Source: Candidatus Latescibacterota bacterium
Lineage (GTDB): Bacteria; Latescibacterota; UBA2968; UBA8231
Direction: 5' to 3'
DNA length: 64,000 nucleotides
Assembly (NCBI GenBank): GCA_965215195.1
Contig: CBDCDC010000002.1
Location: forward strand, 1,888,001-1,952,000
Positions 1 through 64,000 of this stretch are shown here, one piece after another (positions within the stretch are counted from its first letter, which is position 1; each line of letters starts with the position of its first letter). A model generated the notes under the pieces. That model saw nothing but the letters and a program-made list of their open reading frames with translations, was not told the DNA's origin and ran no database searches. Both the position numbers and the translations under genes were made by a program.

Positions 1-1
1 C

Positions 2-1054
2 TTCATTGTCGATTGGGAAGAGGCGTTTCTAACCTACGATTCAGAGCCGCCCGAATTTGTCTATGGCATTGACTTCAACAACAACAACGTACCCGACTTC
101 CGCGAAAACGACGATAAGCCGGACTACCCTTACCCACGCGACCAAAAGGGCCAGCACATCTTCCTCCGCTACGACCGCTTGGGGCGCTTGGGCAAGTTCA
201 TCACCCTAGGCCGCTACGACAACAGCCAGATCGCCGGCCCGGGTAAGTCCGAGTCGCTGTACTTCCGCTACGCATACTCAGTGGAAAAGCGCGGCGTTGG
301 CGCACTGAACATCAACTACGACGCCAAGCAGGTCAAAGACGACATCCCAGACCACACCTACGTGTACCAAGTGCCCATTGACGATATAGAGGTCATCAAC
401 TGGTTTAACGAGCCGGACGGCCCGCCCGAGCAGGCGGGCTTCTGGCGGCCGGCGACGCCGGACGAGCTGTTGATGCGCGACAGCTTTGTGCATCTCCTCT
501 TTTTCGACAGCACCTATCAGGGGTTCCGCGGCTTCAACATTGAAAACGGCTTTCTGTGGCAGCGCAACAGCCAAGCCGAACTTGAGCTCGCAGACGGCAG
601 CGGGCTGTTGCAGCCCCAAGACGTGCGCTCGCGTTTTTCCATTGTCAACAAGATCGACTATACCCATAGCTGGGGTGCTTTCAGCGTCACGCCTAAGTTA
701 AAGCATCGGACGATCGTTGAGCAGGTCGATAGCGAAGACGCGCCGCGGAAATCGTACAGCGACTTCATCCCCATCGTAATGGGGCAGTACAAGCTCACGC
801 CCAAGACCAGCTTTCAGCTAGGCGTACAGGGGCTGCCCTTGCTGCCGTTTAAGCACTGGGATCGCGCCTTTGAGGACGGGACGTACAGCCAGACCGATTA
901 TCTGGCCATGCTGCGCATCACCGCAGACTACTTTGGCATCCGCGACAATTCGATCTTCTTCGGCTACCAGCGCACGCGGCGGGACTTTAGCCATGCCGGG
1001 CGGCCCGACAGCAAGCAAGGCATCCTCTTCGTGGAACTGATATCCCCCTTCTAA
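2..1054 (+). CDS. C-terminal part of a large Asp-rich putative outer-membrane beta-barrel protein (paralog of 5022..7964); 5' end lies outside the window
   Basis: The frame is open from base 2 (FIVDWEEAFLTYDSEPPEFVYGIDFNNNNVPDFRENDDKPDYPYPRD). It aligns with ...PDWTEPILFYDADPPDFIYGIDFNNNGVVDYRENDALPDYPYPRD of the 980-aa ORF and ends in Phe (ELISPF). Confidence 0.75.
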   Translation, partial: FIVDWEEAFLTYDSEPPEFVYGIDFNNNNVPDFRENDDKPDYPYPRDQKGQHIFLRYDRLGRLGKFITLGRYDNSQIAGPGKSESLYFRYAYSVEKRGVGALNINYDAKQVKDDIPDHTYVYQVPIDDIEVINWFNEPDGPPEQAGFWRPATPDELLMRDSFVHLLFFDSTYQGFRGFNIENGFLWQRNSQAELELADGSGLLQPQDVRSRFSIVNKIDYTHSWGAFSVTPKLKHRTIVEQVDSEDAPRKSYSDFIPIVMGQYKLTPKTSFQLGVQGLPLLPFKHWDRAFEDGTYSQTDYLAMLRITADYFGIRDNSIFFGYQRTRRDFSHAGRPDSKQGILFVELISPF

Positions 1055-1056
1055 GG

Positions 1057-1836
1057 GTGCGAATGCAGATGAGACCACTTGCAAAACACACTCACGTCCT
1101 CTTGTGCTTGGCGTTGGCCGCCGGGGGGTGCGCTACCCTCAGATCCCTCGAATCGCAGGCGCAGCAGGAGTACTTTATCGAGCTAGAGCCGGTCCTGGCC
1201 GCTGAAGATACCTATTACATTGATCCGATCGACAGCTCGGTCGTGTGGAGCGAGCAAGGGGTGCAAGTCAAGGTCAAGTTCTACGACGATGCCATGCTCG
1301 ACGCCGAATACGACACCCGCTTCACGCCCTATACGCTCACGGGAGTCGAAATCCCCGGTTTAGACTATACGCCGCCCCTGTGGACCGTTTTTGAAGTGAC
1401 AGTGATCAACCGCACCCGGGAGCGGGTGGAGTTAGATCCCACGCAGACCATTCTGCGCTTGGACGACGGCCGCCGACTGCTCTGCCGCCAAGGGGCGGGA
1501 AGTTGGTACGACAAGGACGAGTTCTTCGACTATTCCTATTTGAAGTGGGGAGGACAAGAAGGCAATGTGAAATACCATGCCAGCTTGGACCGCAACCCGA
1601 TCTGGGAGAAGAGCGAGTACCACCGGGAAAAGCCCGTGCGCAAAGGCTCGAGATACGTCGGCAAGTTGACCTTTCCACCGCTGCCGGCAGAGACTAGGGC
1701 GTTCACCCTCGAAGTAAACGACTTCATTCTGGCCTTTGATCGCTTTCAAGTAGGATACGGCAATCCGGTGGAATTTACCGACTTGAAATTCCGCTTCAAT
1801 GTCGATCACGGAGTGCGTTGGGTGGAGACTAAGTAA
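1057..1836 (+). CDS. Uncharacterised lipoprotein (paralog of 12871..13638)
   Basis: Signal peptide with lipobox AGGC. Shares IDPxDSS, YTPPxxTVFxVxVIN, ExDP, LxFxPL and FxLxFD motifs with the 12871 ORF. Confidence 0.75.
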   Translation: MRMQMRPLAKHTHVLLCLALAAGGCATLRSLESQAQQEYFIELEPVLAAEDTYYIDPIDSSVVWSEQGVQVKVKFYDDAMLDAEYDTRFTPYTLTGVEIPGLDYTPPLWTVFEVTVINRTRERVELDPTQTILRLDDGRRLLCRQGAGSWYDKDEFFDYSYLKWGGQEGNVKYHASLDRNPIWEKSEYHREKPVRKGSRYVGKLTFPPLPAETRAFTLEVNDFILAFDRFQVGYGNPVEFTDLKFRFNVDHGVRWVETK

Positions 1837-2493
1837 ATGAAAAAGATGGTGACATATCTCGGGATGACGCTGCTTGTCGGCTCAACGGGTTGTGCCTTGA
1901 AATACGAGGCCCTCAAGGACACTAGCGTGCCCAACCCGCCGTCGATGCCGGTCAAAATATACGTCAAGGAATTCCCGGTCGAGAGCAAGGCCAACGTGGT
2001 CGATCCGCGGACCGCCAATTCGGCCGGTAGTCAGGGAACCCAGTACATTACTAACGCCCTCGCCAGCGAGGGAAATCGCTTGGTGCAGATTACTCGGCCT
2101 TCGCGCATCGAGGATTTGTCTGGGGCTTTGTTGCGCGAACTGCGCAAGGACAAGGTGCGGATCTTCACGCAGACGGATCGGGTTGAGGTGCTAGACGAAG
2201 ACAGCGTCCGACAAGTGAGCAATCCCTTTGCGCTGGTGTCAGCGGACTCAGAAGAGGCCGACTTGGAAATTAGCGGCACGGCTGTGATTACCAGTCAGCG
2301 GGTGCGCAAAGTATTCTCCCCGCAGACGCAAAGGGTGCAGGTTGAGGTCGCAGTCAGGGATCTCAAAACCGGCAAAGTGAGCAAGAAAAGCCCGGTCGAT
2401 GCCGGCGTTGTCATGACCTTCAACTCGCGGGAGTTGGAGGAAGCCCTCGCCATTGCCGTGGTGACCAGCCTGACGCAGAAACTGCTGTTCTGA
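1837..2493 (+). CDS. Uncharacterised lipoprotein
   Basis: MKK + hydrophobic stretch + STGC lipobox; start directly abuts the previous stop codon. Confidence 0.7.
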   Translation: MKKMVTYLGMTLLVGSTGCALKYEALKDTSVPNPPSMPVKIYVKEFPVESKANVVDPRTANSAGSQGTQYITNALASEGNRLVQITRPSRIEDLSGALLRELRKDKVRIFTQTDRVEVLDEDSVRQVSNPFALVSADSEEADLEISGTAVITSQRVRKVFSPQTQRVQVEVAVRDLKTGKVSKKSPVDAGVVMTFNSRELEEALAIAVVTSLTQKLLF

Positions 2494-2494
2494 A

Positions 2495-4141
2495 GTGCTG
2501 AGGCTGGGCGCACTCTTGCTCTTGCTCGAATTCAGTCCGTGCCGTGCTGAATTAAAGACTTGGGTAGTGGACGCGGTCGATACATTTGCCTTGGGAACGA
2601 CCCAAGGCGTACAGGTGCATCCCGATAGCCTCGTCATTTTGGCGCAATTAGACGAGGATGTAAACGTGGCCTTGGGACGACCAGTGATAGACGATTTTGA
2701 CAAGCCTGTGCCCCTGACTGACGGCGCGATTGACCTCGTGCGCAGCGAGTGGATCTCGGGCACCAATCACGTGTTCGACAAGCAGTTTACCGTCGATCTC
2801 GGCTTGGACCGGGCGATCAAGCGGGTGCGAGTGCTGGCCGGCGAGACGGCCCTGAACCAGCCCGAGTATTTCATGCGTGGGTACAGGCTCGAAACAGCCA
2901 CCCAAGCGGCACCGCAAGTCTGGCATCTGTTGGCGGAACAGCCGGACAATTTCGTCCTCAATGTAGATACGAGCGCAGATTCTACTTGGGCCGCGACCAA
3001 CGAGCGCGGCGCGGCGATCCCGCGCGAAGGTCGCTTCGTGCGGCTGACCCTGATCCGCCAAGACCGCAGCAACTGGGTCGCCATCGGGGAAATCGAGGTG
3101 TTCGGCGCGGGCTACGTTAGCGAAGGCTTCATAGAGGATAGCTTCGTCCCGCCGACTCCGGTCAACGTAGGGCAGATTCGTTGGCAAGCAGAGCGCCCGG
3201 AGCGCACGGGCATTGAGTTGCAGGTGCGCGGACCCACCGCGGAGCCTTGGCAAAGCCTTGCAGCGCACACGGACGAAGAATTTTTCTACAGCGGAGACGA
3301 GCCGGTCGCGCAGTTGGCATACCGGGCCCGCCTGACGAATTCGGCTCCCTTTGTCAGCCCGGCGCTCGAGCGCGTCGCCATGGACTACGATCCAGTCTTG
3401 GTCGCCCAGCAACTCGTGGCAGAGGTGGTCGCATCCGATTCGCTGCGCAAGGGCGAGGAAGCGACCCTGATTTACCGAGTGGAGATCGCGGCTGGCGTCG
3501 ATGATTACGGGGTCGATCTCTTGCGCGTACAAGGCCCCTTGCTCCGCGTAACCGCCGTGCGCGTCAATGGTCGAGAACTCGCGCCTACCGAGGGCTACAC
3601 TTGGGGCCCGACGCCGGATCGGGAGGGGATGGTAGTAGAGCTTGCCCCCGGCGAGCAAATCAACGCGCTGGCGACCGTCGAAATTGAAGGGTCGGCGCTC
3701 TTTGTGCGCGACAAGACCACTATGCATTTTGCGGCTGGCAACAAGGCCCAAGGCGACCGAGATGGGTACGTGAACTGGCAGCAGGGGCGAGAAATGTCGG
3801 GTGCCACTTGGACGGTACTGGCGGCGGGGACGCCGTTGCAGCTTTTGGGCGAAGTGCAGGTGCAGCCGCGCCCGTTCTCTCCGTTTGCGGACGAATATGC
3901 GCGCTTTGCCTTTGTCGTCGGCAATATCGAGGCGGGCCGGGAAGTCGTGCTAAAAATTTACAACCTGACCGGTCGGCCGATTCGCCAGTTGGCGCAGACC
4001 GGAAGTGCCCGCACCTATCAGTTCGAGTGGGACGGCCGCGATGGGAGCGGTCGCGTTGTCGAGCCGGGGCTCTATCTATACGAGGTTGGGATAGAAGCAA
4101 GCGGCAAGGCGCACCGAGGTACTTTTGTGGTGGCGTACTAG
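2495..4141 (+). CDS. Secreted protein with a discoidin/F5-8C-like N-terminal domain and a C-terminal FlgD-Ig domain
   Basis: Signal peptide; FTVDLG...IKRVRV...RFVRLT...AIGEIEVFG discoidin pattern; C-terminal PRPFSP...KIYNLTGRPIRQL...WDGRDGSGRVVEPGLYLY FlgD-Ig pattern. Confidence 0.8.
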   Translation: MLRLGALLLLLEFSPCRAELKTWVVDAVDTFALGTTQGVQVHPDSLVILAQLDEDVNVALGRPVIDDFDKPVPLTDGAIDLVRSEWISGTNHVFDKQFTVDLGLDRAIKRVRVLAGETALNQPEYFMRGYRLETATQAAPQVWHLLAEQPDNFVLNVDTSADSTWAATNERGAAIPREGRFVRLTLIRQDRSNWVAIGEIEVFGAGYVSEGFIEDSFVPPTPVNVGQIRWQAERPERTGIELQVRGPTAEPWQSLAAHTDEEFFYSGDEPVAQLAYRARLTNSAPFVSPALERVAMDYDPVLVAQQLVAEVVASDSLRKGEEATLIYRVEIAAGVDDYGVDLLRVQGPLLRVTAVRVNGRELAPTEGYTWGPTPDREGMVVELAPGEQINALATVEIEGSALFVRDKTTMHFAAGNKAQGDRDGYVNWQQGREMSGATWTVLAAGTPLQLLGEVQVQPRPFSPFADEYARFAFVVGNIEAGREVVLKIYNLTGRPIRQLAQTGSARTYQFEWDGRDGSGRVVEPGLYLYEVGIEASGKAHRGTFVVAY

Positions 4142-4985
4142 CGTCCTATTGCTGGCCCTCGTCCCCCCGGTCGGCGCTGCTTTTGAATTTGCGGGACAGG
4201 GGGCCCAGAGCACGGCACTGGGCCGAGCTTTCGCCGCCCGCATTCAGACAGCTGAGGCCGTTTGGTACAATCCGGCTGGCAATGCCCAGCAGCAGAAGTG
4301 GCAGGCTGGCACGACCCACGCGTTGCTCTATCCCGGGTTGGACCAAAGCCCAGCCCTAAACGGCTTGTCAGTGGCCGGCCCCTTGCGGGGCGGCGGCTTC
4401 CAACTGGGCCTTTCGTTTTTAGGGGCCGATGGCTGGCGCGAAGAAGTGATTGCCTTGGGCTACGGGCGGCCGTTGCACGAGCGATTCGCCTTGGGCGGCG
4501 GCTGGCGCACCAGCGCTTGGCAAGCGGGCGATCTGTCGCACCGGGCTTGGCATTTCGATGTAGGGGCGACTTGGGAAGTGGGTTTCATACACCCGCGGGC
4601 GTACCTGCGATTGGCGTTGGTCGCCAAAGGCTTAAACGGGGCCAATATCGCAGCGGGCGGCCAAGCTACAGGCAAAGAAAAGCCAGCCGTGGTTGCGGCG
4701 GCCTTGCTCAACGTGGCGGGCCGGGAGGTCCTACTCGACATTGAGCGCCGCGAGGGGCGAACCGAGTTCAGAATGGGGTACGAGACGCGGACGGTGAGCC
4801 TCAACGGCGCTCGGTTCCGCATGGGAGGAGCTGCGGTTGGGTCGGGTTTTGACGATAGAGAGCTCAACGTGGGGCTGGGCCACAACTATAAGCAATGGCA
4901 TTTCGATTATGCGTATTCCTACCCGCTGCACCTGTCCGGCTATGGAGGTGTGCATCGGTTCAGCGTTGGTTATCGCCAGCGCTGA
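4125..4985 (+). CDS. PorV/PorP-like outer-membrane beta-barrel protein
   Basis: N-terminal GAQSTALGRAFAA...AVWYNPAG resembles the PorV/FadL GARxxGMGxA...NPAG motif; C-terminal FDYAY...HRFSVGY strands. Confidence 0.7.
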   Translation: MWWRTSVLLLALVPPVGAAFEFAGQGAQSTALGRAFAARIQTAEAVWYNPAGNAQQQKWQAGTTHALLYPGLDQSPALNGLSVAGPLRGGGFQLGLSFLGADGWREEVIALGYGRPLHERFALGGGWRTSAWQAGDLSHRAWHFDVGATWEVGFIHPRAYLRLALVAKGLNGANIAAGGQATGKEKPAVVAAALLNVAGREVLLDIERREGRTEFRMGYETRTVSLNGARFRMGGAAVGSGFDDRELNVGLGHNYKQWHFDYAYSYPLHLSGYGGVHRFSVGYRQR

Positions 4986-5021
4986 GTTGGAATGCGACTG
5001 AAGACCGGATCTCTACACTGA

Positions 5022-7964
5022 ATGAGGATAGCTGCCATGAGTAGTAATGCGAGAAAAAGCCTGGTGAGGAGCGCGCTACTAGCGTTTGTTGGGTTGGGAA
5101 TGCTGGGTGCCGAAGCCGCAGCGCAGACCTTTCTGCGCAACCGGGATTTCCTCAACCTCGGCCATCCCGAACCGTATTTGAACTACGGGCGCAAGGAGTA
5201 CGATCCCTATCCTTCGGTGATCAACGCACGCAATCGCTACGACCGCTTAGGCAATTACCTGTCGCGCGGATTCAATGTCTTCACTTGGGAATTTTCCCGC
5301 CCCGGGGAAAGTAATATCAACACCCGTACGGCCCAGTACTTGGGATGGTTCGCCAACCTGGTGATGCTCAACGACTCGTACAAGGGTTGGAACTACCGCG
5401 TGACCTTGGGCGAGGACATCCGCGCCAAGTTTTCAGATCTGACCTTTAGCGACCCGCGCTTCTTTGGCATCCTGCTCGACGGCGCTTCCTCGGACAACAG
5501 GTTCACCCTGATGCTGAGCCAAGGCGGCGACCTGTTAAACGCCGCCAAGTTTTCGACCTTCAAAGCGACTCGGGAGACCTCACCGGTGTTGATCTTTGGC
5601 GGCCACTGGGAGACCAAGCTGGGCAATGTGCTGCGCATGGGTGCCACGTACTTCAACCAGCACATGGCCAATACGGCCGACGAGAACGGCTCCTTTCTCA
5701 AGGGCGATACCCCGTATAGCATGCTGCCGCCCTCTTTTATCGAAGTCATTGTCGAAGACGATTCGCCCGACGATATAGGCCGGGCGGCCACCGTCTATGA
5801 CGTGGATGTGGTGATCATCGGCGAGTCGCAGGGGCAGCGGGTGCGCCTGACCAGCATTGAAGGCGATCCCGAGTACGACTCGAGCCTAAAGATGATCGAT
5901 CCGGTTGGCGGGGCCGAGGGCGGGCTGACCATAGCCGGCGGCGACCAAGTGATCTTCCGCTTCCAAATGCCGCAATTCAACCTCCCGGATGCCGCGGAGT
6001 ACTCGGCCGATCCCGACGACTTTGTTCCGGGGCTGACGATGAGATCCGTGCGCTTCTTGGCCGATGTCGAGGGCGACTATCGCATTTTAGTGCGCCAACA
6101 GCACTTGTTCTTCGACCAGCGAGCCCACCAGAGAAACGTGGACAAAGTGGCCGAAGGGGACGACAGATACGTTCCGGGCGGCAGGAGCTACGTCAATCCT
6201 TTTACCGGCCTGAAAGGCGACGACGCAACCAAACCGCTCGAAGAGGTGCTGGCAGAAAATCCAGAAGCCTTTAATCAGTGGCCGGTGGTGCCGGAGCCGG
6301 GCACTACTCAGGCGTCGCCGTTTTTGCAGTACAAATGGGATCTGCTCGATCCGACCCGGGTAGGTTATACGGTCTTGCGCTCCGACGGCAGCGACTCGGG
6401 CCGCAAGGTAGTCGAGTTCGACTACGGCATCCCCACCGGTCAGGCCCTCTACGGGTTGGACTGGGACCTAAGCCTCAAAGGGCTAAAGGTAAAGGGCGAG
6501 CTGGTCGCCAATCCCCAGTACTTCCTCTTCCCGGTGGGCAGCAATGCCGGCAAGCGCTTTGACAAGCAGACCCTCGGCTATTTCCTCACGGCCCAAAAGG
6601 AAGTAGGCCCGCTCGAGATCGGGGGCGAAATTTTCAACCTAGATCCGGACTACAGCGGCAACTACGACAGCGACCGCGGCGGCGTGGCCTTCTTTAGCGA
6701 CGATTGCTTCGTGTGTCCACAGATGCAGGAAATGTCCGTGATGACCGACAATGACGACAACGACCAGTGGCCAGACGAGATGCTCAACGAGCTGCCCAGT
6801 GCCGAGAAGTCGGATTCGGGCATTTTTCCCGGCTTGGACGAAAACAACGACCTCATCCCGGACAGTGACCAGAATTTCAACGGCATTCCCGACTGGACTG
6901 AGCCAATCCTCTTTTACGACGCCGATCCGCCGGATTTCATCTACGGCATCGACTTCAACAACAACGGCGTAGTCGATTACCGCGAAAACGACGCCCTGCC
7001 CGACTATCCCTACCCGCGGGACCGCCGGGGGGGCCACTTCGTGGCCACCAAGAAAGGCTTGGGGCGCTGGGGCAAATGGGCCTCTGTAGGCTACTACACC
7101 ATAGAGGAGCCGGCCGGCGGCGGCGAGGCCAAGGCCCTGTACGCCCGCTATGAGCACAACTTCACCTCGCCCTATCTGGGGAAAATTCGCATCAACGAGG
7201 ACATCAAGCAGGTCCAAGACAACATCCGCGACGACGTGTACGTCTGGGAAGACGTGGGTTTTGCCCAGCGGATACCCAGCCCCTTCCCGCACTTGAAAGG
7301 TCCGATGATTGAGGCGCGGGATCTCAATTCGCAGATTTTTCCGCCAGATGTCGATCCCCTGAACATGCGCAATAGCTTGGTCAATACCTTGTTCATCAGC
7401 TCGACCTTTAGGCAGTTTTCCAACCTCAACGTCATCAACAACGTCCAGTGGATTCGCAACAGCCAAGCCGAGGACGAGTTCGACGACGGCACCCAACAGG
7501 CAGCCGGCGTGCTCTCGACCGTTACGGTGGTCAACCGGCTCGACTACACGATTAACGCCGGCAACCTGAACATCCGCCCGATGTTCAAGCACCTGTTCTT
7601 GCGCAAGCATTCAAGCGTACTCGAAGATGCGGGGGACGAAGACAACGGCATCATTGATTCGTTCTCGATTTACGCCCCGATAGTCAGGACCCGCTTTGAC
7701 CTGACGGCCAAGTCCAATCTGCAACTGGGCTTCCAAGGCTTCCCTTTCTGGCGACACACGAGTTTGGACCGCAAGGATGAGCACAACGACTTTAAGGAGT
7801 GGACGCTGGTGCTGATGATGAGCAACCGCTCGGATCACTACGGCTACAACCTCGCTTCCCAGTTCGGCTTTATCCGAACCAGCCGGGAGTACGACGATGC
7901 TACTCGCGCTTCGGATAGCTTCGACAACTCGCGCCTCTTCTTTGATATTGTGGCCGGGTTCTAA
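5022..7964 (+). CDS. Large secreted protein, putative outer-membrane beta-barrel with Asp-rich Ca-binding-like loops
   Basis: 980 aa; signal peptide ending AAA-Q; amphipathic strands; DNDDNDQWPD, GLDENNDLIPD, DQNFNGIPD and DFNNNGVVD motifs; terminal FDIVAGF. Confidence 0.7.
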   Translation: MRIAAMSSNARKSLVRSALLAFVGLGMLGAEAAAQTFLRNRDFLNLGHPEPYLNYGRKEYDPYPSVINARNRYDRLGNYLSRGFNVFTWEFSRPGESNINTRTAQYLGWFANLVMLNDSYKGWNYRVTLGEDIRAKFSDLTFSDPRFFGILLDGASSDNRFTLMLSQGGDLLNAAKFSTFKATRETSPVLIFGGHWETKLGNVLRMGATYFNQHMANTADENGSFLKGDTPYSMLPPSFIEVIVEDDSPDDIGRAATVYDVDVVIIGESQGQRVRLTSIEGDPEYDSSLKMIDPVGGAEGGLTIAGGDQVIFRFQMPQFNLPDAAEYSADPDDFVPGLTMRSVRFLADVEGDYRILVRQQHLFFDQRAHQRNVDKVAEGDDRYVPGGRSYVNPFTGLKGDDATKPLEEVLAENPEAFNQWPVVPEPGTTQASPFLQYKWDLLDPTRVGYTVLRSDGSDSGRKVVEFDYGIPTGQALYGLDWDLSLKGLKVKGELVANPQYFLFPVGSNAGKRFDKQTLGYFLTAQKEVGPLEIGGEIFNLDPDYSGNYDSDRGGVAFFSDDCFVCPQMQEMSVMTDNDDNDQWPDEMLNELPSAEKSDSGIFPGLDENNDLIPDSDQNFNGIPDWTEPILFYDADPPDFIYGIDFNNNGVVDYRENDALPDYPYPRDRRGGHFVATKKGLGRWGKWASVGYYTIEEPAGGGEAKALYARYEHNFTSPYLGKIRINEDIKQVQDNIRDDVYVWEDVGFAQRIPSPFPHLKGPMIEARDLNSQIFPPDVDPLNMRNSLVNTLFISSTFRQFSNLNVINNVQWIRNSQAEDEFDDGTQQAAGVLSTVTVVNRLDYTINAGNLNIRPMFKHLFLRKHSSVLEDAGDEDNGIIDSFSIYAPIVRTRFDLTAKSNLQLGFQGFPFWRHTSLDRKDEHNDFKEWTLVLMMSNRSDHYGYNLASQFGFIRTSREYDDATRASDSFDNSRLFFDIVAGF

Positions 7965-7983
7965 AGCTTAGGAGATCGACGCC

Positions 7984-10900
7984 ATGATTCTGGTAAATCT
8001 GCTGCTAATTGCAGCGGTCGGCGCGGCCGCCAGCCTGAGTACGCGCTTCTTCTCGCCGGTGGAATTGCAAGACCGCTTTGAGGAGGGGCAGAAGCTCTAT
8101 GCGCTAGGGGCCTACGACAAAGCCATTGAGCGCTATGAGGTCATTCTCTCCACCGAAAGCAACGCCATGATCAACGTGGAGGATGTAACCGTAGCGGTTG
8201 ACGAGTTCATCCTGCCGGTGCGCGTGGGTGCCACCTACCAGCTAGGCAATACCTACAACAAGCTCGGTCTGGAAAAATTGCAGCGCTCGCAGTTTTTGCG
8301 CTCGGAGAAAAAGGAGGCCGCGGCCGACGCTCGCTACGACGAGGCCCTGCAAGACCTCAACAAGAGCCGCGATCACTTCCGCACCCTGGCCGCAGACGAG
8401 CGCGTCGATAACCGCACCCGGGTGATGGCGCAGTACCAGATGATCCAGACGAGTTACCAGCTCAAGGAGTACGAGCAGGTCATTGAGGAAGGGGACGAGC
8501 TGCTGCACAGCTTCCCCCACAGCCTCTATGAAGCGTCCGTTCACTACGACCGCGCGTGGTCCTATTTTGAATTGGAGCGCTACGCGGAGGCCATCGCCAG
8601 CTTCAAGCAGGTCTTGGTCTTGGCCCCCAGAGGCTCCAACGCCGACCGCTCGCTCTTCCAGATCGCCGAGAGCTACGACAAGCTAGGGCAGTACGAAGAT
8701 GCGCTGGAGTACCTCGACCGCCTCGTCGCCCGCTACGACTTCGCGCAGATGACCGAGGAAGAAATCATCGAAATGACCACCCTCAAGCTCAAGGGTTTGG
8801 TCAAGGAGACCGCGCGCGAGCTAGTTGCCAAGGCCCACCTGAAAAAGGGCGATATCTACGCCCGCAACGGCGAGATCGAAAAGGCCCTCGCCGCCTATGC
8901 CGTGCTTCCGGCCGAATACGCGGCCGAGCCGGTCTTGGTGCAAAATAGCTATATCCGCACGGCCGAGTTGGTGCAGAAGGAGCAGGGCACGACAGCGGCC
9001 ATTGCCGCGTACAAGGACGCCATCGAAAAGGTTGAGGACAAGCTCTTTCAGGCCCGCACCCAGCTAACGGTCGCCCTGATGCTTTTCGACCAGGACGAGT
9101 ACCTCAAGTCGGCCCAGGAATACGAGATCTACCTCAACGCCTACGGCGACGTGGCCCAGCGCATTGGCTTCGACCGCTACAAGGTTCTCTTTCGCATCGC
9201 CCAGTGCCACCAAGAATACGGGCGGCAGATCCGCAGCGAGGACCCGGCTGGAGCGGACGCGGAAATCGCCGAGGCCCGCAAAAGCTACGACCAGCTCCTG
9301 AGCCAGCGCGCGGACAATTCCCTGATCCCGGACGTGCTTTTTAACGCCGGCTTTGCCAACCAGCTCCTAGAGAACGACCAAGCAGCTCAGCCCCTGTACC
9401 AGCGGTTAGTCGACGAGTATCCAGCGCATCCAGCGGCCCCCAACGGCCTTTTGCAGTTGGCCCGCATCGCCTATGCCGCATCCGAGCTCAAACGGGCCGA
9501 GGCGATTTATACGTCCTTCCTCGACCGCTTCCCGGATTCGGCACTGCGCAATACGACGCGGATGGAGCTGGGCCTCACCTACAAGCACCTCGAGGATACA
9601 GATAGCGCCATCGCCGCCTATGAGACGGTGGAAGCGGATTGGGACAAGTGGCCTACCGTGCAGGTCGAGTTGGCCGAGCTGTACATGGGCAAGCAAGAGT
9701 ACGCCAAGGCGCGTCAGGCCCTGTCTCGCGCCTTGGGCCGAGCCGGCGACGACACCCTAAGAGGCCAGATGCACTACACCTTGGCCCGGGTGCATTTTGC
9801 AGAGGACAATTTCGCCAGTGCGATCCGCGCTTGGGGCGAGGCCATTGCCCTGAATCCGCCCGCGCACCTCCTGCAAAACTCGCTGCTGGCGCGCGGCGGT
9901 GCGTATTACGAGGTCGCCAAACAGCAAGACGCGGTCGGCGACACGGCCGAGGCCCGCACGAGCTATGAGGCATCGCTGGAGGATATGAAGGCCCTGCTCG
10001 AAGGCGATCCCGCGCCCCAGATCAAGGACAGCGCCTTCCGCACGCTGGGGGCGGGCATGATCCGCTTGGGGCGGCAAGAAGAGGCGGCGCGGTACTACCA
10101 AGAGCTCATTGCCGCGTCGGCCGACCTCCAAGAGCAGGCCACCTTTAGCATGCTGCTGACCGAGCTGTACTACGATCAGCAGGATTTCGTCCAAGCCGAA
10201 AAATTCGCCCGCCAGCTCCTCGACATGCAGTTTGAAGACGACAATCAAGCTGGTTACTACCGCAAAGAACGCGCCTATTCCATCATCGGCAACGCGCTGC
10301 TACAGCAGCAGCAGTACGAGGAAGCCGCTCGCGTCTTTGCCCGAGGTCTCAAGCGCTATCCGAATTCGGGCGAGAGCGGCAACTTGGCCTTCTCCAAGGG
10401 TTTTGCCGAAATCAGCTACGGCGACTACGCCACCGCTGCCGAGAGCTTCCGGGCCTTTGTCCGCAAATATCCGCGCAATGCCAACCGCATTCACGGCCAG
10501 TACTATCTGGCCCACAGCCTCCAGGCCCTGACCCAGTTTGAGGAGGCTGCGGCCGCTTTTGCCGCGCTCGTCGAGCGCCATCCCCAGTCCCAATACGAGG
10601 AAGAAGCGCTTTTTCTCATTGGCGAAAACTACTACAACGAGCAGGCCTTTGCCGAAGCCGCGACCGCCTACCAAGTGCTCTTGGCCAAATATGCCCAAGG
10701 CCAATACGGCGGGTCGGCCCAGTACGCGTTGGCTTGGTCCTTCGTCGAACAAGAACAGATGGAGCAAGCAGTAGGCGCGATGCAAAACCTAGTGGCCAAT
10801 TACCCCGACAGCGAGTTCGCCCCCAAGGCGCAGTTTACCATTGGCGACTACTACTACAATATCCAGTCTTACGACGAGGCCATGGCCGCCTACAAGCAAG

Positions 10901-11256
10901 TAATCGAGCTATATCCCGGCTCTGAGGAGACGCCGAGGGCCATAGGTCTAGTGGAAGAGCTAAGCGAGATCCAAGCGAGCTTTAGCTACAACGAGGCCAT
11001 GAAGCTGTTTGAGGCCAAGGACTACGACCGGGCCGTGCCGGCCCTACAGGGGATTATCCGCGATTATCCCGGCACCCATACCGAGTTGGCCGCGTACTGC
11101 AACTTGGGGCTGGTCTATGAAATCACGCGCCAATGGTCGCAGGCCGTGGAAAACTATCAGGTAGTGGAAGAAAAGGGTGGGGACAAGGCGGAAAACGCCG
11201 ACGTGGTCAGTTTTGCCAAGCTGCACCGGGCGTGGATCGTCGAAAACCGGCTCTAG
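7984..11256 (+). CDS. Large TPR-repeat periplasmic protein (BamD/CpoB-like repeats)
   Basis: 1090 aa with many AxYxLG...A...Y...YP TPR units; N-terminal hydrophobic segment; GGAG RBS upstream. Confidence 0.85.
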   Translation: MILVNLLLIAAVGAAASLSTRFFSPVELQDRFEEGQKLYALGAYDKAIERYEVILSTESNAMINVEDVTVAVDEFILPVRVGATYQLGNTYNKLGLEKLQRSQFLRSEKKEAAADARYDEALQDLNKSRDHFRTLAADERVDNRTRVMAQYQMIQTSYQLKEYEQVIEEGDELLHSFPHSLYEASVHYDRAWSYFELERYAEAIASFKQVLVLAPRGSNADRSLFQIAESYDKLGQYEDALEYLDRLVARYDFAQMTEEEIIEMTTLKLKGLVKETARELVAKAHLKKGDIYARNGEIEKALAAYAVLPAEYAAEPVLVQNSYIRTAELVQKEQGTTAAIAAYKDAIEKVEDKLFQARTQLTVALMLFDQDEYLKSAQEYEIYLNAYGDVAQRIGFDRYKVLFRIAQCHQEYGRQIRSEDPAGADAEIAEARKSYDQLLSQRADNSLIPDVLFNAGFANQLLENDQAAQPLYQRLVDEYPAHPAAPNGLLQLARIAYAASELKRAEAIYTSFLDRFPDSALRNTTRMELGLTYKHLEDTDSAIAAYETVEADWDKWPTVQVELAELYMGKQEYAKARQALSRALGRAGDDTLRGQMHYTLARVHFAEDNFASAIRAWGEAIALNPPAHLLQNSLLARGGAYYEVAKQQDAVGDTAEARTSYEASLEDMKALLEGDPAPQIKDSAFRTLGAGMIRLGRQEEAARYYQELIAASADLQEQATFSMLLTELYYDQQDFVQAEKFARQLLDMQFEDDNQAGYYRKERAYSIIGNALLQQQQYEEAARVFARGLKRYPNSGESGNLAFSKGFAEISYGDYATAAESFRAFVRKYPRNANRIHGQYYLAHSLQALTQFEEAAAAFAALVERHPQSQYEEEALFLIGENYYNEQAFAEAATAYQVLLAKYAQGQYGGSAQYALAWSFVEQEQMEQAVGAMQNLVANYPDSEFAPKAQFTIGDYYYNIQSYDEAMAAYKQVIELYPGSEETPRAIGLVEELSEIQASFSYNEAMKLFEAKDYDRAVPALQGIIRDYPGTHTELAAYCNLGLVYEITRQWSQAVENYQVVEEKGGDKAENADVVSFAKLHRAWIVENRL

Positions 11257-11303
11257 CGAGCTTTCAACGCAACGCAAAGTAGGACACAATACGGGAGGTT
11301 GTA

Positions 11304-11978
11304 ATGGAGCAGAATTTTCTAGTCGACCAGTTTTTCAAGGGCGGGCCGATGATGTGGCCCATGTTGCTCTGCTTGCTGATCGCCCTAGCCATCATCATAG
11401 AACGACTGTGGCGTCTGCTGATGGTCCCGGGCGAACAGGAGGCCGAACAGTATCTCAACAAGGCCGAGGAAGTGCTCAAAAATCAAGGCGAAGGCGGGGC
11501 CGTCGAGCTATTCCGACAGGGCAGCGGCGTACTCAACTTCATCTTCGCCGCCTTGGTGAAGCGCTACGACACCTTAGTGCTGGAAAATCGCACGGACCTA
11601 GAGGACATGCGTCAGGAGTTGATCTTGGCCACGGAGGAGGCCGGCGAGATGTACTTAGGCCGCCTGCTCAACGCGCTCGGCACCATTGGCGTCCTCTCCC
11701 CGCTGATGGGGCTGTTGGGCACGATCATGGGTATGATTCACGCCTTTGACGCGATTGCCCGCGCCGGGGCCGGCGATCCAGCGGCCGTGGCCAGCGGCAT
11801 TTCCGAGGCCCTGATTACGACGGCCAGTGGCCTCATTGTCGCCATTCCGACCATCGTCTTCCACCGCTACCTCTCCGGCCGGGCGGAAAAGGTCTTCAAG
11901 AGCGTGGAGCTGTACTGCCACGCCTTCGCCAATACCCTGCTGGTGCGCTTCCAAGCCGGCCAGCAGGAAGCCAGCTAG
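11304..11978 (+). CDS. exbB: MotA/TolQ/ExbB proton channel protein
   Basis: GGPMMWP N-terminus; LGTIGVLSPLMGLLGTIMGMIHAF and GISEALITTASGLIVAIP motifs; GGAGG RBS. Confidence 0.92.
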   Translation: MEQNFLVDQFFKGGPMMWPMLLCLLIALAIIIERLWRLLMVPGEQEAEQYLNKAEEVLKNQGEGGAVELFRQGSGVLNFIFAALVKRYDTLVLENRTDLEDMRQELILATEEAGEMYLGRLLNALGTIGVLSPLMGLLGTIMGMIHAFDAIARAGAGDPAAVASGISEALITTASGLIVAIPTIVFHRYLSGRAEKVFKSVELYCHAFANTLLVRFQAGQQEAS

Positions 11979-11994
11979 GCAGAGAGACGCTGCA

Positions 11995-12414
11995 ATGCGG
12001 CAGAGACGAAAGAGCGGATTCGGCAAAAGCGCCTTCAAGGCCTCGGAGAATCCAGATCTGACTCCGCTGATCAACTGCATGTTCTTGCTGTTGGTTTTCT
12101 TTATGGTGGCGACCACTTTCGTCAACCCCAAGGGTCTGAGCGTAGATCTGCCGGGCGGCGAAGGCGAGTCGCGCGCGACCAAGGACATGAACATCGTGAT
12201 CGACCCAGACCAGACGATCCAAGTCAACGGCGAGGTCACGGACAAGGCGCGATTGGCCGAGAAGATCCGTCAGGTCATAGCAGCCGACAACACCAAGAAC
12301 GTGATCTTGGAGTCCGCGCGTTCCGTGCCTCACGCCTATGTGGTGCAGGTGATGGACATCGCCCGCGGCGAGGGCATTGAGGCCATTGCTTTCGCCAAGA
12401 GTGGAGAAGGATGA
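11995..12414 (+). CDS. exbD: ExbD/TolR family protein, variant with Asn at the conserved transmembrane Asp
   Basis: ATG at 11995 is in frame with the listed ORF; DLTPLINCMFLLLVFFMVATTF; C-terminal VVQVMDIARGEGI. Confidence 0.88.
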   Translation: MRQRRKSGFGKSAFKASENPDLTPLINCMFLLLVFFMVATTFVNPKGLSVDLPGGEGESRATKDMNIVIDPDQTIQVNGEVTDKARLAEKIRQVIAADNTKNVILESARSVPHAYVVQVMDIARGEGIEAIAFAKSGEG

Positions 12415-12839
12415 GCGGCATGGCTAAACGGAGGCAGTCGCTGGCCGAAAAAGCCGGCGAATTTGAACTGAACCTGACGCCGATGATAGACGCAGTGTTC
12501 CTGCTACTGATCTTCTTTATGACCACCACGGTCTTCGTCAAGGCCACTCAGGTCAAGATCGAGTTGCCCGACTCGGTCCAATACGACCAGCTAAAAGCAG
12601 AGAAGAAGCTGAATCTGCGCATCTCGAGCGAGGGCCAGCTCGAGATCAACGGGCAGCTCGTGGCCATGGGGCAGCTAGCCGGCTGGCTAGAGCGCGAGAA
12701 GATCCGCACCGGCTCTTCAACGCTGATTATCACCGCAGACGCCAATGCCGCGCACGGCCATATCATCGACGCGATGGAAACGGCCACCATGGCCGGCGTC
12801 GAACAGATCGACATTGAAACCGAGGAACCAACCAATTGA
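12411..12839 (+). CDS. exbD: ExbD/TolR family protein (canonical Asp)
   Basis: LNLTPMIDAVFLLLIFFMTTTVF; ITADANAAHG; ATGA overlap with the upstream exbD. Confidence 0.92.
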   Translation: MSGMAKRRQSLAEKAGEFELNLTPMIDAVFLLLIFFMTTTVFVKATQVKIELPDSVQYDQLKAEKKLNLRISSEGQLEINGQLVAMGQLAGWLEREKIRTGSSTLIITADANAAHGHIIDAMETATMAGVEQIDIETEEPTN

Positions 12840-12870
12840 CGGTAGCTAGCAAAAAGGGAGTTGCAATTTT

Positions 12871-13638
12871 ATGAGAGCGAGGTATGTGGCACTCCTCGGC
12901 TTAGTGGCGCTCGGGCTGGTCTGGAGCTGCGGGGGGCTGGTGCCGCCCCAACTCGTGTACGACCTGCACGTGATGCCCGTCCTGCCCGAGGGCCGCGGCG
13001 ATTACACCATCGACCCGGACGACAGCTCGATGGTCTTTAGCAAAGAGGGGCTTTTGATCCGGGTGCGGCACCTGAGCGACCCCGAGCTCAACGAGCGCTT
13101 CCCACCTCTGTACGACGGTCGCCACGTCAATCCCTACACCCGGGACGACATCGATCCCGAAAAGGGCTATACCCCCCCGCAGTTCACCGTCTTTGACGTC
13201 GAGGTCATAAACAAGACCTATGCGAAGATCGAATTCGATCCGGCCAAGGCGACCATGGAATCGGGCGGCGAGACCTATCGCTACTACGATCCCGGGCGCG
13301 AGGGGGCGGTCGTGTTGGGGGGCAACAGCTTCACCAAGTACTACAAAATGGAGCTGGGCACTTCGGGTAACGAGCGCGAAATCAACTTGGAGCGCATGGG
13401 CATTATCTACAAGACGGTCTTTCACCGCCATCGACCGATCTTCCGCGATAGCAGCCAAAAGGGCATGTTGGTCTTTGATCCGTTGCTGCCGGAAAACGAC
13501 GAGTTGCTGCTCACCTTCCGCGAATTCGTGCTTTCGTTTGACGCCAGCGGCAATCCAGAAGAGACCATTGACGTCGAGTTCCGCTTTGCGGTGAACCAAG
13601 GAACGAGGGAAAAGGCCAGAGCGGACGGGGCGGGTTGA
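12871..13638 (+). CDS. Uncharacterised lipoprotein (paralog of 1057..1836)
   Basis: Lipobox VWSC; collinear motifs with the 1057 ORF. Confidence 0.75.
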   Translation: MRARYVALLGLVALGLVWSCGGLVPPQLVYDLHVMPVLPEGRGDYTIDPDDSSMVFSKEGLLIRVRHLSDPELNERFPPLYDGRHVNPYTRDDIDPEKGYTPPQFTVFDVEVINKTYAKIEFDPAKATMESGGETYRYYDPGREGAVVLGGNSFTKYYKMELGTSGNEREINLERMGIIYKTVFHRHRPIFRDSSQKGMLVFDPLLPENDELLLTFREFVLSFDASGNPEETIDVEFRFAVNQGTREKARADGAG

Positions 13639-13693
13639 GTCCCCGGCACTGCTTCTGCATCTGGATAGCGCGTATGGCAGGATGGCTCATTGC

Positions 13694-13727
13694 GAGGAGC
13701 TGGACCTTCCGTCTAGCTCCTCTTTTT
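13694..13727 (+). terminator. Putative intrinsic terminator
   Basis: GAGGAGCTGGAC-CTTCC-GTCTAGCTCCTC forms a 12-bp stem (one G-U pair) followed by TTTTT. Confidence 0.75.
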
Positions 13728-15383
13728 ATGCACAAACCGCTGTTGGCCGGGCTAATCGTCGGGGCCGGCATTAGCTGCGGCACCGAGCGGCCGGACGACG
13801 CCCATCTGCTGGCTGAGGTCGGGGAGGTCGAAATTACTGCGGCCGATCTGCGCGCCTTTGAGGCCAATCTCAAAGTGACCGCCACGCGCTCGCAGCACCG
13901 GGACAATTTGCAGACGCTCATTGACCGCCAAGTGTTGCTTTTGGCGGCCAACGAGCGGGGGTTGCAGCGCGACGAAGCGGTCTTAGCCGAGCTCGCCCAG
14001 CGCGAAACCAAGGCCCTCGCCGACGCCATGTTGCGGCGCAACGTCGCGGACAAGGTCGCGGTTAGTGAGGACGACATCGCAAAAGCCTACGCGCGGCCGG
14101 GGTGGGGCGAAAAGGTCGTCACCATGGAGATCTTTGTGCCCAACCGGGAACAGGCGCGTCAGGTGCAGGCGCTTTTGGCGCAGGGCGCGGACTTTGCCGA
14201 AGTAGGTCGTCAATTCGCGGCCGATCCCTATTACGGCGTACATACCGGCGAAATCCGGCGGCTGGCCTATTCGCCCTTCGACAGCCCCCGCGCCCTAGCC
14301 CAAGCGGTCTTTGCCCTGCCCGTGGGCGGCGCGACCGAGCCGCTTCCCTTGCACGGCGGCTTCGTCATCGCCAAAGTGGCCGAGCGCGGCCGCGCTGAAT
14401 TGGTCGAGGTCGAAGAAGGCATCCGCGAGGCACTCCACGACGAGCAGCAAAAGCAACTGCGCGAATCGTACCTGCGGCACCTCAAGTGGGATTTGGACAC
14501 GGTTTTTGACGCCGAGGGCATGGATATAGTGGTCGGCGTCTTACAGGGCGCGGTCCGCTATGCGGATTTGGACGCGGCCCAGCGCCAGCACCCGGTCTAT
14601 GCTTTCGAGGGCTTGCAGATGGATGTGGCCGAGGTGGTAGAGGCCGTGCGGCCAGCGGGCCAACTGTGGCCCGAAGCCACAGCCGACTCCGTCAACGAGA
14701 AGTTATCTGAGAGTCACTTCCCCACCCGCATCATGGCCCACGACGCCCGGCGCAAGGGCCTCGATAAAACCGCGGCTTTTGTGCGGTCGCAGGCTCTGGC
14801 GTTGGGCAACCTGATGCTGATAAAGCTGCGCGAGCAAATTTTGGCCGAGGCGCCCGAGCCGACCGAGGACGACCTACGGGCCTTCTACGAGGAGCACAAG
14901 CGCCGCTTCCGCAGCCCGCCCCACGCGCAATTGGAGGAAATTTTGCTCGAAACCCCGAGCGAGGCGCGCCAGATCGCGGCTCAGATTGAGGCGGGTGCCG
15001 AGTGGGCGGAGCTAGCCCGCGCCCACAGCCGGCGGCGCAACGCCGAAGACGGCCTCCTGTACGTCTCTCAATCACAGGCCCCCTTTTTGGGGGAGGCGTG
15101 GATGAACGCGGTGATGAACGCCGAGCTGCACCAGCTCCAAGGGCCGATCCAAGCGAGGGGAGGCTATTCGCTCTTCCGGGTCATTGAACGATACCCAGAG
15201 ATTTATCACGGCCTAGCGCTAGAGCGGGTGCGAAAGGCAGTGGTGCGGGACGTGCGGGAGCGCATTGAGCGGGAGTATTTCAACGCCTATCTGCGGGATT
15301 TGCGCCAAAAATACGCCGCGCAGATCGACGTGCATGAAGAGCACCTGCGGTACTTGGACGACGAGAGCAAACGAGGGGAGTGA
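13728..15383 (+). CDS. SurA/PpiC-like peptidyl-prolyl isomerase lipoprotein with two parvulin-like domains
   Basis: Probable start MHKPLLAGLIVGAGISC (lipobox); LAEVGEVEIT, GADFAEVGRQF, GAEWAELARAHS and GPIQARGGYSLFRV motifs. Confidence 0.75.
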   Translation: MHKPLLAGLIVGAGISCGTERPDDAHLLAEVGEVEITAADLRAFEANLKVTATRSQHRDNLQTLIDRQVLLLAANERGLQRDEAVLAELAQRETKALADAMLRRNVADKVAVSEDDIAKAYARPGWGEKVVTMEIFVPNREQARQVQALLAQGADFAEVGRQFAADPYYGVHTGEIRRLAYSPFDSPRALAQAVFALPVGGATEPLPLHGGFVIAKVAERGRAELVEVEEGIREALHDEQQKQLRESYLRHLKWDLDTVFDAEGMDIVVGVLQGAVRYADLDAAQRQHPVYAFEGLQMDVAEVVEAVRPAGQLWPEATADSVNEKLSESHFPTRIMAHDARRKGLDKTAAFVRSQALALGNLMLIKLREQILAEAPEPTEDDLRAFYEEHKRRFRSPPHAQLEEILLETPSEARQIAAQIEAGAEWAELARAHSRRRNAEDGLLYVSQSQAPFLGEAWMNAVMNAELHQLQGPIQARGGYSLFRVIERYPEIYHGLALERVRKAVVRDVRERIEREYFNAYLRDLRQKYAAQIDVHEEHLRYLDDESKRGE

Positions 15384-15386
15384 TTT

Positions 15387-17366
15387 TTGTCGCCGGCCAA
15401 CGCCCAAGAGCGCTTCGCGGTCATGCCCGCGGACGCCCCCTTTGAACCGGGTTTTAATGCAAAGACCCTGTGGGCCGCGCTCTTCGTCGGCTTCGTGATG
15501 CTGCCGGGCGCGATTTACCTCGGGCTGGTGACCGGCATGAGCATGGCCGGGGGCGCCGAATGGGTGACCCTGATTCTGTTTATCGAAATGGCCAAGCGCA
15601 CCTTCGTGTCCCTGCGGACTCAGGAAATCATCATCCTCTACTGGGTGGCCGGCGGCTTGGTGATGATGGGCGGCAAGCTGGGCACCGGGGCCGACCTCTT
15701 CGGCGGCCCATTCGGCGTGTTGATCTGGGATCAATATCTGATCCAATCGCCCCAAGCCGACGGACTGGCCGAACACATTCCGACTTGGGTCGTGCCCCCG
15801 CGTGGCTCAGAGGCCCTCTTAGAGCGCAGCTTCCTATACAGCGCGTGGCTCAAGCCCATTGCCATCCTCCTCTGCGCCGTGGCATTGCAGCGGGTCAATG
15901 CCCTGTCGTTGGGCTACGTGCTCTTCCGCATTACCCACGACATCGAGCGCCTGCCCTTTCCCATGGCCTATGTGCAAGCCGGCGGCGCGACCGCCCTCGC
16001 CGAGACCTCGGCCAAGCAGGAGGGCTGGCGCTGGCACGTGTTCAGCACCGGGGCCTTTATCGGGGCGGTGTGGGGCGTATTCTACGTGGTGGTGCCAACC
16101 CTGTCGTCGGTCTTTTTGACCGAGACCGTGTCGATTTTGCCGATTCCCTTCATCGACTTCACCGTGCCGCTAAAGGCGGTTTTGCCAGCCGCGGTCATCG
16201 GCTTGGCCACGGATTTGATCCACGTGCTATTCGGCCTCGTGCTGCCGTTCTGGGTCGTAGTAGGGGTATTTTCCTCGTCGATCTTGGTCAACTTGGTCGC
16301 CAACCCCATCCTCTATGCCTACGGCATCCTGCACACTTGGGAGCCGGGCATGTCGTCGATCCCCACCCAGATCGCCAATACCTTTGACTTCTGGCTCAGC
16401 TTTTCGCTGGGCGGGGCCATCGTGGTTGCGGCCATGGGCTTTTATACGGCGGGCAAGGTCTTGCTCGCCGTCGGCAAAGCGCGTGCGCCGACCCGGGAGG
16501 TCCACCCCGAGCGCGGCGACATCCGCATTGCCGTGGCCTTGGGAATCTGGGCGGTGAGTACGCTGGGCTTTGTGCTGATGGTGTACTATTTGGTGCCCGA
16601 TTTTCCCTGGTGGATCACCGCGCTCTTCGGCTTTGTGTGGACGCCGATCTACTCGTACATCGGCACGCGGATGATCGGCCTGACCGGGTCGCCGCAGGGA
16701 GTGACCTTTCCCTACCTGCGCGAGGCCAGCTTCTATTTGTCCGGCTATCAAGGGGCCGGGATCTGGTTCGCGCCGGTGCCGATCTTCCAGTGGGGCTACG
16801 AGGCGCAGGTGTTCAAGCAGCTAGAGCTGACGCGCACTCGCTTTGGCAGCATCGTCAAGATGACGGCCCTGACCTTGGCCGTCATGTTCGCGTGTAGCTT
16901 CCTGTTCTGGTCGCTGATATGGAAATTAGGACCAATACCCTCCTCGGCGTACCCTTTCGTGCAAAAGATGTGGCCCTTTCACGCCACCATGCAGGCGTTC
17001 TGGGCCAAATCAACCCTGCCCGGCGCGGGCCAGAGCTTGGTGACGCAAATCATTCGCTGGGATTACATCGGGGTTGGGCTGGCCTTTAGCGGCGCATTGT
17101 ACGCGCTGCTGAGCGCACTCAGTGCGCCGTTGGGGATCTTCTATGGTTTTGTCGCTGGCTTGGGTGGCTGGCCGCACTTTGCCATCCTCAACTTCGTCGG
17201 CGCTCTGCTGGGCCGCTTCTACTTGCAAAAGCGCTTTGGCCCGGAGCGCTGGTACGCGTACGCGCCCATCGTGCTGGCCGGGTACTCGTGCGGCGTGGGC
17301 CTGATTGGCATGACGTCCATTGCCATTGCGCTGATTTCCAAGGCCGTGTCCCAAGTCGTGTTCTGA
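15387..17366 (+). CDS. OPT-like (oligopeptide transporter superfamily) polytopic membrane protein
   Basis: 659 aa with many TM helices; HDIERLPFP motif; MLPGAIYLGL...AEWVTLILF N-terminus. Start is uncertain (15387 TTG or 15423 ATG). Confidence 0.65.
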   Translation: MSPANAQERFAVMPADAPFEPGFNAKTLWAALFVGFVMLPGAIYLGLVTGMSMAGGAEWVTLILFIEMAKRTFVSLRTQEIIILYWVAGGLVMMGGKLGTGADLFGGPFGVLIWDQYLIQSPQADGLAEHIPTWVVPPRGSEALLERSFLYSAWLKPIAILLCAVALQRVNALSLGYVLFRITHDIERLPFPMAYVQAGGATALAETSAKQEGWRWHVFSTGAFIGAVWGVFYVVVPTLSSVFLTETVSILPIPFIDFTVPLKAVLPAAVIGLATDLIHVLFGLVLPFWVVVGVFSSSILVNLVANPILYAYGILHTWEPGMSSIPTQIANTFDFWLSFSLGGAIVVAAMGFYTAGKVLLAVGKARAPTREVHPERGDIRIAVALGIWAVSTLGFVLMVYYLVPDFPWWITALFGFVWTPIYSYIGTRMIGLTGSPQGVTFPYLREASFYLSGYQGAGIWFAPVPIFQWGYEAQVFKQLELTRTRFGSIVKMTALTLAVMFACSFLFWSLIWKLGPIPSSAYPFVQKMWPFHATMQAFWAKSTLPGAGQSLVTQIIRWDYIGVGLAFSGALYALLSALSAPLGIFYGFVAGLGGWPHFAILNFVGALLGRFYLQKRFGPERWYAYAPIVLAGYSCGVGLIGMTSIAIALISKAVSQVVF

Positions 17367-17377
17367 GGGGTCGCACG

Positions 17378-18208
17378 GTGAGGCGCACACTGGTGTGCAT
17401 GGCCCTGTGGGCACTTGGTTGCGGCCAAAAGGACCCGGGGCAAGTGAGCGGGGGCCGCGTGGTTGCGCCCGCCCCGTCCGGCGAGGTTCCTGCTGCCGAA
17501 AATTCTACTCCAGCCGCCGAGGTCAACAAAGCCGATCACGCCATGGTCCTCGTGCCCGAGGGTCTCTTTGTGATGGGTTGGGACGCGGGCGACCCGGATG
17601 AGCAGCCGCCGCACCAAGTTTTTCTCTCCGCGTACTACATCGACCAGTTCGAGGTCACCCTAGGGCTGTACCGGCGCTGCGTGGAGGCCGACGCCTGCGA
17701 AGCACCGGCCTACGCCCCTAGCTGCAACTACGATGGCTTTGCCGACGACACCCATCCCATCAACTGCGTGAACCGCCAAAACGCGCTCGACTATTGCGCG
17801 TGGGCTGGCCTGCGGCTGCCGACCGAAGCCGAATGGGAGAAGGCCGCACGCGGCACTGACGGGCGCACGTACCCTTGGGGGTACGAGTTAGCCGGCGACG
17901 AGGCCAACTTTCGCTTCATCGCCGGCGCGACCGAGCCGGTGGGCAGCCGGCCGGCCGGCGCGTCGCCTTATGGGGCACACGACATGGCGGGCAACGTGTG
18001 GGAGTGGGTGGCCGATTGGTACGGGGACGCGTACTATGCAGAGAGTCCGCGGGACAATCCGCAAGGGCCGTTGCGCGGGGAGTTCGGGGTGCTGCGGGGT
18101 GGGTCGTGGTGGTTTGAAAAGGAGTCCCTGCCGGCGGCGAATCGGGAAGCCTATCATCCGCAGTTGACCGATATAGATATTGGGTTCCGCTGTGCGCGGG
18201 ATTTTTGA
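17378..18208 (+). CDS. FGE-sulfatase (SUMF1-like) domain lipoprotein
   Basis: GTG start then ALGC lipobox; FVMG, PPHQV, RLPTEAEWEKAARG, DMAGNVWEW, RGGSW and GFRCARD motifs. The catalytic Cys pair after RGGS is absent. Confidence 0.88.
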   Translation: MRRTLVCMALWALGCGQKDPGQVSGGRVVAPAPSGEVPAAENSTPAAEVNKADHAMVLVPEGLFVMGWDAGDPDEQPPHQVFLSAYYIDQFEVTLGLYRRCVEADACEAPAYAPSCNYDGFADDTHPINCVNRQNALDYCAWAGLRLPTEAEWEKAARGTDGRTYPWGYELAGDEANFRFIAGATEPVGSRPAGASPYGAHDMAGNVWEWVADWYGDAYYAESPRDNPQGPLRGEFGVLRGGSWWFEKESLPAANREAYHPQLTDIDIGFRCARDF

Positions 18209-18275
18209 GCCGTGTGTTAGAAATCTGGGAGCAGCCGCACGATGGCCCCCAAGGGTTTTCAGGCCGCTTCTTAGG

Positions 18276-19043
18276 TTGACCTTGCCATTGTTCGTGGCGC
18301 TGGCGGGCTGTGGCAAAAGCCCGGTAGCACCGGTCGTCTTGGAAGAGGGCGTTGTCATTGCGTCGCCGGCCGATATCGCGGCCCTTGGGGAAAGAGGGGG
18401 CCCTGCGTACATCATCGACGGCGACTTGCAGATCGTTGGGAGCAGCTTAGTCGCGCTGACCGGCTTGGAAGGGCTGAGGCGCGTCGAGGGCAGCGTCGAG
18501 ATTTGGTTTAACGACCGCTTGGAAAGCCTAGCGGGGCTGGAAGGGCTTGAAAGCGTCGGAGCGGGGCTAGGTCCGGCCGCCGCACCACCGCCCTTGCCCG
18601 CGCCGGCGGCCGGCAAAGTCGCTCACGTGGTGGAAGGGCTGTTGATCTTTGAAAACAAGGCCCTGCGCTCGCTCAAAGGGCTGGAAAACTTGGCCTCTGT
18701 TAGTGGGGGCTTGGCGCTCGTCCGCAATGAATCGCTTGCGTCCCTGACGGACATGCCGCGGCTCGTGGAGATCGAAGGCAGCGTGGACATCTGGTTCAAC
18801 GACGCGCTGCAAAGCCTAGAGGGCCTGCACTACTTGGCGAGAGTGCGGGATTTTTTGGAAGTCAGCGGCAACGATGCGCTGCAAAGCCTCAACGGGTTGC
18901 GCGGCATCGTCCACGTGGGGGCGGATTTGATCGTCAGCAACAACGCGCTGCTGCCCCAATCCGAGGTGTGGGTCTTTGCCGAGCGAATGATCGCCGAGGG
19001 ATTTGCCGGGGCGGTGATCGTCGGGGGCAATCGAGCTGATTAG
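18276..19043 (+). CDS. Receptor-L-domain / LRR-like repeat lipoprotein
   Basis: LAGC lipobox; repeated LxSLxGLExLxxVxGxLxIxxN units. Start is uncertain. Confidence 0.75.
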   Translation: MTLPLFVALAGCGKSPVAPVVLEEGVVIASPADIAALGERGGPAYIIDGDLQIVGSSLVALTGLEGLRRVEGSVEIWFNDRLESLAGLEGLESVGAGLGPAAAPPPLPAPAAGKVAHVVEGLLIFENKALRSLKGLENLASVSGGLALVRNESLASLTDMPRLVEIEGSVDIWFNDALQSLEGLHYLARVRDFLEVSGNDALQSLNGLRGIVHVGADLIVSNNALLPQSEVWVFAERMIAEGFAGAVIVGGNRAD

Positions 19044-19170
19044 TGGTCAGTCCCCCACGGCCGCGCCGAGGGAGCGGGATACCCATTGGAGCTTTCGTGG
19101 GAATGACGGAGGGCTGCTCCGGCTTGACACGACCCAAGCGCATTTCGCGCTCGCCGCAGGCCCAGCGCTT

Positions 19171-19220
19171 CCTCATTTGCGAATGAGGCGGATGAGTTGC
19201 GGAAATTCGCAATTCCATCC
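19171..19220. terminator. Two adjacent hairpins between convergent genes
   Basis: CCTCATT-TGCG-AATGAGG (19171-19188) and GGATGAGTTGCG-GAAATT-CGCAATTCCATCC (19190-19220); no U-tract. Confidence 0.45.
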
Positions 19221-20438
19221 TCACCTGCGCACTAGGCGGATGCGGTGGTTGCGGGTATCGGCGATGTAGAGGTTGTCGTCCGGGTCGAGTTCGATGCCGT
19301 AGGGGCGGTTGAGCAGGGCGGCCTGCGGATGGCCGCCGTCGCCCGTATCGCCGGATTGGCCGCACTGGCCGGCCACCGTGTATATGGTGCCGTCGAGATC
19401 AATGCGGCGCACGCAGTGATTGAAGGTGTCGGCCAAAAACACGCGGCCCGCCGAGTCAATGGCCACGTCGCAGGGCCAGTACAGCGAAACCGCGAGCGCG
19501 TCGGCCCCGTCTTCCCCGTCCCCGGGCTCGGGTGGGGAGGTGTAGCTAGCCATGGTGACGGTGTCCCGCGCTGAGTTGCCGGCGATGGTGGTGATGATGC
19601 CGGTGGCTGCGTCCACCTTGCGGATGCGGTTGTTGAAGGTATCGGCGAGGTAGAGGTTGCCCAAATCGTCCGTGGCAATGCGGCTCGTGGGCGGTGCCGC
19701 TTGGCTTACGGGGGCCCAGATCCGGGCGTCGATAGCCGGGCCGCCGTCGCCGGAAAAACCCGGCTCGCCCGTGCCGACAACCGTGCGTATGGTGCCGTCG
19801 AGGTCAACCATGCGGATGCGCTGGTTTTCTTGATCGGAGATGTACATGCGTCCGAGCGGGTCAAAGGCCGTCGCGCTCGGCAGATTGATCGTCGCTTGGA
19901 CAGCGGGACCACCGTCGCCGCTGTAGGTGCGCTCGCCCGTGCCGCAGATCGGCTCGACGTAGTCGGTGGCAAAGTCGTAGCGCAGGATCAGGGAATTGTG
20001 CCAAGCCGAGAGTATGAGGCGTCCGAGTGGGTCAAAGGAGATGTGGGTCGGATGGTTGAGGCCGATCTGGCGCGCCCGGCCGGCCGGGGCGTCGCCGAGT
20101 TCGCCGGTGCCGATTAGGGTGCGGATGCTGTCTTGGGCGACGCGCCCTCGGTCGCTCCGGTATCGTGGGTGCTGTCGCGTCTGGGTGCGGACGCTGGCCT
20201 TGGTGGCGACGCGGACGCGGTGATTGTTCCAGTCGAGGATGTAGAGCCGGCCGTCGGGGCCGTAAGTCAGGTCTTGTGGCAGGTAGAAGTGCGCTTGCAG
20301 CAGCGTTGCTTCTTCCGGGCCTTTGCCGGCGTCGCCGCTGCCGGCAAAGGTTTCGATGCGTCCGTAGAGACCGCGAGGACCAGTGGGTGCTTCCCCACAG
20401 GCGAACAAGGCGATGAGCAAAAGGGCTAGATAGATCAT
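19221..20438 (-). CDS. NHL-repeat (beta-propeller) lipoprotein
   Basis: LFAC lipobox; repeated GDGGPA...P..D..G.LYIAD..NHRIR units. Confidence 0.88.
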   Translation of the reverse strand: MIYLALLLIALFACGEAPTGPRGLYGRIETFAGSGDAGKGPEEATLLQAHFYLPQDLTYGPDGRLYILDWNNHRVRVATKASVRTQTRQHPRYRSDRGRVAQDSIRTLIGTGELGDAPAGRARQIGLNHPTHISFDPLGRLILSAWHNSLILRYDFATDYVEPICGTGERTYSGDGGPAVQATINLPSATAFDPLGRMYISDQENQRIRMVDLDGTIRTVVGTGEPGFSGDGGPAIDARIWAPVSQAAPPTSRIATDDLGNLYLADTFNNRIRKVDAATGIITTIAGNSARDTVTMASYTSPPEPGDGEDGADALAVSLYWPCDVAIDSAGRVFLADTFNHCVRRIDLDGTIYTVAGQCGQSGDTGDGGHPQAALLNRPYGIELDPDDNLYIADTRNHRIRLVRR

Positions 20439-21607
20439 GGCAAGACGACGCGGCGGATGCGGTGGTTGTACGTGTCGGCGATATAGAGCCGCCCCTGCGG
20501 GTCAAAGTCAAGTCCGGCCGGTCGGTTGAGGGCTGCGCTGAGGGCCGGTCCGCCATCGCCGGAAAACCCCTCTGCGCCGCTGCCGACAACCGTCTCAAGG
20601 ATGCCGCTTGCTAGGTTGAGGGCGCGGATGCGGTGGTTAAATTCGTCGGCAATGTAGAGCCGGCCATCGGGACCAAAGGCCAAGTCGCGCGGGTTGTTAA
20701 AGGCTGCGCTGAGGGCAGGGCCACCATCGCCGGAGAAATCGGCCGCGCCCGTGCCAGCCACCGTTTCGATCCGGTCGCGGTCAAAGTCAACGCGGCGAAT
20801 GCGCTGGTTGAGGGCGTCGGCAATGTAGAGCCGGCCCTGCGGACCAAAGACCAGGCTCCCAGCCGGCGGCGGATTGGCTCCGGCCGGCAGGTGCAATTGG
20901 GCGTCGCGCGGGCTGCCGCCATCGCCGGCAAACCCGGCCACGCCGGTGCCTACGACGGTGGTGATAATGCCGTCGGGGTCTATTTTGCGCACCCGTTGGT
21001 TGCGCTGGTCGAGGATGTACAGCCCGCCATCGGGGCCTAACACCGTCTGCGGCGGCTGGCTCAGGAGCGCGTCGCGGGCCGGTCCACCGTCGCCGGCAAA
21101 CCCCGGACCCGCGCCGCATATCACTTGGACGAGCCCGGTCTGCGGGTCGTAGAGACGCAGCTTGTGATTGTGCCAAGCCGTCAGCAGCAGGGTGCCATTG
21201 GCCAGCGGCAGGAGGTGGGTCGGGTGGTTGAGGTGGACCTCGGTGCCGGATGCGCCGGGAGGCATTCGGTCAGATTCGTCGTAGGGGCCATCGCCGACGA
21301 AATCCGTGCCAATCGCGGTGACGAGGGTGCCTTCCGGGGTCACGCGGCGCACGCGGTGGTTGTTCCAGTCGAGGAGATAGGTCTGTCCCGAAGGGGTGAA
21401 GGTGAGATCAACGGGCCAGTACAGGGTTGAGGCCAGCAGCGGCTGACCCTCGCCATTAAAGCCAGCTTCGCCCGTGCCGGCATAGGTGCAGATAGTGCCG
21501 GGCGCGTCCGTGCAGAGGGCTTGCGGGCGGCTGTCTGGGCCGGTGCTTTTGGAGCAAGCCGTCAGCAGCAGTGCGAGGATGAGGGGCATGACGCGGTTTG
21601 TGGACAT
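20435..21607 (-). CDS. NHL-repeat (beta-propeller) lipoprotein, tandem paralog
   Basis: LTAC lipobox; same repeats; both paralogs share YxLDWNNHRVR, LNHPTH and AWHN. Start at 21607 or 21589. Confidence 0.88.
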   Translation of the reverse strand: MSTNRVMPLILALLLTACSKSTGPDSRPQALCTDAPGTICTYAGTGEAGFNGEGQPLLASTLYWPVDLTFTPSGQTYLLDWNNHRVRRVTPEGTLVTAIGTDFVGDGPYDESDRMPPGASGTEVHLNHPTHLLPLANGTLLLTAWHNHKLRLYDPQTGLVQVICGAGPGFAGDGGPARDALLSQPPQTVLGPDGGLYILDQRNQRVRKIDPDGIITTVVGTGVAGFAGDGGSPRDAQLHLPAGANPPPAGSLVFGPQGRLYIADALNQRIRRVDFDRDRIETVAGTGAADFSGDGGPALSAAFNNPRDLAFGPDGRLYIADEFNHRIRALNLASGILETVVGSGAEGFSGDGGPALSAALNRPAGLDFDPQGRLYIADTYNHRIRRVVLP

Positions 21608-21670
21608 AGACGGCTGGAGTCGGGTGTCGCGTAGTAAGCAGTAAATATACAAAAAAATGAACGCTGTAAA

Positions 21671-23602
21671 TTGTCGATTTTTCAGGGGCGGTATAACGTG
21701 ACTTTTCGCTCGGCCGTGCTGGGGATTGTGGTCGTGATGGCCATTGTCACGGGGGCACCCTATTCGATTTGGATGGTGCGCTCTTCCGAGATTACGTGGT
21801 CGTATTTTCCAACTAGCGCGGGTTTTTGCTTTGTGGTACTTCTGCTGGCCAATGCGCTGGTGCGGTGGGTGCTGCCCACGTGGGTGCTGCGGCCGGCCGA
21901 GTTGGCTACCATTGTGATCATGGGCTTGGCCGCGACCGGGATTCCCACCTTTATCGTCGGGACTTTGCTGGCGATCATTTCATCGCCTTACTACGGAGCC
22001 ACCGCGGAAAACGACTGGGCGGGCAACATCCATCCCTACCTGCCCGATTGGGTCGTGCCCCGCGCCGATGGCGACGCCATGCGCTGGTTCTACGAGGGGC
22101 TGCCCAAGGGGCAAGCCCTGCCGTTTGAGGTCTGGATCGGGCCGCTGTTTTGGCTGTTGAGCCTGATCCTGAGCGCGTACTTCGCCTGCTTCTGCTTGGT
22201 GGTGATCTTCCGCCGCCAATGGGTTGAGCACGAGCGGTTGGTCTTTCCACTGATGGAGATGCCGCGGCTGCTGATTGACGACGACGGGCGGGCGATTGTG
22301 CGCTCTAAGGGGTTTTGGATCGGCGCGGCCATTCCACTGGGGATGATCCTCTTCAATATCATTGGCTCGTTCTACATCGGCTTTCCCAAAATCAACTTCA
22401 ACCACGCCGTCAATCTGCAACTGAGCCGGGAGTTTCCCACCATCAGCCTGATGCTCTACTTCCCGGTGATCGGCTTTATGTATTTAGTCAGCACCAGCGT
22501 CTCGTTCAGCATCGTGTTCTTTTACTTGGTGGCCGTCTTGCAGGAGGGCATTACCAACCGCATCGGCTACGACGTGACGCGGCCCGACGCCTTCGTCTGG
22601 GGGATGCAGTCGCTTTCTTGGCAGGCTTGGGGTGGATTTACGGCCATGGTGCTGTTGAGCTTGTGGATGGCGCGGCAGCACTTGGCGGCGGTCGTGCGCC
22701 AAGCCTTGGGGGGACGGCGGACCCTAGACGACCGCGCGGAAATGGTTTCCTATCGCACGGCGGTTTGCGGATTCATGGCCGCGTTGGTCTATATCCTCGG
22801 CTGGCTGTGGCGGTCCGGGATGGATCTGCACATTGCCGCGCTCTTTGTCTTTGGCGTGTTGGTCGCGTACTACGGCATCACCCGGCTGGTGGTGCAGGCC
22901 GGGGTCTATTTTTTGACGCCGCCAGTGGGTGCGCAGGCTTTTGCTTTGGCGATAACTGGCACGAGTATCGGCGGGCACAATCTGGTGGCACTGGGGGTTT
23001 CCTATACTTGGTTCGGCGACGTGCAATCGCTCTTTATGCCGGCGGCAGCACACGGTGCCCGGCTCGGCGAGCTGTACCGGATTCGCCGCTCCATGGCCCT
23101 CGCGTTGGGCCTGGCCGCGGTCGTGGGCTTCACTACCTGCCTCTATTTCGTGCTCTCGCTGTGCTACAAATACGGCGCGGGCAATTTCGGCTCCTGGTAC
23201 TTTATCGCCGGCGGTGGTGCCGGCGGCATGGCGTACAACGGGGTGATTCGCCACTTCAACGATCCTTGGCCGACGGATTGGAACAAGCTGTCCTACTTTG
23301 GGATCGGGCTGGTGGCGTACTCAATTTTGGCCTTCCTGCAGTATCGCTTTCACTGGTGGCCCCTGCACCCGGTGGGCATTGCAGTAGCCCCGCTGTGGAT
23401 GACGCGGCTCATTGCGTTTTCGATCTTGCTGGCGTGGGTGGCCAAGAGCGCGATTATGCGCTATGGGGGGATTGCGGCGTACCGCGAGGCGCGGCCGTTT
23501 TTCATGGGGTTGATCGCCGGGTATTTCTTGGGGATTGGGTTGTCGTATTTGGTGGATATTTTCTGGTTTATGGGCGAGGGGCATGCGTATTTTCACGGGT
23601 GA
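21671..23602 (+). CDS. DUF6785/DUF6784-like polytopic membrane protein (OPT-related)
   Basis: FRRQWVEHERLVFPL, WWPLHPVG and AWVAKSAIMRYGG...YREARPFFMGLIAG motifs. Start may be GTG 21698. Confidence 0.75.
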   Translation: MSIFQGRYNVTFRSAVLGIVVVMAIVTGAPYSIWMVRSSEITWSYFPTSAGFCFVVLLLANALVRWVLPTWVLRPAELATIVIMGLAATGIPTFIVGTLLAIISSPYYGATAENDWAGNIHPYLPDWVVPRADGDAMRWFYEGLPKGQALPFEVWIGPLFWLLSLILSAYFACFCLVVIFRRQWVEHERLVFPLMEMPRLLIDDDGRAIVRSKGFWIGAAIPLGMILFNIIGSFYIGFPKINFNHAVNLQLSREFPTISLMLYFPVIGFMYLVSTSVSFSIVFFYLVAVLQEGITNRIGYDVTRPDAFVWGMQSLSWQAWGGFTAMVLLSLWMARQHLAAVVRQALGGRRTLDDRAEMVSYRTAVCGFMAALVYILGWLWRSGMDLHIAALFVFGVLVAYYGITRLVVQAGVYFLTPPVGAQAFALAITGTSIGGHNLVALGVSYTWFGDVQSLFMPAAAHGARLGELYRIRRSMALALGLAAVVGFTTCLYFVLSLCYKYGAGNFGSWYFIAGGGAGGMAYNGVIRHFNDPWPTDWNKLSYFGIGLVAYSILAFLQYRFHWWPLHPVGIAVAPLWMTRLIAFSILLAWVAKSAIMRYGGIAAYREARPFFMGLIAGYFLGIGLSYLVDIFWFMGEGHAYFHG

Positions 23603-23657
23603 GTGGCGGGAGCGGCTTCGCCCGCCTCGCCGAGTTTGCTCGCGGCCTTCCTCATCG

Positions 23658-23984
23658 TCAGGTGGTGTTTGTGATTCGCGCACTCACAAGCCGATTCAGG
23701 CTCACCCCTTGCTCGGCCGCTTGGAGGGCGAGGGCGCGGTGCGATTCCGGCGGCAAACGCACCATGAACTTCCCGCTATAGTTGCGGTCCGCTATTGGCT
23801 CTGGCGCGGTTTCTCCGGTGGTTTGCATGTCTGCCAGACACTGGCGCACAAGGCGCTGGATGCCGGACAACGCCGCAGCAGGCGTAGGCGCTAGCCAGCT
23901 CAGCGATGGGAATTCAGCGCATAGCCCCACATGTTCGTTGTCTTCAGCCGACCACGTGATGCGATAAGTATAATGGTCGCTCAT
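23658..23984 (-). CDS. hicB: HicB family antitoxin
   Basis: YTYRITWSAEDNEHVGLCAEFPSLSWLA...YSGKFMVRLPPESHRALALQAAEQGVSLN; ATGA overlap with hicA. Confidence 0.9.
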   Translation of the reverse strand: MSDHYTYRITWSAEDNEHVGLCAEFPSLSWLAPTPAAALSGIQRLVRQCLADMQTTGETAPEPIADRNYSGKFMVRLPPESHRALALQAAEQGVSLNRLVSARITNTT

Positions 23985-24229
23985 TTCATACCCTCCAATT
24001 TCTCGATTGCCTTGATGACTTGGCGGACTTGATATGGCTTGGCCATGCCCTTGGCGTTTTGGATGTTTACTCGCGGATCGCCTAGCCACGGTGTTCGGTA
24101 AACTCGATGGCTGGTGCTCTTCTGGCGCGGCTCTCCGAAATATGCGTCGCACACTTTGGCGAGATCGGCAAACCGCACCCCTTGCGGATTATTGCGAATC
24201 GCCCTGAGGATTTCTGTCGTGCTCGCCAT
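23981..24229 (-). CDS. hicA: HicA family toxin
   Basis: NPQGVRFADLAKVCDAYFGEPRQ..SHRVY...AKPYQVRQV. Confidence 0.88.
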   Translation of the reverse strand: MASTTEILRAIRNNPQGVRFADLAKVCDAYFGEPRQKSTSHRVYRTPWLGDPRVNIQNAKGMAKPYQVRQVIKAIEKLEGMK

Positions 24230-24235
24230 AAGAAT

Positions 24236-24264
24236 ATGATGTCGATAATGATACTACATGTCAA
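24236..24264 (-). promoter_or_regulatory. Putative sigma70 promoter of hicAB
   Basis: TTGACA-17 nt-CATCAT on the minus strand, ending 6 nt before the hicA ATG. The spacer contains an imperfect palindrome that could be an operator. Confidence 0.55.
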
Positions 24265-24392
24265 GCAAAAGCGGCTCCTCCGTCGAGTTGTTATCACGGT
24301 CAACAGGCACGCCGCCGCCCGCGCTTGAACCCCCTCCGTCGATACTCTATCTTGACAGCCGCTCCTCCCATTCCACAGACAAAGCAAATCCC

Positions 24393-27300
24393 ATGTCCAA
24401 ACTACTCAATGTGTCCTTTTTGCTGTTCGCCGCTGCCATGATTGCGGTCGTCGGTTTTGGCGATCCGGGCGCAATCAATCAAGCGGTAAACGATTTCTTC
24501 GGCTGGGCACCCAATCCGCCCGTAGAGACGCGGCTGGTGGATCCCGCGCAAGCCGCCCAGCTACGCGCTCTAGTCGCCGATATTGACGAGGCCGACATTG
24601 CCGCTGCGATCGCACGCTTTGCGGCCTTTGGCTCGCGGGTGCCGGGCTACGACGGAGAGCGCCAGGCCCGCGACTACGTGCGCCAGCGGTTTGAGGCGCT
24701 GGGGCTGGAGAACGTGCAGAGCGAGGCGTTTACTGTGGCCGTGCCCATCGATCGCGGCGGCGAGCTAGTGGTGCAAGGCGAGCGCAAACGCCTGTACAGC
24801 TTGTGGCCCAATGGCGTACGCACGCCCTCGCTGGGGCCGGATGGGGTGCGCGGCCCCCTAATCTACGGGGGGGAACTAACCGCGCTCGATGGCCAGCAGG
24901 TGGAAGGCAGCGTCGTGCTCATGGACTTTGGCTGTGGCCAGCAGTACCTCCACGCCGCATCGCTGGGGGCCAAGGCCATCGTCTTTTTCGACAACGGCGG
25001 CGTCAACCGCGAGCAGGCCGCGGACAAGTTCCTCAAGGTGCCGGTTGACATCCCGCGATTTTGGCTCGAGCGGCGAGACGCGCTCGCGCTGTTGGCGCGC
25101 CTGCAAGACGGGCCGGTCGCCGTCCACTTAAATGCGCGGATGGATTGGCAAGGCGTGGAAGCGCACAACGTGTATGGCTACCTGCCCGGGTCGCCACAGA
25201 TGCTGCCGGCCAAGAGCCGAGAAAAGCCGCAGGCGTGGCAGGAGCAAACCATCGTCATCCAAGCCTATTACGACGCCATCTCGGTCGTGCCGGCCCTCGC
25301 CCCGGGGGCGGAAAACGCGGCCGGGATCGTCGCCCTGCTCCAGCTAGTGGAGCTGCTCAAAGCGCATCGCCCGCACTACTCGGTGCTCTTTTTGGCAACC
25401 TCCGGGCACTTTCAGGGCCTGTCCGGGATCAACGATTTCCTCTACCGGCACAGCCGCCGCAGCGACTATTTCCGCGAGCGCATGAGCGCGGCCGAGCGCA
25501 TTGACTTCGACCTGATGCTATCGCTGGATCTGTCGAGCCACGCCGACCGCACGGCCAGCTTTGGCATGGGCACCTTCTACAATCCCAAGTGGCGCACCGA
25601 CAACTACGTCAAATACATGTTGACGCCCTATTCCAAGCGGTTGAGCCTCGCGGTTGAAGAGACCTTTGGCGACACCACGCGTCACTACGAGGGCATTGCC
25701 CCGCCCAAGCGCACGTGGAAAAACTTCATGCCCATCCCGCTCGCCTTTGCCAGCGAGGCCGCGGCCTTCGTCGGCTATAAGGCCCTCGCCCTCGCTACGG
25801 CCAACGACGCACGCGAGCACATCGACACGCCGCTCGACCTGCCGGAGGCCGTAGATGTGCACAATCTCACTCGGCAGATACGGACGCTCGCGGCCATGTT
25901 GGCGTGGGCCGGCCGCGACGCCGAGCTGCTCAAGCCGACCAAGTTGGAACTCGAAGACTACGGCCACAGCTTGGCGGGCGCGATCTATTGGTTCGACCGG
26001 GACGTCAACTTTGCCGTCCCCAAGAAGCCAGTGCCGCAGGCGCTGGTGACCTATCAGCAGCTCGGAACGAACTCGGTCGGCGGAGTTCGCACCTTGATCG
26101 CGCAAGAGGCCGACGATGCGGGCCGCTTCCACTTTGACATCATGCGCAACAAGCTAGACAACGCCATCCGCGCGTACGAACTCGATCCCTACGGCGCGAT
26201 TATCTCGGCACCGGACATGGGCCAAGAGGGCGACGAAACGTACCCGACCATGCATCCGTGGGGCTGGTGGGAAAACGAGATGCTGCAAGTGCTCTTCAAA
26301 TGCCGAGCGCTGAGCTTGTTCGAGACCGTTGACTCGCGCTACCTGTCGGTCTTGGACCACGTGACCGTACTCGACGAGCGCGATGGCGTGCCCCAGTCGT
26401 GGGGGGCCGATTTCGTCGAAAAGCAGAGCAATGAGGAGGGCAAAGTAACCCTCGCTGCGGTGGTGTACGCCCAACCCGGCACCCGGGTCAAAGTCCTGAT
26501 GAGCACGAGCCTGTTCGGGGTGCGCTACCTGCTGAGCGGCGCACCCGCCGAATGGGTGGCCGAGCCGGTGCGCCCGGCCGACGTGGATGAGCCCATGATA
26601 GAGCAGGCCCTCGGGCGCGGCTATCCCGTGGATCGAGGCGTGGTGCTCCGCCCGGGGTACGCGGCCGCGCGCGACATGTGGGTCCTCGACGACGTGCGGA
26701 TCAAGCAGCTCGCACGCTACGGGGTGCGCAACGACAAGTTCATGCGCCTGCACGAAGAGGCGCGCTTGGCCCTGTTGGAGGCCGAAGAGCACTTGCAGGC
26801 GCAGCGGTACAGCGAGTTCAAGCGGGCCACGCGCAAGGCGTGGGGTCTCGAAGGGCGGGGCTACCCAGACATCAAATCGACCGCGGACGACACAGTCTAT
26901 GGGGTGATCTTCTACTTCGCGCTGCTGCTGCCGTTTTCGTTTTGCTGCGAGCGGCTGTTCTTCGGCTTTGCCGACATCCGCCGCCAAGTGGCGGGCGCGG
27001 CGTTTTTCTTCTTGGCGATCTTCCTCGTCATGCGCTTTATCCACCCGGCCTTCAAGCTGAGCTCATCGCCGTACATCATCTTTTTGGCCTTCGTCATTTT
27101 CGCCATCGGCGGCACGGCCCTGCTGATGATCTTGGGCCGCTTTACCCGCGCCGTAGGCCAGCGCAAGCGGGCCGCGGCCGGCGTCCACGAAGCGGACATC
27201 GGTCGCCTCAGCGCCACGGCCGCGGCCGCGTCGCTGGGGATTTCCAACCTGCGCAAGCGCAAGTTGCGCACCGCCCTGACGGTTGTCACCCTGACGCTTT

Positions 27301-29006
27301 TGACCTTTACGGCCCAGGCCTTCACCTCGGTGCAGAGCTATCTCAAGTTCTATCAGATCCCCCGCCCGAATGCGCCCAGCTACGAAGGGGCCCTGCTGCG
27401 CGACCGCGGCTGGAAGGGCTTGCAGCTATCGGTGCTCGACTATGCAGAGAGCGCGTTTGGCGACCGAGCGCAGGTGCTGCCGAGGTCGTGGGTGACCTCC
27501 AAGGTCATTGGCGAGCGGGCCTATATCGACATTGAACACAAGCTGGCGCAGAAGAAGAGCTTTGCCTCGGCCCTCCTCGGGGTGACCCCGGGCGAGGGCG
27601 CGGTGATGGGGTTGGAGGGGCTGTTGGTGGGGCCGGCGAGCCGCTGGTTTGCGGCCGGCGAGCGCGATGTGTGCATCCTGCCGGTGGCTATGGCCGCGAT
27701 CTTGGGCATTGGCCCGGACAAGGTGGGCACGGCCCACATTGGGCTGATGGGGCGGTCCTATCGGGTCATTGGCTTAATCGACGGCGAGGCCATTGACCGG
27801 CTGCGCGACTTGGACAACGAGAGCCTGATGCCCGTGGACACGGTCGCCGAGGCCAAGAAGATGGAGGAAATGGCCGGCTTGGACCCGCGCCTGATGGACA
27901 CGGCCGCGATTGAGACCTTTACCCATCTGCTGGCCAACAACGTGGCGTTCTTGCCCTACCAGCAGGTCGTCGATTTGGGCGGTACGCTGCGCTCCATTGC
28001 CATTGCCGGCTTTGCCGATCGGGAGACCTTGCTCGCCGAGGTTGAGGAATTCGTGTCGCGGGTGGCCGTGCCGCTCTTTGTCGGGGCTGGCGACCGCGTG
28101 CGGGTGTACACGTCCATGGGATCGGCGTCTTTGGCCGGGATTGGCAACCTCTTCGTGCCCTTGTTGATCGCCTCGCTGATCGTGCTCAACACCATGCTCG
28201 GGGCCGTGTACGAGCGCTCCGGCGAGATCGGGGTGTATTCGTCGGTGGGGCTGGCGCCGAGCCACATTGCCGCGCTCTTCATGGCCGAGGCCCTCGTGTT
28301 TGCCATTGTCGGCGCGGTGCTGGGCTATTTGGTCGGGCAGACCACGACCCTGCTGCTGGCGCACTACGCGCTCTTGAGCGGAATGTTTCTCAACTACTCG
28401 TCGCTGTCGGCGATCTTCTCGACCTTGATCGTAATGGTGGTGGTGGTGCTCTCGACCCTGTATCCGGCGCGCAAGGCCGCGGCCATGGCCGTGCCCGACG
28501 TGACGCGGCGCTGGGAGTTTCCCCCGCCCGATGGCGACGACTGGCGCTTTGACTTCCCCTTTACGCTGGGCAAGGGCGATGCCTTGGGCTCGTGCGCGTA
28601 CTTGCACCGGGTCTTTTCGTCCTATGGCGAGGGATCGGTGGGCGACTTTATGACCGAGGGCGTGGATTTCCACTTGGAGCAGGGCGGCGCACAGCCGGTC
28701 TATTTGCTGGAGCTGATGGTGTGGCTCGCGCCCTACGACTTGGGGGTGAGCCAGCGGGTGTTCCTACGCACCTTGCCGACCGACGACATTCCGGGCATTT
28801 ACCGCATTGAGATGCACTTACAGCGCATAAGCGGCGATGTGGTGAGCTGGCAGCGGCTCAACACCAGCTTCCTCAATGTGCTGCGCAAGCGCTTCTTGGT
28901 CTGGCGGACGATTGCGCCCGAAGTGCGAGAGGAATACTTGATTGAGGGCGAGAAGTTGGCGCAGGGGACGGGGGTGGCGCAACCACAAGTTCTAGATATT
29001 AGCTGA
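24393..29006 (+). CDS. M28-peptidase-like/PA domain fused to a MacB/FtsX-like permease
   Basis: FGSRVPGY, NVYGYLPG, IVIQAYYD...PGAENAAG M28-like motifs; SNLRKRKLRTALT and AVYERSGEIGVYSSVG...FMAEA FtsX motifs. Probable start MSKLL at 24393. Confidence 0.8.
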   Translation: MSKLLNVSFLLFAAAMIAVVGFGDPGAINQAVNDFFGWAPNPPVETRLVDPAQAAQLRALVADIDEADIAAAIARFAAFGSRVPGYDGERQARDYVRQRFEALGLENVQSEAFTVAVPIDRGGELVVQGERKRLYSLWPNGVRTPSLGPDGVRGPLIYGGELTALDGQQVEGSVVLMDFGCGQQYLHAASLGAKAIVFFDNGGVNREQAADKFLKVPVDIPRFWLERRDALALLARLQDGPVAVHLNARMDWQGVEAHNVYGYLPGSPQMLPAKSREKPQAWQEQTIVIQAYYDAISVVPALAPGAENAAGIVALLQLVELLKAHRPHYSVLFLATSGHFQGLSGINDFLYRHSRRSDYFRERMSAAERIDFDLMLSLDLSSHADRTASFGMGTFYNPKWRTDNYVKYMLTPYSKRLSLAVEETFGDTTRHYEGIAPPKRTWKNFMPIPLAFASEAAAFVGYKALALATANDAREHIDTPLDLPEAVDVHNLTRQIRTLAAMLAWAGRDAELLKPTKLELEDYGHSLAGAIYWFDRDVNFAVPKKPVPQALVTYQQLGTNSVGGVRTLIAQEADDAGRFHFDIMRNKLDNAIRAYELDPYGAIISAPDMGQEGDETYPTMHPWGWWENEMLQVLFKCRALSLFETVDSRYLSVLDHVTVLDERDGVPQSWGADFVEKQSNEEGKVTLAAVVYAQPGTRVKVLMSTSLFGVRYLLSGAPAEWVAEPVRPADVDEPMIEQALGRGYPVDRGVVLRPGYAAARDMWVLDDVRIKQLARYGVRNDKFMRLHEEARLALLEAEEHLQAQRYSEFKRATRKAWGLEGRGYPDIKSTADDTVYGVIFYFALLLPFSFCCERLFFGFADIRRQVAGAAFFFLAIFLVMRFIHPAFKLSSSPYIIFLAFVIFAIGGTALLMILGRFTRAVGQRKRAAAGVHEADIGRLSATAAAASLGISNLRKRKLRTALTVVTLTLLTFTAQAFTSVQSYLKFYQIPRPNAPSYEGALLRDRGWKGLQLSVLDYAESAFGDRAQVLPRSWVTSKVIGERAYIDIEHKLAQKKSFASALLGVTPGEGAVMGLEGLLVGPASRWFAAGERDVCILPVAMAAILGIGPDKVGTAHIGLMGRSYRVIGLIDGEAIDRLRDLDNESLMPVDTVAEAKKMEEMAGLDPRLMDTAAIETFTHLLANNVAFLPYQQVVDLGGTLRSIAIAGFADRETLLAEVEEFVSRVAVPLFVGAGDRVRVYTSMGSASLAGIGNLFVPLLIASLIVLNTMLGAVYERSGEIGVYSSVGLAPSHIAALFMAEALVFAIVGAVLGYLVGQTTTLLLAHYALLSGMFLNYSSLSAIFSTLIVMVVVVLSTLYPARKAAAMAVPDVTRRWEFPPPDGDDWRFDFPFTLGKGDALGSCAYLHRVFSSYGEGSVGDFMTEGVDFHLEQGGAQPVYLLELMVWLAPYDLGVSQRVFLRTLPTDDIPGIYRIEMHLQRISGDVVSWQRLNTSFLNVLRKRFLVWRTIAPEVREEYLIEGEKLAQGTGVAQPQVLDIS

Positions 29007-29037
29007 CTGAGAAAGACGCCTTAGCACTGTTCGGAGA

Positions 29038-29472
29038 TTATTCCTCTTTTACGGCACCCAACTGCATCGCCGGGTTCTCGATTTTTTCTTTGGAGGCGGC
29101 GGTAGCGAGTTTTTGATCGAAGGTCGCCAGCTTGGCCTTGCGGCGGATGGCTGTTGCCAAATAGCTGGCATCGTATACAGTCAGGTCGTGGCGTTGTGCG
29201 AGGTCCAGAACCGTGGCTTCGTCGCGTGCGGTGTCCTCGCATAATGAAAGCTCGTCCGCGAGCTGAATCAGGCAGGTATCAAAATGCCGTTGGTCTATGC
29301 GCTTACGACGTTTCGCCCTGAGCAAAACGTTGCGAATCTCATACCAAAAAATGATCGGCGCGATGCGCTTTTCGGTATCCAATTGTTCCAGCAAAGCGCG
29401 GGCAAAGTCACTATGCTCTTCGTCGGGCAGTAGCTGGGCCGCTATCACCGAAGCGTCGATTACCGTAGCCAT
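29038..29472 (-). CDS. vapC: VapC/PIN-domain toxin
   Basis: VIDASV, YEIRN, LTVYDASYL and LATFDQKL retain all four PIN acidic residues. The ATG overlaps the Res stop codon (TGATG). Confidence 0.9.
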   Translation of the reverse strand: MATVIDASVIAAQLLPDEEHSDFARALLEQLDTEKRIAPIIFWYEIRNVLLRAKRRKRIDQRHFDTCLIQLADELSLCEDTARDEATVLDLAQRHDLTVYDASYLATAIRRKAKLATFDQKLATAASKEKIENPAMQLGAVKEE

Positions 29473-32312
29473 CAACGCCGGCCCTCTTCTTTCCAGTGGC
29501 GAATTTCCTGCTGCGTCACCGGCCGCATCTGCCGCTGGCGTTCACTCGATGTTTTAAGTGCTCTTCTCCAGATGAACGCGCCCAATGTCGGGTACTCGGT
29601 GGTAAACTCGTCTTGGTTGATGCGCGTGTACTTCCAAGATTTGCCGGTGATTTTGCTTACGCGCTTGCACCAGTCCCGCGCTGCGGCGTCCTTTTCGGCA
29701 GTGCCTTCCCAGACTCGGCCTTTGGTTTCGATGATCCAGTTCACTTCGCTGCCTTGGGTCTCTTGGACCACTACCCAGTCGGGATAGTAGAAGCCGATGG
29801 CACCGCTAGGCTTTAGATAGTCGATGCGGAACACGGTTCCGGAATTGCCCTGTTCCGTCGTCCCAAGTGCTGCGAAGCGCACGACATCTCCGGAGCGGTC
29901 CAAGAACGCTGCGAAGCTACGCTCAAAGCCGTTGTAGGTGGCGACGAAATTGAAAATAGTTTTCTTCGCCTCCAACGGCGGCAAGTTTCTTCTCCAGCTA
30001 AAGGGTTTCGTCAGGGATAGACGATAATCCTCTTTCTCGAACTCGACTGTACGCCGCTCGATGGTGAGCGCAGCGATCTCGCGGGCCATGTATCTGGCAA
30101 TACCCTCCTGCAACTCTAGCCGTGCCAGATGCGAGCGGATAGTTCCATCGGCCAGTTCGATTTTTCGCCCAAAACAACGGTTCACCACATAGTCCTGCAC
30201 AAGCGGATACATCTCCGCGAAGCAGTTGGTTAGCTTGGCATAATCAGCGGTCTTGTTGGCAATGCTCGCTAGAAGCTCTTGGGCGGGCCGTGGCTCCATA
30301 GCAATGTCGGCTTGATGTACCTCAGTCGCCGTGGTTGTGAATTGCATCTTCAGGCTGACCTGAAACGGTTCGGCTAGTTCTTCTTGGTCGAAAATCGCTT
30401 CAAGCGAATACACATCCAAGGTGGACAGCTTGCGGAAATTATGCGTTAGGCTTGGCTTGGTGACTGGAATAGCGATGTCGTACTTCAGCCGCTCTTGCAC
30501 AGGCCCGATGATGACCGGCAGCGGCGGATTGGTGTCAGTACTGGCTATACCGACTCCCTCGGCTTCCAGTTGATCTCGTAGGACTTTGAGCAAGTTTCGC
30601 GTGCCAAGCACCTCTAGGGTCTGCGTTTGGTCGGGGCTTACCTGTGTCATCAGGCGCAGTCCGCGACCAATCACCTGTTCCGGGAGTATCTCGGCTTGTG
30701 CAGTGAAAGGCCGCAATCCCAGTACCACTGTCACGTTGCGTACGTCCCACCCTTCGCGCAGCATCATCACGCTGACAATAGCTTTAATTTTACTCTCGGC
30801 CTTGTCGATGTCTCGCGCTGCTTGCCGCGCCTTGTCAATGTCTCCTTTTCGAACTTCTCCCGTATTGTTCGTGTGGATGATAAGCACCTCGGATTCCTTG
30901 AAGCCGAATTCCTTGGTCTTCCACAGGCACTTCCCCAAGGCGTCTGCATAGAGATTCTTCTCAGCCATGACAAAAAGTACCGGCCTAGTGTTGAGCTTGT
31001 TGTAGGTTTGCCAGTGTTCCTTCCAGCGCTGCACAGCGGCCTGTAGCCAGTAGCCGTACTTCTCCGCCACGTTTTCCTTGGTAACCCCGTCGGGGTCTTC
31101 GGTTGGCTGATTCGGATCATTCTCTTTGGTGACGATGAGCGGTGCCTTGACGATTTTGTCCTCCACGGCTTGTGCCAACGGGTAGTCCACAACCGTCCAA
31201 GGGAAGTACATGCCATTTTGGTCTTTCGGCGTGGCCGAAAAGTCGAGCCAAGCGTAGAGGCCCTGTGGCAGAGAGTTGTGAATGGCGAGCAGCGATTGAC
31301 TCCAAGCCAAGTCCTCGTCGTGGACGTGATGTGCTTCGTCATTTAGCACGACGAGGTCCTTTAGCGATTTCACGCGCTCCAGCGTGGAGTGCTGACCGGA
31401 TGACGCGAGGTCCTGTGCGGGCTTCTTGCCCAAGAGGGCTTCAACGGCATTTTCCGGTGTCCACTCCTCGTCGCAAGATTCGTAGAGTTGGTGAATGTTG
31501 GTGAGGAATAGATTCCCGGACGGGTCTGGCTCGGCGGCCTCGCCGCGCAGAATCACCTTTTGCGCGAAGCTGCCTTTCCACTCTGGTGGGATCAAGGGCA
31601 ATTCATGGAATATCCGGTTGTCGGCAAAATCCTTTTCTAATCGCTGATAGACGATCACATTGGGGGCGACGATGAGGAAGTTCGTGGAGAGATCCGAGCC
31701 GGGTACGCGCTGCTTGTGGAAGCGCGACCAGACGACCGCCATGGCCATCACCCAGGTTTTGCCCGAACCAGTGGCCATCTTGAAGGCGAAACGGCGCAGG
31801 TCTTCGGGCGGTAAGTCTTGGACGCCGTCTCGGTCCAGTTCCGGCACGTAGCGACGAAGCTGTCGCTGGCCGTTCATTGTGGTCTGAAATTCGATATTAT
31901 TCGAGAATAAGTCTTTCTGAGTAATTTTTCCGTACGTCTCAATGAGTGCCTTGGCATCTCGCTGCCCGGCGATCTCTACTAGCCACACCAGCGTCTCGAT
32001 CGCTTCGCGTTGGCAGAAGTAGTATCGGAAAGGCGCATCAAATCCGTTTACCGTATGATCCTCCTCAAACCAATACTCAAACAAGCGTCGAGCGACTCCC
32101 GATGCCCCCTCGTAACCACTGTCGCGCCAAGCATCTACGGCCTTGCGGATTTTCGGCACTAGCAGGAGTTGGCTCGGGCGGCGGCCGGATTCCTCGCGCC
32201 AGCCGGTCGGCGCGTCGTCGTCCTTGACCAAGTAGGAAGCGGGCCTTTCCCACGGGCGGCGACCCTGAATTTCCGGTAGGTCCTTGTCGTAATTGATGAC
32301 AGCTTTTGCCAT
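29472..32312 (-). CDS. Type III restriction endonuclease Res subunit (SF2 helicase + PD-(D/E)XK nuclease) with a C-terminal extension
   Basis: YFCQREAIET, MATGSGKT, NDEAHH, FSATP, LREGWDV, EQVIGRGLR and YPDWVV...IIETKG motifs. Confidence 0.9.
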   Translation of the reverse strand: MAKAVINYDKDLPEIQGRRPWERPASYLVKDDDAPTGWREESGRRPSQLLLVPKIRKAVDAWRDSGYEGASGVARRLFEYWFEEDHTVNGFDAPFRYYFCQREAIETLVWLVEIAGQRDAKALIETYGKITQKDLFSNNIEFQTTMNGQRQLRRYVPELDRDGVQDLPPEDLRRFAFKMATGSGKTWVMAMAVVWSRFHKQRVPGSDLSTNFLIVAPNVIVYQRLEKDFADNRIFHELPLIPPEWKGSFAQKVILRGEAAEPDPSGNLFLTNIHQLYESCDEEWTPENAVEALLGKKPAQDLASSGQHSTLERVKSLKDLVVLNDEAHHVHDEDLAWSQSLLAIHNSLPQGLYAWLDFSATPKDQNGMYFPWTVVDYPLAQAVEDKIVKAPLIVTKENDPNQPTEDPDGVTKENVAEKYGYWLQAAVQRWKEHWQTYNKLNTRPVLFVMAEKNLYADALGKCLWKTKEFGFKESEVLIIHTNNTGEVRKGDIDKARQAARDIDKAESKIKAIVSVMMLREGWDVRNVTVVLGLRPFTAQAEILPEQVIGRGLRLMTQVSPDQTQTLEVLGTRNLLKVLRDQLEAEGVGIASTDTNPPLPVIIGPVQERLKYDIAIPVTKPSLTHNFRKLSTLDVYSLEAIFDQEELAEPFQVSLKMQFTTTATEVHQADIAMEPRPAQELLASIANKTADYAKLTNCFAEMYPLVQDYVVNRCFGRKIELADGTIRSHLARLELQEGIARYMAREIAALTIERRTVEFEKEDYRLSLTKPFSWRRNLPPLEAKKTIFNFVATYNGFERSFAAFLDRSGDVVRFAALGTTEQGNSGTVFRIDYLKPSGAIGFYYPDWVVVQETQGSEVNWIIETKGRVWEGTAEKDAAARDWCKRVSKITGKSWKYTRINQDEFTTEYPTLGAFIWRRALKTSSERQRQMRPVTQQEIRHWKEEGRR

Positions 32313-32314
32313 GG

Positions 32315-32508
32315 CTATTTCACCTCAACATCAAGAGCTTGCGAGGTATCGTTGCCAAAGATGTCGATTACTTTGACCAGCACTCGGTATTTGCCGGACT
32401 TCTCGTAAGTGTGGGAGTCGGAAATGAGTGGGAGCCTTCGATCTTTACGCGTGCGGTAGGCGACCCATCCCTGCATGATTCGGTCTTCGTGATGTCGATC
32501 TTCGCCAT
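32315..32508 (-). pseudogene. Type III Mod methyltransferase remnant with a large internal deletion
   Basis: ATG-MAKIDITKTE is joined out of frame to WVAYRTRKDRRLPL...GKYRVLVKVIDIFGNDT, which resembles a Mod C-terminus. No DPPY or FxGxG motif remains. It sits 2 nt upstream of res. Confidence 0.75.
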
Positions 32509-32578
32509 TATTCCGCTCCTTGGATTTGCTCAAATACTCACGATCTTAGATGAGGATGTCAAAGTCAGCAGGCATCAT
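32498..32578 (-). pseudogene. Collapsed second copy of the AlbA-ATPase gene (ends only)
   Basis: Reads MMPADFDILI*DREYLSKSKERNNGED, matching the start (MTPADLDILI) and end (RDYLHKFKGRDNGED) of 33421..34887. Confidence 0.75.
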
Positions 32579-32759
32579 GCGCTCCCTCCGTCCATCCAAT
32601 AACGCCTTCCGCACGGCGCATCAACCGCAGATCGCATTCTTGGCAAATTTTCGCCTCGGTCTGAATTCGGTTGAACGGGCTGTCGAGATGGCCAATAACC
32701 TCGCGCTGACTGCCGCTGAGTTCCGGGTAGTGCTTTAGGATGGCGAGCGCGATGCTCAC
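32565..32759 (-). pseudogene. UvrD-like helicase/nuclease remnant (ends only)
   Basis: ELSGSQREVIGHLDSP (UvrD Q-motif region, cut just before Walker A) is fused to KICQECDLR (Cys tail typical of PD-(D/E)XK/AddB-like ends). Confidence 0.55.
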
Positions 32760-33376
32760 AACAGCCCCGCCTTCCTAAAGCTGAAGGTCTCCGACGCCGA
32801 CACGATTAGATGCTCGACAACCCGAAGGCTAATGGTTTCGGCGGCCAGTACGATGGCCCGCGTGACTACCTTGTCTTGTGCGCTCGGCTCGACATTGCCA
32901 TTCGGATGGTTGTGCGCGAGTACGAGTGCCGCTGCTTGGCGCTTGAGCGCGGACTCCACGACGCGGCGCGGATACACCGCTGCTCGATCAATTGTGCCTT
33001 CCTGAAGCGTTTCGACGCCGTCGCGGAGTAGCCGATGTGCGGAGTCGAGGTATGCCACGGCGAACACCTCGTGCTTGAGGTGACCGATCCGCATGCGCCA
33101 GAAGTCGCCGAGCCGCTCTGGGTCGCGCAGCACTTCCGCTTCCCCTGATGCTTCCTGCAAGTAGAGCGTCGCCGATTCGCGGATGACTTTCAGGGAGATC
33201 GCGGCGACCTCGCCGATGCCCGGCACTGACCGCAACTCGGTTAGCGGCGCGTCCAAAACACCTCGCAGGCTGCCGAAGCGCTTGAGCAGTGCCTTGGCTT
33301 GTTGCTTCACGTCCGAGCGGGGGATGGCCAAGGTCAACAGCAACTCAATGACCTCGTGTTCGGCGAATCCCGCCAA
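32756..33376 (-). CDS. radC: RadC/JAB domain protein, 5' end apparently frameshifted
   Basis: ELLLTLAIPR, LLKRFGSL, VPGIG, GTIDRAAVYPR and AHNHPNG..EPS..D motifs. The natural ATG (MAKTEAH*) at about 33434 is out of frame with RLCQRFLKSG. Confidence 0.85.
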   Translation of the reverse strand: MAGFAEHEVIELLLTLAIPRSDVKQQAKALLKRFGSLRGVLDAPLTELRSVPGIGEVAAISLKVIRESATLYLQEASGEAEVLRDPERLGDFWRMRIGHLKHEVFAVAYLDSAHRLLRDGVETLQEGTIDRAAVYPRRVVESALKRQAAALVLAHNHPNGNVEPSAQDKVVTRAIVLAAETISLRVVEHLIVSASETFSFRKAGLL

Positions 33377-33420
33377 GCCGCTCTTGAGGAAGCGTTGGCA
33401 AAGACGATTACTAGTGAGCC

Positions 33421-34887
33421 TCAGTCTTCGCCATTATCCCGCCCTTTGAATTTGTGCAAATAGTCGCGTCCCGCCGGCGTCAGGCGATAGCACTGCTTTT
33501 TGCTGCGCGGCTTGTCGGGGATGGTCATTTCGATCAAGCCGGCTTGCAGGGCGGGCAATAGGTAGGTTTTGCGGACGTGTTTGGTATTCTTCAGGCCCAA
33601 GGCTTCTTGGATCTGCCTTCTGTTCATCTCGCCCGATATTACCCCTAAAAGACGCACTGCCCCGGTATCTTGGGGGGTAACTTCCCCGGTATCTTGGGGG
33701 GTATCTTGAGGGGTAACTTGGGGGGTAACTTCCCGGGTAACTTGATCTTCTAGTGCCCGCACCTCGGGGTCCGGCCGGAAAACAACGACAAAAAAGGCAC
33801 CCCGAATCTTAAATTCCGGTTCCGGGCAGCCCTGCTCCCGCGCCTCGTCCCGAATACGGCGAATACCAGTGCCCGCTTTCTCGATAAACTCAATGCGGTG
33901 GAGCAGATCGGCGATAAGTGGATTGCGACGGATGCTCTCGCGGCCGAGTTCGGCCAACTTCAGGCCCGTTGGCAGGCCGCCGGGACTTATCACCTCAATG
34001 CGATTGGCGTAGATCTCGACGAAGACGTTGGCACCCTCGAAAAACCAATCGCGGTGCATGACCGCGTTGGTGATGGCCTCGCGCAGCGCCTTCATCGGGT
34101 ATTCCGGGACGTTTTCGCGGCGCAGGCTTTCAATGCGATAGGCCGTGCGGGTATTGCGCTCAATGAAACCCAAGGCGTCCTCAATGTCGGCCACGATGCC
34201 GCCGTCAAAATCGCGGCGGTCGAGGATACGCACTTTGTCCGCGCCTTTGCCGAGCAGGCAGGTGATGTAGGCTTCGGAGAAGAAGTGCCGCACGTTCTTG
34301 GCGAAGAAGAGCACCCCCGCGTTGCGGAAGAGTAGCTTATCGCCCGCCCGCTCGGCCGCCTCGATGTTGACCAGCACGTCTTCAAGCGGCGGTTGTCCAC
34401 TGATGCCGGACAGCTTGAGCCAAGCGTCGTACTTCTCGCGGTCGAAGTCCTCCGGGTAGCGGAAACGAGGACAGGGCGAGAGATCAAACCGGATCACGCC
34501 CTCGCTGCGGAAGAAATCGCGGATTTCGTCGCGGCTGAGCTTTTGGGTCACCGCGCCCTGACGCCAGAAGAAGCCTTCGCTGCATTGCACCGGCTTGGCG
34601 TCGCTTTCCCGGACATGCACTGCGAATACGTCATCCACCGGCTCCACCAGTACCTTCACCGGGGGGTCGCAATTGCGGGCGATGTCCTGAATGCGGGCGC
34701 GCAGGGCATTGGAGTCCTTGACGCCGGTCACAGTGCCGTCATCGCGCACCCCGAGCAGGAGCTTGCCCCCAACTGTGTTGGCCATGGCCACCAGTTCTCG
34801 TGAGAACGACGACGAGAGGCCCTCTTTGAACTCAAGCGTGGTCCCTTCGCCTTGCTGAATGAGAATATCGAGGTCCGCAGGTGTCAT
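33421..34887 (-). CDS. AlbA_2 (Schlafen-like) + HATPase_c_4 + wHTH protein (RecG-C-like ATP-binding regulator)
   Basis: GEGTTLEFKE, AMANTVGG.LLLGV.DDG, ALREAITNAVMHRD, ISPGGL, RNPLIA, IEKAGTGI and IPDKPRSKKQCYRLT motifs. Confidence 0.88.
   Translation of the reverse strand: MTPADLDILIQQGEGTTLEFKEGLSSSFSRELVAMANTVGGKLLLGVRDDGTVTGVKDSNALRARIQDIARNCDPPVKVLVEPVDDVFAVHVRESDAKPVQCSEGFFWRQGAVTQKLSRDEIRDFFRSEGVIRFDLSPCPRFRYPEDFDREKYDAWLKLSGISGQPPLEDVLVNIEAAERAGDKLLFRNAGVLFFAKNVRHFFSEAYITCLLGKGADKVRILDRRDFDGGIVADIEDALGFIERNTRTAYRIESLRRENVPEYPMKALREAITNAVMHRDWFFEGANVFVEIYANRIEVISPGGLPTGLKLAELGRESIRRNPLIADLLHRIEFIEKAGTGIRRIRDEAREQGCPEPEFKIRGAFFVVVFRPDPEVRALEDQVTREVTPQVTPQDTPQDTGEVTPQDTGAVRLLGVISGEMNRRQIQEALGLKNTKHVRKTYLLPALQAGLIEMTIPDKPRSKKQCYRLTPAGRDYLHKFKGRDNGED
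33661..33744 (-). repeat. In-frame 12-bp tandem repeat, about 7 units
   Basis: Encodes QVTR EVTP QVTP QDTP QDTG EVTP QDTG. Confidence 0.85.
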
Positions 34888-35144
34888 AGATTCTGAAGTA
34901 GTCGGAGCAGCTTAGTTGTGGAATCCCGCACTGCGTGATGGAGTTGGCCGCTGATATGCCTCAATTGATAGGGTTTGCTCGCTCGATGTCAAGCTGGTGG
35001 GGATGCTAGCAAGCGGCATTGTCTCGCCTCCGTCGTCCTATACTTTAGTGGCAAGCAAAAAGACGATGGAAAACCGAGCGAATTACGCGCTGTTGGCGAC
35101 CTCGCGAAACTTGGTGCCCGGCGTTAGGTAAGGAGGATGAGACA

Positions 35145-35351
35145 ATGAGACAAGCGATTATTTACCGAGGCGAAGATGGCTATTGGGTTGCTGAATGCCC
35201 TAGCTTGCCCGGTTGTATCAGCCAAGGGAAAACAAAGCAAGAAGCCATCGCCAACCTCAGAGAGGCGATTGAAGGGTACATTCTTTCCCTTGAGGAGGAT
35301 GGACTATTGGTTCCTAAAGAACAGTTTGAGGCATTGGTAGTAGCCGTGTGA
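35145..35351 (+). CDS. hicB: Short HicB family antitoxin (no DNA-binding domain)
   Basis: EDGYWVAECPSLPGCISQGKTKQEAIANLREAI; AGGAGG RBS. Confidence 0.9.
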   Translation: MRQAIIYRGEDGYWVAECPSLPGCISQGKTKQEAIANLREAIEGYILSLEEDGLLVPKEQFEALVVAV

Positions 35352-35542
35352 GCCGATTGCCGAGAATTTCAGGGAGAGCCTGCGTCAATGCACTCGGCAA
35401 AGTTGGTTTTTACCATAAACGCCAGCACGGTAGCCATATAATTCTGCGTCGATTCGCTCAAGTCGTCATTCCCGATCACAAAGAACTGGATAGGATCAGA
35501 CAAGCTGACCTTGGTGTAGAAGAGTTTGTACGATTACTGTGA
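35348..35542 (+). CDS. hicA: HicA family toxin, possibly degenerate
   Basis: LPRISG...GFYHKRQHGSHIILRR..VIPDHKELD..IRQA. Shorter than usual and lacks the GTLxxI segment. Confidence 0.75.
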   Translation: MSRLPRISGRACVNALGKVGFYHKRQHGSHIILRRFAQVVIPDHKELDRIRQADLGVEEFVRLL

Positions 35543-35557
35543 ACGCGTTGTTAGCCG

Positions 35558-36496
35558 ATGGATAAATTGCCCGATGTCATTCCCTTGACGCCCTATTACC
35601 GCGAGATGGTGTGGGGCGGACGCCGCTTAGCCGCGCTCTACGGCAAGGCCCTGCCAGACGATGCGCTCGTTGGCGAGTCCTTTGAACTGTCTGCGTATGA
35701 GGGCCGCGAGAGCCGGGCGGCGGACGGTCGCTCCCTGTGCGAGTTGGTGGAAACGCACCGGGCCGACTTGGTCGGCGCGGCCGTGTGGGCGCGCTACGGT
35801 GGGCACTTCCCCCTGCTGGTCAAGCTCCTCGACGCTCAGCAAGACCTGTCGATCCAAGTGCATCCCAGCGACGAGTACGCCCGGCGCAACGGATTGGCCG
35901 ACAGCGGCAAGATGGAGGCGTGGTACGTGCTACAATCAGACGGCGGCCGCGTGGCTTGCGGGCTGGCCGAGGGCGTGGGCCGTGCGGAGTTTGTCGCTGC
36001 ACACGCGGCCAACCGCGTGGCCGAGGTCGTCCGCTTTTACCCAGTCGCGCCGGGGGACGTGCTCTTTTTGCCGCCGGGCACGGTACACGCCCTGTGCCGA
36101 GGGGTCGTCCTGTACGAGGTGCAGCAAGCGAGCGACCTGACCTTCCGCATTTACGACTACGGCCGGCCGCGCCCCCTGCACTGGGAGCAGGCCCTCGCGG
36201 TCATCAACTTTGCCCAGGGCTTGCCCGGGCCGGTGCCGCATCCAGTGCTGCGCGGCCAAGTGCTGGTAGAGTCCGAGCACTTTGTGCTGCACGGCTGCGG
36301 CTTACCCAGCGGTCAAGCCGAGCATCGGGCTGAAGAGTCGTTTCTGGCGCTGACGGTCGTCCGCGGCCGGGCGCGCGTGGGCGAGTGTGCCTTGAGCGCG
36401 GGCGCGACCGCATTAGTACCGGCTGGGCGCACTTGCGAGATCGTGCGACTGGGGAGCGAAAAATTGGACTATTTAATCGCTTCCGTACCCACCTGA
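35558..36496 (+). CDS. manA: Mannose-6-phosphate isomerase class I
   Basis: VWGGRRL, GESFELSA, FPLLVKLLDA..DLSIQVHP, KMEAWY, PGTVHA and EVQQASDLTFRIYDYGR motifs. Confidence 0.9.
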   Translation: MDKLPDVIPLTPYYREMVWGGRRLAALYGKALPDDALVGESFELSAYEGRESRAADGRSLCELVETHRADLVGAAVWARYGGHFPLLVKLLDAQQDLSIQVHPSDEYARRNGLADSGKMEAWYVLQSDGGRVACGLAEGVGRAEFVAAHAANRVAEVVRFYPVAPGDVLFLPPGTVHALCRGVVLYEVQQASDLTFRIYDYGRPRPLHWEQALAVINFAQGLPGPVPHPVLRGQVLVESEHFVLHGCGLPSGQAEHRAEESFLALTVVRGRARVGECALSAGATALVPAGRTCEIVRLGSEKLDYLIASVPT

Positions 36497-36550
36497 AAAG
36501 CCTTGCTGGAACGTTCACTAGGATATTTCGTCCGTTCCTTCAGCTTCCCC

Positions 36551-37606
36551 TCAATCCAGCCCTATCTCCCCCCCCGCCTCTTGGCTCCGATAGATCCCAT
36601 CGAGAATTTTCATCACCTGTAAGGATTGTTCAGGCGGCACCGGCGAGGGCCGCCCTTGGGCAATCGCCGCGGCGAACTCCACGCATTCCTGCGCGTGGGC
36701 TTCGAGGCCGTCGTACATCAGCATGAGCTTGCGGTCGTACTGCTGGCGGGTCTGGTTGTTGCTCTCGCAAATCGAGCACTGGGGCCAATGCGCCCCGCCG
36801 CGGCTGCCGTAGAGCCACATCTGCATGTCCTCGCCTTGGACCGGGTGGTGCAAAAGCCAGCTCACCTCCAGCATGAGCGTCGCGCCGTTGGCAAAGCGCA
36901 CAAAGGCCGCGGCAAAATCCTCGACATCGTAGTGGGCGGGGATCGGCTGGCGACCCCATTGGCTGAAAGCCCCCTCTTGGTGCGCCAATTCAGCGCGGGC
37001 CACGCCCGAAACAGCCACCGGCTCGGGATGCCCCATAAACCACAAGGTCAGGTCGAGAATGTGGACCCCAATGTCGATACAAGGACCGCCGCCGCTGTGC
37101 TCCTTGAGAATAAACCCGCCGCCGACCGGCGCACCGGCCCGGCGCAGCATCCAACTGCGGGCGTGGTAGATGGGGCCGAGCGCGCCTGTGTCCAACTCGG
37201 CCTTTAGCGCACGCGCCGCCCCCTGAAAGCGAAAGTGCTGGGCCGTCATCAGCTCCTTGCCCGAGGCATCGCGCGCCGCAATCATCTGGCGCACGTCCTC
37301 GGGCGTGGGGGCCAAGGGCTTCTCGCAGATTACGTGCTTGCCAGCCGACAGCGCGGCAATGGCCAACGGGGCGTGATACATGTTGGGCGTGCAGATGTCG
37401 ATAATGTCGATATCGGGATCGCTGAACAGCACCTCCGGGTCGGCGTGCAGCTTGGCGACCCCGTTTTCTGCGCCAAAGCGCCGCAGCGCGTCCGCGCTAA
37501 TATCGCTGCCGGCGACCAACTCGGCCTCGCTAGAAGCTTCCCATCCGGGGATGTGCGTGCGGGCGATCCCGCCGACGCCGACGATACCTACTTTGAGCGT
37601 ACTCAT
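36551..37606 (-). CDS. Gfo/Idh/MocA family oxidoreductase
   Basis: VGIVGVGGIA, ICTPN..H, GKHVICEKP and GGGPCIDIGVH motifs. Confidence 0.92.
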   Translation of the reverse strand: MSTLKVGIVGVGGIARTHIPGWEASSEAELVAGSDISADALRRFGAENGVAKLHADPEVLFSDPDIDIIDICTPNMYHAPLAIAALSAGKHVICEKPLAPTPEDVRQMIAARDASGKELMTAQHFRFQGAARALKAELDTGALGPIYHARSWMLRRAGAPVGGGFILKEHSGGGPCIDIGVHILDLTLWFMGHPEPVAVSGVARAELAHQEGAFSQWGRQPIPAHYDVEDFAAAFVRFANGATLMLEVSWLLHHPVQGEDMQMWLYGSRGGAHWPQCSICESNNQTRQQYDRKLMLMYDGLEAHAQECVEFAAAIAQGRPSPVPPEQSLQVMKILDGIYRSQEAGGEIGLD

Positions 37607-37649
37607 GGCTTATCCTTTTGTGAATTGTGGTTTGATACACCGGTTCGGT

Positions 37650-38402
37650 TTATATCCGCGTCAGGGCTTCTGCCGGCATCCACCCGCCGAGGCCATTGGC
37701 CAGCCGCACCAGCATCCACCCCTCCTCCTGCCGCACCAAGCGCACCTTCGTCCCTTCGTGCGCGACAAAAACCTCGGTCTGCCCAAGGTCGGGGCCGGAG
37801 CGCGCCCGCGCCTCAACCGCCGTGACAATGGCTTCGCTCGTCTGCGCCCGATGGCGGAGGCGCGTTCCCAGCCAGAGCGCGGACCCAACGCTCAGCCCCG
37901 CACAGAGCCAAACCCCGACTAGCCACAGCGCCCCGGGGCGCGTCTGCGCAAACAACCACCGCACCCCCAAGACAAAGACCGCGAAAAACGCCGCGGCCAA
38001 CAGCAGGCTGAGCTGATTGAACGTAGGCCAGAAATAGGCGGCCACCAGCGCGGCCACCAGCGCACCGAGCCCGTCCTCTGTTTGCGGGTCGCGGTCCTGC
38101 TTCACTAGGTTGGCAAAGCGCAGATTGGCCTCAATGTCCTCGTCGTGCGGCAGCAAACGCCGCGCCCGCTCATACCAGAGAATCGCTTCGCCTAGCTGCC
38201 CGGACTTGAAGCAGGCATTGCCCAGATTGTAGTAGAGCCGAGCGTCTTGTACCCCGGCTTCTACCACCTCCAAGTAGCTGCGCCGCGCTGCGGCAAAATC
38301 CCCGGCCCGATAGAGCGCGTTGGCTTCGTTGTACTGCCCAGCCGCGGCCCCGGCGTGGAGTTGGGTGCCCAACAGGAGCAACAGCGCCAGGGCGCGCATC
38401 AT
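37650..38402 (-). CDS. batE: BatE-like TPR + SH3 protein
   Basis: LYYNLGNACFK, AILWYERA, two TM segments and HEGTKVR...GWM SH3b; follows batD. Confidence 0.85.
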   Translation of the reverse strand: MMRALALLLLLGTQLHAGAAAGQYNEANALYRAGDFAAARRSYLEVVEAGVQDARLYYNLGNACFKSGQLGEAILWYERARRLLPHDEDIEANLRFANLVKQDRDPQTEDGLGALVAALVAAYFWPTFNQLSLLLAAAFFAVFVLGVRWLFAQTRPGALWLVGVWLCAGLSVGSALWLGTRLRHRAQTSEAIVTAVEARARSGPDLGQTEVFVAHEGTKVRLVRQEEGWMLVRLANGLGGWMPAEALTRI

Positions 38403-40159
38403 ATCTGTTTCTCCAAACCCGCGATCACCTCCTCGGCCAAGCACCGCGCCGCAGCCCGGTCCGTCGGCGGGCCGCCTGCGGGCGCAAAGCGCGCAAAGTC
38501 GCAGCGCGTCAGCAGGTCGCGCAACGTAGCAATCGTCTCGGCATCCACTTGACGCGCCGCCAAGGCCGCGGCGCAGACCTCAATGGTCAGGCCAGCCGCG
38601 GCGAGGTTGAGGCGGTCGGCCACGAACTCCAGCACAGCGGCGCGCACCTCGCCGTAGAACTCGGCCGCGCTGCCAGCCGCGAGCAAGGCATCGGCGCGGG
38701 ATAGGCGGCGGCTGGCCTCGCCTTTGGCCCGGCGCTGGCGCGCATACGCCACATCGCCCTGCAAGCGCCGCTGATGGCGTTGCCACAAGAGCAGGGCGAA
38801 GAAGGCAATGGGCAATGCGCCCTGCAAGGCCCAAAACCAACGGCTCTCGTGTAGCATGGTGCCCGCGGCGAGGGCCTCGACGTCGGGCTTGATGTAGCGA
38901 ATGTCCTCCCCTACGGCCTCGATGTCCCGCCGGCTCAGCCCGTAGCTCGCCCCTTCCTCCTCAACGCGCCCCTCGCTGTGAATGGCGATGGGCGCGGATT
39001 CGAGGACTTCGTAGCGCCCTTGGTGCGGGTCAAAGTACGCAAAGCGCAACGGCGGGATGTTCAGGGTGCCGCCCTGCTCGGGAATCAAGATGTACTCAAA
39101 GAGGCGGCGGCCCCCGTACACGCCGTTGGTGACCCGCTCTTCTTCCTCGACCTTGGGGTCGTAGATCTTGACGCCGGGCGCGGCATCTACTTGGAGCGGC
39201 TGCACTGCGGCCATGTTGCCCTCGCCCTCGACGATCACTTGCAGCGTCACCGGATCCCCGGCCGCGACTTGGGTCGGCTGGGCCGCGACGCCGAGCTGGA
39301 AGCGCCCTACCGCGCCGGTAAATTCCGCCGGGCGACCCTGCGCTGGCAGCGGTAGGACCTCAATTTGCAGTTCCTCGCTTTGCAGGAGCAGCGAGCGCGA
39401 GCGGCCAAAGAAGTCGTCAAACAGGCCGCCGCGCCGCGAGCGCTTTTGGGGGATGTCGCAAGAAACGGCCAACGTGCCGACGGCGTGGGTCCCCGCGCCA
39501 GTGGGAAAAAGGGCCACGCGCCGCAGGGGCGCGACGTTGAAGGACACGCCGCCGCGCACCTCCTGATGCGCCTTTAGCTGTTGGGCGACAAAGAGGTCTT
39601 CGGTCCAGAACCCGACAAAGGTCGGCAGCTTGTTGAAGCTGACGTTGTGCGGTTGGACGCGGTAGAACAGGTCGTAGGACACGGTGACCTGCTGCCCCAC
39701 ATAAGCCCGCTCGTGATCGGCGCGCGCCAACACGAAGATGGGATCGTCTGCTTGGCCAGCTTGCGCGCGACTGGTGCCGCGGACGATTTCGACGGCAATG
39801 GGCTTGGTCTGATAGTGCTCGCCGTCCATTTCTAGCTGGAGCGGGCCGATGGTGAAGGTGCCGGCCCGCTTGGCATAGAGGACGTACGTTAGCTCGCGGG
39901 TGAAGCTGAAGTTGGTGAAGTTGCTCATCTCCATCCGCGTACTAACGGCTGGCCCCTCAACGTGGAAATCCTTTAGGTCGAGTGCTGGCGTCAGCTCGCC
40001 CAATTGCGCGTCCGAGGCGATGCGCAGCGTCAGGCGGATCGGCTCGCCCTCGCCAGCGCGCGCGCGATCGACGGACGCCTCAAACTGAATCGTCGCCCCT
40101 GCAACGCCGGACGCTGCAAGCACCCACAGCACGAGCGGGATGGCCAGACGTGCGCTCAC
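38399..40159 (-). CDS. batD: BatD family protein
   Basis: ASVDR, YVGQQVTV, FTGAVGRF, GEGN, YFDP, DIRYIK and CDFARFAP motifs. Confidence 0.88.
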   Translation of the reverse strand: MSARLAIPLVLWVLAASGVAGATIQFEASVDRARAGEGEPIRLTLRIASDAQLGELTPALDLKDFHVEGPAVSTRMEMSNFTNFSFTRELTYVLYAKRAGTFTIGPLQLEMDGEHYQTKPIAVEIVRGTSRAQAGQADDPIFVLARADHERAYVGQQVTVSYDLFYRVQPHNVSFNKLPTFVGFWTEDLFVAQQLKAHQEVRGGVSFNVAPLRRVALFPTGAGTHAVGTLAVSCDIPQKRSRRGGLFDDFFGRSRSLLLQSEELQIEVLPLPAQGRPAEFTGAVGRFQLGVAAQPTQVAAGDPVTLQVIVEGEGNMAAVQPLQVDAAPGVKIYDPKVEEEERVTNGVYGGRRLFEYILIPEQGGTLNIPPLRFAYFDPHQGRYEVLESAPIAIHSEGRVEEEGASYGLSRRDIEAVGEDIRYIKPDVEALAAGTMLHESRWFWALQGALPIAFFALLLWQRHQRRLQGDVAYARQRRAKGEASRRLSRADALLAAGSAAEFYGEVRAAVLEFVADRLNLAAAGLTIEVCAAALAARQVDAETIATLRDLLTRCDFARFAPAGGPPTDRAAARCLAEEVIAGLEKQI

Positions 40160-40959
40160 CAGTCCCTAGCCTGCGCTTTGCCGGTGGCGCGAAACCGACG
40201 CTGTTGCGCTTCTAGCTCGCGGTCTTTGAGTGCATCCATAAGCTGCTGAGCTTCCTCGGGACTAATGGACTGTTGCCCGGCGGGCTGCTCCTCCTGCTGT
40301 TGGTCCTGCCCACCTTGCTGCTGTTGATCCTGTTGGTCCTGCTGCTGTTGATCCTGTCCACCTTGCTGCTGTTGATCCTGCTCTGAATCCTGCTGCTGTT
40401 GATCCTGTTCCGAATCCTGCTCCTGTTGATCCTGCTCCTGTTGATCTTGCTCCGAATCCTGCTCTGAATCCTGCTCCTGTTGATCTTGCTCTGAATCGTC
40501 CTGCTGTTGATCCTGCTGCTGTTGATCCTGCTGCTCCTGCAATTTCTCCAGCGCCAGCTCCAAGTTCACCTTTGCATCCTCGTCGGCCGCGTCTAGCTCC
40601 AGCGCCTGCTTGTAGGCCGCGACGGCCTGTTCAAACGCCTGCTGCTGAAAGAAGCTATTGCCCATGTTGTAATGGGCCTGCGCCTGGATTTTTTTCTCCT
40701 CGGCGCTGAGCACCCGCTCGAATTCCCGCCGGGCTTGGTCGTATTCGCCGCGCTTAAAAAGCGCGTCCCCGACGTTGAAGTGCAGCTCGGGCGCGTCGGG
40801 CCGCTCGAGGAGGGCGTCGCGGTAGAGCTGCAGGGCCTGATCGTACTCGCCGCGCTGGTAGTGCTCCAAGGCCGCGGCGCTCTTGCTGGCCACGGGATCG
40901 CCCACGGTCGCCCCGCAGACAAACGGCCAGATCCCCAAGACAATCCACCGCGCACCCAT
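40156..40959 (-). CDS. batC: BatC-like TPR protein with a Gln/Asp-rich linker
   Basis: HFNVGDALFK, AHYNMGN, DAKVNLELA, Q-rich tract, EEAQQLMDAL and terminal RDW. Confidence 0.85.
   Translation of the reverse strand: MGARWIVLGIWPFVCGATVGDPVASKSAAALEHYQRGEYDQALQLYRDALLERPDAPELHFNVGDALFKRGEYDQARREFERVLSAEEKKIQAQAHYNMGNSFFQQQAFEQAVAAYKQALELDAADEDAKVNLELALEKLQEQQDQQQQDQQQDDSEQDQQEQDSEQDSEQDQQEQDQQEQDSEQDQQQQDSEQDQQQQGGQDQQQQDQQDQQQQGGQDQQQEEQPAGQQSISPEEAQQLMDALKDRELEAQQRRFRATGKAQARDW
40290..40540 (-). repeat. Low-complexity coding repeat (QQD/EQD/SEQD units)
   Basis: Repeated CAGGATCAACAGCAG and GAGCAGGATTC units inside batC. Confidence 0.85.
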
Positions 40960-41984
40960 TAGGCAAACCGCCCCTTCCACTCGCGAGCCTGCACCCGCGC
41001 ATCGCCCAAGAAAGCCTCGGCCAAGAAACAGCACAGGGCCAACAATAGGGGCCATTGGAAGCGCTCCTGATAGCGAGTGAGGCGAGTAGAGCCGATTTCG
41101 CGCTGATCCATCGCGGCGATTTGGTCGTATAAGGCGGCCAATTCCGCGCCGCCCAAGGTGCTGCGAAAGTAATCGCCCTCCGTCTCCAGTGCCATGTCCT
41201 GCAAGGTGCTCTCGTCGAGCCGGGTTTTGACGTAGTGGCCGCGCTGGTCTTTGTGAAAGCTCACGCCTCCACCCTCTTCCTCGGTGGGGATGAGTTCGCC
41301 GTCGGGCGTCCCCAGCCCCACGGCAAAAATGCGCACGCCCTGTTCGGCGGCCACCTGCGCGGCTGCCAGCGGCTGCCCCACGTGATCCTCGCCATCGGTC
41401 AAGAGCACGATGGCCTTGTGCTGGCCCTCGCCCTCTTCAAACGAGCGCACAGCCAGCCGCACGGCGTCGCCAATGGCCGTCCCTTGCACGGGTATGGCCC
41501 CGGCGTCCAGCACGTTGAGAAACATCTCCACTGCGCCGTAGTCGGTCGTCAGCGGGCATTGGACAAAGGCCCGGCCAGCAAAGACCACCAGCCCGACCCG
41601 GTCGCCCCGCAGCAAGTCCAACAGGCCGCGAATTTGGTACTTGGCCCGCGCCAAGCGGCTCGGCTTGACGTCTTCGGCCTGCATGCTGCGCGACACGTCG
41701 AGCACCAGCATCACATCCACGCCCTTGCGCTGGGCCATTTCGAGTTGGGTGCCGAATTGGGGGCCGGTCAGCGCGAGGATCGCAAACAAGGTCCCCAGCC
41801 CCAAGAGGACGCACTTGCCCTGCTGGCGGCCCCGGCTCAGGTTGCGGGTCAGCTTCTCGGCCAGCGGGCCGCGGGCAAAGCGCGCCAAGGCGCGGCCACG
41901 CGCCCAGAGGGCATAGGCAAAAAAGGCCGCCAAAAAGGGCAGCAGCAACAGCAACCAAAAGTTGTACAAGTTCGCAAAGCGCAT
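40959..41984 (-). CDS. batB: BatB vWA domain protein
   Basis: LDVSRSM MIDAS, PSRL, DRVGLVVFAG, PLTTD and LLTDGED motifs. Confidence 0.9.
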   Translation of the reverse strand: MRFANLYNFWLLLLLPFLAAFFAYALWARGRALARFARGPLAEKLTRNLSRGRQQGKCVLLGLGTLFAILALTGPQFGTQLEMAQRKGVDVMLVLDVSRSMQAEDVKPSRLARAKYQIRGLLDLLRGDRVGLVVFAGRAFVQCPLTTDYGAVEMFLNVLDAGAIPVQGTAIGDAVRLAVRSFEEGEGQHKAIVLLTDGEDHVGQPLAAAQVAAEQGVRIFAVGLGTPDGELIPTEEEGGGVSFHKDQRGHYVKTRLDESTLQDMALETEGDYFRSTLGGAELAALYDQIAAMDQREIGSTRLTRYQERFQWPLLLALCCFLAEAFLGDARVQAREWKGRFA

Positions 41985-41990
41985 AGAAAC

Positions 41991-42995
41991 TCAGGGCAGC
42001 GAGCGGAAGCGGGTGTGGGCCAACAGCATCTCCACCAACAGCAGGCCCAAGCCCGCGTAGAGGAAATAGGCGAAGTGCTCCGAGTAGTTCAGGTGGATTG
42101 CGGATTTGATTTCGGTCGCCTCTAACTCGCCGATCTCGCGGTAGATGGCCTCTAGCTTTTCCTCGCTGGTCGCCCGATAGTACTGGCCGCCGGTGCGCGC
42201 GGCCACCTCCTGTAAGGTCTCCTCGTCGATTTCCACCTGTACGGTCTGATAGCGGGTGCCGAAAATCCCGCGCACCGGCCGGCGAATTTCCCCGTCGCTG
42301 CCCACGCCAATGGTATAGACCCGGATGCCCACGGCCGCGGCCACTTCAGCCGCGGTCAACGGCTCAACCTCGCCGGCGTTGTTCACGCCGTCGGTCAGCA
42401 GGATAATCACCTTGCTTGCGGCCTCCGAGTCGCGCAGGCGGTTGCAGGCGTTGATCAGGGCCATGCCAATGGCCGTGCCATCCCATTCCTCGCCGGCGAT
42501 TTCCACGCCCTCGAGGAATTCCAACAGCACTCGATAGTCGAGAGTCAGCGGGCACTGAGTGAAGCTCTCGCCGGCAAAGACGACCATGCCGATGCGATCG
42601 CTGTGGCGGCCGGCGATAAAGTCGGCCACCACTTCCTTGGCCACCTGTAAGCGGCTCTTCTGGCCCTCGTCTAGATCGTTCAGCTCCATGCTCGACGAGA
42701 TGTCTAAGGTCAGCATGATGTCGATGCCCTCAGACGATATTTCCCGCACCTCGCGCCCGGCTTGCGGGCGCGCCATGGCCGCGATGAGACAGCCCAACCC
42801 GAGCATCTTCAAGACGAGGAGGCCGTGCCGGAGCTTGGTCCACAGCGACGCGGTGGCGCGGCGCAACACCCCGAGGTCGGAAAACTGCACACTGCTCTGG
42901 CGTCCCCGGTGCGCACACACATAGCTGTAGAGCAAAACGGGCAACAGCAGCAGCAACAACAACCACTCGGGATTTTCAAACCGGATGTTCTGCAT
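41991..42995 (-). CDS. batA: BatA vWA domain protein
   Basis: RFENPEWL, MARPQ, LDISSSM, GTAIG, LLTDGVNNAG and IDEETL motifs. Probable start MQNIRF. Confidence 0.9.
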   Translation of the reverse strand: MQNIRFENPEWLLLLLLLPVLLYSYVCAHRGRQSSVQFSDLGVLRRATASLWTKLRHGLLVLKMLGLGCLIAAMARPQAGREVREISSEGIDIMLTLDISSSMELNDLDEGQKSRLQVAKEVVADFIAGRHSDRIGMVVFAGESFTQCPLTLDYRVLLEFLEGVEIAGEEWDGTAIGMALINACNRLRDSEAASKVIILLTDGVNNAGEVEPLTAAEVAAAVGIRVYTIGVGSDGEIRRPVRGIFGTRYQTVQVEIDEETLQEVAARTGGQYYRATSEEKLEAIYREIGELEATEIKSAIHLNYSEHFAYFLYAGLGLLLVEMLLAHTRFRSLP

Positions 42996-43893
42996 GGACC
43001 TCAGCAGCGCGCGTTGCAACCGCCTCCTCAATAGCGCGCAATAGGGCTAGGCCGACATCCGGCGCGCCCCGGGCCGCGTCCAGCGCCGGATAGAAGCGGG
43101 CGAACTTCACCAAGTCGGCCGCGCCCAAATAGTCGATGACCCGCTGCCTAAGCGCGGCATCGAGCTCGGCTGCACGCAGCGCGTCCGCCAGCTCAGCCGT
43201 GGTCTGCTCCATTGCCTCAATTGCCAAGCTCTGCTCCAAGAAGCGGCGCAGGTTTTCCGCCAGCAGCGAGTAGTACGTTTTGAGCTCGCCGCGCTCCAAC
43301 AGGCCACACGCGGCAATGCGCGCGAATTCAGCCGCGTAGTCCATTGGCTCGGGCGGAGGCGAAGGTTCCGGGGTGCGGGTGCGGCGACGCCAGAGCCAAA
43401 CGCCGCCGAGCGCGCCAAGCACCAACGCCAACAGGCCGATTGCTACGACCACCCACAACGGCACCCCCCCGCTGACGCGTACGGGCGGTTTGATGTCGCG
43501 CAGTTGGTCCTCCCCTTCGCCCCGGGCGCTGATGACTTCTATGGCTAAGGATTGAGTCGCGCGCAGGAGCGTGTCGCCCGCAGCGGTGACAAAGGGCACG
43601 GCCACGGCTGGCACCTCGTGTAGCCCCAGCTCGTAGAGACGCAGCTCGCATTCTTGCGCCGTCGCGCCCTCGCGTTGGTGCCAGCCGGCGCAGCGGGGGG
43701 CAAAATCCCGCAGGAGCTGGGGCAGGTCCGGGGCCTCGGGGCGCGCGGTGGCGTCGTGGTGGAGCGTCAGGGTCAGGCGGATGGGATCGCCGACCCGCGC
43801 AGCCGCCGTGTCCAAGGCCGCCTCGGCCCGAGGGGCTTGGGCTTGCAGTCCCTCGGCGAGGACGACCAGCGCGGCGAGCAGACCGCCGAGCAT
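42976..43893 (-). CDS. Bat-operon single-pass membrane protein
   Basis: VGDPI, LRDIKP, a TM segment, AMEQTT.EL and ADLVKFA; typical of the gene preceding batA. Confidence 0.75.
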   Translation of the reverse strand: MLGGLLAALVVLAEGLQAQAPRAEAALDTAAARVGDPIRLTLTLHHDATARPEAPDLPQLLRDFAPRCAGWHQREGATAQECELRLYELGLHEVPAVAVPFVTAAGDTLLRATQSLAIEVISARGEGEDQLRDIKPPVRVSGGVPLWVVVAIGLLALVLGALGGVWLWRRRTRTPEPSPPPEPMDYAAEFARIAACGLLERGELKTYYSLLAENLRRFLEQSLAIEAMEQTTAELADALRAAELDAALRQRVIDYLGAADLVKFARFYPALDAARGAPDVGLALLRAIEEAVATRAAEVHAEHPV

Positions 43894-45293
43894 TACGGAC
43901 TGTCAGCGCCGCCGTCGTTGGGGTCTTCGCTGCTGGCGGCGGGTGCAGCTTGCGCCACGTCGTCTATATCCAAGTCCAACTCGGCAAAGTCGTCGGCACT
44001 CACGACGTACACGGCAGCGTCGCCCTCCTGTTGCAGGTACGAGGTTCCGGCACCTGCGCTGAAGCGCGCGGTCAGCAAGGCTTGTCCTTTGCCGAGCAGC
44101 TCAATGCTGAAGGCCGGCGCGGCCTCGGCGGGCAGCTCGTCGGCAAAACCCTCGACTGCGAGCTGCTCCAAATCGCTCAAGAGGCTGTTGAGCTTCCACG
44201 ATTTGGCGTCGCGCCCCACCGGCTCGGACAGGTGCCACACACCGCTGGTGTCCTTGTCGGCTGCAAACGCGGGCGCAGCCCCTCGGGTCAGGACAATGCG
44301 CTCAACCTGCTCGCGCTCAAAGCGCAGCGGCTCTTTGTCGCGCAGGTCGGAGATGCCCTTGGCGAGCTCTTGCACGAGCGTCGAATCGACCAAAAATACT
44401 TGTGGCCGGCTGGCGTCGCGCGCGTACCAACGGCCCTGATCGTCCTCCCCGCCAATGGCCAAGCGCTTCTCGGCCCGATCTTCGCCCACGAGCAGGGCGA
44501 TCTCCACCTCGGGCGTACGCGCTCCCAAGCCATAGGTGGCCAAGGCGTCGGCATCTGGATCTTCGGACACAAAAGCCTCGATCTCGGCTTGGTCGATTTT
44601 GTCGAGCAGGCCATCTACTGCGTCGGCGTCGGCCCGGGCGACCACTGGCTCGCGCATTTGCCAGCCTTCGTCGGCCCGCGCCAGCACGGCCGCACCGCCC
44701 GCGCCCCACCGCTGCACCTGCACCACCTCGTCTTTGGCAAAGGCCAGCACCCGGCGGTCGCGCAAATCAAAAGCGCGCTTGTCGAGGTTGTCGAAGCGCC
44801 AAGCGCGCACCACAAAGATCTCGGGATTGTCGCCTTGTAGTTGGGCGTAGGTGAAGCGGTCGGTGGGGCTGTCCGACCCAAAGGCCACCACCTGCTCGGC
44901 GCCGTCCTCGGTTTGCAGCCGCACTTTGAGTCGCGGCGCGTCGAGCCCGTATTGGGCGGCTTCCTCGGCGGTCGCAGCCGCGCTATCGACGATCGCCTTT
45001 TCTCGCTCGCACTCGCGCAAATTGCGCAAGTAGCGCTCTACGGCCTCTTGGTCCGCACCATCGGCCATGGGCGCGCTCAGGTTCCAGCCGCCCGCCCCCT
45101 TGTCCAACACCAAGGCATCGCTGCCGCGCAACAGCTCGAGCCGCTGGGCGTCGCCGTCTTGGAAGGCGAATAGCTGCTTGGATTTTTCGGCTTCTTGGCG
45201 GCGCTCCTCGCCGCCCTTGATCTCGTAAAAATAGACAAAGGCCAACAGCGCCAAGAAGACTGCGCCGATCACTGCATTGGTCTTGAATTTCAT
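43893..45293 (-). CDS. DUF4340 domain protein
   Basis: N-terminal TM; repeated W....P....AD...V..LL, YGL..P and DLRD units; follows gldG. Confidence 0.8.
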   Translation of the reverse strand: MKFKTNAVIGAVFLALLAFVYFYEIKGGEERRQEAEKSKQLFAFQDGDAQRLELLRGSDALVLDKGAGGWNLSAPMADGADQEAVERYLRNLRECEREKAIVDSAAATAEEAAQYGLDAPRLKVRLQTEDGAEQVVAFGSDSPTDRFTYAQLQGDNPEIFVVRAWRFDNLDKRAFDLRDRRVLAFAKDEVVQVQRWGAGGAAVLARADEGWQMREPVVARADADAVDGLLDKIDQAEIEAFVSEDPDADALATYGLGARTPEVEIALLVGEDRAEKRLAIGGEDDQGRWYARDASRPQVFLVDSTLVQELAKGISDLRDKEPLRFEREQVERIVLTRGAAPAFAADKDTSGVWHLSEPVGRDAKSWKLNSLLSDLEQLAVEGFADELPAEAAPAFSIELLGKGQALLTARFSAGAGTSYLQQEGDAAVYVVSADDFAELDLDIDDVAQAAPAASSEDPNDGGADSP

Positions 45294-48200
45294 GCTAGCT
45301 CCCCTTGTACAAAGACCTTTTTAATCCACACGAGAATTGCCGCGTTGACCACGAAAACCGCGGCGTAGAGCAACTGCACCGTCTCGTTGGGAATCAGCGA
45401 GAAGCCAAGGCCGGCACCGGTGAAAATCGTCAGTGCGACCACGCCAGCGCACAACAGCGAGAATATCAAGCCGGACTGCCAAGCCCAGGCTGCGTGCCGA
45501 TAGAGGCCGTAGCCAATGGCCGCTGAGGCCAAGGCCGCGATCAATTTGACCTCGCCCTCAAAGGTCGCCCCCTCGCTGGTGGCAATGATGCCGCTGATGA
45601 AGAAGAACATTGCATTGCCCCAAAAGGTGTACACCAGCCACGAGACAAAGCCGTCGGCGTACGTGTGATAGCCGCGCCGGAGCACCATGACCATGCCCGA
45701 CAAAGCGACCGCAAAGGGCACGATGAACACCGAGAGCCACAGAATGACCGCGCCCTGATTGCCGATCAAGTTGATGGGGTTAAAGGCGGGTTGCTTGTCG
45801 GCGATTTCGAGGCGGTCTTCGTCTTCGGTTAGCCAGCCGACGCTGCCGATGAATAGCTCGCCATTGGCCTGCTGGGCAAAGTACTGGTTGGAGGCAAAGT
45901 CCGCGTCGCCGATGACCACCAGTCGCGTCCGGCCCTCGGGTGCTAAGCTGGTATCCACGGCCGCGGACACGGCCACGCCCAGCGACACCGGGCCGCGCAC
46001 ATCCATTTCCGGGTCGAACTCCACCTCGCCGCCCTCGCCCACTATGGGCGCGAGGTCGGTTTCGCCCCAACTGCTTTTGTGGGTGTACGCCAACTCGGCA
46101 AGGTCCGGCTCCTTGAGCCGGTGTTCGGCAAGCTGCACCGAGCGGGCCAGCGGAAAGAAACTCATGGTGCCGGCCGATAGCTTTTGGGTGATCGGGTGAT
46201 CGCCGTAGTTGATGACCACCGGCACCGAGACATCCGCGCCAAAGAGCTGGCCCAAGCCGCTCAGATCGACGACAAAGTCCTGCCCCAGCTCAACCGAGTA
46301 CTCGTTCAACAGCGCTTCGAGCCCGGTCGGCTGGCCCGGATCGAGCAAAAACAGCGCACTGCCCCCGCGAGCCAAGTACTGCCGCAGCACTTCGGCTTCA
46401 GCCGCGGCAAAGCGCTCCTGTGGTGCCAAGACCACCACTAACGTGGCGTCGTCGGGCACTGGCTCGGCGAGCGTCAGCCCTCCCTCGACCGCGAAATTTA
46501 GCTCCTTGAGGCGGCCTTTGAGGGTGGAATAGCCCTGCTCATCGACTTGGTCCAGCTCGGCCTCGCCGTGGCCGCTGGTGAAGTAGGCCCTTAGCTCGCG
46601 GCCTTTGAGCGCCTTGAGAATGGCATTGCTCAAGGCCTCTTCGCTCTGGGCGGTGATGCGCTCGGTGCGCACCTGCCCTTCGTCGATCACTTCAACAATC
46701 GACGTCCCGCGCTCGCGGATGTTGTTCTGCTCGACGCGCAGCCGGTTTTTCTGCGGGTCAAGTAGCTCGTAGTCGAAGTGGGGCGACAGATAGCTGTATT
46801 CCCTTAAGAGGTCCTCAAAGCGCACGTTCTCCATCTCGCCCATGAAGGTCTTGACGCTGACGTACTGGCCGCTGTCTTCGAGGGGTGCGAGGAGCCGGTG
46901 GGTGTTGTCCGAGAGGGTAAAGAGCGCGTCGGCCGTCATGTCCTTGCGGAGGTGGTAGCGGTCGCCGAGGAAGTTGACCAGCGCGGCAATGCCGAGCGAA
47001 ATCGCAATGCCCAATCCGGCCGCGCTCAAGTCGGCCAAGCTCCAGCGCCCCTTGCGCGAGACGACCACAAGGCCGACCAAGGCGATCAGCCCCGGATAGA
47101 GCACCACGCTGAGCCAGAAGATCCACTCGCTGTCGCTCTCGGTCAGGGCGATGGGGTTGTGGCCCGGCTCGCGGGGGCGAATCGAGATCAGGGCCTCGTC
47201 TTCGGCCAGCCAGCTCAGGGCGTTGAGGGCTAAGTCGCCGTTGCCCTGGACGCCGAAGTACTGGTTGGTGGCAAAGTCCGAATCCCCAAAGACCACCAAG
47301 CGGCCCCCGGCTTCGGGGTCTCGGGCGGCTACGGCCAAGGACACCGGCCCAGGCCGATCGACGCCCTCGTCGAGCTTGACCGTTTGATTGCCCTCGCTGG
47401 TGAGCACGCTCAAGTCGGTCTCGGCCCAACCGGCCTCCGAAGTCATAACCAAGGGCCCCCCCTCGCGGCCACTGCCCTCGTCAAAGCGCACCGAGCGCCC
47501 GAGTTGGAAGAAGGTCATCAGGCCCTCGTGCTTGCGCGTAACTGGGTGGTCGCCGTAGGAGAGGGCGACCGGCGTGGTAAAATCGAGGCCAAAGAGCGAG
47601 CCAATGCCGCTGGTGTCGATGACGAAGTCGTCGCCGACCGCCACGCCCCACTCGCCCAACAGCTCTTCTAAGCCGCTGTCGGCGAGCGGGTCCAAGAGCA
47701 ACAGCAGGGCCCCGCCTGCCGCCAGATAGGAGCGTATGGCCTCGACCTCCACTGGGAAGAAGGGCGTCCGCGGACCGGCTATGACCAGCACGGCGCAATT
47801 TTCGGGCACCGCCCCCTCGCGGGCGAGGAAGAGCGAATCCTCGACCGCGTAGTCGATCTCTGCCAACTGGGCCTGCAGCTGGTCCAGCCCATCGGGTTGG
47901 TTTGCCAGCCGGCGCTCGCCGTGCCCCACCGTCAAGTAGATCCGGTCTTGGCGCTCTCGCGTCAGCTTGAGCAGGGCGTTGACGATCTCGCGCTCTTCGA
48001 GTTCGGTAATCTGCTGTTGTTTGTCGCCGCTTTCCAACACCAGCGTGTTGTAGAGGCGGATGCCGTAGTCCTCAGTGCGGCGCGGATCGCGGTCTGGGTC
48101 GATAAACTCGTAGCTGAAGCGGGTGTTGTACGTCTCCAACTCGGCCAGCAGCAGCTCGAGTTCGGCGTTTTCTCCCCCCTCCATAAAGGCGAGGACGTGG

Positions 48201-48541
48201 ACATCCCGCTCCAGTGCCTTGAGCGTCTGCACCGTCAGGTCGGCGAGGCTGTGCAGCCGGCCCTCGGTCAGGTCGAAGCGCTCGGGATAGCGGTTGCCCA
48301 AAAAATTGACCATGACCACAATGCCGAAGACCATGATGCCGCCCCAAAAGGCGTTGAGCCAGCGGCCGTACTGGCGGAAGAGCGCCGGGTTGAGCAACCC
48401 GGCCGCGGCCACCATCAATGCACCAAGGGCCAAGTTGAAAAGCCCGGCCGAGCCGCTCTCGGCATTGAGCAGATAGGCCAAGCCACCGGCGACCATCAGG
48501 GCCGCGCCGGCCAATCCCAAGGGCGTGGTATATGCCTTCAT
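45290..48541 (-). CDS. GldG-family ABC auxiliary protein with a tandemly duplicated domain
   Basis: Two copies each of NFLG.RY, Y.T.GHGE, LLDP, YGDHP.T and RLVV.GD.DFA.NQYF; extra C-terminal TM segments. Confidence 0.85.
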   Translation of the reverse strand: MKAYTTPLGLAGAALMVAGGLAYLLNAESGSAGLFNLALGALMVAAAGLLNPALFRQYGRWLNAFWGGIMVFGIVVMVNFLGNRYPERFDLTEGRLHSLADLTVQTLKALERDVHVLAFMEGGENAELELLLAELETYNTRFSYEFIDPDRDPRRTEDYGIRLYNTLVLESGDKQQQITELEEREIVNALLKLTRERQDRIYLTVGHGERRLANQPDGLDQLQAQLAEIDYAVEDSLFLAREGAVPENCAVLVIAGPRTPFFPVEVEAIRSYLAAGGALLLLLDPLADSGLEELLGEWGVAVGDDFVIDTSGIGSLFGLDFTTPVALSYGDHPVTRKHEGLMTFFQLGRSVRFDEGSGREGGPLVMTSEAGWAETDLSVLTSEGNQTVKLDEGVDRPGPVSLAVAARDPEAGGRLVVFGDSDFATNQYFGVQGNGDLALNALSWLAEDEALISIRPREPGHNPIALTESDSEWIFWLSVVLYPGLIALVGLVVVSRKGRWSLADLSAAGLGIAISLGIAALVNFLGDRYHLRKDMTADALFTLSDNTHRLLAPLEDSGQYVSVKTFMGEMENVRFEDLLREYSYLSPHFDYELLDPQKNRLRVEQNNIRERGTSIVEVIDEGQVRTERITAQSEEALSNAILKALKGRELRAYFTSGHGEAELDQVDEQGYSTLKGRLKELNFAVEGGLTLAEPVPDDATLVVVLAPQERFAAAEAEVLRQYLARGGSALFLLDPGQPTGLEALLNEYSVELGQDFVVDLSGLGQLFGADVSVPVVINYGDHPITQKLSAGTMSFFPLARSVQLAEHRLKEPDLAELAYTHKSSWGETDLAPIVGEGGEVEFDPEMDVRGPVSLGVAVSAAVDTSLAPEGRTRLVVIGDADFASNQYFAQQANGELFIGSVGWLTEDEDRLEIADKQPAFNPINLIGNQGAVILWLSVFIVPFAVALSGMVMVLRRGYHTYADGFVSWLVYTFWGNAMFFFISGIIATSEGATFEGEVKLIAALASAAIGYGLYRHAAWAWQSGLIFSLLCAGVVALTIFTGAGLGFSLIPNETVQLLYAAVFVVNAAILVWIKKVFVQGELA

Positions 48542-48543
48542 AC

Positions 48544-49326
48544 TCAGCGCCTCCATCTCCGCGACTCAATGACGCGCGTGGTTAAAAACAAGCAGAAAAA
48601 GGTAAAGCTCAGGTAGAACACCACGTCCTTGGTGTCGATGACTCCGCGCTGGAAATCTTCGAGGTGATCTATAAAGGAGAGGTACTGCAGGATTTTGGCG
48701 GCCGTTGGGCCGGCAAAGCTAGCCGACCAGTCGATGAGCCAAAAAAGGAGCAACATGCCAAAGGTCAACAGCACGGCGACGATCTGATTTTCGGTCAGGG
48801 CCGAGGCTAGGATGCCCACCGAGATAAAGGTCGCGCCGAGGAACAAGTAGCCTAAATAGCCGGAAAAAATCGGCCCCCAGTCGGGCGAACCGTACACTTC
48901 GAGGATGGCAAAGTAGATCAAGGTCAGGCTGACGATGATGCCGTAAAGCGAAAAGCAAGCCAAGAACTTGCCCAACATCACTTCGATGGTGCGCAGCGGC
49001 GAGGTCATCAGCAATTCGATGGTGCCGGATTTCTTCTCCTCGGCAAAGAGCCGCATGGTCAGCATGGGGATGACCAAGAGCCAGATGAAGTCCATCACCG
49101 CAAAGAATTGGGTGATGACCATCTCGTTGAGATTGAGCGCCGGCATCCCCCCCATGCCCATCTGCGCCCGCTGGCCAAACTGCAAGCACCAGAGGTTGAA
49201 CTGCATCAGGATGTTGCGGAACAGATAGCCCGAGAGAAACAGGAAGACGCCGGCGATCACATAGGCGACCGGCGAAACAAAATAGGAGCGCATCTCCTTG
49301 GTGTACACGGCGGCAAAATTACGCAT
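48544..49326 (-). CDS. ABC-2 permease (GldF-like)
   Basis: KEMRSYFVSPVAY, LTMRLFAEEKKSGTIELLMTSP and SALTENQIVA motifs. Confidence 0.9.
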   Translation of the reverse strand: MRNFAAVYTKEMRSYFVSPVAYVIAGVFLFLSGYLFRNILMQFNLWCLQFGQRAQMGMGGMPALNLNEMVITQFFAVMDFIWLLVIPMLTMRLFAEEKKSGTIELLMTSPLRTIEVMLGKFLACFSLYGIIVSLTLIYFAILEVYGSPDWGPIFSGYLGYLFLGATFISVGILASALTENQIVAVLLTFGMLLLFWLIDWSASFAGPTAAKILQYLSFIDHLEDFQRGVIDTKDVVFYLSFTFFCLFLTTRVIESRRWRR

Positions 49327-49327
49327 C

Positions 49328-50260
49328 TTAGGCTGCTACCTCCTCGCTAGTCAGGCTCAGGAAAATGTCTTCGAGGGTCATGTCGAGCGGCCGCAATTCG
49401 CGCAGGCTGAAGCCGCTTTCCACGACCTTGCGGGTCAGGTCGTCGCGCACGTCGGCGCCGGGCGCGCTCGTCACCACGTACGCGCCCTCCTCGCCGCTAA
49501 TTTCCACCTCCAGTACGCCCTCTAGCTGGCCGATCATGCCCAGCACCTGCTCGCTGGGGCCATCTATGTGGGCGCGCAGCACCTCGCCCTCCTTGAGCTG
49601 GGCCATGAGGCTTTCGGGCGTACCCTCGCCGGCGATGCGGCCGTTGTTGATGATCGCCAGTTGCCCGCAAGTCATGCTCACCTCCGGCAGGATGTGGGTG
49701 CTGAGAATGACCGTGTGGTCGCCCCCCAGCCCCTTGATGACCTCGCGGATTTCGATGATCTGCTTGGGATCGAGGCCGACAGTCGGCTCGTCGAGGATGA
49801 GTACCTCTGGCTCGTGGACGAGGGCCTGGGCCAAACCGACGCGCTGCCGGTAGCCCTTGGACAGGTGGCCGATCACTGTGTGGCGCTGGTGGGCGATGCC
49901 GGTTTTTTCCATGGTGTCGTCGATCCGGCTGTTGAGAGCCGCGCTGGGCACGCCCTTGATTTTGGCCACGAAGCGCAGGTAGGCGTTTACCGTCATATCG
50001 TGGTACAGCGGTGGCTGCTCGGGCAGGTAGCCGATGCGCTTGCGCACCTCCATGGACTCCTCGATAATGTCAAAACCAGCGACTTTGGCTTCGCCCTGCG
50101 AAGGCGGCAAATAACAGGTAAGCATGCGCATCGTCGTGGTCTTGCCCGCGCCATTCGGGCCGAGGAAACCGAGGATGTCGCCCTTGTCAACGCTGAAGGA
50201 CACATTCTCCACGGCCACGACATCTCCGTAGTGTTTGGACAGTTCGCGTACTTCAATCAC
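49328..50260 (-). CDS. ABC transporter ATP-binding protein (GldA-like)
   Basis: GPNGAGKTT, LSKGYRQR, ILDEPTVGLDP and STHIL motifs. Confidence 0.93.
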   Translation of the reverse strand: MIEVRELSKHYGDVVAVENVSFSVDKGDILGFLGPNGAGKTTTMRMLTCYLPPSQGEAKVAGFDIIEESMEVRKRIGYLPEQPPLYHDMTVNAYLRFVAKIKGVPSAALNSRIDDTMEKTGIAHQRHTVIGHLSKGYRQRVGLAQALVHEPEVLILDEPTVGLDPKQIIEIREVIKGLGGDHTVILSTHILPEVSMTCGQLAIINNGRIAGEGTPESLMAQLKEGEVLRAHIDGPSEQVLGMIGQLEGVLEVEISGEEGAYVVTSAPGADVRDDLTRKVVESGFSLRELRPLDMTLEDIFLSLTSEEVAA

Positions 50261-50272
50261 GGTACTTCCTCC

Positions 50273-51160
50273 TTAGTGTCGCTGCATCCGCGCGCGAAAA
50301 AAGTGAATGAGAGGTTCGACATAAGGGCGCGACAGATCAATCGCGATTTCGTCGACGCCCGCTTTGTGCAATAGAGTGCTGCGGCGCTCGGCTAGGGCCC
50401 GCTGTTCGGCGGCGAAAAATGCGCGCACGCCCTCGTGGCCGCTATCGACGAGCACCTGTTGGCCGGTCTCGGCGTCTTGCAGGTTGATAAAACCAACATC
50501 GGGTAGGTCCCACTCGCGTGGGTCGCTCACCACCACGGCGATCAAGTCGTGGCGCTGGCTCAAGTGCCGCAGCGCCGGCTCGTACCCTTGGTCGAGAAAG
50601 TCGGAGATGACAAAGATCACGCTGCGGCGGTGCAAGACGCGGCTGAGGTATTCCAAGGCCCCGGCGATGGAGGTCTTGCGCCCCTGCGGCTGAAAGTACA
50701 GCAGCTCGCGCAGGACGCGCAACACGTGCTTGCGCCCCTTTTTCGGCGGCACGAAGACCTCGACCTCGTCCGTGAAGATCAGCAGGCCCACGCGGTCGTT
50801 GTTCTCAATCGCGCTAAAGGCCAACAGCGCCGAGACCTCAACCCCAATTTCCCCCTTCATCTGCTGCTGGGAGCCAAAAGCCCCGGACGCGCTGGCATCT
50901 ACCACCAGCACAGCGGTCAGCTCGCGCTCCTCGTCGAATATCTTGATAAAGGGCGCTCCCACCCGCGCCGTCACGTTCCAGTCGATGTGGCGCACGTCGT
51001 CGCCGGGCTGATATTCGCGCGCCTCGGCAAACTCCATGCCCCGCCCCTTGAACGCCGAGTGGTATTCGCCGGCGAAGAGATTGTTCACCATGCTGCGGGT
51101 GTGAATCTCGATCAGGCGAACTTTGTCGAGTATCTCTTTGGGAATCACGGCTCGGCTCAA
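50273..51160 (-). CDS. DUF58 domain protein
   Basis: GEYHSAFKGRGMEF..REYQPGDDVRHIDWNVTAR and ISDF motifs. Confidence 0.92.
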   Translation of the reverse strand: MSRAVIPKEILDKVRLIEIHTRSMVNNLFAGEYHSAFKGRGMEFAEAREYQPGDDVRHIDWNVTARVGAPFIKIFDEERELTAVLVVDASASGAFGSQQQMKGEIGVEVSALLAFSAIENNDRVGLLIFTDEVEVFVPPKKGRKHVLRVLRELLYFQPQGRKTSIAGALEYLSRVLHRRSVIFVISDFLDQGYEPALRHLSQRHDLIAVVVSDPREWDLPDVGFINLQDAETGQQVLVDSGHEGVRAFFAAEQRALAERRSTLLHKAGVDEIAIDLSRPYVEPLIHFFRARMQRH

Positions 51161-51162
51161 CT

Positions 51163-52179
51163 TCAGGGAACTTCGATGTGGTCGAAGAGCTGCTGCACGA
51201 TGTGATCGCTGTCGATTTCCTCGGCCTCGGCCTCGTACGAGGCGATGATCCGATGCCTGAGTACATCGGCCCCCACGGCCTTGACATCTTCTGGGGTGAC
51301 GTAGGCGCGGCGCTGGATGAAGGCGTGGGCGCGCGCCGTGCGGACGAGAAAAATAGCGGCCCGCGGCGAGGCCCCGTACTCGATTAGCGGCGTCATGTCG
51401 GCCAAGCCGTAGTCGGCCGGCCGCCGGGTGGCTTGGACGAGGTCGACGACGTAATCCTTGATCTTGTCGTCGATATAGACGATCTCCACCACCTCGCGCA
51501 GGCGGCGTATTTCGTCGATGCCCACCGCTTTCTCCACCTCAATCGGACTGTCGTTGGCCATGCGGTCCAAGATCAGCCGCTCCTCGGTGCGCGACGGGTA
51601 ATTGACTTTCACTTTGAGCATGAAGCGATCGACTTGGGCCTCGGGCAGCGGGTAGGTTCCCTCTTGATCTATCGGGTTCTGGGTGGCCATGACCAAGAAC
51701 GGGTCGTCGAGTGCATAGGTTTGCTCGCCGATAGTAACCTGCCGCTCTTGCATGCACTCCAAAAGCGCGCTCTGCACTTTGGCTGGTGCCCGGTTGATCT
51801 CGTCGGCCAAAATCAAATGGGCAAAGATCGGGCCTTTCTTGGGTATGAACACCCCTTGGTGCTGGTTGTAGATGGTGGTCCCGGTCAGATCGGCGGGCAG
51901 CAGATCCGGGGTAAATTGGATCCGCTTAAAACGGGCCGCCACGATCCGCGCCAGCGTCGCTACCGTCAGGGTCTTGGCTAGTCCGGGCACTCCTTCGAGG
52001 AGGATGTGGCCGTTGCACAACAGACCCATCAGGATCCGCTCCACCATGGCGCGTTGGCCGACGATGACCCGGTCCATCTCCTGCAAGATGCGCTCCACCA
52101 CCAAGCTCTCGCGCTGGACCTGCTCGCTAATGGCGTGAATGTCTATTGTCGTTTGCGTCATCGGATGTACTCTCGACAT
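51163..52179 (-). CDS. moxR: MoxR family AAA+ ATPase
   Basis: LLEGVPGLAKT, RIQFTPDLLPAD, ADEINRAPAKVQSALL and ATQNP...GTYPLPEAQVDRF motifs. Confidence 0.95.
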   Translation of the reverse strand: MSRVHPMTQTTIDIHAISEQVQRESLVVERILQEMDRVIVGQRAMVERILMGLLCNGHILLEGVPGLAKTLTVATLARIVAARFKRIQFTPDLLPADLTGTTIYNQHQGVFIPKKGPIFAHLILADEINRAPAKVQSALLECMQERQVTIGEQTYALDDPFLVMATQNPIDQEGTYPLPEAQVDRFMLKVKVNYPSRTEERLILDRMANDSPIEVEKAVGIDEIRRLREVVEIVYIDDKIKDYVVDLVQATRRPADYGLADMTPLIEYGASPRAAIFLVRTARAHAFIQRRAYVTPEDVKAVGADVLRHRIIASYEAEAEEIDSDHIVQQLFDHIEVP

Positions 52180-52196
52180 GCTCTAAGTCTCGGCCA

Positions 52197-52229
52197 ATAA
52201 AAAACCGCCCTGCGAATTCGCAAGCGGCT
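52197..52229 (-). terminator. Putative intrinsic terminator
   Basis: Minus strand reads AGCCGCTTGCG-AATT-CGCAGGGCGG-TTTTTTATT. Confidence 0.6.
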
Positions 52230-52270
52230 GGGCCCATCTGCCTCAAACCTCTATGGCAACTTCTAATGTA

Positions 52271-52786
52271 CTAAGGAGCGGCGACCTCGTCCTGAAGTTG
52301 GCCCGCGGCTTCGTCCTGAAATTGAACCCATTCTTGAGGGGCGCGCCCGATGTTGGGCAACAGGTGCCGGGCACTGGCCGCGAGCTCGGAATCCGGGTAG
52401 TTCTCAATCACGCGCTGATAGGCTCGCCGCGCTTCCGCTAGATCGCGGATGTACTCCTCGTATATGAAGGCGATCATAAATTGGGCTTCGTCGCCGTGCT
52501 CGCTATCGGGATATTCGGCCAACACGCGCTCGTAATAACCGATGGCCTCCTGCATCTTCCCTTGCTGCTGGGCCAAGCCGGCGAGTTTTCTCAGGGCCTC
52601 CGGTGCTTTGGGAGATTCGTCGAAGCGCTCGAGAAACGTCGTAAAATGCGCGACCGCTTGGTCGGCCGTGGCCGGGTCGGCCGCAGCGGCCTCGCCGGCT
52701 GCGAATAGCTCTTCAGCGCTTTGCTGGCCGCAACCTCCGCACCAAGACCCGGCGACAAAAATTCCCAGTACTATCTTCGCTACCAT
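52271..52786 (-). CDS. Small TPR lipoprotein (BamD/CpoB-like)
   Basis: Signal peptide with GGC; three TPR units containing YPDS. Confidence 0.75.
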   Translation of the reverse strand: MVAKIVLGIFVAGSWCGGCGQQSAEELFAAGEAAAADPATADQAVAHFTTFLERFDESPKAPEALRKLAGLAQQQGKMQEAIGYYERVLAEYPDSEHGDEAQFMIAFIYEEYIRDLAEARRAYQRVIENYPDSELAASARHLLPNIGRAPQEWVQFQDEAAGQLQDEVAAP

Positions 52787-52820
52787 CTATGTTTAACCGC
52801 GCATCACGTGGAAAAGTTCC

Positions 52821-53102
52821 TCAATCGGCTTTGGCAGTATCCGCTTTGCCGCTGCCTTTTTTGTCGCCCGCCTTGCCGCCGTCTTTGTCGGCCTTAGCCG
52901 CCTTCTGGTATCCATCGCTGCGATAGTCGGTCGTGTAAAAGCCCGTCCCCTTAAACAGCAAGCCGCCGCCCGTGCCGATGAGCCGCTTGACCGGGCCGGT
53001 ACAACGTACTTCCGGGCAGGTCTGGCGCGGCGCGGCCGTGATGCTCTGAAACTCTTCAAATCGGTGACCGCACTGCTGGCATTCGTATTCGTATGTGGGC
53101 AT
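52821..53102 (-). CDS. FmdB family zinc-ribbon protein
   Basis: MPTYEYECQQCGHRFE...CP...FKGTGFYTTDY. Confidence 0.9.
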   Translation of the reverse strand: MPTYEYECQQCGHRFEEFQSITAAPRQTCPEVRCTGPVKRLIGTGGGLLFKGTGFYTTDYRSDGYQKAAKADKDGGKAGDKKGSGKADTAKAD

Positions 53103-53141
53103 GGCTTTGACTCTCGCTATAAGTAAAAATACAAACTTATT

Positions 53142-53170
53142 AATATAAATTCGTTCAACTAGGGGCGCAA
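53142..53170 (-). promoter_or_regulatory. Putative sigma70 promoter upstream of the fmdB-like gene
   Basis: TTGCGC-17 nt-TATATT in an AT-rich intergenic region. Confidence 0.5.
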
Positions 53171-53192
53171 TAGTTGGCTCCGCACCTAAGGT

Positions 53193-55088
53193 TTACTCGG
53201 CGGCACCCATTTCCGGGAGATCGCCCATGCCGAGGGAATGCACCTTGTCGCGCTCGATTTTGAGCAAGGTCAACGCGCTGTTGGAGCGCACGTTCGGCGA
53301 CAAGGAGATGATGCCCGAGGCTCCTTCGTAGAAACGGACCGCGGTCAACCACTTGACCAGTGCAGTCGGATCGCGGTACCCCTGCTCCCATCCGTCGATG
53401 AGCAAGTGGGTGGCGTCGTAGCCTGCGGCTGCATAGTGCGGGTCGCGGCGGAATTGCTTGCGAAAGGCACTGACAAACGACTGCGCGGGCGCAGACTCAG
53501 CTTGCCGCGCGGAAACGAAAATGACCCCGTCGAAATTCTTGCGCTCGCCCGGGCCCATCTGCCGGATGGCTTCGGGATCCCACCACGCATCGTTGCCGAG
53601 GACTTGGGTCTGCAAGCGGTGAAAATGCACCTGCGGCGCGATTGTCTTGGCGTCCGCAAAGCTCTCGACCACCACCACCACCCCGTCAATGGTGTCGATA
53701 AACATATCCGCTTTTAGTTGTTCCTCGACCGCTTCAAGCGTATCTGGCGGAGGCGGTCTTAGCGCAAAACCGGCCGCGCGAATCTCCTCGAAGACATGGC
53801 GGAAATCCTTCGTCTGACTGGGGATATACCAATCGCTGTGCGCGATCTGGCCGCCGTTGCGCTCGGCAATGCGGGTGAATTCGCGTGCGAAATCCCAGCC
53901 ATAGTCGCTGAGGGGGGAAATGAGCGCTAAGTGCTCCAAGCCAAGGACGAGGGTCGCGTACTCGCCCAAGAGACGCGCCTGCGTCTTTGGGACCGTGCTC
54001 AACTGGAAGACGCTGTGGCCGAGCGAATCCAAGCCGCTCTGTTGGGCCAGCGGCACCAACAACGGAACGCCAGCGCGTGCGGCGACCGTGGCCGCCACGA
54101 CGCTAGAGCTGCTACGAAGCGGCCCGACGATGGCCACGACTCCTTGATCCAGCAACTGCTGGGCACCGTACGCCACGCGCAACAAACCGCTGGCCGGGCT
54201 TTCGCTGACGGCGCTGCCGCGATCGGTAGCGATGGGCAAATTCCCGTAGTCAATCCCGGTATCGGCGATTACCAGTTCAAAGGGACTGCCGGCTTCCCGA
54301 TTGGCCAATTGCACACCATCGCGGAGCTCCTCGCCGATCCGGCGATCCAGCCCGGTCAGCGGCAGCAACAAGCCCAACCGGGGCGACCCCGAGCCAACGC
54401 GCGGGCGAGATGCGGACTGACTACCCCCCCAGACAGCGGCCAACGGAGCGAATATGCCGTTGACAACGCTGTCGCGATAGGTCTGCATGGCCTCGGCGGC
54501 TTCCTCTTGCCAGCCGAGGCGCTGATACCAGCGCACCCGGCCGAAGAACAGGGCCTCGCGCAGCCGCCCGGCCCCTACGGCCTGACGCAGGCGCGTCAGC
54601 TCTCGTTCTTTTATTTGTCCGTTCCACTCCATGGCCGCCAACCGCTCGGCCGCTTGGGCCTGAATGCCGAGCGGTGCCTGCGTGGCCAGCAAACGGCCGT
54701 ACTGGGACGCGGCCGCGTCGTGGTGCTTGCTGTTGAAAAACGAGTCGCCGATCAACAGCCGGGCATGGGGCAGGTAGCGGCTCGTGGGGAACCTGCGCTG
54801 CAAGACCAAGGCCGCGTCGATGGCTTCGGCAAAGCGCCCTAGGCGGTACAGGGATTTCCCCAAGAGGAACCCGCCGGCGCTGGACCGCTGATTGAGCGGG
54901 AACTCCGCTAGCTGCTGCAGGTGGTTGCGAGCCTCGTCGAAACGCTCCTGCCGATAGGCCTCAAGCGCATTGCCAAAGGTCTTTTCGGCGTCGGCCGAGT
55001 ACGTCCACGTGCGCGCCTGCCCTTCTGCGAAGTTCGGTACCAGCACCGCCGCGAAGAGCGCGCAGGCGTAGCGAGCAATGCGCTGCAA
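53193..55088 (-). CDS. LpoA/LppC-like protein (TPR + type I periplasmic binding domain)
   Basis: N-terminal TPRs; LGLLLPLTG, AIVGPL.S, AAAGYDA and YEGASG motifs. Start is uncertain. Confidence 0.75.
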   Translation of the reverse strand: MQRIARYACALFAAVLVPNFAEGQARTWTYSADAEKTFGNALEAYRQERFDEARNHLQQLAEFPLNQRSSAGGFLLGKSLYRLGRFAEAIDAALVLQRRFPTSRYLPHARLLIGDSFFNSKHHDAAASQYGRLLATQAPLGIQAQAAERLAAMEWNGQIKERELTRLRQAVGAGRLREALFFGRVRWYQRLGWQEEAAEAMQTYRDSVVNGIFAPLAAVWGGSQSASRPRVGSGSPRLGLLLPLTGLDRRIGEELRDGVQLANREAGSPFELVIADTGIDYGNLPIATDRGSAVSESPASGLLRVAYGAQQLLDQGVVAIVGPLRSSSSVVAATVAARAGVPLLVPLAQQSGLDSLGHSVFQLSTVPKTQARLLGEYATLVLGLEHLALISPLSDYGWDFAREFTRIAERNGGQIAHSDWYIPSQTKDFRHVFEEIRAAGFALRPPPPDTLEAVEEQLKADMFIDTIDGVVVVVESFADAKTIAPQVHFHRLQTQVLGNDAWWDPEAIRQMGPGERKNFDGVIFVSARQAESAPAQSFVSAFRKQFRRDPHYAAAGYDATHLLIDGWEQGYRDPTALVKWLTAVRFYEGASGIISLSPNVRSNSALTLLKIERDKVHSLGMGDLPEMGAAE

Positions 55089-55190
55089 GGCTGTAGGCGG
55101 GAAAAAGGTACGGGGCTTAGGTTGTCCACATCTGAGAGGACGAGTATATTTTTTACGCCACTGCATTTTCAACCTTTCCGTAGGTAATAT

Positions 55191-56696
55191 ATGCAACCGC
55201 GTGCTGAAAAAGTGGAGATTGACCCAGAAAAACTGCGCCGTCTCCTAGCTAGACAAATCGAAGAGCAAGAGCAAGCACCAGCCCAGCCCGAGGCTTCCTC
55301 CACCGAGGGCGAAGGCACACAAACCACCGAGTCCGAGGCCCTCCACTTCGACCTCAAACCGGAAGAATTAGAGGCCTATCTCGATCAATACGTCATTGAG
55401 CAGCAAGACGCCAAGGCCATTCTCGCCACCAAGATCTGCACGCACTTCAACCGCCTAAAACTGCCCCCGGAGGAAGACGAGGGGCTCGTCGGCAGCATCA
55501 AGAACAACGTGCTGATGGTCGGCCCTACCGGCGTGGGCAAAACCTATCTAATTCGCCTCATCGCCCGCAAAATCGGCGTCCCTTTCGTCAAGGGCGACGC
55601 CACCAAATTCAGCGAGACCGGCTACGTTGGCGGCGATGTCGAAGACTTGGTGCGCGACCTAGTCCGCGAGGCCAACGGCGATATCGAACGCGCCCAGTGC
55701 GGCATCATATACATCGACGAAATCGACAAAATCGCCTCCGCGCAGGGAGTACACGGCCCAGACGTCTCCCGTTCAGGCGTCCAGCGCAACCTGCTCAAGC
55801 TGATGGAGGAAACCGACGTCGACCTCAAGGCCCCGCACGACATTGCCTCGCAAATGGAATCCGTCATCCAGATGCAGCAGACGGGCAAGATCGAACGCCA
55901 GAAGGTCAATACCCGCAACATCCTCTTTATCGTTAGCGGGGCCTTTTCCGGGCTCGACGAAATCATCGGCCGCCGGCTCAACAAAGGCACCATGGGGTTC
56001 CGCTCCCAAGCCGACCCGGCCCACCTCAACGCCGATCAGCTTCTGTCCCACGTGCGAGCCGAGGACCTAATCGAATACGGGTTCGAGTCCGAGTTCATCG
56101 GCCGCTTGCCCGTCATCGCCGTGCTAAACGGCCTCGGCCCCGAAGATCTCCTCGAAATCCTTCGCAATCCCAAAAGCAGCGTCATCCTGTCCAAAAAGCG
56201 CGACTTCCGCGCCTATGGTATTGAGGTCGAATTTGCCGACGAGGCCCTAGCCCTGTTAGCCGAGCGCGCACACGCCGAGCACATCGGTGCCCGAGGCTTG
56301 GTCAGCGCCATTGAAAAGGTGCTGCTCAACTACGAAAAAAAGCTCCCTTCCGTCGGCGTCGAGCGCTTTACGGTCCAAGCCCACACCGTACTCGACCCTG
56401 CGACCGGTCTGGAGCGCTTGCTCCAAGATGCCTCGCTGCGCCGCTTTCTCGACAACTTTCAACGCGATCACGCCATCGCCTTGGCGATCACGCCGGAAGC
56501 CTCCGCGCAAATCGAGTCCCTAGCCAGCACGCGGGACATGGCACCCGGCGAATTGTGCGCAGAAATGTTCAGCGACTACGGACATGGCCTCAAGCTGGCC
56601 GGGTTGAGCCAGTTTTGCATTGACGCGGATGTGGTCGCCGCTCCCCAAGAGGCCCTCAACGCGCTCGTCAAATACTACTACAATCAACGCAGTTAG
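55191..56696 (+). CDS. ClpX-like AAA+ ATPase lacking the zinc-binding domain
   Basis: LDQYVI.Q..AK, VGPTGVGKT, DATKFSETGYVGGDVE, YIDEIDKI, DVSRSGVQ, MGF loop, EFIGRLPV and GARGL motifs. Confidence 0.88.
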   Translation: MQPRAEKVEIDPEKLRRLLARQIEEQEQAPAQPEASSTEGEGTQTTESEALHFDLKPEELEAYLDQYVIEQQDAKAILATKICTHFNRLKLPPEEDEGLVGSIKNNVLMVGPTGVGKTYLIRLIARKIGVPFVKGDATKFSETGYVGGDVEDLVRDLVREANGDIERAQCGIIYIDEIDKIASAQGVHGPDVSRSGVQRNLLKLMEETDVDLKAPHDIASQMESVIQMQQTGKIERQKVNTRNILFIVSGAFSGLDEIIGRRLNKGTMGFRSQADPAHLNADQLLSHVRAEDLIEYGFESEFIGRLPVIAVLNGLGPEDLLEILRNPKSSVILSKKRDFRAYGIEVEFADEALALLAERAHAEHIGARGLVSAIEKVLLNYEKKLPSVGVERFTVQAHTVLDPATGLERLLQDASLRRFLDNFQRDHAIALAITPEASAQIESLASTRDMAPGELCAEMFSDYGHGLKLAGLSQFCIDADVVAAPQEALNALVKYYYNQRS

Positions 56697-58063
56697 GTTC
56701 TGCCGTACTGCTTTACCTTGCGGTAGAGCGTACTGAGGCCGATTTGCAGGATTTCGGCCGCCCGCCGTCGGTCGTGGCCAACGGCCTTCAGGGTCTCGGC
56801 AATGGCCATCTGTTCGATCTCGGCCATGCTCATGCCGACGCGAAAACCCAACCCGGGAAAGACGCGCTCGTGGCGGTTGATGTAGCGCGGGATGTCCCCG
56901 ACCTCGAGTACGCCGTCGCGGGAGCACATGACGACCATGCCCTCGATGCAGTTTTTCAATTCCCGCACATTGCCCGGCCAGTCGTAATCGCGCAACACGT
57001 CTAAGGCCCGCGGCCGAAGGCCCGCGATGCGCTTGTCGTTCTCGGCGGCGAACTGCCGGATGAACGCGTCGGCGAGGATGGGTATGTCCTCGCGGCACTC
57101 GCGCAGTGGCGGCACTTCGATCTTGATTACATTGAGCCGGTAGAAGAGATCCGCCCGGAAGGTGCCCTCCCGCACCATGGCTTCGAGATCGCGGTGCGTC
57201 GCCCCGATCAAGCGCACATCGGCCTGCCGGGTCTGGGTGCCGCCGATCCGCTCAAAGCGACCGTCCTGAATCACCCGCAAGAGCTTCACCTGCGTCGGCA
57301 GGGGAATGTCGCCGACTTCGTCGAGGAACAAGGTGCCTTGATCGGCCAGTTCAAAGCGCCCTTTGCGTGCGGCTACGGCCCCGGTATAGGCCCCCTTTTC
57401 GTGGCCGAAAAGCTCGTTTTCGACCAAGCTCTCCGGCAGGGCACCGCAGTTGATCTCGACGAAGGCGTTTTCCCGCCGGCGGCTCCGTTGGTGAATGGCC
57501 TTTGCCACCTCGCCCTTGCCCGTGCCGGTCTCGCCGGTGATCAGAACGCTGGTGCGCGATTGGGCTACCTGTTCGATCTGGAGGTGAATGCGCTGCCACG
57601 ACGATGAGCGGCGGGCGATGTCGTCAAAGCGGTAGCGCTCGTCCAAGCGGCGCTGTAGATCCGAGACCTCCCCCACTAGCTGCTGGTAGCGCAGGCCCTT
57701 TTCCAACACCGCGCCGACCTTGGCCAAATTCAGCGGCTGTAGCTGAAAGTCGTAGGCCCCTTGGCGCATCGCTTCAACCCCCAGCTCAATGTCTTCGGGC
57801 TCGGCAATGGCAATCGCGCAGATGGCCGGATTGCGCTTGTGGGCCAGTTGCTGAACTCGCAATCCGTCGATGCGCTTCTCGCGCAGGGCGTAGATCAGCG
57901 CGTCAACCGCATCGGCGTCGAGTATGTCGTACGCGCTCGGGCCCTCGTGCGCCCAGAGCACTTCGTACGCTCGCTGTTCTAGATAGAAAATCAGCGCTCG
58001 GGCCGGCTGGGATTCGGGCAGCACGACCAACAGCCGCGGCTGCGCATGGCACTTCTCGCTCAC
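56693..58063 (-). CDS. Sigma54-dependent NtrC-family activator with a degenerate receiver domain
   Basis: GETGTGK, ELFGHEKGAYTGA, LFLDEVG, FRADLFYRLNV, WPGNVREL and C-terminal HTH. GTG start overlaps the rlmD stop. Confidence 0.9.
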   Translation of the reverse strand: MSEKCHAQPRLLVVLPESQPARALIFYLEQRAYEVLWAHEGPSAYDILDADAVDALIYALREKRIDGLRVQQLAHKRNPAICAIAIAEPEDIELGVEAMRQGAYDFQLQPLNLAKVGAVLEKGLRYQQLVGEVSDLQRRLDERYRFDDIARRSSSWQRIHLQIEQVAQSRTSVLITGETGTGKGEVAKAIHQRSRRRENAFVEINCGALPESLVENELFGHEKGAYTGAVAARKGRFELADQGTLFLDEVGDIPLPTQVKLLRVIQDGRFERIGGTQTRQADVRLIGATHRDLEAMVREGTFRADLFYRLNVIKIEVPPLRECREDIPILADAFIRQFAAENDKRIAGLRPRALDVLRDYDWPGNVRELKNCIEGMVVMCSRDGVLEVGDIPRYINRHERVFPGLGFRVGMSMAEIEQMAIAETLKAVGHDRRRAAEILQIGLSTLYRKVKQYGRT

Positions 58064-59418
58064 GGGGCGACCTGCTTGCACAACTCCACGACCACCTCGC
58101 AGTGCGGCGTTTGGGGGAACATATCTACGGGCTGTACGCTGCGGACGCCGTACCCAGCCCGGCCCAAAGCGCACAGATCGCCGGCTAGCGCGTGGACATT
58201 GCAGGAGACGTAAATGATGCGCGGTGGTGCCAACGCGCACAGACCGGCCAGCGCCTTTTTGTGGATCCCGGGACGCGGTGGATCGACGACAGCTAAGTCA
58301 AAATGCTGGCCTTGTGCCGCCAATTTCCCGAGTATGTCCTCGGCTGCGCCGACCACGAACTCGCAGTGTTCTATCCGATTGCGCCCGGCGTTGCGCCGCG
58401 CGTCCTCCACTGCTTCAGCGACCACTTCGATGCCCAACACGAACTGGGACTGGCGCGCCAAAAGCAGGCTGATACTGCCCGTGCCGCAGTACAAATCCAG
58501 CACGGCCTTTTGCGGCCCGGCCGCGCGGGCTATGACCTCGTAGAGCCGCTCGGCTTGCAGCGAATTCGTCTGAAAAAAGGACTGGGGAGAAATGTCGAAT
58601 TCGAGGCCAGCGCACACTTCGGCGATGCGCCCTCTCCCCTTGAGCACAAACTCGCGTTCCCCGGCCGCTACTTGGGCTTTGCCGGTGTGCAAGGTGACGA
58701 GCAAGACGTCAATTTCGGGTACAGCGTCCAACAGTTGCTCGGCGAGTTGCCGGACTCCTCGGTCGGGATACGAAGACACCACGAGGTTGACCATCACTTC
58801 TCCGCTCCGCTTGCCCTCGCGTACCACCAAGAAGCGCAACAGCCCTTGGTGCCGCTTCAGGTCGTACGCGCTCAGGCCCAACCCTTGGCTGATGCGGCGG
58901 GCCGCTTTGACAATGCGGTTGGAAGTGCGCGACTGTAGATGGCACTCTTCGACGTCGAAGATCCAATTGAAACGCCCGCGGACGTGCAAGCCCAGTTGCA
59001 GCAAGCCTTCGCGATCCGTGCCAAAGGAAAATTCCATTTTGTTGCGATAGAAAAAGGGGGTCGGGCTGGGCAAAATCGGGGCTGCGGCCGGCAGCGGCAG
59101 CCCACTGGTCGCCAATGCGCTGGCGACCATCTGCTCCTTGACGGCGAGCTGGGCCGCATAGGGCAATTCCTGCCAGCGACAGCCGCCGCAACGTCCAAAG
59201 TGAGTGCAACGAGGCTCCTCGCGCTTGTAGCTCTCTGCAAGGAACTCCTCCACCTCGGCCTCGAAGCGCCCTTTGCGCTTCTTTACGACCCGGGCGGCGA
59301 CCCAATCCCCGGGAACGGACTGACGCACGACGACCTCGCGGTGCCCGACATAAGCCAGCCCGTCGCCCTTGGCGGTGAGCGCGGCGACCTCAACCTCGAT
59401 GCGATCTCCTCGTTTCAC
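58060..59418 (-). CDS. rlmD: 23S rRNA (uracil-5)-methyltransferase RlmD
   Basis: TRAM N-terminus; C.HFG.CGGC, YRNKMEF, SFFQTN, LDLYCGTG, VDPPRPG, YVSCN and DMFPQT.H.E motifs. Confidence 0.93.
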   Translation of the reverse strand: MKRGDRIEVEVAALTAKGDGLAYVGHREVVVRQSVPGDWVAARVVKKRKGRFEAEVEEFLAESYKREEPRCTHFGRCGGCRWQELPYAAQLAVKEQMVASALATSGLPLPAAAPILPSPTPFFYRNKMEFSFGTDREGLLQLGLHVRGRFNWIFDVEECHLQSRTSNRIVKAARRISQGLGLSAYDLKRHQGLLRFLVVREGKRSGEVMVNLVVSSYPDRGVRQLAEQLLDAVPEIDVLLVTLHTGKAQVAAGEREFVLKGRGRIAEVCAGLEFDISPQSFFQTNSLQAERLYEVIARAAGPQKAVLDLYCGTGSISLLLARQSQFVLGIEVVAEAVEDARRNAGRNRIEHCEFVVGAAEDILGKLAAQGQHFDLAVVDPPRPGIHKKALAGLCALAPPRIIYVSCNVHALAGDLCALGRAGYGVRSVQPVDMFPQTPHCEVVVELCKQVAP

Positions 59419-59430
59419 GTGCCTCTATCT

Positions 59431-59470
59431 AAAATGCAAACGGGGCAAGATGGTCATCATCTTGCCCCGT
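59431..59470 (-). terminator. Intrinsic terminator of the alpha operon
   Basis: Perfect 13-bp stem ACGGGGCAAGATG/CATCTTGCCCCGT followed on the minus strand by TTGCATTTT. Confidence 0.8.
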
Positions 59471-59493
59471 CGCTACTGCCTTGGACGCCCACC

Positions 59494-59889
59494 TTATTCT
59501 TCGGCCTGCTGCGTCTCTTCCGCGGCCGCCCCAGGACGATCCACGAGCTCGACGATACTCATAAATGCCCCGTCGCCGCGGCGCGGCCCTAACTTGATTA
59601 GGCGCGTATAACCTCCGTTGCGGCTTTTGTAGCGCGGGCCCAGTTCGTCAAAGAGCTTGGCGACCACTTGCTTGTCGGCTATGACGCGCAACACTTGGCG
59701 CCGGGCGTGCAAGTCGCCTTTCTTGGCGCAGGTCAGCACCCGCTCGGCCGTGCGCTTGAGCTCTTTGGCGCGCGTCTGGGTGGTGGTGACGCGCTCGTTG
59801 ATAAAGAGCGAGGCCATCATGTTGGACAACATGGCCTTGCGGTGCGGGGCCGTGCGCCCCAGCTTAGCTATTTTTTTTCCGTGTCTCAT
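59494..59889 (-). CDS. rplQ: 50S ribosomal protein L17
   Basis: MRHGKK..KLGR...HR.A and GGYTR..K.G.R.GD.A motifs. Confidence 0.97.
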
Positions 59890-59891
59890 AG

Positions 59892-60914
59892 CTAGTATTC
59901 TTCCGCCAGCGGGTTGTCCGCGTTTTGGTCGATCTCAATGCCGGCGTACGGACTCAGGTCCATGCCCCAGCTAAGATTGTTTTTCTCGAGTATCTTCTGC
60001 AACTCGTCGAGCGATTTGCGGCCGAAGTTGCGATACTGGAGCATCTCGGCCTCCGTGCGCGACACCAAGTCCCTGAGATGGGTGATCCCCGCGGCTTTGA
60101 GGCAGTTGGCCGAGCGCACTGTCAACTCAATTTCTTCGACCGGCGTTTGCAAGAGCTGGGCGATTTTCTTGGCCTCCTCGTCAACTTCCTTTTCGTCCGC
60201 GCTTTCTGGCTCTTCTTTGAAGTTGATAAAAAGGCTCAGGTGTTCGGTCAGGATCCGGGCGGCTTGGGACATGGCATCCTCGGGATGCACTGAGCCATCG
60301 GTCCAGACTTCCATAATCAGCTTGTCGTAGTCGGTGCGCCGCCCGACGCGTGCGTTCTCGATCTCGTAGTGGACCTTGAGGATCGGCGAATAGTTCGCAT
60401 CGAGCGGAATAGCACCTATGGGCTGGGGCTGATCCGGAATTTTGTTCTCCTCGGCGAACTGGTAGCCGCGGCCGCGGCCGACCGTCAGTTCCATTTTCAG
60501 GGAAGCCCCTTTGTCCAAGGTGGCGATGTGTAGGTCGGGATTTATCACCTCGACGCTGGGGTCCACTTCTAGATCCTTGGCTACCAAGGCTCCTTCTGTC
60601 GTGCGTTCGACGCGCAAGACGCGATCCTCCTCGCCGCGATAGCGGATCGCCACTTCCTTGAAGTTGCGCACGATCTCCGGCACGTCCTCGCGCACTCCGG
60701 CAATCGTGGAAAACTCGTGATGCACACCTTCGATATTGACTTGCTTGATCGCGACTCCTTGGATAAAGGACAACAATACGCGGCGCAGCGCGTGCCCTAT
60801 AGAGACGCCAAAACCGCGCTCGAGCGGCTGGACAATAAACATGCCATACGTCTTGCTGAGGCTTTCTTTTTCGACCTCGGCCAGCCTCGGCATCTGGAGA
60901 CCTTCTAATTTCAT
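59892..60914 (-). CDS. rpoA: RNA polymerase subunit alpha
   Basis: [35 protein letters not shown] and NFGRKSL motifs. Confidence 0.97.
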
Positions 60915-60957
60915 ACTTTAGCCTCTTGCCCCTTGGTTGATTGGGCGGAGTAAAACT

Positions 60958-61584
60958 TCAGACGCGAGAATAAAACTCAATGACCAGTTGCTCTTCGGCG
61001 ACCGTGGGAATGTCTTCGCGGCCGGGGAGCTCTGCTACGGTTCCAGTCAAGTTGACCTTGTCTATGGCCAGCCAAGGCACGGTCTCCCGCGAGCGCCGCA
61101 GCGATTCGTGAATGGCCTCTAGCTGGCGACTGCGCTCGGCGACCTGCACCATATCGCCCATCCGGGTCAGATAGGAAGGGATATTGACCCGCTTGCCGTT
61201 TACCAAGATGTGGTTGTGGCGCACTAGCTGGCGCGCGGCCTTGCGCGATGGCGCAAACCCGAGCCGATAGACGATGTTGTCGAGGCGGTGCTCCAACAGG
61301 CGCAGCAGGTTTTCGCCGCTGACGCCCGGTACGCGCGACGCTTCCTTGTAGTAGCCCCTGAACTGGCCTTCGCGGATTCCGTAGAGCCGAGCTAATTTTT
61401 GCTTGGCCCGTAGCTGCACACTGTAGTCGGACTGCTTGCGCCGCAAGCCCTGGCCGTGTTGGCCCGGGGCATAACTGCGCCGCTCAAAGGAGCATTTTTC
61501 GAGGTTGCAACGCTCGCCCTTCAGGAAGAGTTTGGCCCCTTCCCGGCGGCAGAAGCGACAGTTGGGACCTGTATGCCTGCTCAT
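60958..61584 (-). CDS. rpsD: 30S ribosomal protein S4 (zinc-binding form)
   Basis: CRFCRREG..LFLKGERC...KC, PGQHG and RLDNIVYRLG motifs. Confidence 0.97.
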   Translation of the reverse strand: MSRHTGPNCRFCRREGAKLFLKGERCNLEKCSFERRSYAPGQHGQGLRRKQSDYSVQLRAKQKLARLYGIREGQFRGYYKEASRVPGVSGENLLRLLEHRLDNIVYRLGFAPSRKAARQLVRHNHILVNGKRVNIPSYLTRMGDMVQVAERSRQLEAIHESLRRSRETVPWLAIDKVNLTGTVAELPGREDIPTVAEEQLVIEFYSRV

Positions 61585-61600
61585 AACGTGGTTAGCTCCT

Positions 61601-61993
61601 CTAAACGCGACGGCGCTTGGGCGGCCGACAACCGTTGTGCGGCATGGGCGTCACGTCGCGGATTGCGGAAATCTCGAGCCCGGCGTTTTGCAGCGCGCGG
61701 ATTGCGGACTCGCGCCCTACCCCCGGCCCCTTGACCCAGACCTCCACGCGGCGCAACCCCATATTCATGGCTTCTTGAGCGGCCCTCTCCGCGGCGAGCT
61801 GGCCGGCAAAGGGCGTAGATTTGCGACTGCCCTTGATCCCCGCCGCCTTGTGGGGCGTCGCCCAAGAAATGACATTGCCCCTAGTATCGGTAAGGGTGAT
61901 AATCGTGTTATTGAACGTGGCCAGAATGTGAGCCACGCCCACGGCCTCGACCTGTTTTGCTTTCTTGCGTCTCTTGCGTCTTTCGGGCGGCAA
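61601..61993 (-). CDS. rpsK: 30S ribosomal protein S11
   Basis: [24 protein letters not shown] and [17 protein letters not shown] motifs. Confidence 0.97.
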
Positions 61994-62020
61994 AGGTCCA
62001 TCCTCTCTGTTTGGGTTGAT

Positions 62021-62401
62021 CTACTTGGCGGGGGCCTTTTTCTTGCCGGCAATGGCTCGTCGCGGCCCCTTGCGCGTACGGGCGTTGGTCTTAGTGCGCT
62101 GGCCGTTGGCCGGCAGCCCGCGGCGATGCCGCAAACCCCGATAGCAGCCAATGTCCATCAGCCGCTTGACATTCATGGTGGTTTCGCCGCGCAGGCTGCC
62201 TTCGACCTTGTGGCTGACCTCGATGATCGAGCGCAAACTGTTGACCTGGTCGTCGCTCAGCTCGCTGATGCGAGTCTGGGGGTCAATTCTCGCTTGGGAG
62301 GCGATGCGATGGGCCGTCGCGTGCCCAATGCCAAAGATATAGGTCAGTGCGATGGCGACTCGCTTGTCGCGGGGTAAATCTACACCTGCTATGCGCGCCA
62401 T
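62021..62401 (-). CDS. rpsM: 30S ribosomal protein S13
   Basis: True start [10 protein letters not shown] at 62401; [24 protein letters not shown]. Confidence 0.97.
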
Positions 62402-62412
62402 AGTGTTATTCC

Positions 62413-62529
62413 TCAGCCTTGTCTCTGCTTGTGGCGGGGATTGCGCTTGCATATCACGCGCACGACCCCGTTCCGACGGACGATCTTGCACTCGGTACAG
62501 CGCTTGCTGACGGAGGCTCTAACTTTCAC
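62413..62529 (-). CDS. rpmJ: 50S ribosomal protein L36 (not in the ORF track)
   Basis: Hand translation from GTG gives [38 protein letters not shown] (38 aa, CxxC..C..H). Confidence 0.95.
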
Positions 62530-62580
62530 GGTACTCGCTCCCAATGAGGTGGTGGTCGCATCAAACAGGGCCTACGCTTT

Positions 62581-63924
62581 TTAGCCGCGGCGGCCTTGGA
62601 TCTTGCCCCGCTTCATAAAGCCCTCGTAGTGGCGAGTCATTAGCTGGGACTCTAACTGCTGCAAGGTGTCTAGCGCCACGCCGACGACGATCAACAGCCC
62701 GGTCCCGCCAAAAAATTGGGCAAACGAAGGGGCCACGTTGAATTGCCTTGTGACGAAGAAGGGAAAAATCGCCACCATCGCGAGGGCCATGGACCCCGGC
62801 AGGGTAATGCGCGTCATAATGCCGTCAATGTACTGGGCGGTCCGGGGGCCGGGGCGAACGCCCGGGATGAATCCCCCGTGCTTTTTCATGTTGTCGGCGA
62901 GCTGGTTGGGATCCATGACGATGGCCGTATAAAAATAAGTAAAGAAGATGATCATGAGCGCATAAACGAACCAATAAAACATGGATTCGGTTGAGAAAAA
63001 CGAACCAATCGCCAGCATAAACTCATGGCCGGGGAACATCTGCGTGATCGTACCGGGCAGAAACATGATCGACTGGGCAAATATGATCGGAATCACGCCC
63101 GCGGTGTTGATCCGCAGCGGAATGTGCGTGGTTTGGCCGCCGTACACCCGCCGCCCGACGACGCGCTTGGCGTACTGCACGGGAATTTTGCGCAGGCCCT
63201 GGGTCAGCAAGATCACAAAGGCCACTACGGCGAACATTAGCGCGACGAGGAAGATCTCTTCAATGATGTTCTTGCTAAAACCTCGGTTAATGATAAAGAG
63301 ATTGTACTCCTGATTGATCGCGTAGGGCAACTCGGCGATGATGCCAATGAAGATGATCAGGGAAATGCCGTTGCCAATGCCGCGCTCGGTGATCTGCTCA
63401 CCCAACCACATGATAAAGATCGTACCAGTGGTGATCGTCAGCATGGTCGCCAGCGTAAAGCCAAGGCCCGGTTCGGCGACTGCCGGCTGACCCGAGTACG
63501 GGGCCTTGATGCTGGTAATGAAAAAACTGACGCCGTAGGACTGAGCAGCCGCGAGAAAGACCGTGCCATAGCGCGTGTACTGGGTGATTTTCTTGCGCCC
63601 CTCTTCGCCTTCGCGCTGCAGTTTCTGGAAGTAGGGAATAACCGCGCCCAGCAATTGCAAAATAATCGAGGCACTGATGTAGGGCATGATGCCCAGCGCG
63701 AAAATTGTCCCACGGGTAAAGGCACCGCCCACAAACATATCGTACAGCCCAAAAAGGGTGTTGCCGGCGCTTTCAAAGTACTCTTTGAGTACGACCAACT
63801 CAACGCCGGGGACCGTGATCTGACCGCCGATGCGATAGACGACCAAAAGTCCGATGGTGAATAGAATCCGACGCCGTAAATCGGGAATTTTGAAGCAGTT
63901 TTGAAAACTCTGCACCAGTTGCAT
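62581..63924 (-). CDS. secY: Preprotein translocase SecY
   Basis: IFALGIMPYISASII.QLL, WLGEQITERGIGNGISL, AGVIPIIFA, FIPGVRPG and GGTGLLIVVGV motifs. Confidence 0.97.
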   Translation of the reverse strand: MQLVQSFQNCFKIPDLRRRILFTIGLLVVYRIGGQITVPGVELVVLKEYFESAGNTLFGLYDMFVGGAFTRGTIFALGIMPYISASIILQLLGAVIPYFQKLQREGEEGRKKITQYTRYGTVFLAAAQSYGVSFFITSIKAPYSGQPAVAEPGLGFTLATMLTITTGTIFIMWLGEQITERGIGNGISLIIFIGIIAELPYAINQEYNLFIINRGFSKNIIEEIFLVALMFAVVAFVILLTQGLRKIPVQYAKRVVGRRVYGGQTTHIPLRINTAGVIPIIFAQSIMFLPGTITQMFPGHEFMLAIGSFFSTESMFYWFVYALMIIFFTYFYTAIVMDPNQLADNMKKHGGFIPGVRPGPRTAQYIDGIMTRITLPGSMALAMVAIFPFFVTRQFNVAPSFAQFFGGTGLLIVVGVALDTLQQLESQLMTRHYEGFMKRGKIQGRRG

Positions 63925-64000
63925 CAAATCACCTCGGCCTGGCCGCCCGCTTTGGCGATTTTCTCTGCTGCCGCAGCGGAAAATTTGTGCGCCTTGACCG
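63924..64000 (-). CDS. rplO: 50S ribosomal protein L15, C-terminal fragment
   Basis: Hand translation gives VKAHKFSAAAAEKIAKAGGQAEVI*; the stop overlaps the secY ATG. Confidence 0.9.
   Translation of the reverse strand, partial: VKAHKFSAAAAEKIAKAGGQAEVI

Follow-up and report, generated by a model that had tools for sequence, protein, structure and literature searches.

The systems that most closely resemble the locus described here are the Ton system, the Agl-Glt/Nfs core complex of Myxococcus and gene clusters of the composition TPR-tolQ-tolR-tolR-"vWA transducer". The Agl-Glt "core complex" (aglRQS + gltDEGC) occurs in proteobacteria and Fibrobacter, and its function is given as unknown in the accessible parts of the papers (PMC3169522, PMC11761067). 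[quoted passage not shown] A first-pass annotation of the present locus looked to the T9SS as precedent, but as far as the accessible parts of these papers go the Agl-Glt/Nfs complex and the PMC12204202 clusters are closer.

The locus lies at the start of a stretch of 64,000 nucleotides (the window) from Candidatus Latescibacterota bacterium. Eleven envelope genes are packed on the plus strand between positions 2 and 13638, with intergenic gaps of -17 to +47 bases, and a gene for a lipoprotein PPIase follows (Table 1); every gene listed in the first-pass annotation is present on that strand. The 5' end is cut by the window start, which leaves the first barrel (BarA) incomplete. A hairpin recognized by consensus match may close the eleven-gene unit, and the PPIase gene probably starts at the ATG 3' of it. 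TonB_C, TolA, TolB, OmpA/Pal, Plug and TonB_dep_Rec domains were found in none of the 58 window ORF queries scanned, which bears out the earlier statement that the window encodes no TonB/TolA, TolB, Pal or plug receptor. A GldA/F/G-like ABC transporter is also encoded within the window.

Table 1. Features of the locus (positions in the window).
Feature	Position	Strand	Remarks
Truncated BarA gene	2..1054	+	C-terminal 350 aa of paralogous giant outer-membrane barrel
LipA lipoprotein gene	1057..1836	+	Lipobox AAGGC; beta-sandwich LipA family
LipB lipoprotein gene	1837..2493	+	Lipobox STGC; without known family
CTD protein gene	2495..4141	+	Secreted, discoidin-like; T9SS-type C-terminal Ig-like domain
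PorV/PorQ/PorP-superfamily-like small outer-membrane barrel gene	4125..4985	+	NF033709 match
BarB gene, 980 aa	5022..7964	+	Plugless barrel, about 26 strands (AF2 model)
TPR protein gene, 1090 aa	7984..11256	+	N-terminal hydrophobic anchor; presumed periplasmic scaffold
ExbB/TolQ-family proton channel gene	11304..11978	+	PF01618 at 4.4e-29, above cut-off
ExbD1 gene	11995..12414	+	PF02472 at 6e-26, above Pfam cut-off
ExbD2 gene	12411..12839	+	PF02472 at 1.5e-29, above Pfam cut-off
LipA2 beta-sandwich lipoprotein gene	12871..13638	+	LipA paralogue
Terminator-like hairpin	13694..13722	+	12-pair stem, then T-run; consensus match only
Lipoprotein PPIase gene (SurA/PrsA/PpiD-like)	13728..15383	+	Two parvulin domains; lipobox GISC

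The BarA fragment is 37% identical to BarB (E 3e-66), both proteins end in Phe, and the complete BarA counterpart in another locus (L001:3053-6022) has 989 aa. BarB has no Pfam or NCBIfam match, in Pfam not even at E 10; its family, which comprises 1059 clusters at 50% identity, is unannotated. An AF2 model of medium confidence (pLDDT 71.4, pTM 0.71) predicts a barrel without a plug and with about 26 strands, a number taken from the DSSP string and not from coordinates; a beta-sandwich is inserted at about residues 239-360. The barrel proper begins near residue 70 of the model, and the periplasmic N-terminal extension of the barrels is conserved, yet modelled with pLDDT <50. EF-hand-like acidic loops (about residues 576-664 of BarB, the motif being shared by BarA) are invariant in the family, and the invariant residues fall on the positions that bind Ca in EF-hand-like loops of 12 residues. 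The top Foldseek matches are MtrB (E 1e-10) and Deinococcus SlpA (E 6e-10 to 4e-9), and the closest folds are large barrels of 26-30 strands. As had been expected, the large proteins are neither TonB-dependent receptors nor enzymes; domain searches, structure prediction and Foldseek gave plugless barrels of an unannotated family. Since the barrels within one locus are position-specific paralogues, hetero-oligomers are suggested.

The SlpA matches could mean that the barrels are abundant structural proteins which tether or stabilize the envelope, and that the ExbBD/TPR genes beside them encode a Tol-like system. Weak SlpA_C matches in two barrel homologues (4e-5 and 7.5e-6, below cut-off) and the YbgF/CpoB type of the TPR repeats are in line with this. 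However, the TM-scores to SlpA are low (0.15-0.17), there is no SLH domain and no coiled coil in front of a barrel starting that near the N-terminus, neither TolB nor Pal is found in the window, and multi-copy diversification with lectin-like partners is unexpected for a structural protein; we consider a structural role very improbable.

The occurrence of the genes was analysed in an HMM-based census of 68 loci, many of them truncated where a contig or the 10-kb flank ends. LipA is found in 54 of these loci, the TPR protein in 53, a CTD protein in 52, a DUF4159 protein in 33, the PPIase in 27 and ExbB in 25; the loci without DUF4159 (35) or ExbB (43) include many which are cut in this way. The complete gene order is retained where the barrels are only 57-63% identical (L006-L011, L023, L027), so that the arrangement is beyond chance and the gene set is co-conserved as had been proposed. 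There are at least six paralogous locus types, and all repeat one module: discoidin or FG-GAP CTD protein(s), 1-3 barrels, a membrane-anchored TPR protein of 1100 aa and a beta-sandwich lipoprotein, to which ExbB-ExbD-ExbD and a PPIase are added in some loci. In a barrel tree of 115 rows, with the six-type split given for 37 chosen rows, each of the six types is one side of a branch.

Four of the six deep locus types have ExbB-ExbD-ExbD linked to the module, co-directionally in some and divergently in others, which supports the proposed tie between motor and module. It might be argued that ExbBD serves TonB-dependent receptors encoded elsewhere and that the barrels are unrelated porins, because Latescibacteria single-cell genomes are reported to have TonB, ExbB, ExbD and Plug-domain proteins (PMC4454575, in its accessible part). 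Such a neighbourhood by chance is hardly credible when the linkage repeats in four deep types with differing gene orders, and when the eleven genes here have gaps of at most 47 bases and a single terminator-like hairpin at the end.

Among the 80 best of 580 matches, one chromosome (OZ244561.1) accounts for at least four loci and at least seven barrels. The single dedicated machine of the first-pass annotation must therefore be replaced by a multi-copy, PUL-like family. The flanks of four of 11 examined loci, all four paralogous, contain sulfatases, GH130, a rhamnosidase-like gene, RG lyase or sugar ABC genes. It should be noted that sulfatase and CAZyme neighbours are few and that these genomes commonly contain genes of this kind. 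We found no published description of this module, in agreement with the claim that the system is undescribed. That giant barrels without annotation are combined with a proton-driven motor, the long TPR protein and a novel kind of TonB-like protein, many times over in Latescibacterota genomes and also in related lineages, points to an undescribed energized uptake or surface-display system. Judged by architecture alone, it is very probable that we are dealing with a conserved, motor-linked trans-envelope module.

The ExbB protein scores below the cut-offs of both the TolQ and the ExbB equivalog model. The transmembrane Asp is kept in ExbD2 ("MIDA" motif) and is replaced by Asn in ExbD1, where the sequence "LINC" is shared by the window copy and 16 orthologous loci. 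The TPR protein matches TPR families (up to 1e-52) and has eight stretches of YbgF-type repeats; an N-terminal hydrophobic stretch, with an n-region nearly without charge, was judged by eye to be present in 47 of 47 homologues. Its gene is directly 3' of a barrel gene in 44 of the 68 loci and directly adjacent to ExbB in 20.

The first-pass annotation assigned the coupling between motor and barrels to the TPR protein. A better candidate is the DUF4159 protein, which has a basic tail, one transmembrane helix, a Pro/Lys/Arg-rich linker (33-51% P/K/R/E) and a conserved globular C-terminal domain, i.e. the topology of TonB/TolA. In the orthologous loci its gene precedes the first barrel by about 2.2 kb, which corresponds to a place just beyond the window edge; a copy upstream of BarA is seen in L018 and L026, and the copy is truncated at the locus edge in L001 and others. 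The earlier expectation that no tonB lies upstream thus holds for the TonB C-terminal domain and fails for the topology. Because such a protein recurs in the module, the TPR protein is more likely to be a scaffold than to do the coupling alone, and DUF4159 is the likelier force transducer. A His in the transmembrane helix, often as SxxxH, is found in 18 of 30 DUF4159 proteins; the helix of the main-locus copy has none. With this helix and with an ExbD1 without Asp, the present locus may work differently from the other loci. An hhalign comparison of the DUF4159 domain with one vWA protein of the window gave no significant match.

LipA and LipA2 are paralogues (34% identity, E 3e-32) of the family that is the commonest barrel partner; the lipobox Cys is invariant among 30 members, and LipA has no Pfam or NCBIfam match. 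The LipA2 model (AF2, pLDDT 90.6) gave no Foldseek match in the PDB at E<=1e-3, the nearest folds being sandwiches of the YjhA, MPT63 and ApaG type. LipB occurs in 19 of 68 loci, all of the orthologous type, and every time comes after LipA. The CTD protein matches FlgD_ig just above cut-off (2.3e-6, 27.9 bits against 27) and F5/8C below it (17.7 against 28.2 bits), with weak matches also to CHU_C and the PorU C-terminus; in paralogous loci F5/8C or FG-GAP together with FlgD_ig, CHU_C or Por_Secre_tail are above cut-off. The PorV-like protein matches NF033709 (E 9e-11) with 41.9 bits where the curated cut-off is 90, and it matches nothing in a PDB profile search. The PPIase matches Rotamase_2 (8.5e-23) and Rotamase (2.5e-12). 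The CTD domains, which mark T9SS cargo in Bacteroidota, the PorV/PorQ-like barrel and the dedicated PPIase fit export as well as import.

An export or surface-display machine would let the large barrels translocate the neighbouring FlgD-Ig/CHU_C CTD proteins or hold them at the surface. The PorV/PorQ-like barrel would shuttle or anchor them, the PPIase would be a chaperone in the periplasm, and ExbBD/DUF4159 would supply the energy. In type-B CTD/PorP-SprF pairs the cargo gene lies beside that of its own outer-membrane partner. The arrangement here resembles this, as a CTD gene is directly upstream of a barrel gene in 32 of 68 loci, or of PorV-like plus barrel in 18, and the CTDs match FlgD_ig, CHU_C or Por_Secre_tail. 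Nine of ten orthologues of the PorV-like protein match the PorV/PorQ family (best 8e-12), a barrel of some 26 modelled strands would be wide enough to pass folded domains, and the dedicated PPIase recurs, as counted above. On the other hand, the PorV-like gene occurs in one locus type only, with 19 of the 68 loci, no sortase-like PorU is seen in the window, and import is the best-known role of TonB-like transducers. CTD proteins are also encoded away from the barrels in the same loci (e.g., L058:20285-21286), and a general route for them must therefore exist. We regard export as rather unlikely. With the PorV-like barrel limited to the orthologous type, the earlier T9SS analogy depends chiefly on the C-terminal domains that the neighbouring proteins carry.

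The model we favour is capture and energized import of large glycans or glycoconjugates. It proposes that an ExbB pentamer-type channel with two unlike ExbD subunits powers the module and pulls the DUF4159 transducer, whose C-terminal domain would engage the disordered N-terminal extension of the barrels, while the TPR protein would serve as a periplasm-spanning scaffold during the contact. The extension may be an analogue of the TonB box, or of the GltC-binding N-termini of GltA/B, and its engagement would gate the barrel. The EF-hand-like loops, probably outside to judge from the DSSP string of the model, may bind Ca2+ and act as a gate or docking site, and the discoidin/FG-GAP proteins would sit at the cell surface and set the specificity of each paralogous locus. 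The model is least secure about the direction of transport. As a whole, i.e. a PMF-coupled multi-copy outer-membrane module including glycan import, the mechanism is put forward tentatively, with a chance slightly short of even. If true, the module would correspond in function to SusC/SusD and TonB-dependent transport while being made of unrelated parts. The earlier interpretation as a whole is partly supported.

In fold, MtrB, LptD and Deinococcus SlpA are the best matches to the BarB model, with a similar estimated strand number (26-30), but the TM-scores are 0.33 or lower, and the CxxCH motif (0 of 15 locus proteins), the LptD N-terminal jellyroll and the SLH domain are not found here. With the T9SS the locus has in common the FlgD_ig, CHU_C or Por_Secre_tail ends of neighbouring proteins, a small PorV/PorQ/PorP-like barrel in the main locus (below the curated cut-off), and a proton-driven motor with a large barrel. 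In contrast to the T9SS, the motor is ExbBD instead of GldLM, the barrels belong to a family unrelated in sequence, and SprA, PorU and GldKLMN are not recognized in the window.

The Ton system is matched by ExbB/ExbD family proteins above Pfam cut-offs, by a partner of TonB topology (helix often with SxxxH, Pro/Lys-rich linker, globular C-terminal domain) and by a barrel whose N-terminal periplasmic segment is conserved; like the SusC-SusD loci of Bacteroidota, there are many paralogous loci per genome with their own surface binding proteins. Here, however, DUF4159 replaces the TonB_C domain, the barrel has about 26 strands instead of 22 and lacks the Plug and TonB_dep_Rec domains, and its conservation is highest in the internal acidic loop region. 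There are two differing ExbD genes, one without Asp in this locus, a TPR protein of 1100 aa is a regular neighbour, and no SusD-like protein is present.

The parallels to Agl-Glt/Nfs, according to the accessible parts of PMC11761067 and PMC3169522, are one TolQ-like and two TolR-like motor genes, a very large periplasmic TPR pillar (~1100-1200 aa), a transducer in the inner membrane whose linker is rich in proline, paralogous barrels that depend on each other and have disordered N-termini on the periplasmic side, lipoproteins of the outer membrane, a propeller-type surface adhesin, and several copies per genome in polysaccharide degraders. Together with the GldA/F/G-like transporter they invite the idea of an adhesion, gliding or surface-assembly complex, in which the motor moves or tensions a barrel platform exposing the discoidin/FG-GAP adhesin. 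But the barrels here (~980 aa) belong to an unrelated family far larger than the small OmpA-like barrels described there, the transducer ends in DUF4159 and not in a TonB-like domain, and no cytoplasmic platform genes are seen. The TPR protein is like GltD by description, no NCBIfam or Pfam match tying the two, and at least six locus types per lineage agree better with a range of substrates than with one motility engine. This complex is improbable as an explanation of the locus.

The PMC12204202 clusters, as described in the accessible part of that paper, share with the present module the TPR protein, the motor, two heterologous TolR/ExbD genes and a protein of TonB topology with a non-TonB globular domain. 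The domain is reported as a vWA fold there and is DUF4159 here; and whereas that part of the paper names no outer-membrane partner, here the partner barrel family is identified.

The eleven plus-strand genes within positions 2-13638 are separated by gaps of only -17 to +47 bases and are followed by a gene for a parvulin lipoprotein, the arrangement described in the first-pass annotation. The two large barrel proteins, BarA and BarB, are 37% identical across their shared part and both have Phe as last residue; the lipoproteins LipA and LipA2 are 34% identical. A reading frame starting with TTG at 13635 over-extends the parvulin (PPIase) gene, because the terminator-like hairpin falls inside it, and the ATG at 13728 is the probable start.

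Positions of features in the window and of the DUF4159 gene in two orthologous loci
Feature	Position	Strand	Remarks
BarA, C-terminal 350 aa of a barrel	2-1054	+	gene 1
LipA, lipoprotein	1057-1836	+	gene 2
LipB, lipoprotein	1837-2493	+	gene 3
CTD protein, 548 aa, secreted	2495-4141	+	gene 4; FlgD-Ig-type C-terminal domain
PorV-like small barrel, 286 aa	4125-4985	+	gene 5
BarB, barrel, 980 aa	5022-7964	+	gene 6
TPR protein, 1090 aa	7984-11256	+	gene 7
ExbB	11304-11978	+	gene 8
ExbD1	11995-12414	+	gene 9
ExbD2	12411-12839	+	gene 10
LipA2, lipoprotein	12871-13638	+	gene 11
Strong terminator-like hairpin	13694-13722		12-pair stem and T-run; between LipA2 and PPIase genes
PPIase, lipoprotein with two parvulin domains	13728-15383		directly after the hairpin; probable start
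Polytopic membrane protein, 659 aa	15387-17366		no family match
FGE-sulfatase-type lipoprotein	17288-18208
287-aa protein	within 17288-19043		after the FGE-type lipoprotein
Two tandem NHL-repeat propeller proteins	19221-21652	-	405 aa each
DUF6785/DUF6784 protein	21671-23602
1582-aa protein	24258-29006		PA, M28 peptidase and FtsX-type permease domains
Region of lower G+C	29041-35348		G+C 0.55-0.59
Bat-type aerotolerance cluster	36551-52179	-
DUF4159 gene	L018:2286-3497	-	then HEAT-repeat and FG-GAP/ASPIC genes
DUF4159 gene	L026:6160-7341	-	then HEAT-repeat and FG-GAP/ASPIC genes

The motor genes were correctly recognized at first pass: ExbB and the two ExbD proteins score 101.3, 91.4 and 103.1 bits, over the gathering scores of PF01618 and PF02472. 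The NCBIfam equivalogs TolQ, ExbB, TolR and ExbD are all under their cut-offs for the window proteins, and membership therefore holds at the family level only. The CTD protein had been described as a discoidin protein with a FlgD-Ig domain; its FlgD_ig match (27.9 bits) is barely over the Pfam cut-off, which gives it a C-terminal domain of the T9SS-cargo type, but the discoidin domain is under the cut-off in this copy. For the small barrel there is a match to NF033709, the PorV/PorQ family, with 41.9 bits and thus under the curated cut-off of 90; 9 of 10 orthologues match this family too, at E<=1e-3. The 58 window ORF queries gave no TonB_C, TolA, TolB, Pal/OmpA, Plug or TonB_dep_Rec match, in agreement with the absence claimed earlier. 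PDB sequence and profile searches with LipB and the PorV-like barrel gave no significant match, and Rfam and tRNA scans of the window found nothing.

The 980-aa barrel has no match in NCBIfam and none in Pfam even at E 10, including the plug PF07715 and PF00593; in the ESM Atlas it falls among unnamed clusters only, the nearest named one being DUF6029 (weak, 0.89). A profile of 25 barrels was searched against 1.84 billion representatives and matched 1059 clusters (50% identity level) at E<=1e-3, of which 343 reach E<=1e-30; in species-representative genomes at least 580 of the 630 pattern matches code for a relative. Judged by sequence, the barrels are a large family without annotation or family model. 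The closest relatives of BarB (92-94% identity) are encoded on Candidatus Latescibacterota chromosomes, and remoter ones are labelled Handelsmanbacteria, Gemmatimonadota and a few others, these being MAG labels in which binning errors are possible; one locus, L031, bears the label Gemmatimonas phototrophica and likewise comes from a MAG. A search for fused longer forms found none, which is weak evidence.

An AlphaFold2 model of BarB made from 25 sequences (mean pLDDT 71.4, pTM 0.71) shows a large barrel which begins near residue 70, and hence there is no N-terminal plug. The structural check proposed with the first-pass annotation, run with AlphaFold2 and Foldseek, thus speaks against an ordinary TonB-dependent receptor. 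The strand number was read from the DSSP string rather than from coordinates and is tentatively put at about 26, and there is no domain match to the 22-strand PF00593 barrel of the TonB-dependent transporters (TBDTs); with short turns assumed to be periplasmic, three long inserts including the acidic loops would be on the outside. The modelled inserts comprise a beta-sandwich at about residues 239-360 and helices. Residues 24-68 are disordered in the model, yet conserved in sequence (Y.NY.R..Y..Y ... YDrlG). Model confidence is low for residues 541-667, where most of the family-invariant residues are located; these fall where 12-residue EF-hand-like loops have their metal-binding positions, as in D644-x-N-x-N-G-x-x-D-x-x-E655, and the loops may bind Ca2+.

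The best Foldseek matches of BarB are MtrB (E 1e-10, TM 0.33) and Deinococcus SlpA (about 1e-9), with TBDTs, LptD, ushers and porins at lower ranks, and we take them as a generic likeness among large barrels of the predicted fold. An MtrB-like electron conduit was ruled out, the CxxCH motif being found in 0 of 15 locus proteins. A structural role similar to that of SlpA would agree with the second match and is nevertheless unlikely: SlpA_C is matched in two barrel homologues only, both under its cut-off of 35 bits (22.7 and 25.1), and SlpA of Deinococcus-Thermus has an SLH domain and a coiled coil before its barrel, whereas no SLH match is found here.

ORFs were called in 68 barrel loci of species-representative genomes, kept among the matches listed, and searched with the window proteins and then with HMMs made from those matches. 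Synteny, proposed as a check with the first-pass annotation, is there: ten loci with about 92% identity have the same genes as the window in the same complete order, and so do loci at 57-63% identity. Closed chromosomes such as OZ253462.1 and OZ244561.1 carry the orthologous locus. The remaining loci, often on the same chromosomes, have a shorter version of the same gene grammar. Among the 68 loci the LipA family is present in 54, the TPR protein in 53, the CTD protein in 52, DUF4159 in 33, the PPIase in 27, ExbB in 25, ExbD in 24, and the PorV-like barrel and LipB in 19 each; barrel and TPR genes are direct neighbours in 44 loci, CTD protein and barrel genes in 32. The parts of the module, their conservation and their linkage are direct observations. 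The module is real and conserved, and that these genes should merely happen to lie together is unlikely.

Two trees, FastTree with all 115 long barrels and an IQ-TREE quick search with 37 chosen rows, give the same six locus types, each being one side of a branch. ExbB-ExbD-ExbD goes with four of the six; three of these have it 3' of the TPR gene, and the fourth has it upstream in divergent orientation. In loci with two or three barrels each barrel position is a separate old clade, which suggests that the barrels of one locus might form hetero-oligomers. Latescibacterota and MAGs with the label Gemmatimonadota have the module in multiple copies; chromosome OZ244561.1 carries 4 loci with 7 barrels among the best 80 of 580 matches. 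A Pfam scan of 101 ORFs from 11 paralogous loci found F5/8C or FG-GAP together with FlgD_ig, CHU_C or Por_Secre_tail in the proteins 5' of the barrels and recognized no catalytic domain in them; neither TonB_C nor Plug was found in the 101 ORFs. Four of these 11 loci have sulfatases, GH130, rhamnosidase-like, RG-lyase or sugar ABC genes at their flanks. More than one DUF4159 gene is found in some paralogous loci (four in L032), each preceding its own CTD protein, and others have runs of three FG-GAP/FlgD-Ig proteins (seen in the set L032, L019 and L022).

As to the other genes in the window, no protein of the neighbourhood is more conserved than the 659-aa membrane protein, with 76-97% identity in loci where barrel identity is 57-93%; it is present in 10 of 68 loci, all of the window's own, orthologous, type, and is weakly similar (E 0.003) to the DUF6785/DUF6784 protein. 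The FGE-type lipoprotein is weakly GldK/GldJ-like (83.7 bits against a GldK cut-off of 350), and the 287-aa protein has weak receptor-L/LRR-like matches. The region of lower G+C holds likely mobile or defence genes: PIN, a 946-aa ResIII helicase-like protein, RadC, an AlbA_2/HATPase_c_4/Fic-C protein and HicB-like antitoxins. The Bat-type cluster (MoxR AAA, DUF58, BatA-like and a second VWA, TPR, BatD, TPR-SH3) is interrupted by a GldA/GldF/GldG-like ABC transporter, for which these are the best matches yet under the equivalog cut-offs, and a DUF4340 protein.

Proteins with DUF4159 (PF13709) recur in the Pfam scan of the paralogous loci. All 30 full-length copies have a short basic N-terminal tail, a single hydrophobic helix and a 70-residue linker with 33-51% Pro/Lys/Arg/Glu, and the C-terminal domain of about 250 aa is conserved. 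A His lies within the helix in 18 copies, frequently as S-x-x-x-H, and there is none in the helix of the orthologous-locus copy. The predicted topology is that of TonB/TolA with a different C-terminal domain. PF13709 is the sole Pfam match, the ESM Atlas gave no usable match outside it, and since there is no TonB_C domain and no NCBIfam or PDB sequence match the proteins are not members of the TonB/TolA family. Comparisons by hhalign with a vWA protein and the GldG-like protein of the window were not significant. In two orthologous loci, L018 and L026, the gene lies on the opposite strand, some 2.2 kb upstream of BarA, and between the two are the genes for a CBM9-like secreted protein and for an unknown protein of 341 aa; in L001 and nine others it is cut off by the locus edge. 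Of the upstream tonB gene that the first-pass annotation had named as counter-evidence, the topology is thus present and the TonB_C domain absent, and the gene could not be seen at first pass because the window starts inside BarA. Beyond the Pfam paper we found no literature on DUF4159.

The protonatable Asp in the transmembrane helix of ExbD/TolR is essential. At this position ExbD1 has Asn ('LINC'), in the window copy as well as those of 16 orthologous loci, and ExbD2 retains the Asp, which implies a putative obligate asymmetric ExbD heterodimer in this locus type; in paralogous loci both copies have Asp. In all 47 homologues, as judged by eye, the TPR protein has a hydrophobic stretch at its N-terminus, the n-region being nearly free of charges. 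We read this stretch as an inner-membrane anchor, which would put about 1050 TPR residues in the periplasm. That it is a TonB homologue was ruled out, as only TPR repeats, and no Pro-rich linker or C-terminal domain, follow the anchor. LipA was likewise rejected as a TonB-like protein or one of known function, with no PDB sequence match: LipA2 is confidently modelled as a beta-sandwich behind the lipid anchor (pLDDT 90.6) without PDB match at E<=1e-3, the nearest folds being YjhA, MPT63 and ApaG-type sandwiches.

We propose that ExbB and the ExbD1/ExbD2 heterodimer would drive the DUF4159 transducer, with the TPR protein as periplasmic scaffold. The conserved N-terminal extension of the barrels, at the sequence level a candidate counterpart of the TonB box, would be gripped by the transducer domain or the TPR protein; the barrels would be gated, and surface lectin-like proteins would provide specificity. 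Import of large glycans is favoured because of the many diversified copies, the enzyme-free lectin-type partners, the TonB-like grammar and the occasional CAZyme/sulfatase flanks. A role in exporting or displaying the neighbouring CTD proteins agrees with the evidence almost equally well. A specific version of it we consider rather improbable: the barrels would be SprA-independent translocons of a new system for secretion and surface attachment, ExbB-ExbD1/2 would via DUF4159 export the neighbours with FlgD-Ig/CHU_C tails, and the EF-hand-like loops would be a Ca2+-dependent dock for the Ig tail. If true, it would account for how the widespread FlgD-Ig/CHU_C-type domains are handled in lineages without classical T9SS.

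To our knowledge few machines pass energy from the inner to the outer membrane: Ton, Tol, the flagellar stator, Agl-Glt and T9SS. The discovery of each has altered the understanding of envelope biology. The present analysis gives a complete candidate parts list including an outer-membrane partner, absent from the 2025 description of non-TonB transducers, supplies a candidate role for DUF4159 and brings out a large barrel family previously without annotation. It also makes testable the long-standing question whether TonB-like force transduction can work with another C-terminal domain and a plugless barrel. Being multi-copy, the module may be the main polymer uptake or display route of Latescibacterota and the Gemmatimonadota-labelled MAGs, by analogy with the Sus-like loci in Bacteroidota.

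The literature, at the level of main texts, gave no description of the module for Latescibacter or Gemmatimonad ExbB/ExbD/T9SS systems, and no paper on type IX secretion in Latescibacter was found. The main text of PMC12204202 reports non-TonB transducer clusters of unknown function with the outer-membrane partner unnamed and does not mention Latescibacterota, Gemmatimonadota or DUF4159. For Latescibacteria, ordinary porins and TonB-dependent import were predicted, and no system like the module appears in the main text (PMC4454575). In Fibrobacter on cellulose, TPR/OmpA genes and an ExbB-ExbD-ExbD-TonB cluster are up (PMC6851124, main text).

Compared with known systems, the barrels lack the plug PF07715 of the TonB-dependent transporters. 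TonB/TolA have a TonB_C or TolA C-terminal domain where DUF4159 is found here; where they have the SHLS/His helix and an extended Pro-rich linker, helix and linker are seen here in 30 of 30 copies and a His in 18 of 30, with none in the orthologous-locus copy. The C-terminal domains of T9SS cargo recur as FlgD_ig/CHU_C/Por_Secre_tail in the neighbours of the paralogous barrels, but no SprA/Sov translocon, PorU sortase or GldKLMN was recognized within the window. A SusD-like lipoprotein adjoins the transporter in SusC/SusD, whereas no SusD family member was found in the window or in the 101 ORFs of the 11 paralogous loci. In the main texts on Agl-Glt (PMC3169522, PMC11761067) the motor is AglR plus AglQ/AglS, GltD is a TPR pillar, GltG/J are TonB-like, the N-termini of the paralogous barrels GltA/B become ordered on the TPR protein GltC, a lipoprotein GltK and an adhesin CglB take part, and a multi-copy 'core complex' of unknown function is found in polysaccharide degraders and Fibrobacter. 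Agl-Glt/Nfs resembles the module, by architecture alone, in having a TolQ-like and two TolR-like genes beside large TPR proteins, and an adhesion role of this kind is possible; its GltG-type transducer has a TonB-like C-terminal domain in place of DUF4159, and GltA/B are small whereas the barrels here are about 980 aa. The module is best filed as a variant within the motor-plus-transducer trans-envelope class, with two new families, the barrels and the DUF4159 transducers, and with a PUL-like multiplicity.

Follow-up and report, generated by a model that had tools for sequence, protein, structure and literature searches.

A type III restriction subunit with an antitoxin-derived C-terminal tail as the probable antitoxin of a downstream VapC

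In this work, we present an analysis of a res-vapC gene pair, in which the type III restriction subunit ends with a peptide homologous to the C-terminus of Phd/YefM-type antitoxins and is followed, with no separate antitoxin gene, by a gene of a PIN-domain putative toxin. The tail and vapC are inherited together, and similar fusions recur next to other toxins among homologous restriction subunits. We consider it likely that Res itself is the antitoxin of VapC, by fusion with the toxin-neutralizing peptide of a Phd/YefM-type VapB. The restriction enzyme itself would then probably keep a suicide RNase in check. This reading predicts that VapC is toxic, that Res binds and neutralizes it, that a trigger may release it and that the pair may act as a guard or in abortive infection.

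Results

Organization of the locus

The window, that is, the whole 64,000-nucleotide stretch of DNA analyzed here, belongs to genome G000 of a Candidatus Latescibacterota bacterium and contains the following features of the gene pair:

29472..32312, minus strand: res, type III restriction subunit, single ORF of 946 aa
29475..29603, minus strand: C-terminal extension of Res, aa 904-946, the 43 residues TTEYPTLGAFIWRRALKTSSERQRQMRPVTQQEIRHWKEEGRR after ..WKYTRINQDEF (aa 893-903)
29475..29564, minus strand: antitoxin-derived segment of Res, aa 917-946 (..ALKTSSERQRQMRPVTQQEIRHWKEEGRR), with homology to the toxin-binding C-terminal region of VapB antitoxins of the Phd/YefM type
29482..29489, minus strand: Shine-Dalgarno-like GAAGAGGG of vapC, within Res codons K-E-E-G
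29470..29474, minus strand: TGATG overlap of the res stop (TGA, 29472-29474) and the vapC start (ATG, 29470-29472), pointing to translational coupling
29038..29472, minus strand: vapC, PIN-domain putative toxin of 144 aa (PF01850)

The initial annotation had described the TGATG overlap, the lack of an antitoxin gene belonging to vapC and the continuation of Res past ..WKYTRINQDEF with a tail that it transcribed. All three descriptions hold. Apart from res, no minus-strand ORF of at least 20 aa reaches vapC. The overlap is present in all 10 orthologs displayed, in which GAGGAGGG or GACGAGGGG occupies the position of the Shine-Dalgarno-like element. On its downstream side vapC is flanked only by the convergent end of a 1582-aa gene, and a scan for promoters and terminators between 28700 and 33000 gave counts at the level of shuffled sequences, with nothing between res and vapC. 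An RNase-type toxin gene, assigned to the PIN family by sequence, is found inside a restriction-modification locus with no free antitoxin.

Res has the helicase motifs and the PD-(D/E)xK nuclease domain of a type III enzyme: Walker A GSGKT at aa 182-186 (31755-31769), DEAH at aa 325-328 (31329-31340), and PD at aa 844-845 with E-x-K at aa 862-864 (29718-29729). It matches ResIII (2.9e-17) and, weakly, RE_endonuc in Pfam, as well as REase_III in PADLOC (2.2e-19). The match to the nearest named Res family, NCBIfam BPTD_3080, is partial (283 bits, far under the 800-bit cutoff). Full-length orthologs of 77-86% identity occur in 7 other genomes of the phylum.

The gene upstream of res is represented by a remnant:

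32315..32508, minus strand: mod remnant, a ribosome binding site and the first 10 codons (32479-32508), fused in a different reading frame to the last 58 codons (32318-32491, to 32315 with the stop)

Orthologous loci encode here a 616-aa type III methyltransferase, intact in L006 (PADLOC MTase_III, 8.4e-126), so that relatives such as this one have a functional Mod beside Res and the window has none. About 1.65 kb has been deleted from mod, the deletion junction being bridged only by contigs from two runs of one study, which is possibly the source sample. The statement of the initial annotation that res is intact and mod destroyed holds for this genome and agrees with the logic of addiction, though as a single case.

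Homology of the Res tail to antitoxins

Tail-less Res homologs end 10-40 residues past the W-x-Y..NQ..F element, and the first residues of the extension (..PTLGAFI..) resemble their short natural ends. Over approximately its last 30 residues, Res shows homology to free Phd/YefM antitoxins, namely to their C-terminus. A profile built from 13 Res tails and searched among proteins of 30-98 aa (E<=10) gave 37 matches, of which 35 are Phd/YefM antitoxins (34 by PF02604, 1 by name), all aligning through their own C-terminal ends; the remaining two are a Res fragment and an unannotated protein with the same ending. The tail was thus rightly assigned to antitoxin families at the outset. In BLASTP the G000 tail is identical to an Agrobacterium plasmid antitoxin at 17 of 30 positions (E 3e-8), and the tail of a close ortholog to a Mesorhizobium Phd antitoxin at 19 of 21 (E 8e-13). 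Clear antitoxin homology spans only 21-30 residues, which we count against Res being the antitoxin. Res gave no match to PF02604, the Phd/YefM DNA-binding fold, whereas the free antitoxin relatives carry it.

With E<=0.001 as threshold, a HMMER scan of 1.84 billion representatives with the 40-column tail profile returned five matches: two to Res (a 947-aa protein and a 167-aa fragment), one to a Phd antitoxin and two to proteins of 476 and 289 aa. No further large carrier of the G000-type tail was detected in this set at the same threshold. The 476-aa and 289-aa proteins each matched the profile in four short stretches.

In searches of the PDB by sequence, the free antitoxin matched through its N-terminal Phd domain only, with no solved complex containing the tail motif, and the VapC profile found only two Pyrobaculum PIN proteins (PAE0151 and PAE2754), not listed as complexes.

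VapC and its free relatives

VapC belongs to the PIN family (PF01850, E 4.7e-15) and retains all four catalytic acidic residues (D6, E45, D101, D119) that had been recognized from the sequence alone. Across an alignment of 56 homologs, D6, E45 and D101 never vary, and at least 90% of the sequences have D119. The identity of the protein to a plasmid VapC paired with a Phd antitoxin is 41% (E 2e-29). The plasmid antitoxins that match the tail, exemplified by the modules of Agrobacterium fabrum pAt12D13b and Sinorhizobium chiapasense pSchITTGS70b (loci L040 and L041), sit directly upstream of VapCs 41% and 35% identical to those of the loci studied here, with the antitoxin stop overlapping or abutting the toxin start. 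Six further genomes of the phylum encode VapC homologs (31-38% identity) with free antitoxins ending in I-R/K-E/K-x-x-x-E-G-R. The ..I.....EGRR ending, which the initial annotation had given as frequent in antitoxins of this VapC subgroup, is therefore real on free antitoxins upstream of VapC homologs, both on rhizobial plasmids and in the same phylum. The N-termini of the antitoxins in the six genomes are Phd-like (3), RHH-like (1) or unclassified; with the same kind of C-terminal motif on differing N-termini, the antitoxin module is portable between carriers.

Co-inheritance, decay and recombination of the tail and vapC

Of 114 Res-homolog loci, 15 combine the tail with vapC or its remnant, namely those of 13 genomes of the phylum, the genome-collection contig L008 and the metagenome contig L044. 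Both are missing from the other 99 (6 from the phylum, 77 metagenomic, of which 6 have less than 400 nt of downstream sequence, and 16 from viral contigs). Mixed cases, either a tail with no trace of vapC or vapC with no tail, number 0 of 114, and tails lacking an intact vapC always lie beside a recognizable remnant of it. The comparison of homologs suggested at the outset thus shows the tail tracking vapC, and the finding named beforehand as contradicting the idea, a tail in Res homologs that lack vapC, was not encountered in any of these loci.

Decay of the two genes is asymmetric: VapC is intact in 5 of the 8 genomes with full-length, tailed Res and broken in 3 (by a frameshift, a deletion and an insertion), and it is intact in none of the 8 genomes with broken Res (Fisher p = 0.026, uncorrected for relatedness). 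The loss of VapC from three genomes with intact Res implies that the pairing is dispensable and counts against Res as the antitoxin. Since truncated res ORFs (172-280 aa) still bear the tail, the pattern of decay does not separate a need for full Res from a need for the tail.

The tail also moves together with the toxin:

29213..29653, minus strand: recombination block, the Res tail and approximately the first 80 vapC codons; 5' breakpoint at about 29613-29653, 3' breakpoint at about 29213-29237

Over most of res, the nucleotide sequence of G000 is 80-97% identical to those of L006, L007 and L014; the values drop to 40-71% within the block and recover to 77-97% past it. The tail and the first approximately 80 codons of vapC have been exchanged between lineages as one unit.

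Other antitoxin ends on Res homologs

Homologs of this Res end in other antitoxin-like peptides. In L043, Res finishes with the half of a VapB that forms its C-terminus (Pfam DUF2281, 29.8 bits, over the 26.5-bit cutoff; NCBIfam TA_VapB, positions 33-65 of 65, E 9e-13), and a PIN gene overlaps the res stop. In L077 and L090 it is a peptide seen at the C-terminus of free proteins on cyanobacterial plasmids, which overlap PIN homologs, and in each case Res is then followed by that PIN. Res of L089 has a tail followed directly by a complete Doc toxin gene; this tail did not align to a Doc antitoxin of Methylocella, and the Doc case therefore depends on position. A tblastn search of plasmids with the L077 and L089 tails gave no match. 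In viral contigs, free relatives of the L077 tail amounted to two weak partial matches.

In a quick tree the fusions occupy separate places among tail-less homologs. At least three unrelated antitoxin C-termini have been fused to one Res family, each with its own toxin.

Discussion

That Res is the antitoxin had been inferred in the initial annotation, and all of its points open to computation were borne out. In the mechanism that we propose, Res would be a type III restriction subunit naturally fused to the neutralizing C-terminal peptide of a VapB antitoxin of the Phd/YefM type. Translation of vapC would be coupled to the end of res, and nascent VapC would be bound and silenced by the Res tail, making res-vapC a type II toxin-antitoxin pair with a restriction subunit as antitoxin. 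A 900-aa enzyme would stand in for the N-terminal DNA-binding and dimerization domain, and with this domain replaced no autoregulation is expected, so that expression should follow the mod-res promoter. VapC activity would depend on the amount of Res and on its integrity, and the removal, degradation or halted supply of Res would free the RNase. Canonical antitoxins are small, dimeric and protease-labile, and a 946-aa carrier does not readily fit their logic of stoichiometry and turnover, which speaks against our reading. Antitoxins are described as modular, with the C-terminal part binding the toxin, and the crystal of VapBC-5, as presented in the same source, contains only residues 53-86 of VapB5 together with VapC5 (PMC4803016), so that a short piece of the C-terminus can be enough.

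A type III Res cannot restrict DNA without Mod. With mod deleted, the locus of G000 may now act as a res-vapC addiction pair, and addiction to VapC would keep res intact there.

More tentatively, type III Res subunits may have captured antitoxin peptides repeatedly (Phd-type EGRR, VapB/DUF2281, cyanobacterial and possibly Doc), holding a PIN or Doc toxin as a sentinel, so that a phage that degrades or inhibits Res, or halts its supply, would free the toxin and cause the infection to abort.

Several other explanations were weighed. It is rather unlikely, in our judgment, that the toxin is a selfish passenger, i.e. that a vapBC cassette was inserted downstream of res and a deletion then joined the 3' end of vapB to res, with the tail neutralizing VapC and the arrangement only stabilizing the locus by post-segregational killing, with no sensing of phages. 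Frequent decay of both res and vapC across the phylum, their persistence in G000 after the loss of mod, and recombination of the tail-plus-vapC block like a mobile cassette would all suit such an origin. The recurrence of at least three unrelated antitoxin C-termini on one Res family, each accompanied by its own toxin, is hard to obtain by accident alone, and the separate placement of the fusions in the tree argues in the same direction. The molecular mechanism would in any case be the one proposed for Res as antitoxin, the two readings differing in purpose only.

We find it very unlikely that the tail is a functionless relic next to a VapC that is inactive, unexpressed or silenced by RNA or an unlinked antitoxin. 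The G000 tail alone does match no family in Pfam or NCBIfam, but it is 50-90% identical over 40 residues in 12 orthologs, and both the tail and VapC are under purifying selection, which also favors Res as the antitoxin, with pN/pS of 0.14-0.47 for VapC and a median of 0.37 over 66 pairs for the tail, the latter indicating only moderate constraint. The tail is best conserved at K/R-E/D-E-G, where its codons overlap the Shine-Dalgarno of vapC, so that constraint on the nucleotide sequence could explain some of this conservation. This overlap, the moderate constraint on the tail and its lack of a family match weigh against Res as the antitoxin. Retention of all the catalytic acids of VapC also speaks against a relic, as does the absence of VapC paralogs from searches of the same genome with the VapC query.

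Only a very slight chance is left to the possibility that Res is a mere frame carrier, with an internal start at Met aa 929 (..QRQ-M-RPVTQ..) yielding a free 18-residue peptide that neutralizes VapC. This methionine is invariant in 13 of 13 tails, and its position is mostly taken by Ala or Arg in free Phd antitoxins; yet no consistent Shine-Dalgarno precedes its ATG in any of 10 orthologs, in contrast to the strong one of vapC, the analogous L077 tail has no Met, and 18 residues are fewer than those aligning to antitoxins. That a sequencing or assembly frameshift masks a normal small vapB between res and vapC is practically negligible, because the same continuous frame is found in 13 genomes and in contigs L008 and L044, a contig assembled in another, independent study (X5 record 12, 29252-30323) spans the tail/vapC junction with 0 differences, and no frame of the res-vapC region encodes a Phd-like N-terminal domain.

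If the more tentative sentinel role is real, the arrangement would be a covalently wired guard of a defense enzyme, and the general design would be an antitoxin tail on any defense protein followed by an orphan toxin. Fusions of this kind could account for some of the "orphan" toxins beside defense genes and gives a search rule, namely to look for antitoxin C-termini at the ends of large defense proteins. That toxins are restrained by the immunity proteins encoded beside them is a long-standing proposal (Makarova et al. 2012, PMC3506569). Here such restraint would be readable in the sequence, as a recognizable antitoxin peptide in a restriction subunit, and the solution arose at least three times, with different toxin families, which makes the idea directly testable. 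Our literature search, with subscription-only papers and supplements outside its scope, found no description of a fusion between a restriction subunit and an antitoxin tail.

Four groups of known systems can be compared with the locus. Type III Mod and Res systems share with it the SF2 helicase motifs and the C-terminal PD-ExK nuclease and, in the relatives, an upstream N6/N4 methyltransferase (PADLOC type III class) in a tight operon; it differs by the 43-aa C-terminal extension, the coupled toxin gene and, in G000, the deletion of mod. Type II modules of the Phd/YefM-VapC kind are alike in the PIN toxin (35-41% identical), in the antitoxin C-terminal motif (up to 19 of 21 residues identical) and in the overlap or abutment of stop and start, but their antitoxin is small and separate, with a Phd/YefM N-terminal domain, whereas here the peptide ends a 946-aa Res expected to be expressed with the mod-res operon and with no antitoxin autoregulation.

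CapRel is a single-chain (fused) toxin-antitoxin protein. The single-chain toxin-antitoxin EzeT, as described in PMC4803016, likewise has an antitoxin element within a larger polypeptide. Both join toxin and antitoxin in one chain, unlike our locus, in which the element is placed on a third-party defense enzyme and the toxin is separate and apparently coupled in translation.

The single well-studied case of a toxin restrained by an immunity protein is PrrC-EcoprrI, in which a type Ic restriction-modification enzyme keeps an anticodon nuclease latent (PMC3506569, PMC12707154); it is the only entry under the heading "Sensing REase inhibition" of a 2025 review (PMC12707154). As presented in these sources, it resembles res-vapC in having an RNase toxin inside a restriction-modification locus with no free antitoxin and a restriction protein as the proposed inhibitor. 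The resemblance is an analogy only and not a membership: PrrC combines ABC-ATPase and HEPN and works with a type I enzyme, whereas here a PIN protein is joined with a type III Res. Activation by a phage anti-restriction factor has been shown for PrrC and may also apply to res-vapC, and no antitoxin-derived motif is known in PrrC-EcoprrI, whereas in our locus the antitoxin peptide is covalently part of Res.

The res-vapC locus and its neighbourhood

In the window the restriction subunit gene res and the toxin gene vapC occupy the minus strand, their ORFs overlapping in TGATG, with the following genes around them:

24258-29006, plus strand, 1582-aa protein with PA and M28 peptidase domains and a C-terminal FtsX-like permease domain
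29472 to 29038, minus strand, vapC, ORF of 144 aa
32312 to 29472, minus strand, res, single ORF of 946 aa
32756-33376, RadC-like JAB gene, between res and hicB-hicA
33421-34887, Schlafen AlbA_2 / HATPase_c_4 / Fic-like_C gene, between res and hicB-hicA
35145-35542, plus strand, hicB-hicA pair (UPF0150/HicB-like 2.6e-09, HicA_toxin 1.1e-08), about 3 kb from res

Res belongs to the type III restriction subunits (Pfam ResIII 2.9e-17, RE_endonuc weak; PADLOC REase_III 2.2e-19). It matches the NCBIfam model for BPTD_3080 restriction endonucleases in part, far under the cutoff, and its GSGKT, DEAH, PD and ExK motifs are all present. VapC is a PIN domain protein (PF01850, 4.7e-15). Two claims of the initial annotation held: VapC keeps all four catalytic acidic residues (D6, E45, D101 and D119), and vapC, its ATG overlapping the res stop, has no antitoxin gene of its own, as no other minus-strand ORF of at least 20 aa could encode one. 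The only feature downstream of vapC is the end of the convergent peptidase/permease gene, 31 nt apart. The last conserved element of the Res nuclease domain, WKYTRINQDEF (aa 893-903), is followed by 43 further residues, here called the tail. A strong ribosome-binding site for vapC sits within the final Res codons, and vapC translation is, as judged from the sequence, coupled to res. Contigs from an independent study showed 0 differences at the tail/vapC junction. The genes around res give the impression of a small defence or mobile island.

Similarity of the Res tail to antitoxins

The tail of the window genome was unrecognised by curated family libraries (Pfam, NCBIfam). A profile of 13 orthologous tails, searched among 30-98-aa proteins at E<=10, gave 37 matches, 34 of them with PF02604 (Phd/YefM antitoxin); the other three were a protein named Phd/YefM antitoxin, a Res fragment and an unannotated protein with the same ending. 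Comparison with antitoxin families, which the initial annotation had called for, thus returned Phd/YefM antitoxins in 35 of 37 cases; the shortness of the match makes single E-values marginal against 5.8 billion sequences (best 1.7e-3). In pairwise alignments the tail of the L007 ortholog has 19 of 21 residues in common with a Mesorhizobium antitoxin (E 8e-13), and the tail of the window genome is identical to an Agrobacterium plasmid antitoxin at 17 of 30 positions (E 3e-8, 30-residue alignment); the homology is limited to this short stretch, and the tail motif partly coincides with the vapC ribosome-binding site.

In free antitoxins the tail-like part falls after the Pfam Phd domain (residues 4-41 of 80), that is, in the C-terminal region described in a passage of PMC4803016 as the toxin-binding part. 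Such antitoxins are located directly upstream of VapC toxins on rhizobial plasmids, whose identity to the VapCs of this study is 41% and 35%, and six other genomes of the phylum have VapC homologs (31-38% identity) with free upstream antitoxins carrying the same kind of ending motif behind Phd-like, RHH-like or unclassified N-termini. Varied N-termini with one ending motif show the toxin-binding module to be portable between carriers, Res being a further one. The C-terminus of Res is, by these comparisons, antitoxin-derived.

Co-occurrence of tail and vapC

Res relatives were found in 23 of 168 Latescibacterota genomes searched in full, the window genome included. The tail is present in 13 genomes, and in all 13 vapC, or a recognisable remnant of it (MATV../MLTV.. 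start), comes directly behind the res stop; the loci L021, L023, L024, L031, L033 and L036, with 22-66% identity in the Res C-terminal domain, have neither. In a metagenome scan covering the best 80 of 578 relatives, 78 had a readable C-terminus, and L044 alone combines this tail type with a VapC homolog of 43% identity whose gene overlaps the res stop; tail and vapC are missing from the remaining 77, six of them with <400 nt downstream. Both are likewise absent from 16 of 16 Res relatives on viral contigs, and all VapC homologs of the phylum with at least 61% identity are at res loci. With the contig L008 included, 15 loci have both tail and vapC (or remnant), 99 have neither and 0 are mixed, given as a plain count since relatedness inflates any p-value; a tail in Res homologs lacking vapC, for which the initial annotation advised a search, was thus met in none of 114 loci. 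L008, of 2.6 kb and labelled Chloroflexota, has the res-tail-vapC module, and the protein P0015, labelled Gemmatimonadota, is a VapC 78% identical; these labels could mean that the module has spread horizontally or that short contigs were mis-binned.

Selection and decay

Nucleotide identity of res between the window genome and the L006, L007 and L014 lineages is mostly 80-97%, falls to 40-71% between res codon ~890-900 and vapC codon ~80, and then returns to 77-97%. The toxin's N-terminal part and the tail were thus exchanged jointly, as a matched pair, in an otherwise conserved res. Both tail (median pN/pS 0.37, 66 pairs) and VapC (0.14-0.47) are under purifying selection.

Full-length Res with the tail occurs in 8 genomes, five of which keep VapC (the window genome G000, G126, G138, G048 and G050); the toxin was lost in the other three: G102 has a frameshift, G145 a deletion after six codons, and in G059 foreign DNA with a long ORF, possibly an insertion sequence, interrupts vapC after about codon 42 (L018:4344-5841). 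Where res is broken (G130, G053, G054, G046, G052, G136, G131 and G071), VapC is intact in 0 of 8 genomes, and in G136 and G131 one deletion each took out the tail and the vapC start together. Protection by Res against VapC would produce such an asymmetry (Fisher p = 0.026 with no correction for relatedness, the test being weakened because some truncated res ORFs retain the tail). Res tail and vapC are passed on together and also lost together.

The mod remnant

In relatives an intact gene for a type III methyltransferase of 616 aa lies one base before res. In the window genome, as initially claimed, mod is destroyed next to an intact res of 946 aa: its ribosome-binding site, first 10 and last 58 codons are left, joined out of frame, at a junction spanned only by two runs from one study. 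A type III Res without Mod is unable to restrict, so Res should be unable to do so here, and its intactness, seen in a single genome, fits retention through addiction. The opposite outcome is seen in G136 (L009 = L025) and G131 (L010 = L032/L038) of the same genus, where mod is intact and a single deletion in each has joined res to a middle or end portion of vapC; the G136 join is in frame and gives a res::vapC chimera.

Other Res homologs with tails and toxins

Four further Res homologs among the 78 metagenomic C-termini have long tails immediately followed by a toxin gene. The L043 Res closes with the C-terminal half of a VapB antitoxin (NCBIfam TA_VapB E 9e-13, positions 33-65 of 65; Pfam DUF2281 over the cutoff, positions 32-64 of 64), its plasmid matches being only DUF2281 and Phd antitoxins among the 12 of 21 listed, and its stop overlaps a PIN gene, itself broken. 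L077 and L090 share a different ending peptide, matching free 61-87-aa proteins (E 5e-11 to 4e-10) and the C-terminus of a 102-aa Stanieria plasmid protein (15/41 identical, E 5e-7); this protein and a Microcystis counterpart, its ending similar by eye, overlap PIN homologs, and each of the two res genes overlaps a PIN of that kind. In L089 (2080-2649) a complete Doc toxin (Fic/DOC 7e-19) starts one codon after a Res tail of ~35 aa, which gave no alignment with a Doc antitoxin, so that this case is one of position.

Tails of different groups have no similarity to one another, and in a quick tree (SH-aLRT 96 for the Latescibacterota clade, 82 for L077+L090, L043 adjoining a tail-less sequence) their bearers are scattered among tail-less homologs, so that at least three fusions are independent. 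The placement of L089 as sister to L077/L090 suggests that one toxin cassette was replaced by another at the same site.

On a metagenome contig (L121:736-1269) a Res homolog whose C-terminal domain shows 57% identity carries a LexA-like Peptidase_S24 domain at its C-terminus (Pfam 5.3e-12), another kind of sensor-like appendage on this enzyme family. Another (L109:2116-2778) has a ~220-aa C-terminal extension of no clear family, and the next gene is a GmrSD_N type IV restriction gene (L109:2795-3613).

Discussion

We propose that the Res tail would bind VapC and block its active site, as the free antitoxins of the family do, which would tie VapC activity to the supply and integrity of Res. There is a small chance that the antitoxin is instead a peptide initiated within res at Met929, a residue that is invariant, though with no ribosome-binding site ahead of it. 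Silencing by Res itself may make the locus addictive, may provide a back-up response to phage that disable restriction, or may do both.

Type III Res, VapC and the Phd-type C-terminus are known as separate parts. Searches of full-text articles yielded no description of a restriction subunit with a fused antitoxin peptide; the four passages that contain 'restriction' in a 2009 TA survey (PMC2701414) and 12 of 37 matched passages of a 2025 restriction-modification review (PMC12707154) mention no such fusion. The back-up response has a parallel in PrrC-EcoprrI, treated in passages of PMC3506569 and PMC12707154, and the idea of immunity proteins restraining toxins is put forward in part of the former, from 2012; the Res tails would add to it a covalent and recurrent form.

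Follow-up and report, generated by a model that had tools for sequence, protein, structure and literature searches.

Three gene scars ahead of res and vapC: probably a defence operon of a known kind, late in its decay

Why should three neighbouring genes lose their interiors and keep their ends, at a place where the genes downstream of them are intact? The question is raised by a 445-bp stretch (32759-32315, minus strand) of the 64,000 nucleotides of Candidatus Latescibacterota DNA that were analysed here as a whole and are called the window. These 445 bp consist of the ends of genes for a UvrD-Cas4 helicase-nuclease, a Schlafen/AlbA-type ATPase and a Type III Mod methyltransferase, with radC upstream and intact res and vapC downstream. 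The genes of the region are all encoded on the minus strand, and a HicB/HicA pair sits immediately upstream on the opposite strand. An earlier note on this DNA had described three genes cut to their first and last codons within 32315-32759, and remnants of all three are indeed present there on the minus strand. The interior DNA that is missing amounts to about 5.7 kb (2679 nt of helicase, 1657 nt of mod and about 1.4 kb of ATPase, the last an estimate from a 488-aa paralogue), in keeping with the several kilobases that had been supposed. The features of the locus are as follows.

33421..34887, minus strand: intact gene for a Schlafen/AlbA_2 - HATPase_c_4 - wHTH ATPase, 488 aa (Pfam)
33411..33434, minus strand: native start of radC, ATG at 33434-33432 (alignment with the radC 5' ends of L002, L003 and L005)
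32756..33376, minus strand: body of radC, 206 aa from an internal TTG, RadC JAB domain (Pfam RadC 1.6e-35)
32565..32759, minus strand: scar of the UvrD-Cas4 helicase-nuclease gene, a 64-aa in-frame ORF; 5' piece 32759-32678, island 32677-32660, 3' piece 32659-32565 (comparison with L003)
32498..32578, minus strand: scar of the second ATPase gene; start codons (10) 32578-32549, TAA 32548-32546, end codons (16) 32545-32498 (match to both ends of the window's intact gene)
32315..32508, minus strand: scar of Type III mod (comparison with L003, tblastn)
29472..32312, minus strand: intact Type III res, 946 aa (Pfam ResIII 2.9e-17; PADLOC REase_III 2.2e-19)
29475..29609, minus strand: C-terminal 45 residues of Res, the last 16 of which match the C-terminal tail of VapC's Phd-family antitoxins
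29038..29472, minus strand: vapC, a PIN-domain toxin gene (Pfam PIN 4.9e-15) whose ATG overlaps the res stop

With the Res protein as query and one genome taken per species, 419 relatives were found, from which 80 loci were kept, and a gene map of every kept locus was built by tblastn with reference proteins. The usual order in these relatives is radC, a helicase gene of about 955 codons, often an AlbA-type ATPase gene, mod and res, with vapC following res in one branch; the gene content from radC to mod is highly variable across the 80 loci. The closest intact locus, L003, reads ATPase, radC, helicase, ATPase scar, mod, res, vapC.

The 959-aa helicase protein of L003 has a UvrD-helicase domain (residues 16-290; Pfam 6e-65) and a PDDEXK_1/Cas4 nuclease domain (residues 704-942; 1.6e-25), whereas the 64-aa ORF of the window corresponds to its residues 1-28 and approximately 891-953 (tblastn on the window alone, E 1e-7 and 5e-9) and is no longer a UvrD-Cas4 protein. 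Two deletions separate the one from the other, 2652 nt at 32678/32677 and 27 nt at 32660/32659; both are multiples of three, both have the same size against L003, L004, L006 and L018, and an island of 15-18 nt is left between them. The ORF runs without interruption from native start to native stop. The larger junction lies at an imperfect direct repeat of 12-13 nt, formed by the codons after the conserved H-L-D-G-P and H-F-D-E-T, and the smaller has at most 1-2 nt of homology. The 'CxxCD tail' that had been remarked upon in this ORF is the beginning of the nuclease's C-x2-C-x5-C motif, the third cysteine of which is substituted in the window. In a database ORF that comes from a different assembly (P0001; 79 aa, 91% identical, 1.7-Mb contig), the window's first helicase junction is present without the 27-nt loss; P0001 is one base out of frame in the very stretch that the 27-nt loss affects, and reads on into the ATPase scar.

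The intact ATPase gene, a paralogue situated upstream of the collapsed copy, occupies the same place here as in L002 and L003. Its product carries SLFN_AlbA_2 (7.7e-18), HATPase_c_4 (1.3e-24) and Fic-like_C (4e-22) domains by Pfam, and thus the AlbA_2 and HATPase_c_4 pair that defines the type, neither member of which is left in the 10 + 16 codons of the scar. As the earlier note had it, the scar matches both termini of the window's own gene at 34887-33421, with a 5' match of 29 nt and a 3' match of 44 nt (82%); the native stop is gone, and the AAGGAG of mod lies inside the 3' piece. Nucleotide alignment with six loci that have an intact ATPase gene between helicase and mod was too noisy for breakpoints, which were taken instead from the window's paralogue and from L003-L005. 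The L003 scar has the identical start piece, TAA and end piece; that of L004 is open over 21 codons, with CAA in place of the window's TAA; in L005 the first codons of the helicase gene are fused to the scar, and in L002 the 3' piece alone is left. In both the window and L004 the start and end pieces share a frame, which makes it probable that the first loss preserved the frame and that the stop arose afterwards. In the more distant L008, L012 and L014 the sole ATPase gene stands between helicase and mod. The 44-nt repeat (82%) is present at the 3' end of the upstream ATPase gene and in the scar, running into the next ATG, with its copies 926 nt apart; radC in L002 and L005 starts with the same first three residues as mod. 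It would appear from these sequences that the ATPase gene was duplicated together with the first bases of mod ahead of radC, and that the redundant original then collapsed.

In the mod scar, ten start codons (32508-32479, with the ATG at 32508) represent the start of Mod, and the 3' part (32478-32315) its last 56-58 or so codons with the stop; 32478-32318 encodes Mod residues 559-616 (E 1e-22). The two parts are joined out of frame at 32479/32478, the loss being 1657 nt (3n+1) against each of L003, L004, L006 and L018, with at most 1 nt of microhomology. The L003 Mod matches PADLOC MTase_III from end to end (9e-129), and the UvrD and Mod identities, which the earlier note had based on motifs, were in this way borne out by Pfam and PADLOC on the L003 proteins. 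The N6_N4 methyltransferase domain (residues 98-342 in the L003 Mod) is missing from the remnant, which is no longer a methyltransferase by domain content, and tblastn found no further mod in the 64-kb window; with Res present and the Mod domain absent, the window no longer holds a Type III restriction-modification system as these are defined. A 72-aa ORF begins in the ATPase scar and reaches the native mod stop 2 nt ahead of res. A near-length search with it gave 137 hits, each of which is the C-terminal part of a Mod, and as all of them lack the window's junction the latter is without independent confirmation; the deletion was found in the window alone. Upstream, the native ATG of radC overlaps the 3' end of the intact ATPase gene; a loss of 10 nt between 33412 and 33411 shifts the radC frame, and a TAG is reached after seven codons. 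Residues 13-229 of the 229 in RadC are covered in the window by tblastn, and the gene is probably dead or N-terminally truncated.

The window has four deletion junctions, each with different flanks. These represent at least four separate deletions, made at different times, since the ATPase scar is common to L003, L004 and L005 and the helicase junction is common to P0001. The earlier proposal of separate deletions in place of a single large one was therefore correct, and comparison with intact loci supplied the breakpoints and microhomologies. That same comparison indicates that the downstream ATPase copy went first, then 2652 nt of the helicase gene, and later the 27 nt; neither the mod deletion nor the radC lesion is present in the intact relatives used for comparison, among them L003, and the order is fixed for the ATPase and helicase steps only, with the mod and radC lesions not placed relative to the 27-nt loss or to each other. 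In any case, the scars are genuinely what is left of three pseudogenes: they match full-length homologues at both termini, the domains are gone, and there are secondary lesions in the form of the TAA at the ATPase junction, the lost cysteine and the frame change in mod.

It had also been noted that gene junctions, ribosome-binding sequences and overlaps survive, and to a point they do. The stop of radC and the GTG that opens the helicase scar overlap, AAGGAG stands 7 nt ahead of the mod ATG, and GAGGTG, which sits within the mod 3' piece, stands 8 nt ahead of the res ATG. However, the coupling chain is broken at three places, by the frameshift in radC, the TAA within the ATPase scar and the deletion in mod, which is out of frame, and because of this selection for coupling cannot act in the window now. 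With its own Shine-Dalgarno sequence, res is independent of coupling. The window is a late state of a process and not a case of active coupling maintenance. Rfam gave no matches over 28900-35400 (E up to 0.1), and a promoter and terminator scan of 28900-35300 gave three promoter-like sites against 2.7 expected, none of them inside the scars. A 14-nt inverted repeat at the radC/helicase junction (32732-32781) was considered as a coupling hairpin and set aside, sequence conservation being all that speaks for it. RNAalifold on 31 of the 46 extracted junctions (in the 15 omitted, the helicase 5' end is lost or unlike the common form) gave no consensus structure; the named helix is paired in 72.7% of cells, compared with 73.2% for shuffled alignments, and there was no excess of covariation.

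Many further loci have helicase, ATPase or mod genes that collapsed at breakpoints of their own; the breakpoints vary by locus and fall within coding sequence. The 80 kept loci and two database ORFs were surveyed for reading frame, with the following result for the large collapses.

In-frame helicase collapses: the window, L007 (662 codons lost), L008 (784 codons lost), L005, L025, L053 and L029 (two joins)
In-frame ATPase collapses: the shared scar, the upstream copy of L005, L019/L028, L024, L034 and L050
In-frame mod collapses: L040 and the database ORF P0002
Out-of-frame collapses (4): mod of the window, helicase of L045, helicase of L026 and ATPase of L026

Sixteen of the 20 classifiable collapses are in frame, where one third would be expected (p = 2.5e-5), a count that was read by eye from ORF maps and in which the merging of identical junctions is the only correction for kinship; with four doubtful or possibly dependent in-frame cases dropped, 12 of 16 remain (p = 8e-4). 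The count omits L055 and L063, whose 5' side is absent; L002 and L042, which have degenerate 3' remnants only; L054, a replacement; L071, where the 3' end of mod is lost; L020 and L030, in which the N-terminal domain differs with no deletion; L046, a full-length gene with a frameshift; and the frameshifted mod and res of L007 and L008. Deletions below 100 nt were likewise omitted; among these small ones, the losses of 27 nt in the window and 13 codons in L029 preserve the frame, and that of about 28 codons in L053 does not. In operons, nonsense and frameshift lesions are polar, and in-frame deletions are the customary means of avoiding polarity. The in-frame excess points to selection against polar lesions, as judged from the sequences of the family. 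Several of the truncated ATPases retain their C-terminal HTH half, and a function of their own, not polarity, could be the reason for the frame; this is the weaker alternative. As such, the earlier suggestion of selection preserving expression finds a footing in the family, in these frames and in the Res tail described below, but not in the window itself, where the chain is broken. For its other half, that selection acted to remove the proteins, we found no evidence; the usual decay by deletion of genes that are dispensable or present twice suffices.

The 946-aa Res has the helicase-like ATPase and the endonuclease of its type, the latter by a RE_endonuc match of 18.1 bits that lies under the cut-off of 23.4, and is 86% identical to those of L002 and L003 over 946-947 aligned residues. 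Identity at codon positions 1+2 is 0.92 versus 0.66-0.71 at four-fold sites, which indicates that res overall is under purifying selection. In 29 loci, the window included, Res is extended at its C-terminus by some 40 residues, which close with a conserved acidic-basic motif, and vapC follows res directly in 27 of these 29 versus none of the 52 tail-less loci. VapC is a PIN-domain toxin by its residues D6, E45, D101 and D119, invariant in 23 sequences. No separate antitoxin gene was seen, there being no small ORF between res and vapC and no PhdYeFM match in Res. Plasmid homologues of this VapC (45% identity, 130 records) are paired with Phd/YefM antitoxins, and the C-terminus of P0122, the closer of two such antitoxins that were translated, is identical to the Res tail at 11 of 16 positions (E 3e-7, as a single comparison); the second (P0123) has only its closing residues in common with the tail. 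The match falls outside the Phd domain (residues 1-46), and NCBIfam returned no family for two 45-residue Res tails. On these grounds we infer that Res carries the toxin-neutralising tail of a VapC antitoxin. Such an antitoxin-like tail would explain the survival of res without mod. In three loci (the window, L054 and L071) mod is destroyed and both res and vapC run without interruption, and the two loci with a frameshifted res, L007 and L008, are both without the tail and without vapC. A Type III Res without Mod cannot recognise DNA, for which reason the loss of mod disarms restriction safely.

Taken together, we consider it probable (roughly 0.7) that the window represents a defence operon of a known kind, far advanced in its decay, in which deletions were filtered for being non-polar and res was retained as the putative antitoxin of VapC. 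The operon would have run from a Schlafen-type ATPase gene through radC, UvrD-Cas4, in some cases a second ATPase gene, and Type III mod to res and vapC. Copying of the ATPase gene with the first bases of mod to a place ahead of radC would have allowed the downstream copy to collapse. The gene ends may have persisted as carriers of their neighbours' expression signals, namely the stop/start overlaps of radC with helicase and of helicase with ATPase, and the Shine-Dalgarno sequence and start of the next gene within each 3' end. As long as distal genes were still needed, only internal, non-polar deletions would be tolerated, and it is for this reason that in-frame collapses would dominate the family; repeated, nested deletions would then shrink a gene down to the parts with its neighbours' signals. 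After the loss of mod, res would stay uninterrupted inasmuch as its tail is the antitoxin, and a nonsense or frameshift lesion in it would free VapC. Res alone would be harmless, unable to find DNA, and the locus would now amount to a res-vapC addiction pair with scars upstream.

A stronger version of the same idea is one that we put forward tentatively, as it seems to us more doubtful than not. The Res tail and VapC could form a lock built into this Type III family, with the toxin silent only as long as full-length Res is made and the scars as the footprint of that constraint. Were this so, res could not be lost by nonsense or frameshift and the upstream operon could shrink only by deletions that are non-polar, most of them in frame; VapC might, furthermore, be freed as a second line of defence when a phage inhibits or destroys Res. 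The 27-nt loss in the helicase scar might even be a second hit that restored the frame, in view of the one-base shift of P0001 in that region.

Somewhat less probable, and in our estimation unlikely, is purely neutral decay, in which random deletions strike dispensable genes with no regard to frame or coupling, mod was lost recently, and ends remain because a deletion past them would hurt a neighbour that is still useful. The out-of-frame deletion in the window's mod and the frameshift in radC are what such a process would be expected to leave. The 5' piece of the ATPase scar also differs by about as much as four-fold sites do (window versus L003, 73% over 48 nt, set beside 71% for res at 380 four-fold sites, and 93% over 57 nt for the 3' piece with the mod start; the scar comparisons comprise few sites). 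Furthermore, gene ends are not always kept: the 3' end of mod is gone in L071 and the whole helicase gene in L002 and L050, and L045 and L053 have two helicase codons left. Against this, neutrality does not predict that 16 of 20 collapses be in frame, that three separate loci with a dead mod retain uninterrupted res and vapC, or that the Res tail be so closely linked to vapC.

That the 64-aa and 72-aa ORFs are functional mini-proteins or regulators, kept for their own activity, is very improbable. The first is open from native start to native stop and the second ends at the native mod stop; yet among 5.8 billion proteins the 64-aa ORF has a single near-length match (P0001), frameshifted over its second half, it has lost the third cysteine of its cluster, and neither Pfam nor NCBIfam has a match to it. 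The 72-aa ORF shows sub-threshold PKD matches only in Pfam, and its first 20% is covered by none of its 137 near-length hits. We think equally little of an exchange of cassettes, in which the conserved junctions would be recombination sites that swap interiors and the scars would be empty slots. The 44-nt junction does occur twice in the window, the content between radC and mod does vary among the loci, and the mod 3' junctions of the window and P0002 are near-identical, but breakpoints are locus-specific and inside coding sequence with no fixed site, the 80-locus map has no recombinase gene in its conserved gene set, and the scars decay on by point mutation, with stops and a lost cysteine. 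Least credible is an assembly artefact that dropped the interiors, for example by collapse between similar sequences, for which the repeat at the large helicase junction might be cited, as that junction recurs in the independent record P0001, the ATPase scar is found in four other assemblies (several of them complete chromosomes), similar scars with other breakpoints lie in many loci, and the junction repeats, with no more than 1 nt of homology at mod, are far too short to confuse an assembler.

How much of this is already known? Genes for UvrD-Cas4 fusions have Type III Mod and Res as their commonest neighbourhood, with a Schlafen-like ATPase-HTH protein sometimes present (Hudaiberdiev et al. 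2017, PMC5704561), and the intact loci L003, L012 and L014 have the same gene set and order as the operon type in the portion of that paper seen here. Compared with this type, the window has its helicase-nuclease gene, one ATPase copy and mod reduced to scars. In that portion of the text radC has no occurrence, and vapC, collapsed copies and a Res tail go unmentioned. The intact operon type is therefore known already from computational work, and the scars taken alone are ordinary gene decay; what goes beyond this is the in-frame excess across the family and the antitoxin-like tail of Res. In the titles and abstracts of the literature searched, no account was found of an in-frame bias of natural gene scars in restriction operons, nor of a restriction subunit ending in a VapC antitoxin tail. 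The pairs of Phd/YefM and VapC on Rhizobium and Cereibacter plasmids (L081 and L082) have a homologous VapC, a similar tail and an antitoxin frame that ends at the toxin start, but Res is without the Phd/YefM DNA-binding domain, and its tail is the end of a 946-aa restriction subunit. In the EcoprrI-PrrC system a latent anticodon nuclease is held in check by a Type I restriction enzyme. The arrangement proposed here would resemble it, as an RNase toxin silenced by physical association with a restriction enzyme and set free when that enzyme is lost or inhibited; it differs in having a PIN protein in place of PrrC, a Type III in place of a Type Ic enzyme, and a putative fused antitoxin peptide as the link between the two.

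The decay path at this locus is stepwise and dated, its order of losses being readable from related loci. Operon polarity has been studied in constructed mutants, whereas here its effects are inferred from a natural series of loci, which provides comparative evidence that polarity filters the deletions that survive. If the Res tail is in fact an antitoxin, a restriction enzyme and toxin-antitoxin addiction or guarding would be combined in one polypeptide, and the existence of orphan res genes would be explained.

At the downstream end of the operon, two features of the minus strand lie side by side:

29475-29609, minus strand: C-terminal tail region of Res, its last 16 residues matching the tails of Phd/YefM antitoxins
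29038-29472, minus strand: vapC, adjoining the Res tail

By sequence comparison, the final 16 residues of Res, the Type III restriction subunit, match the C-terminal tail of Phd/YefM antitoxins. The antitoxins that carry this Res-like tail are plasmid-borne and are partnered with homologous VapC toxins. At the res-vapC locus of the window we observe no separate antitoxin gene beside vapC, and among the loci compared vapC accompanies the tail in 27 of 29 cases, versus none of the 52 loci in which Res lacks it.

Destruction of the methyltransferase gene mod is found elsewhere. In two proteobacterial loci, L054 (Gammaproteobacteria; mod region 6800-9200) and L071 (Paracoccaceae; mod region 9414-10000), mod is destroyed while res and vapC are uninterrupted; the 3' end of mod is missing in L071, and as such the mod-res junction is not kept in every locus. 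A further collapsed Mod, the database ORF P0002 (123 aa, on a 1.2-kb contig), keeps residues 1-67 and the last 56 residues of Mod as a single in-frame fusion. Its 3' junction falls only about 4 nt away from that of the window's mod, a near-coincidence which, as read from the sequences, points either to a second deletion nested with the first or to a hot spot at this place.

Gene content also varies among the related loci. Many (L011, L021, L043, L044, L057, L065 and L076) have about 3 kb of other coding sequence replacing the ATPase gene between the helicase gene and mod, and the mod-res spacing is about 0.4-0.8 kb in L014, L019, L025 and others. In six loci (L001-L006), from genomes labelled Latescibacterota, Chloroflexota and Gemmatimonadota, Res is 81-86% identical to that of the window, which argues that the operon moves between phyla. 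Upstream of the operon, in divergent orientation, is a toxin-antitoxin pair, which marks the region as a small defence/toxin-antitoxin island:

35145-35351, plus strand: HicB-like antitoxin gene (Pfam, 5.5e-8)
35348-35542, plus strand: HicA toxin gene (Pfam, 1.1e-8)

The gene junctions themselves carry repeats, and one lies beside a short deletion:

33411-33434, minus strand: native start region of radC, with a 10-nt deletion after codon 7
33425-33468 and 32499-32542: 44-nt direct repeat (82%), at the ATPase-radC and scar-mod junctions
32732-32781: 14-nt inverted repeat (93% complementary), flanking the overlap between the stop of radC and the start of the helicase gene

The native ATG of radC overlaps the 3' end of the ATPase gene and, owing to the 10-nt loss, reads into a TAG; the 206-aa radC ORF restarts at an internal TTG. 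Over the 31 loci compared, the arms of the inverted repeat pair in 72.7% of cells, and their covariation showed no excess over shuffles. Each copy of the direct repeat comprises the ATPase 3' end plus the next ATG, which suggests a duplication that placed the ATPase gene, with the first bases of mod, onto radC. If the two copies recombined, radC would be lost together with the scars.
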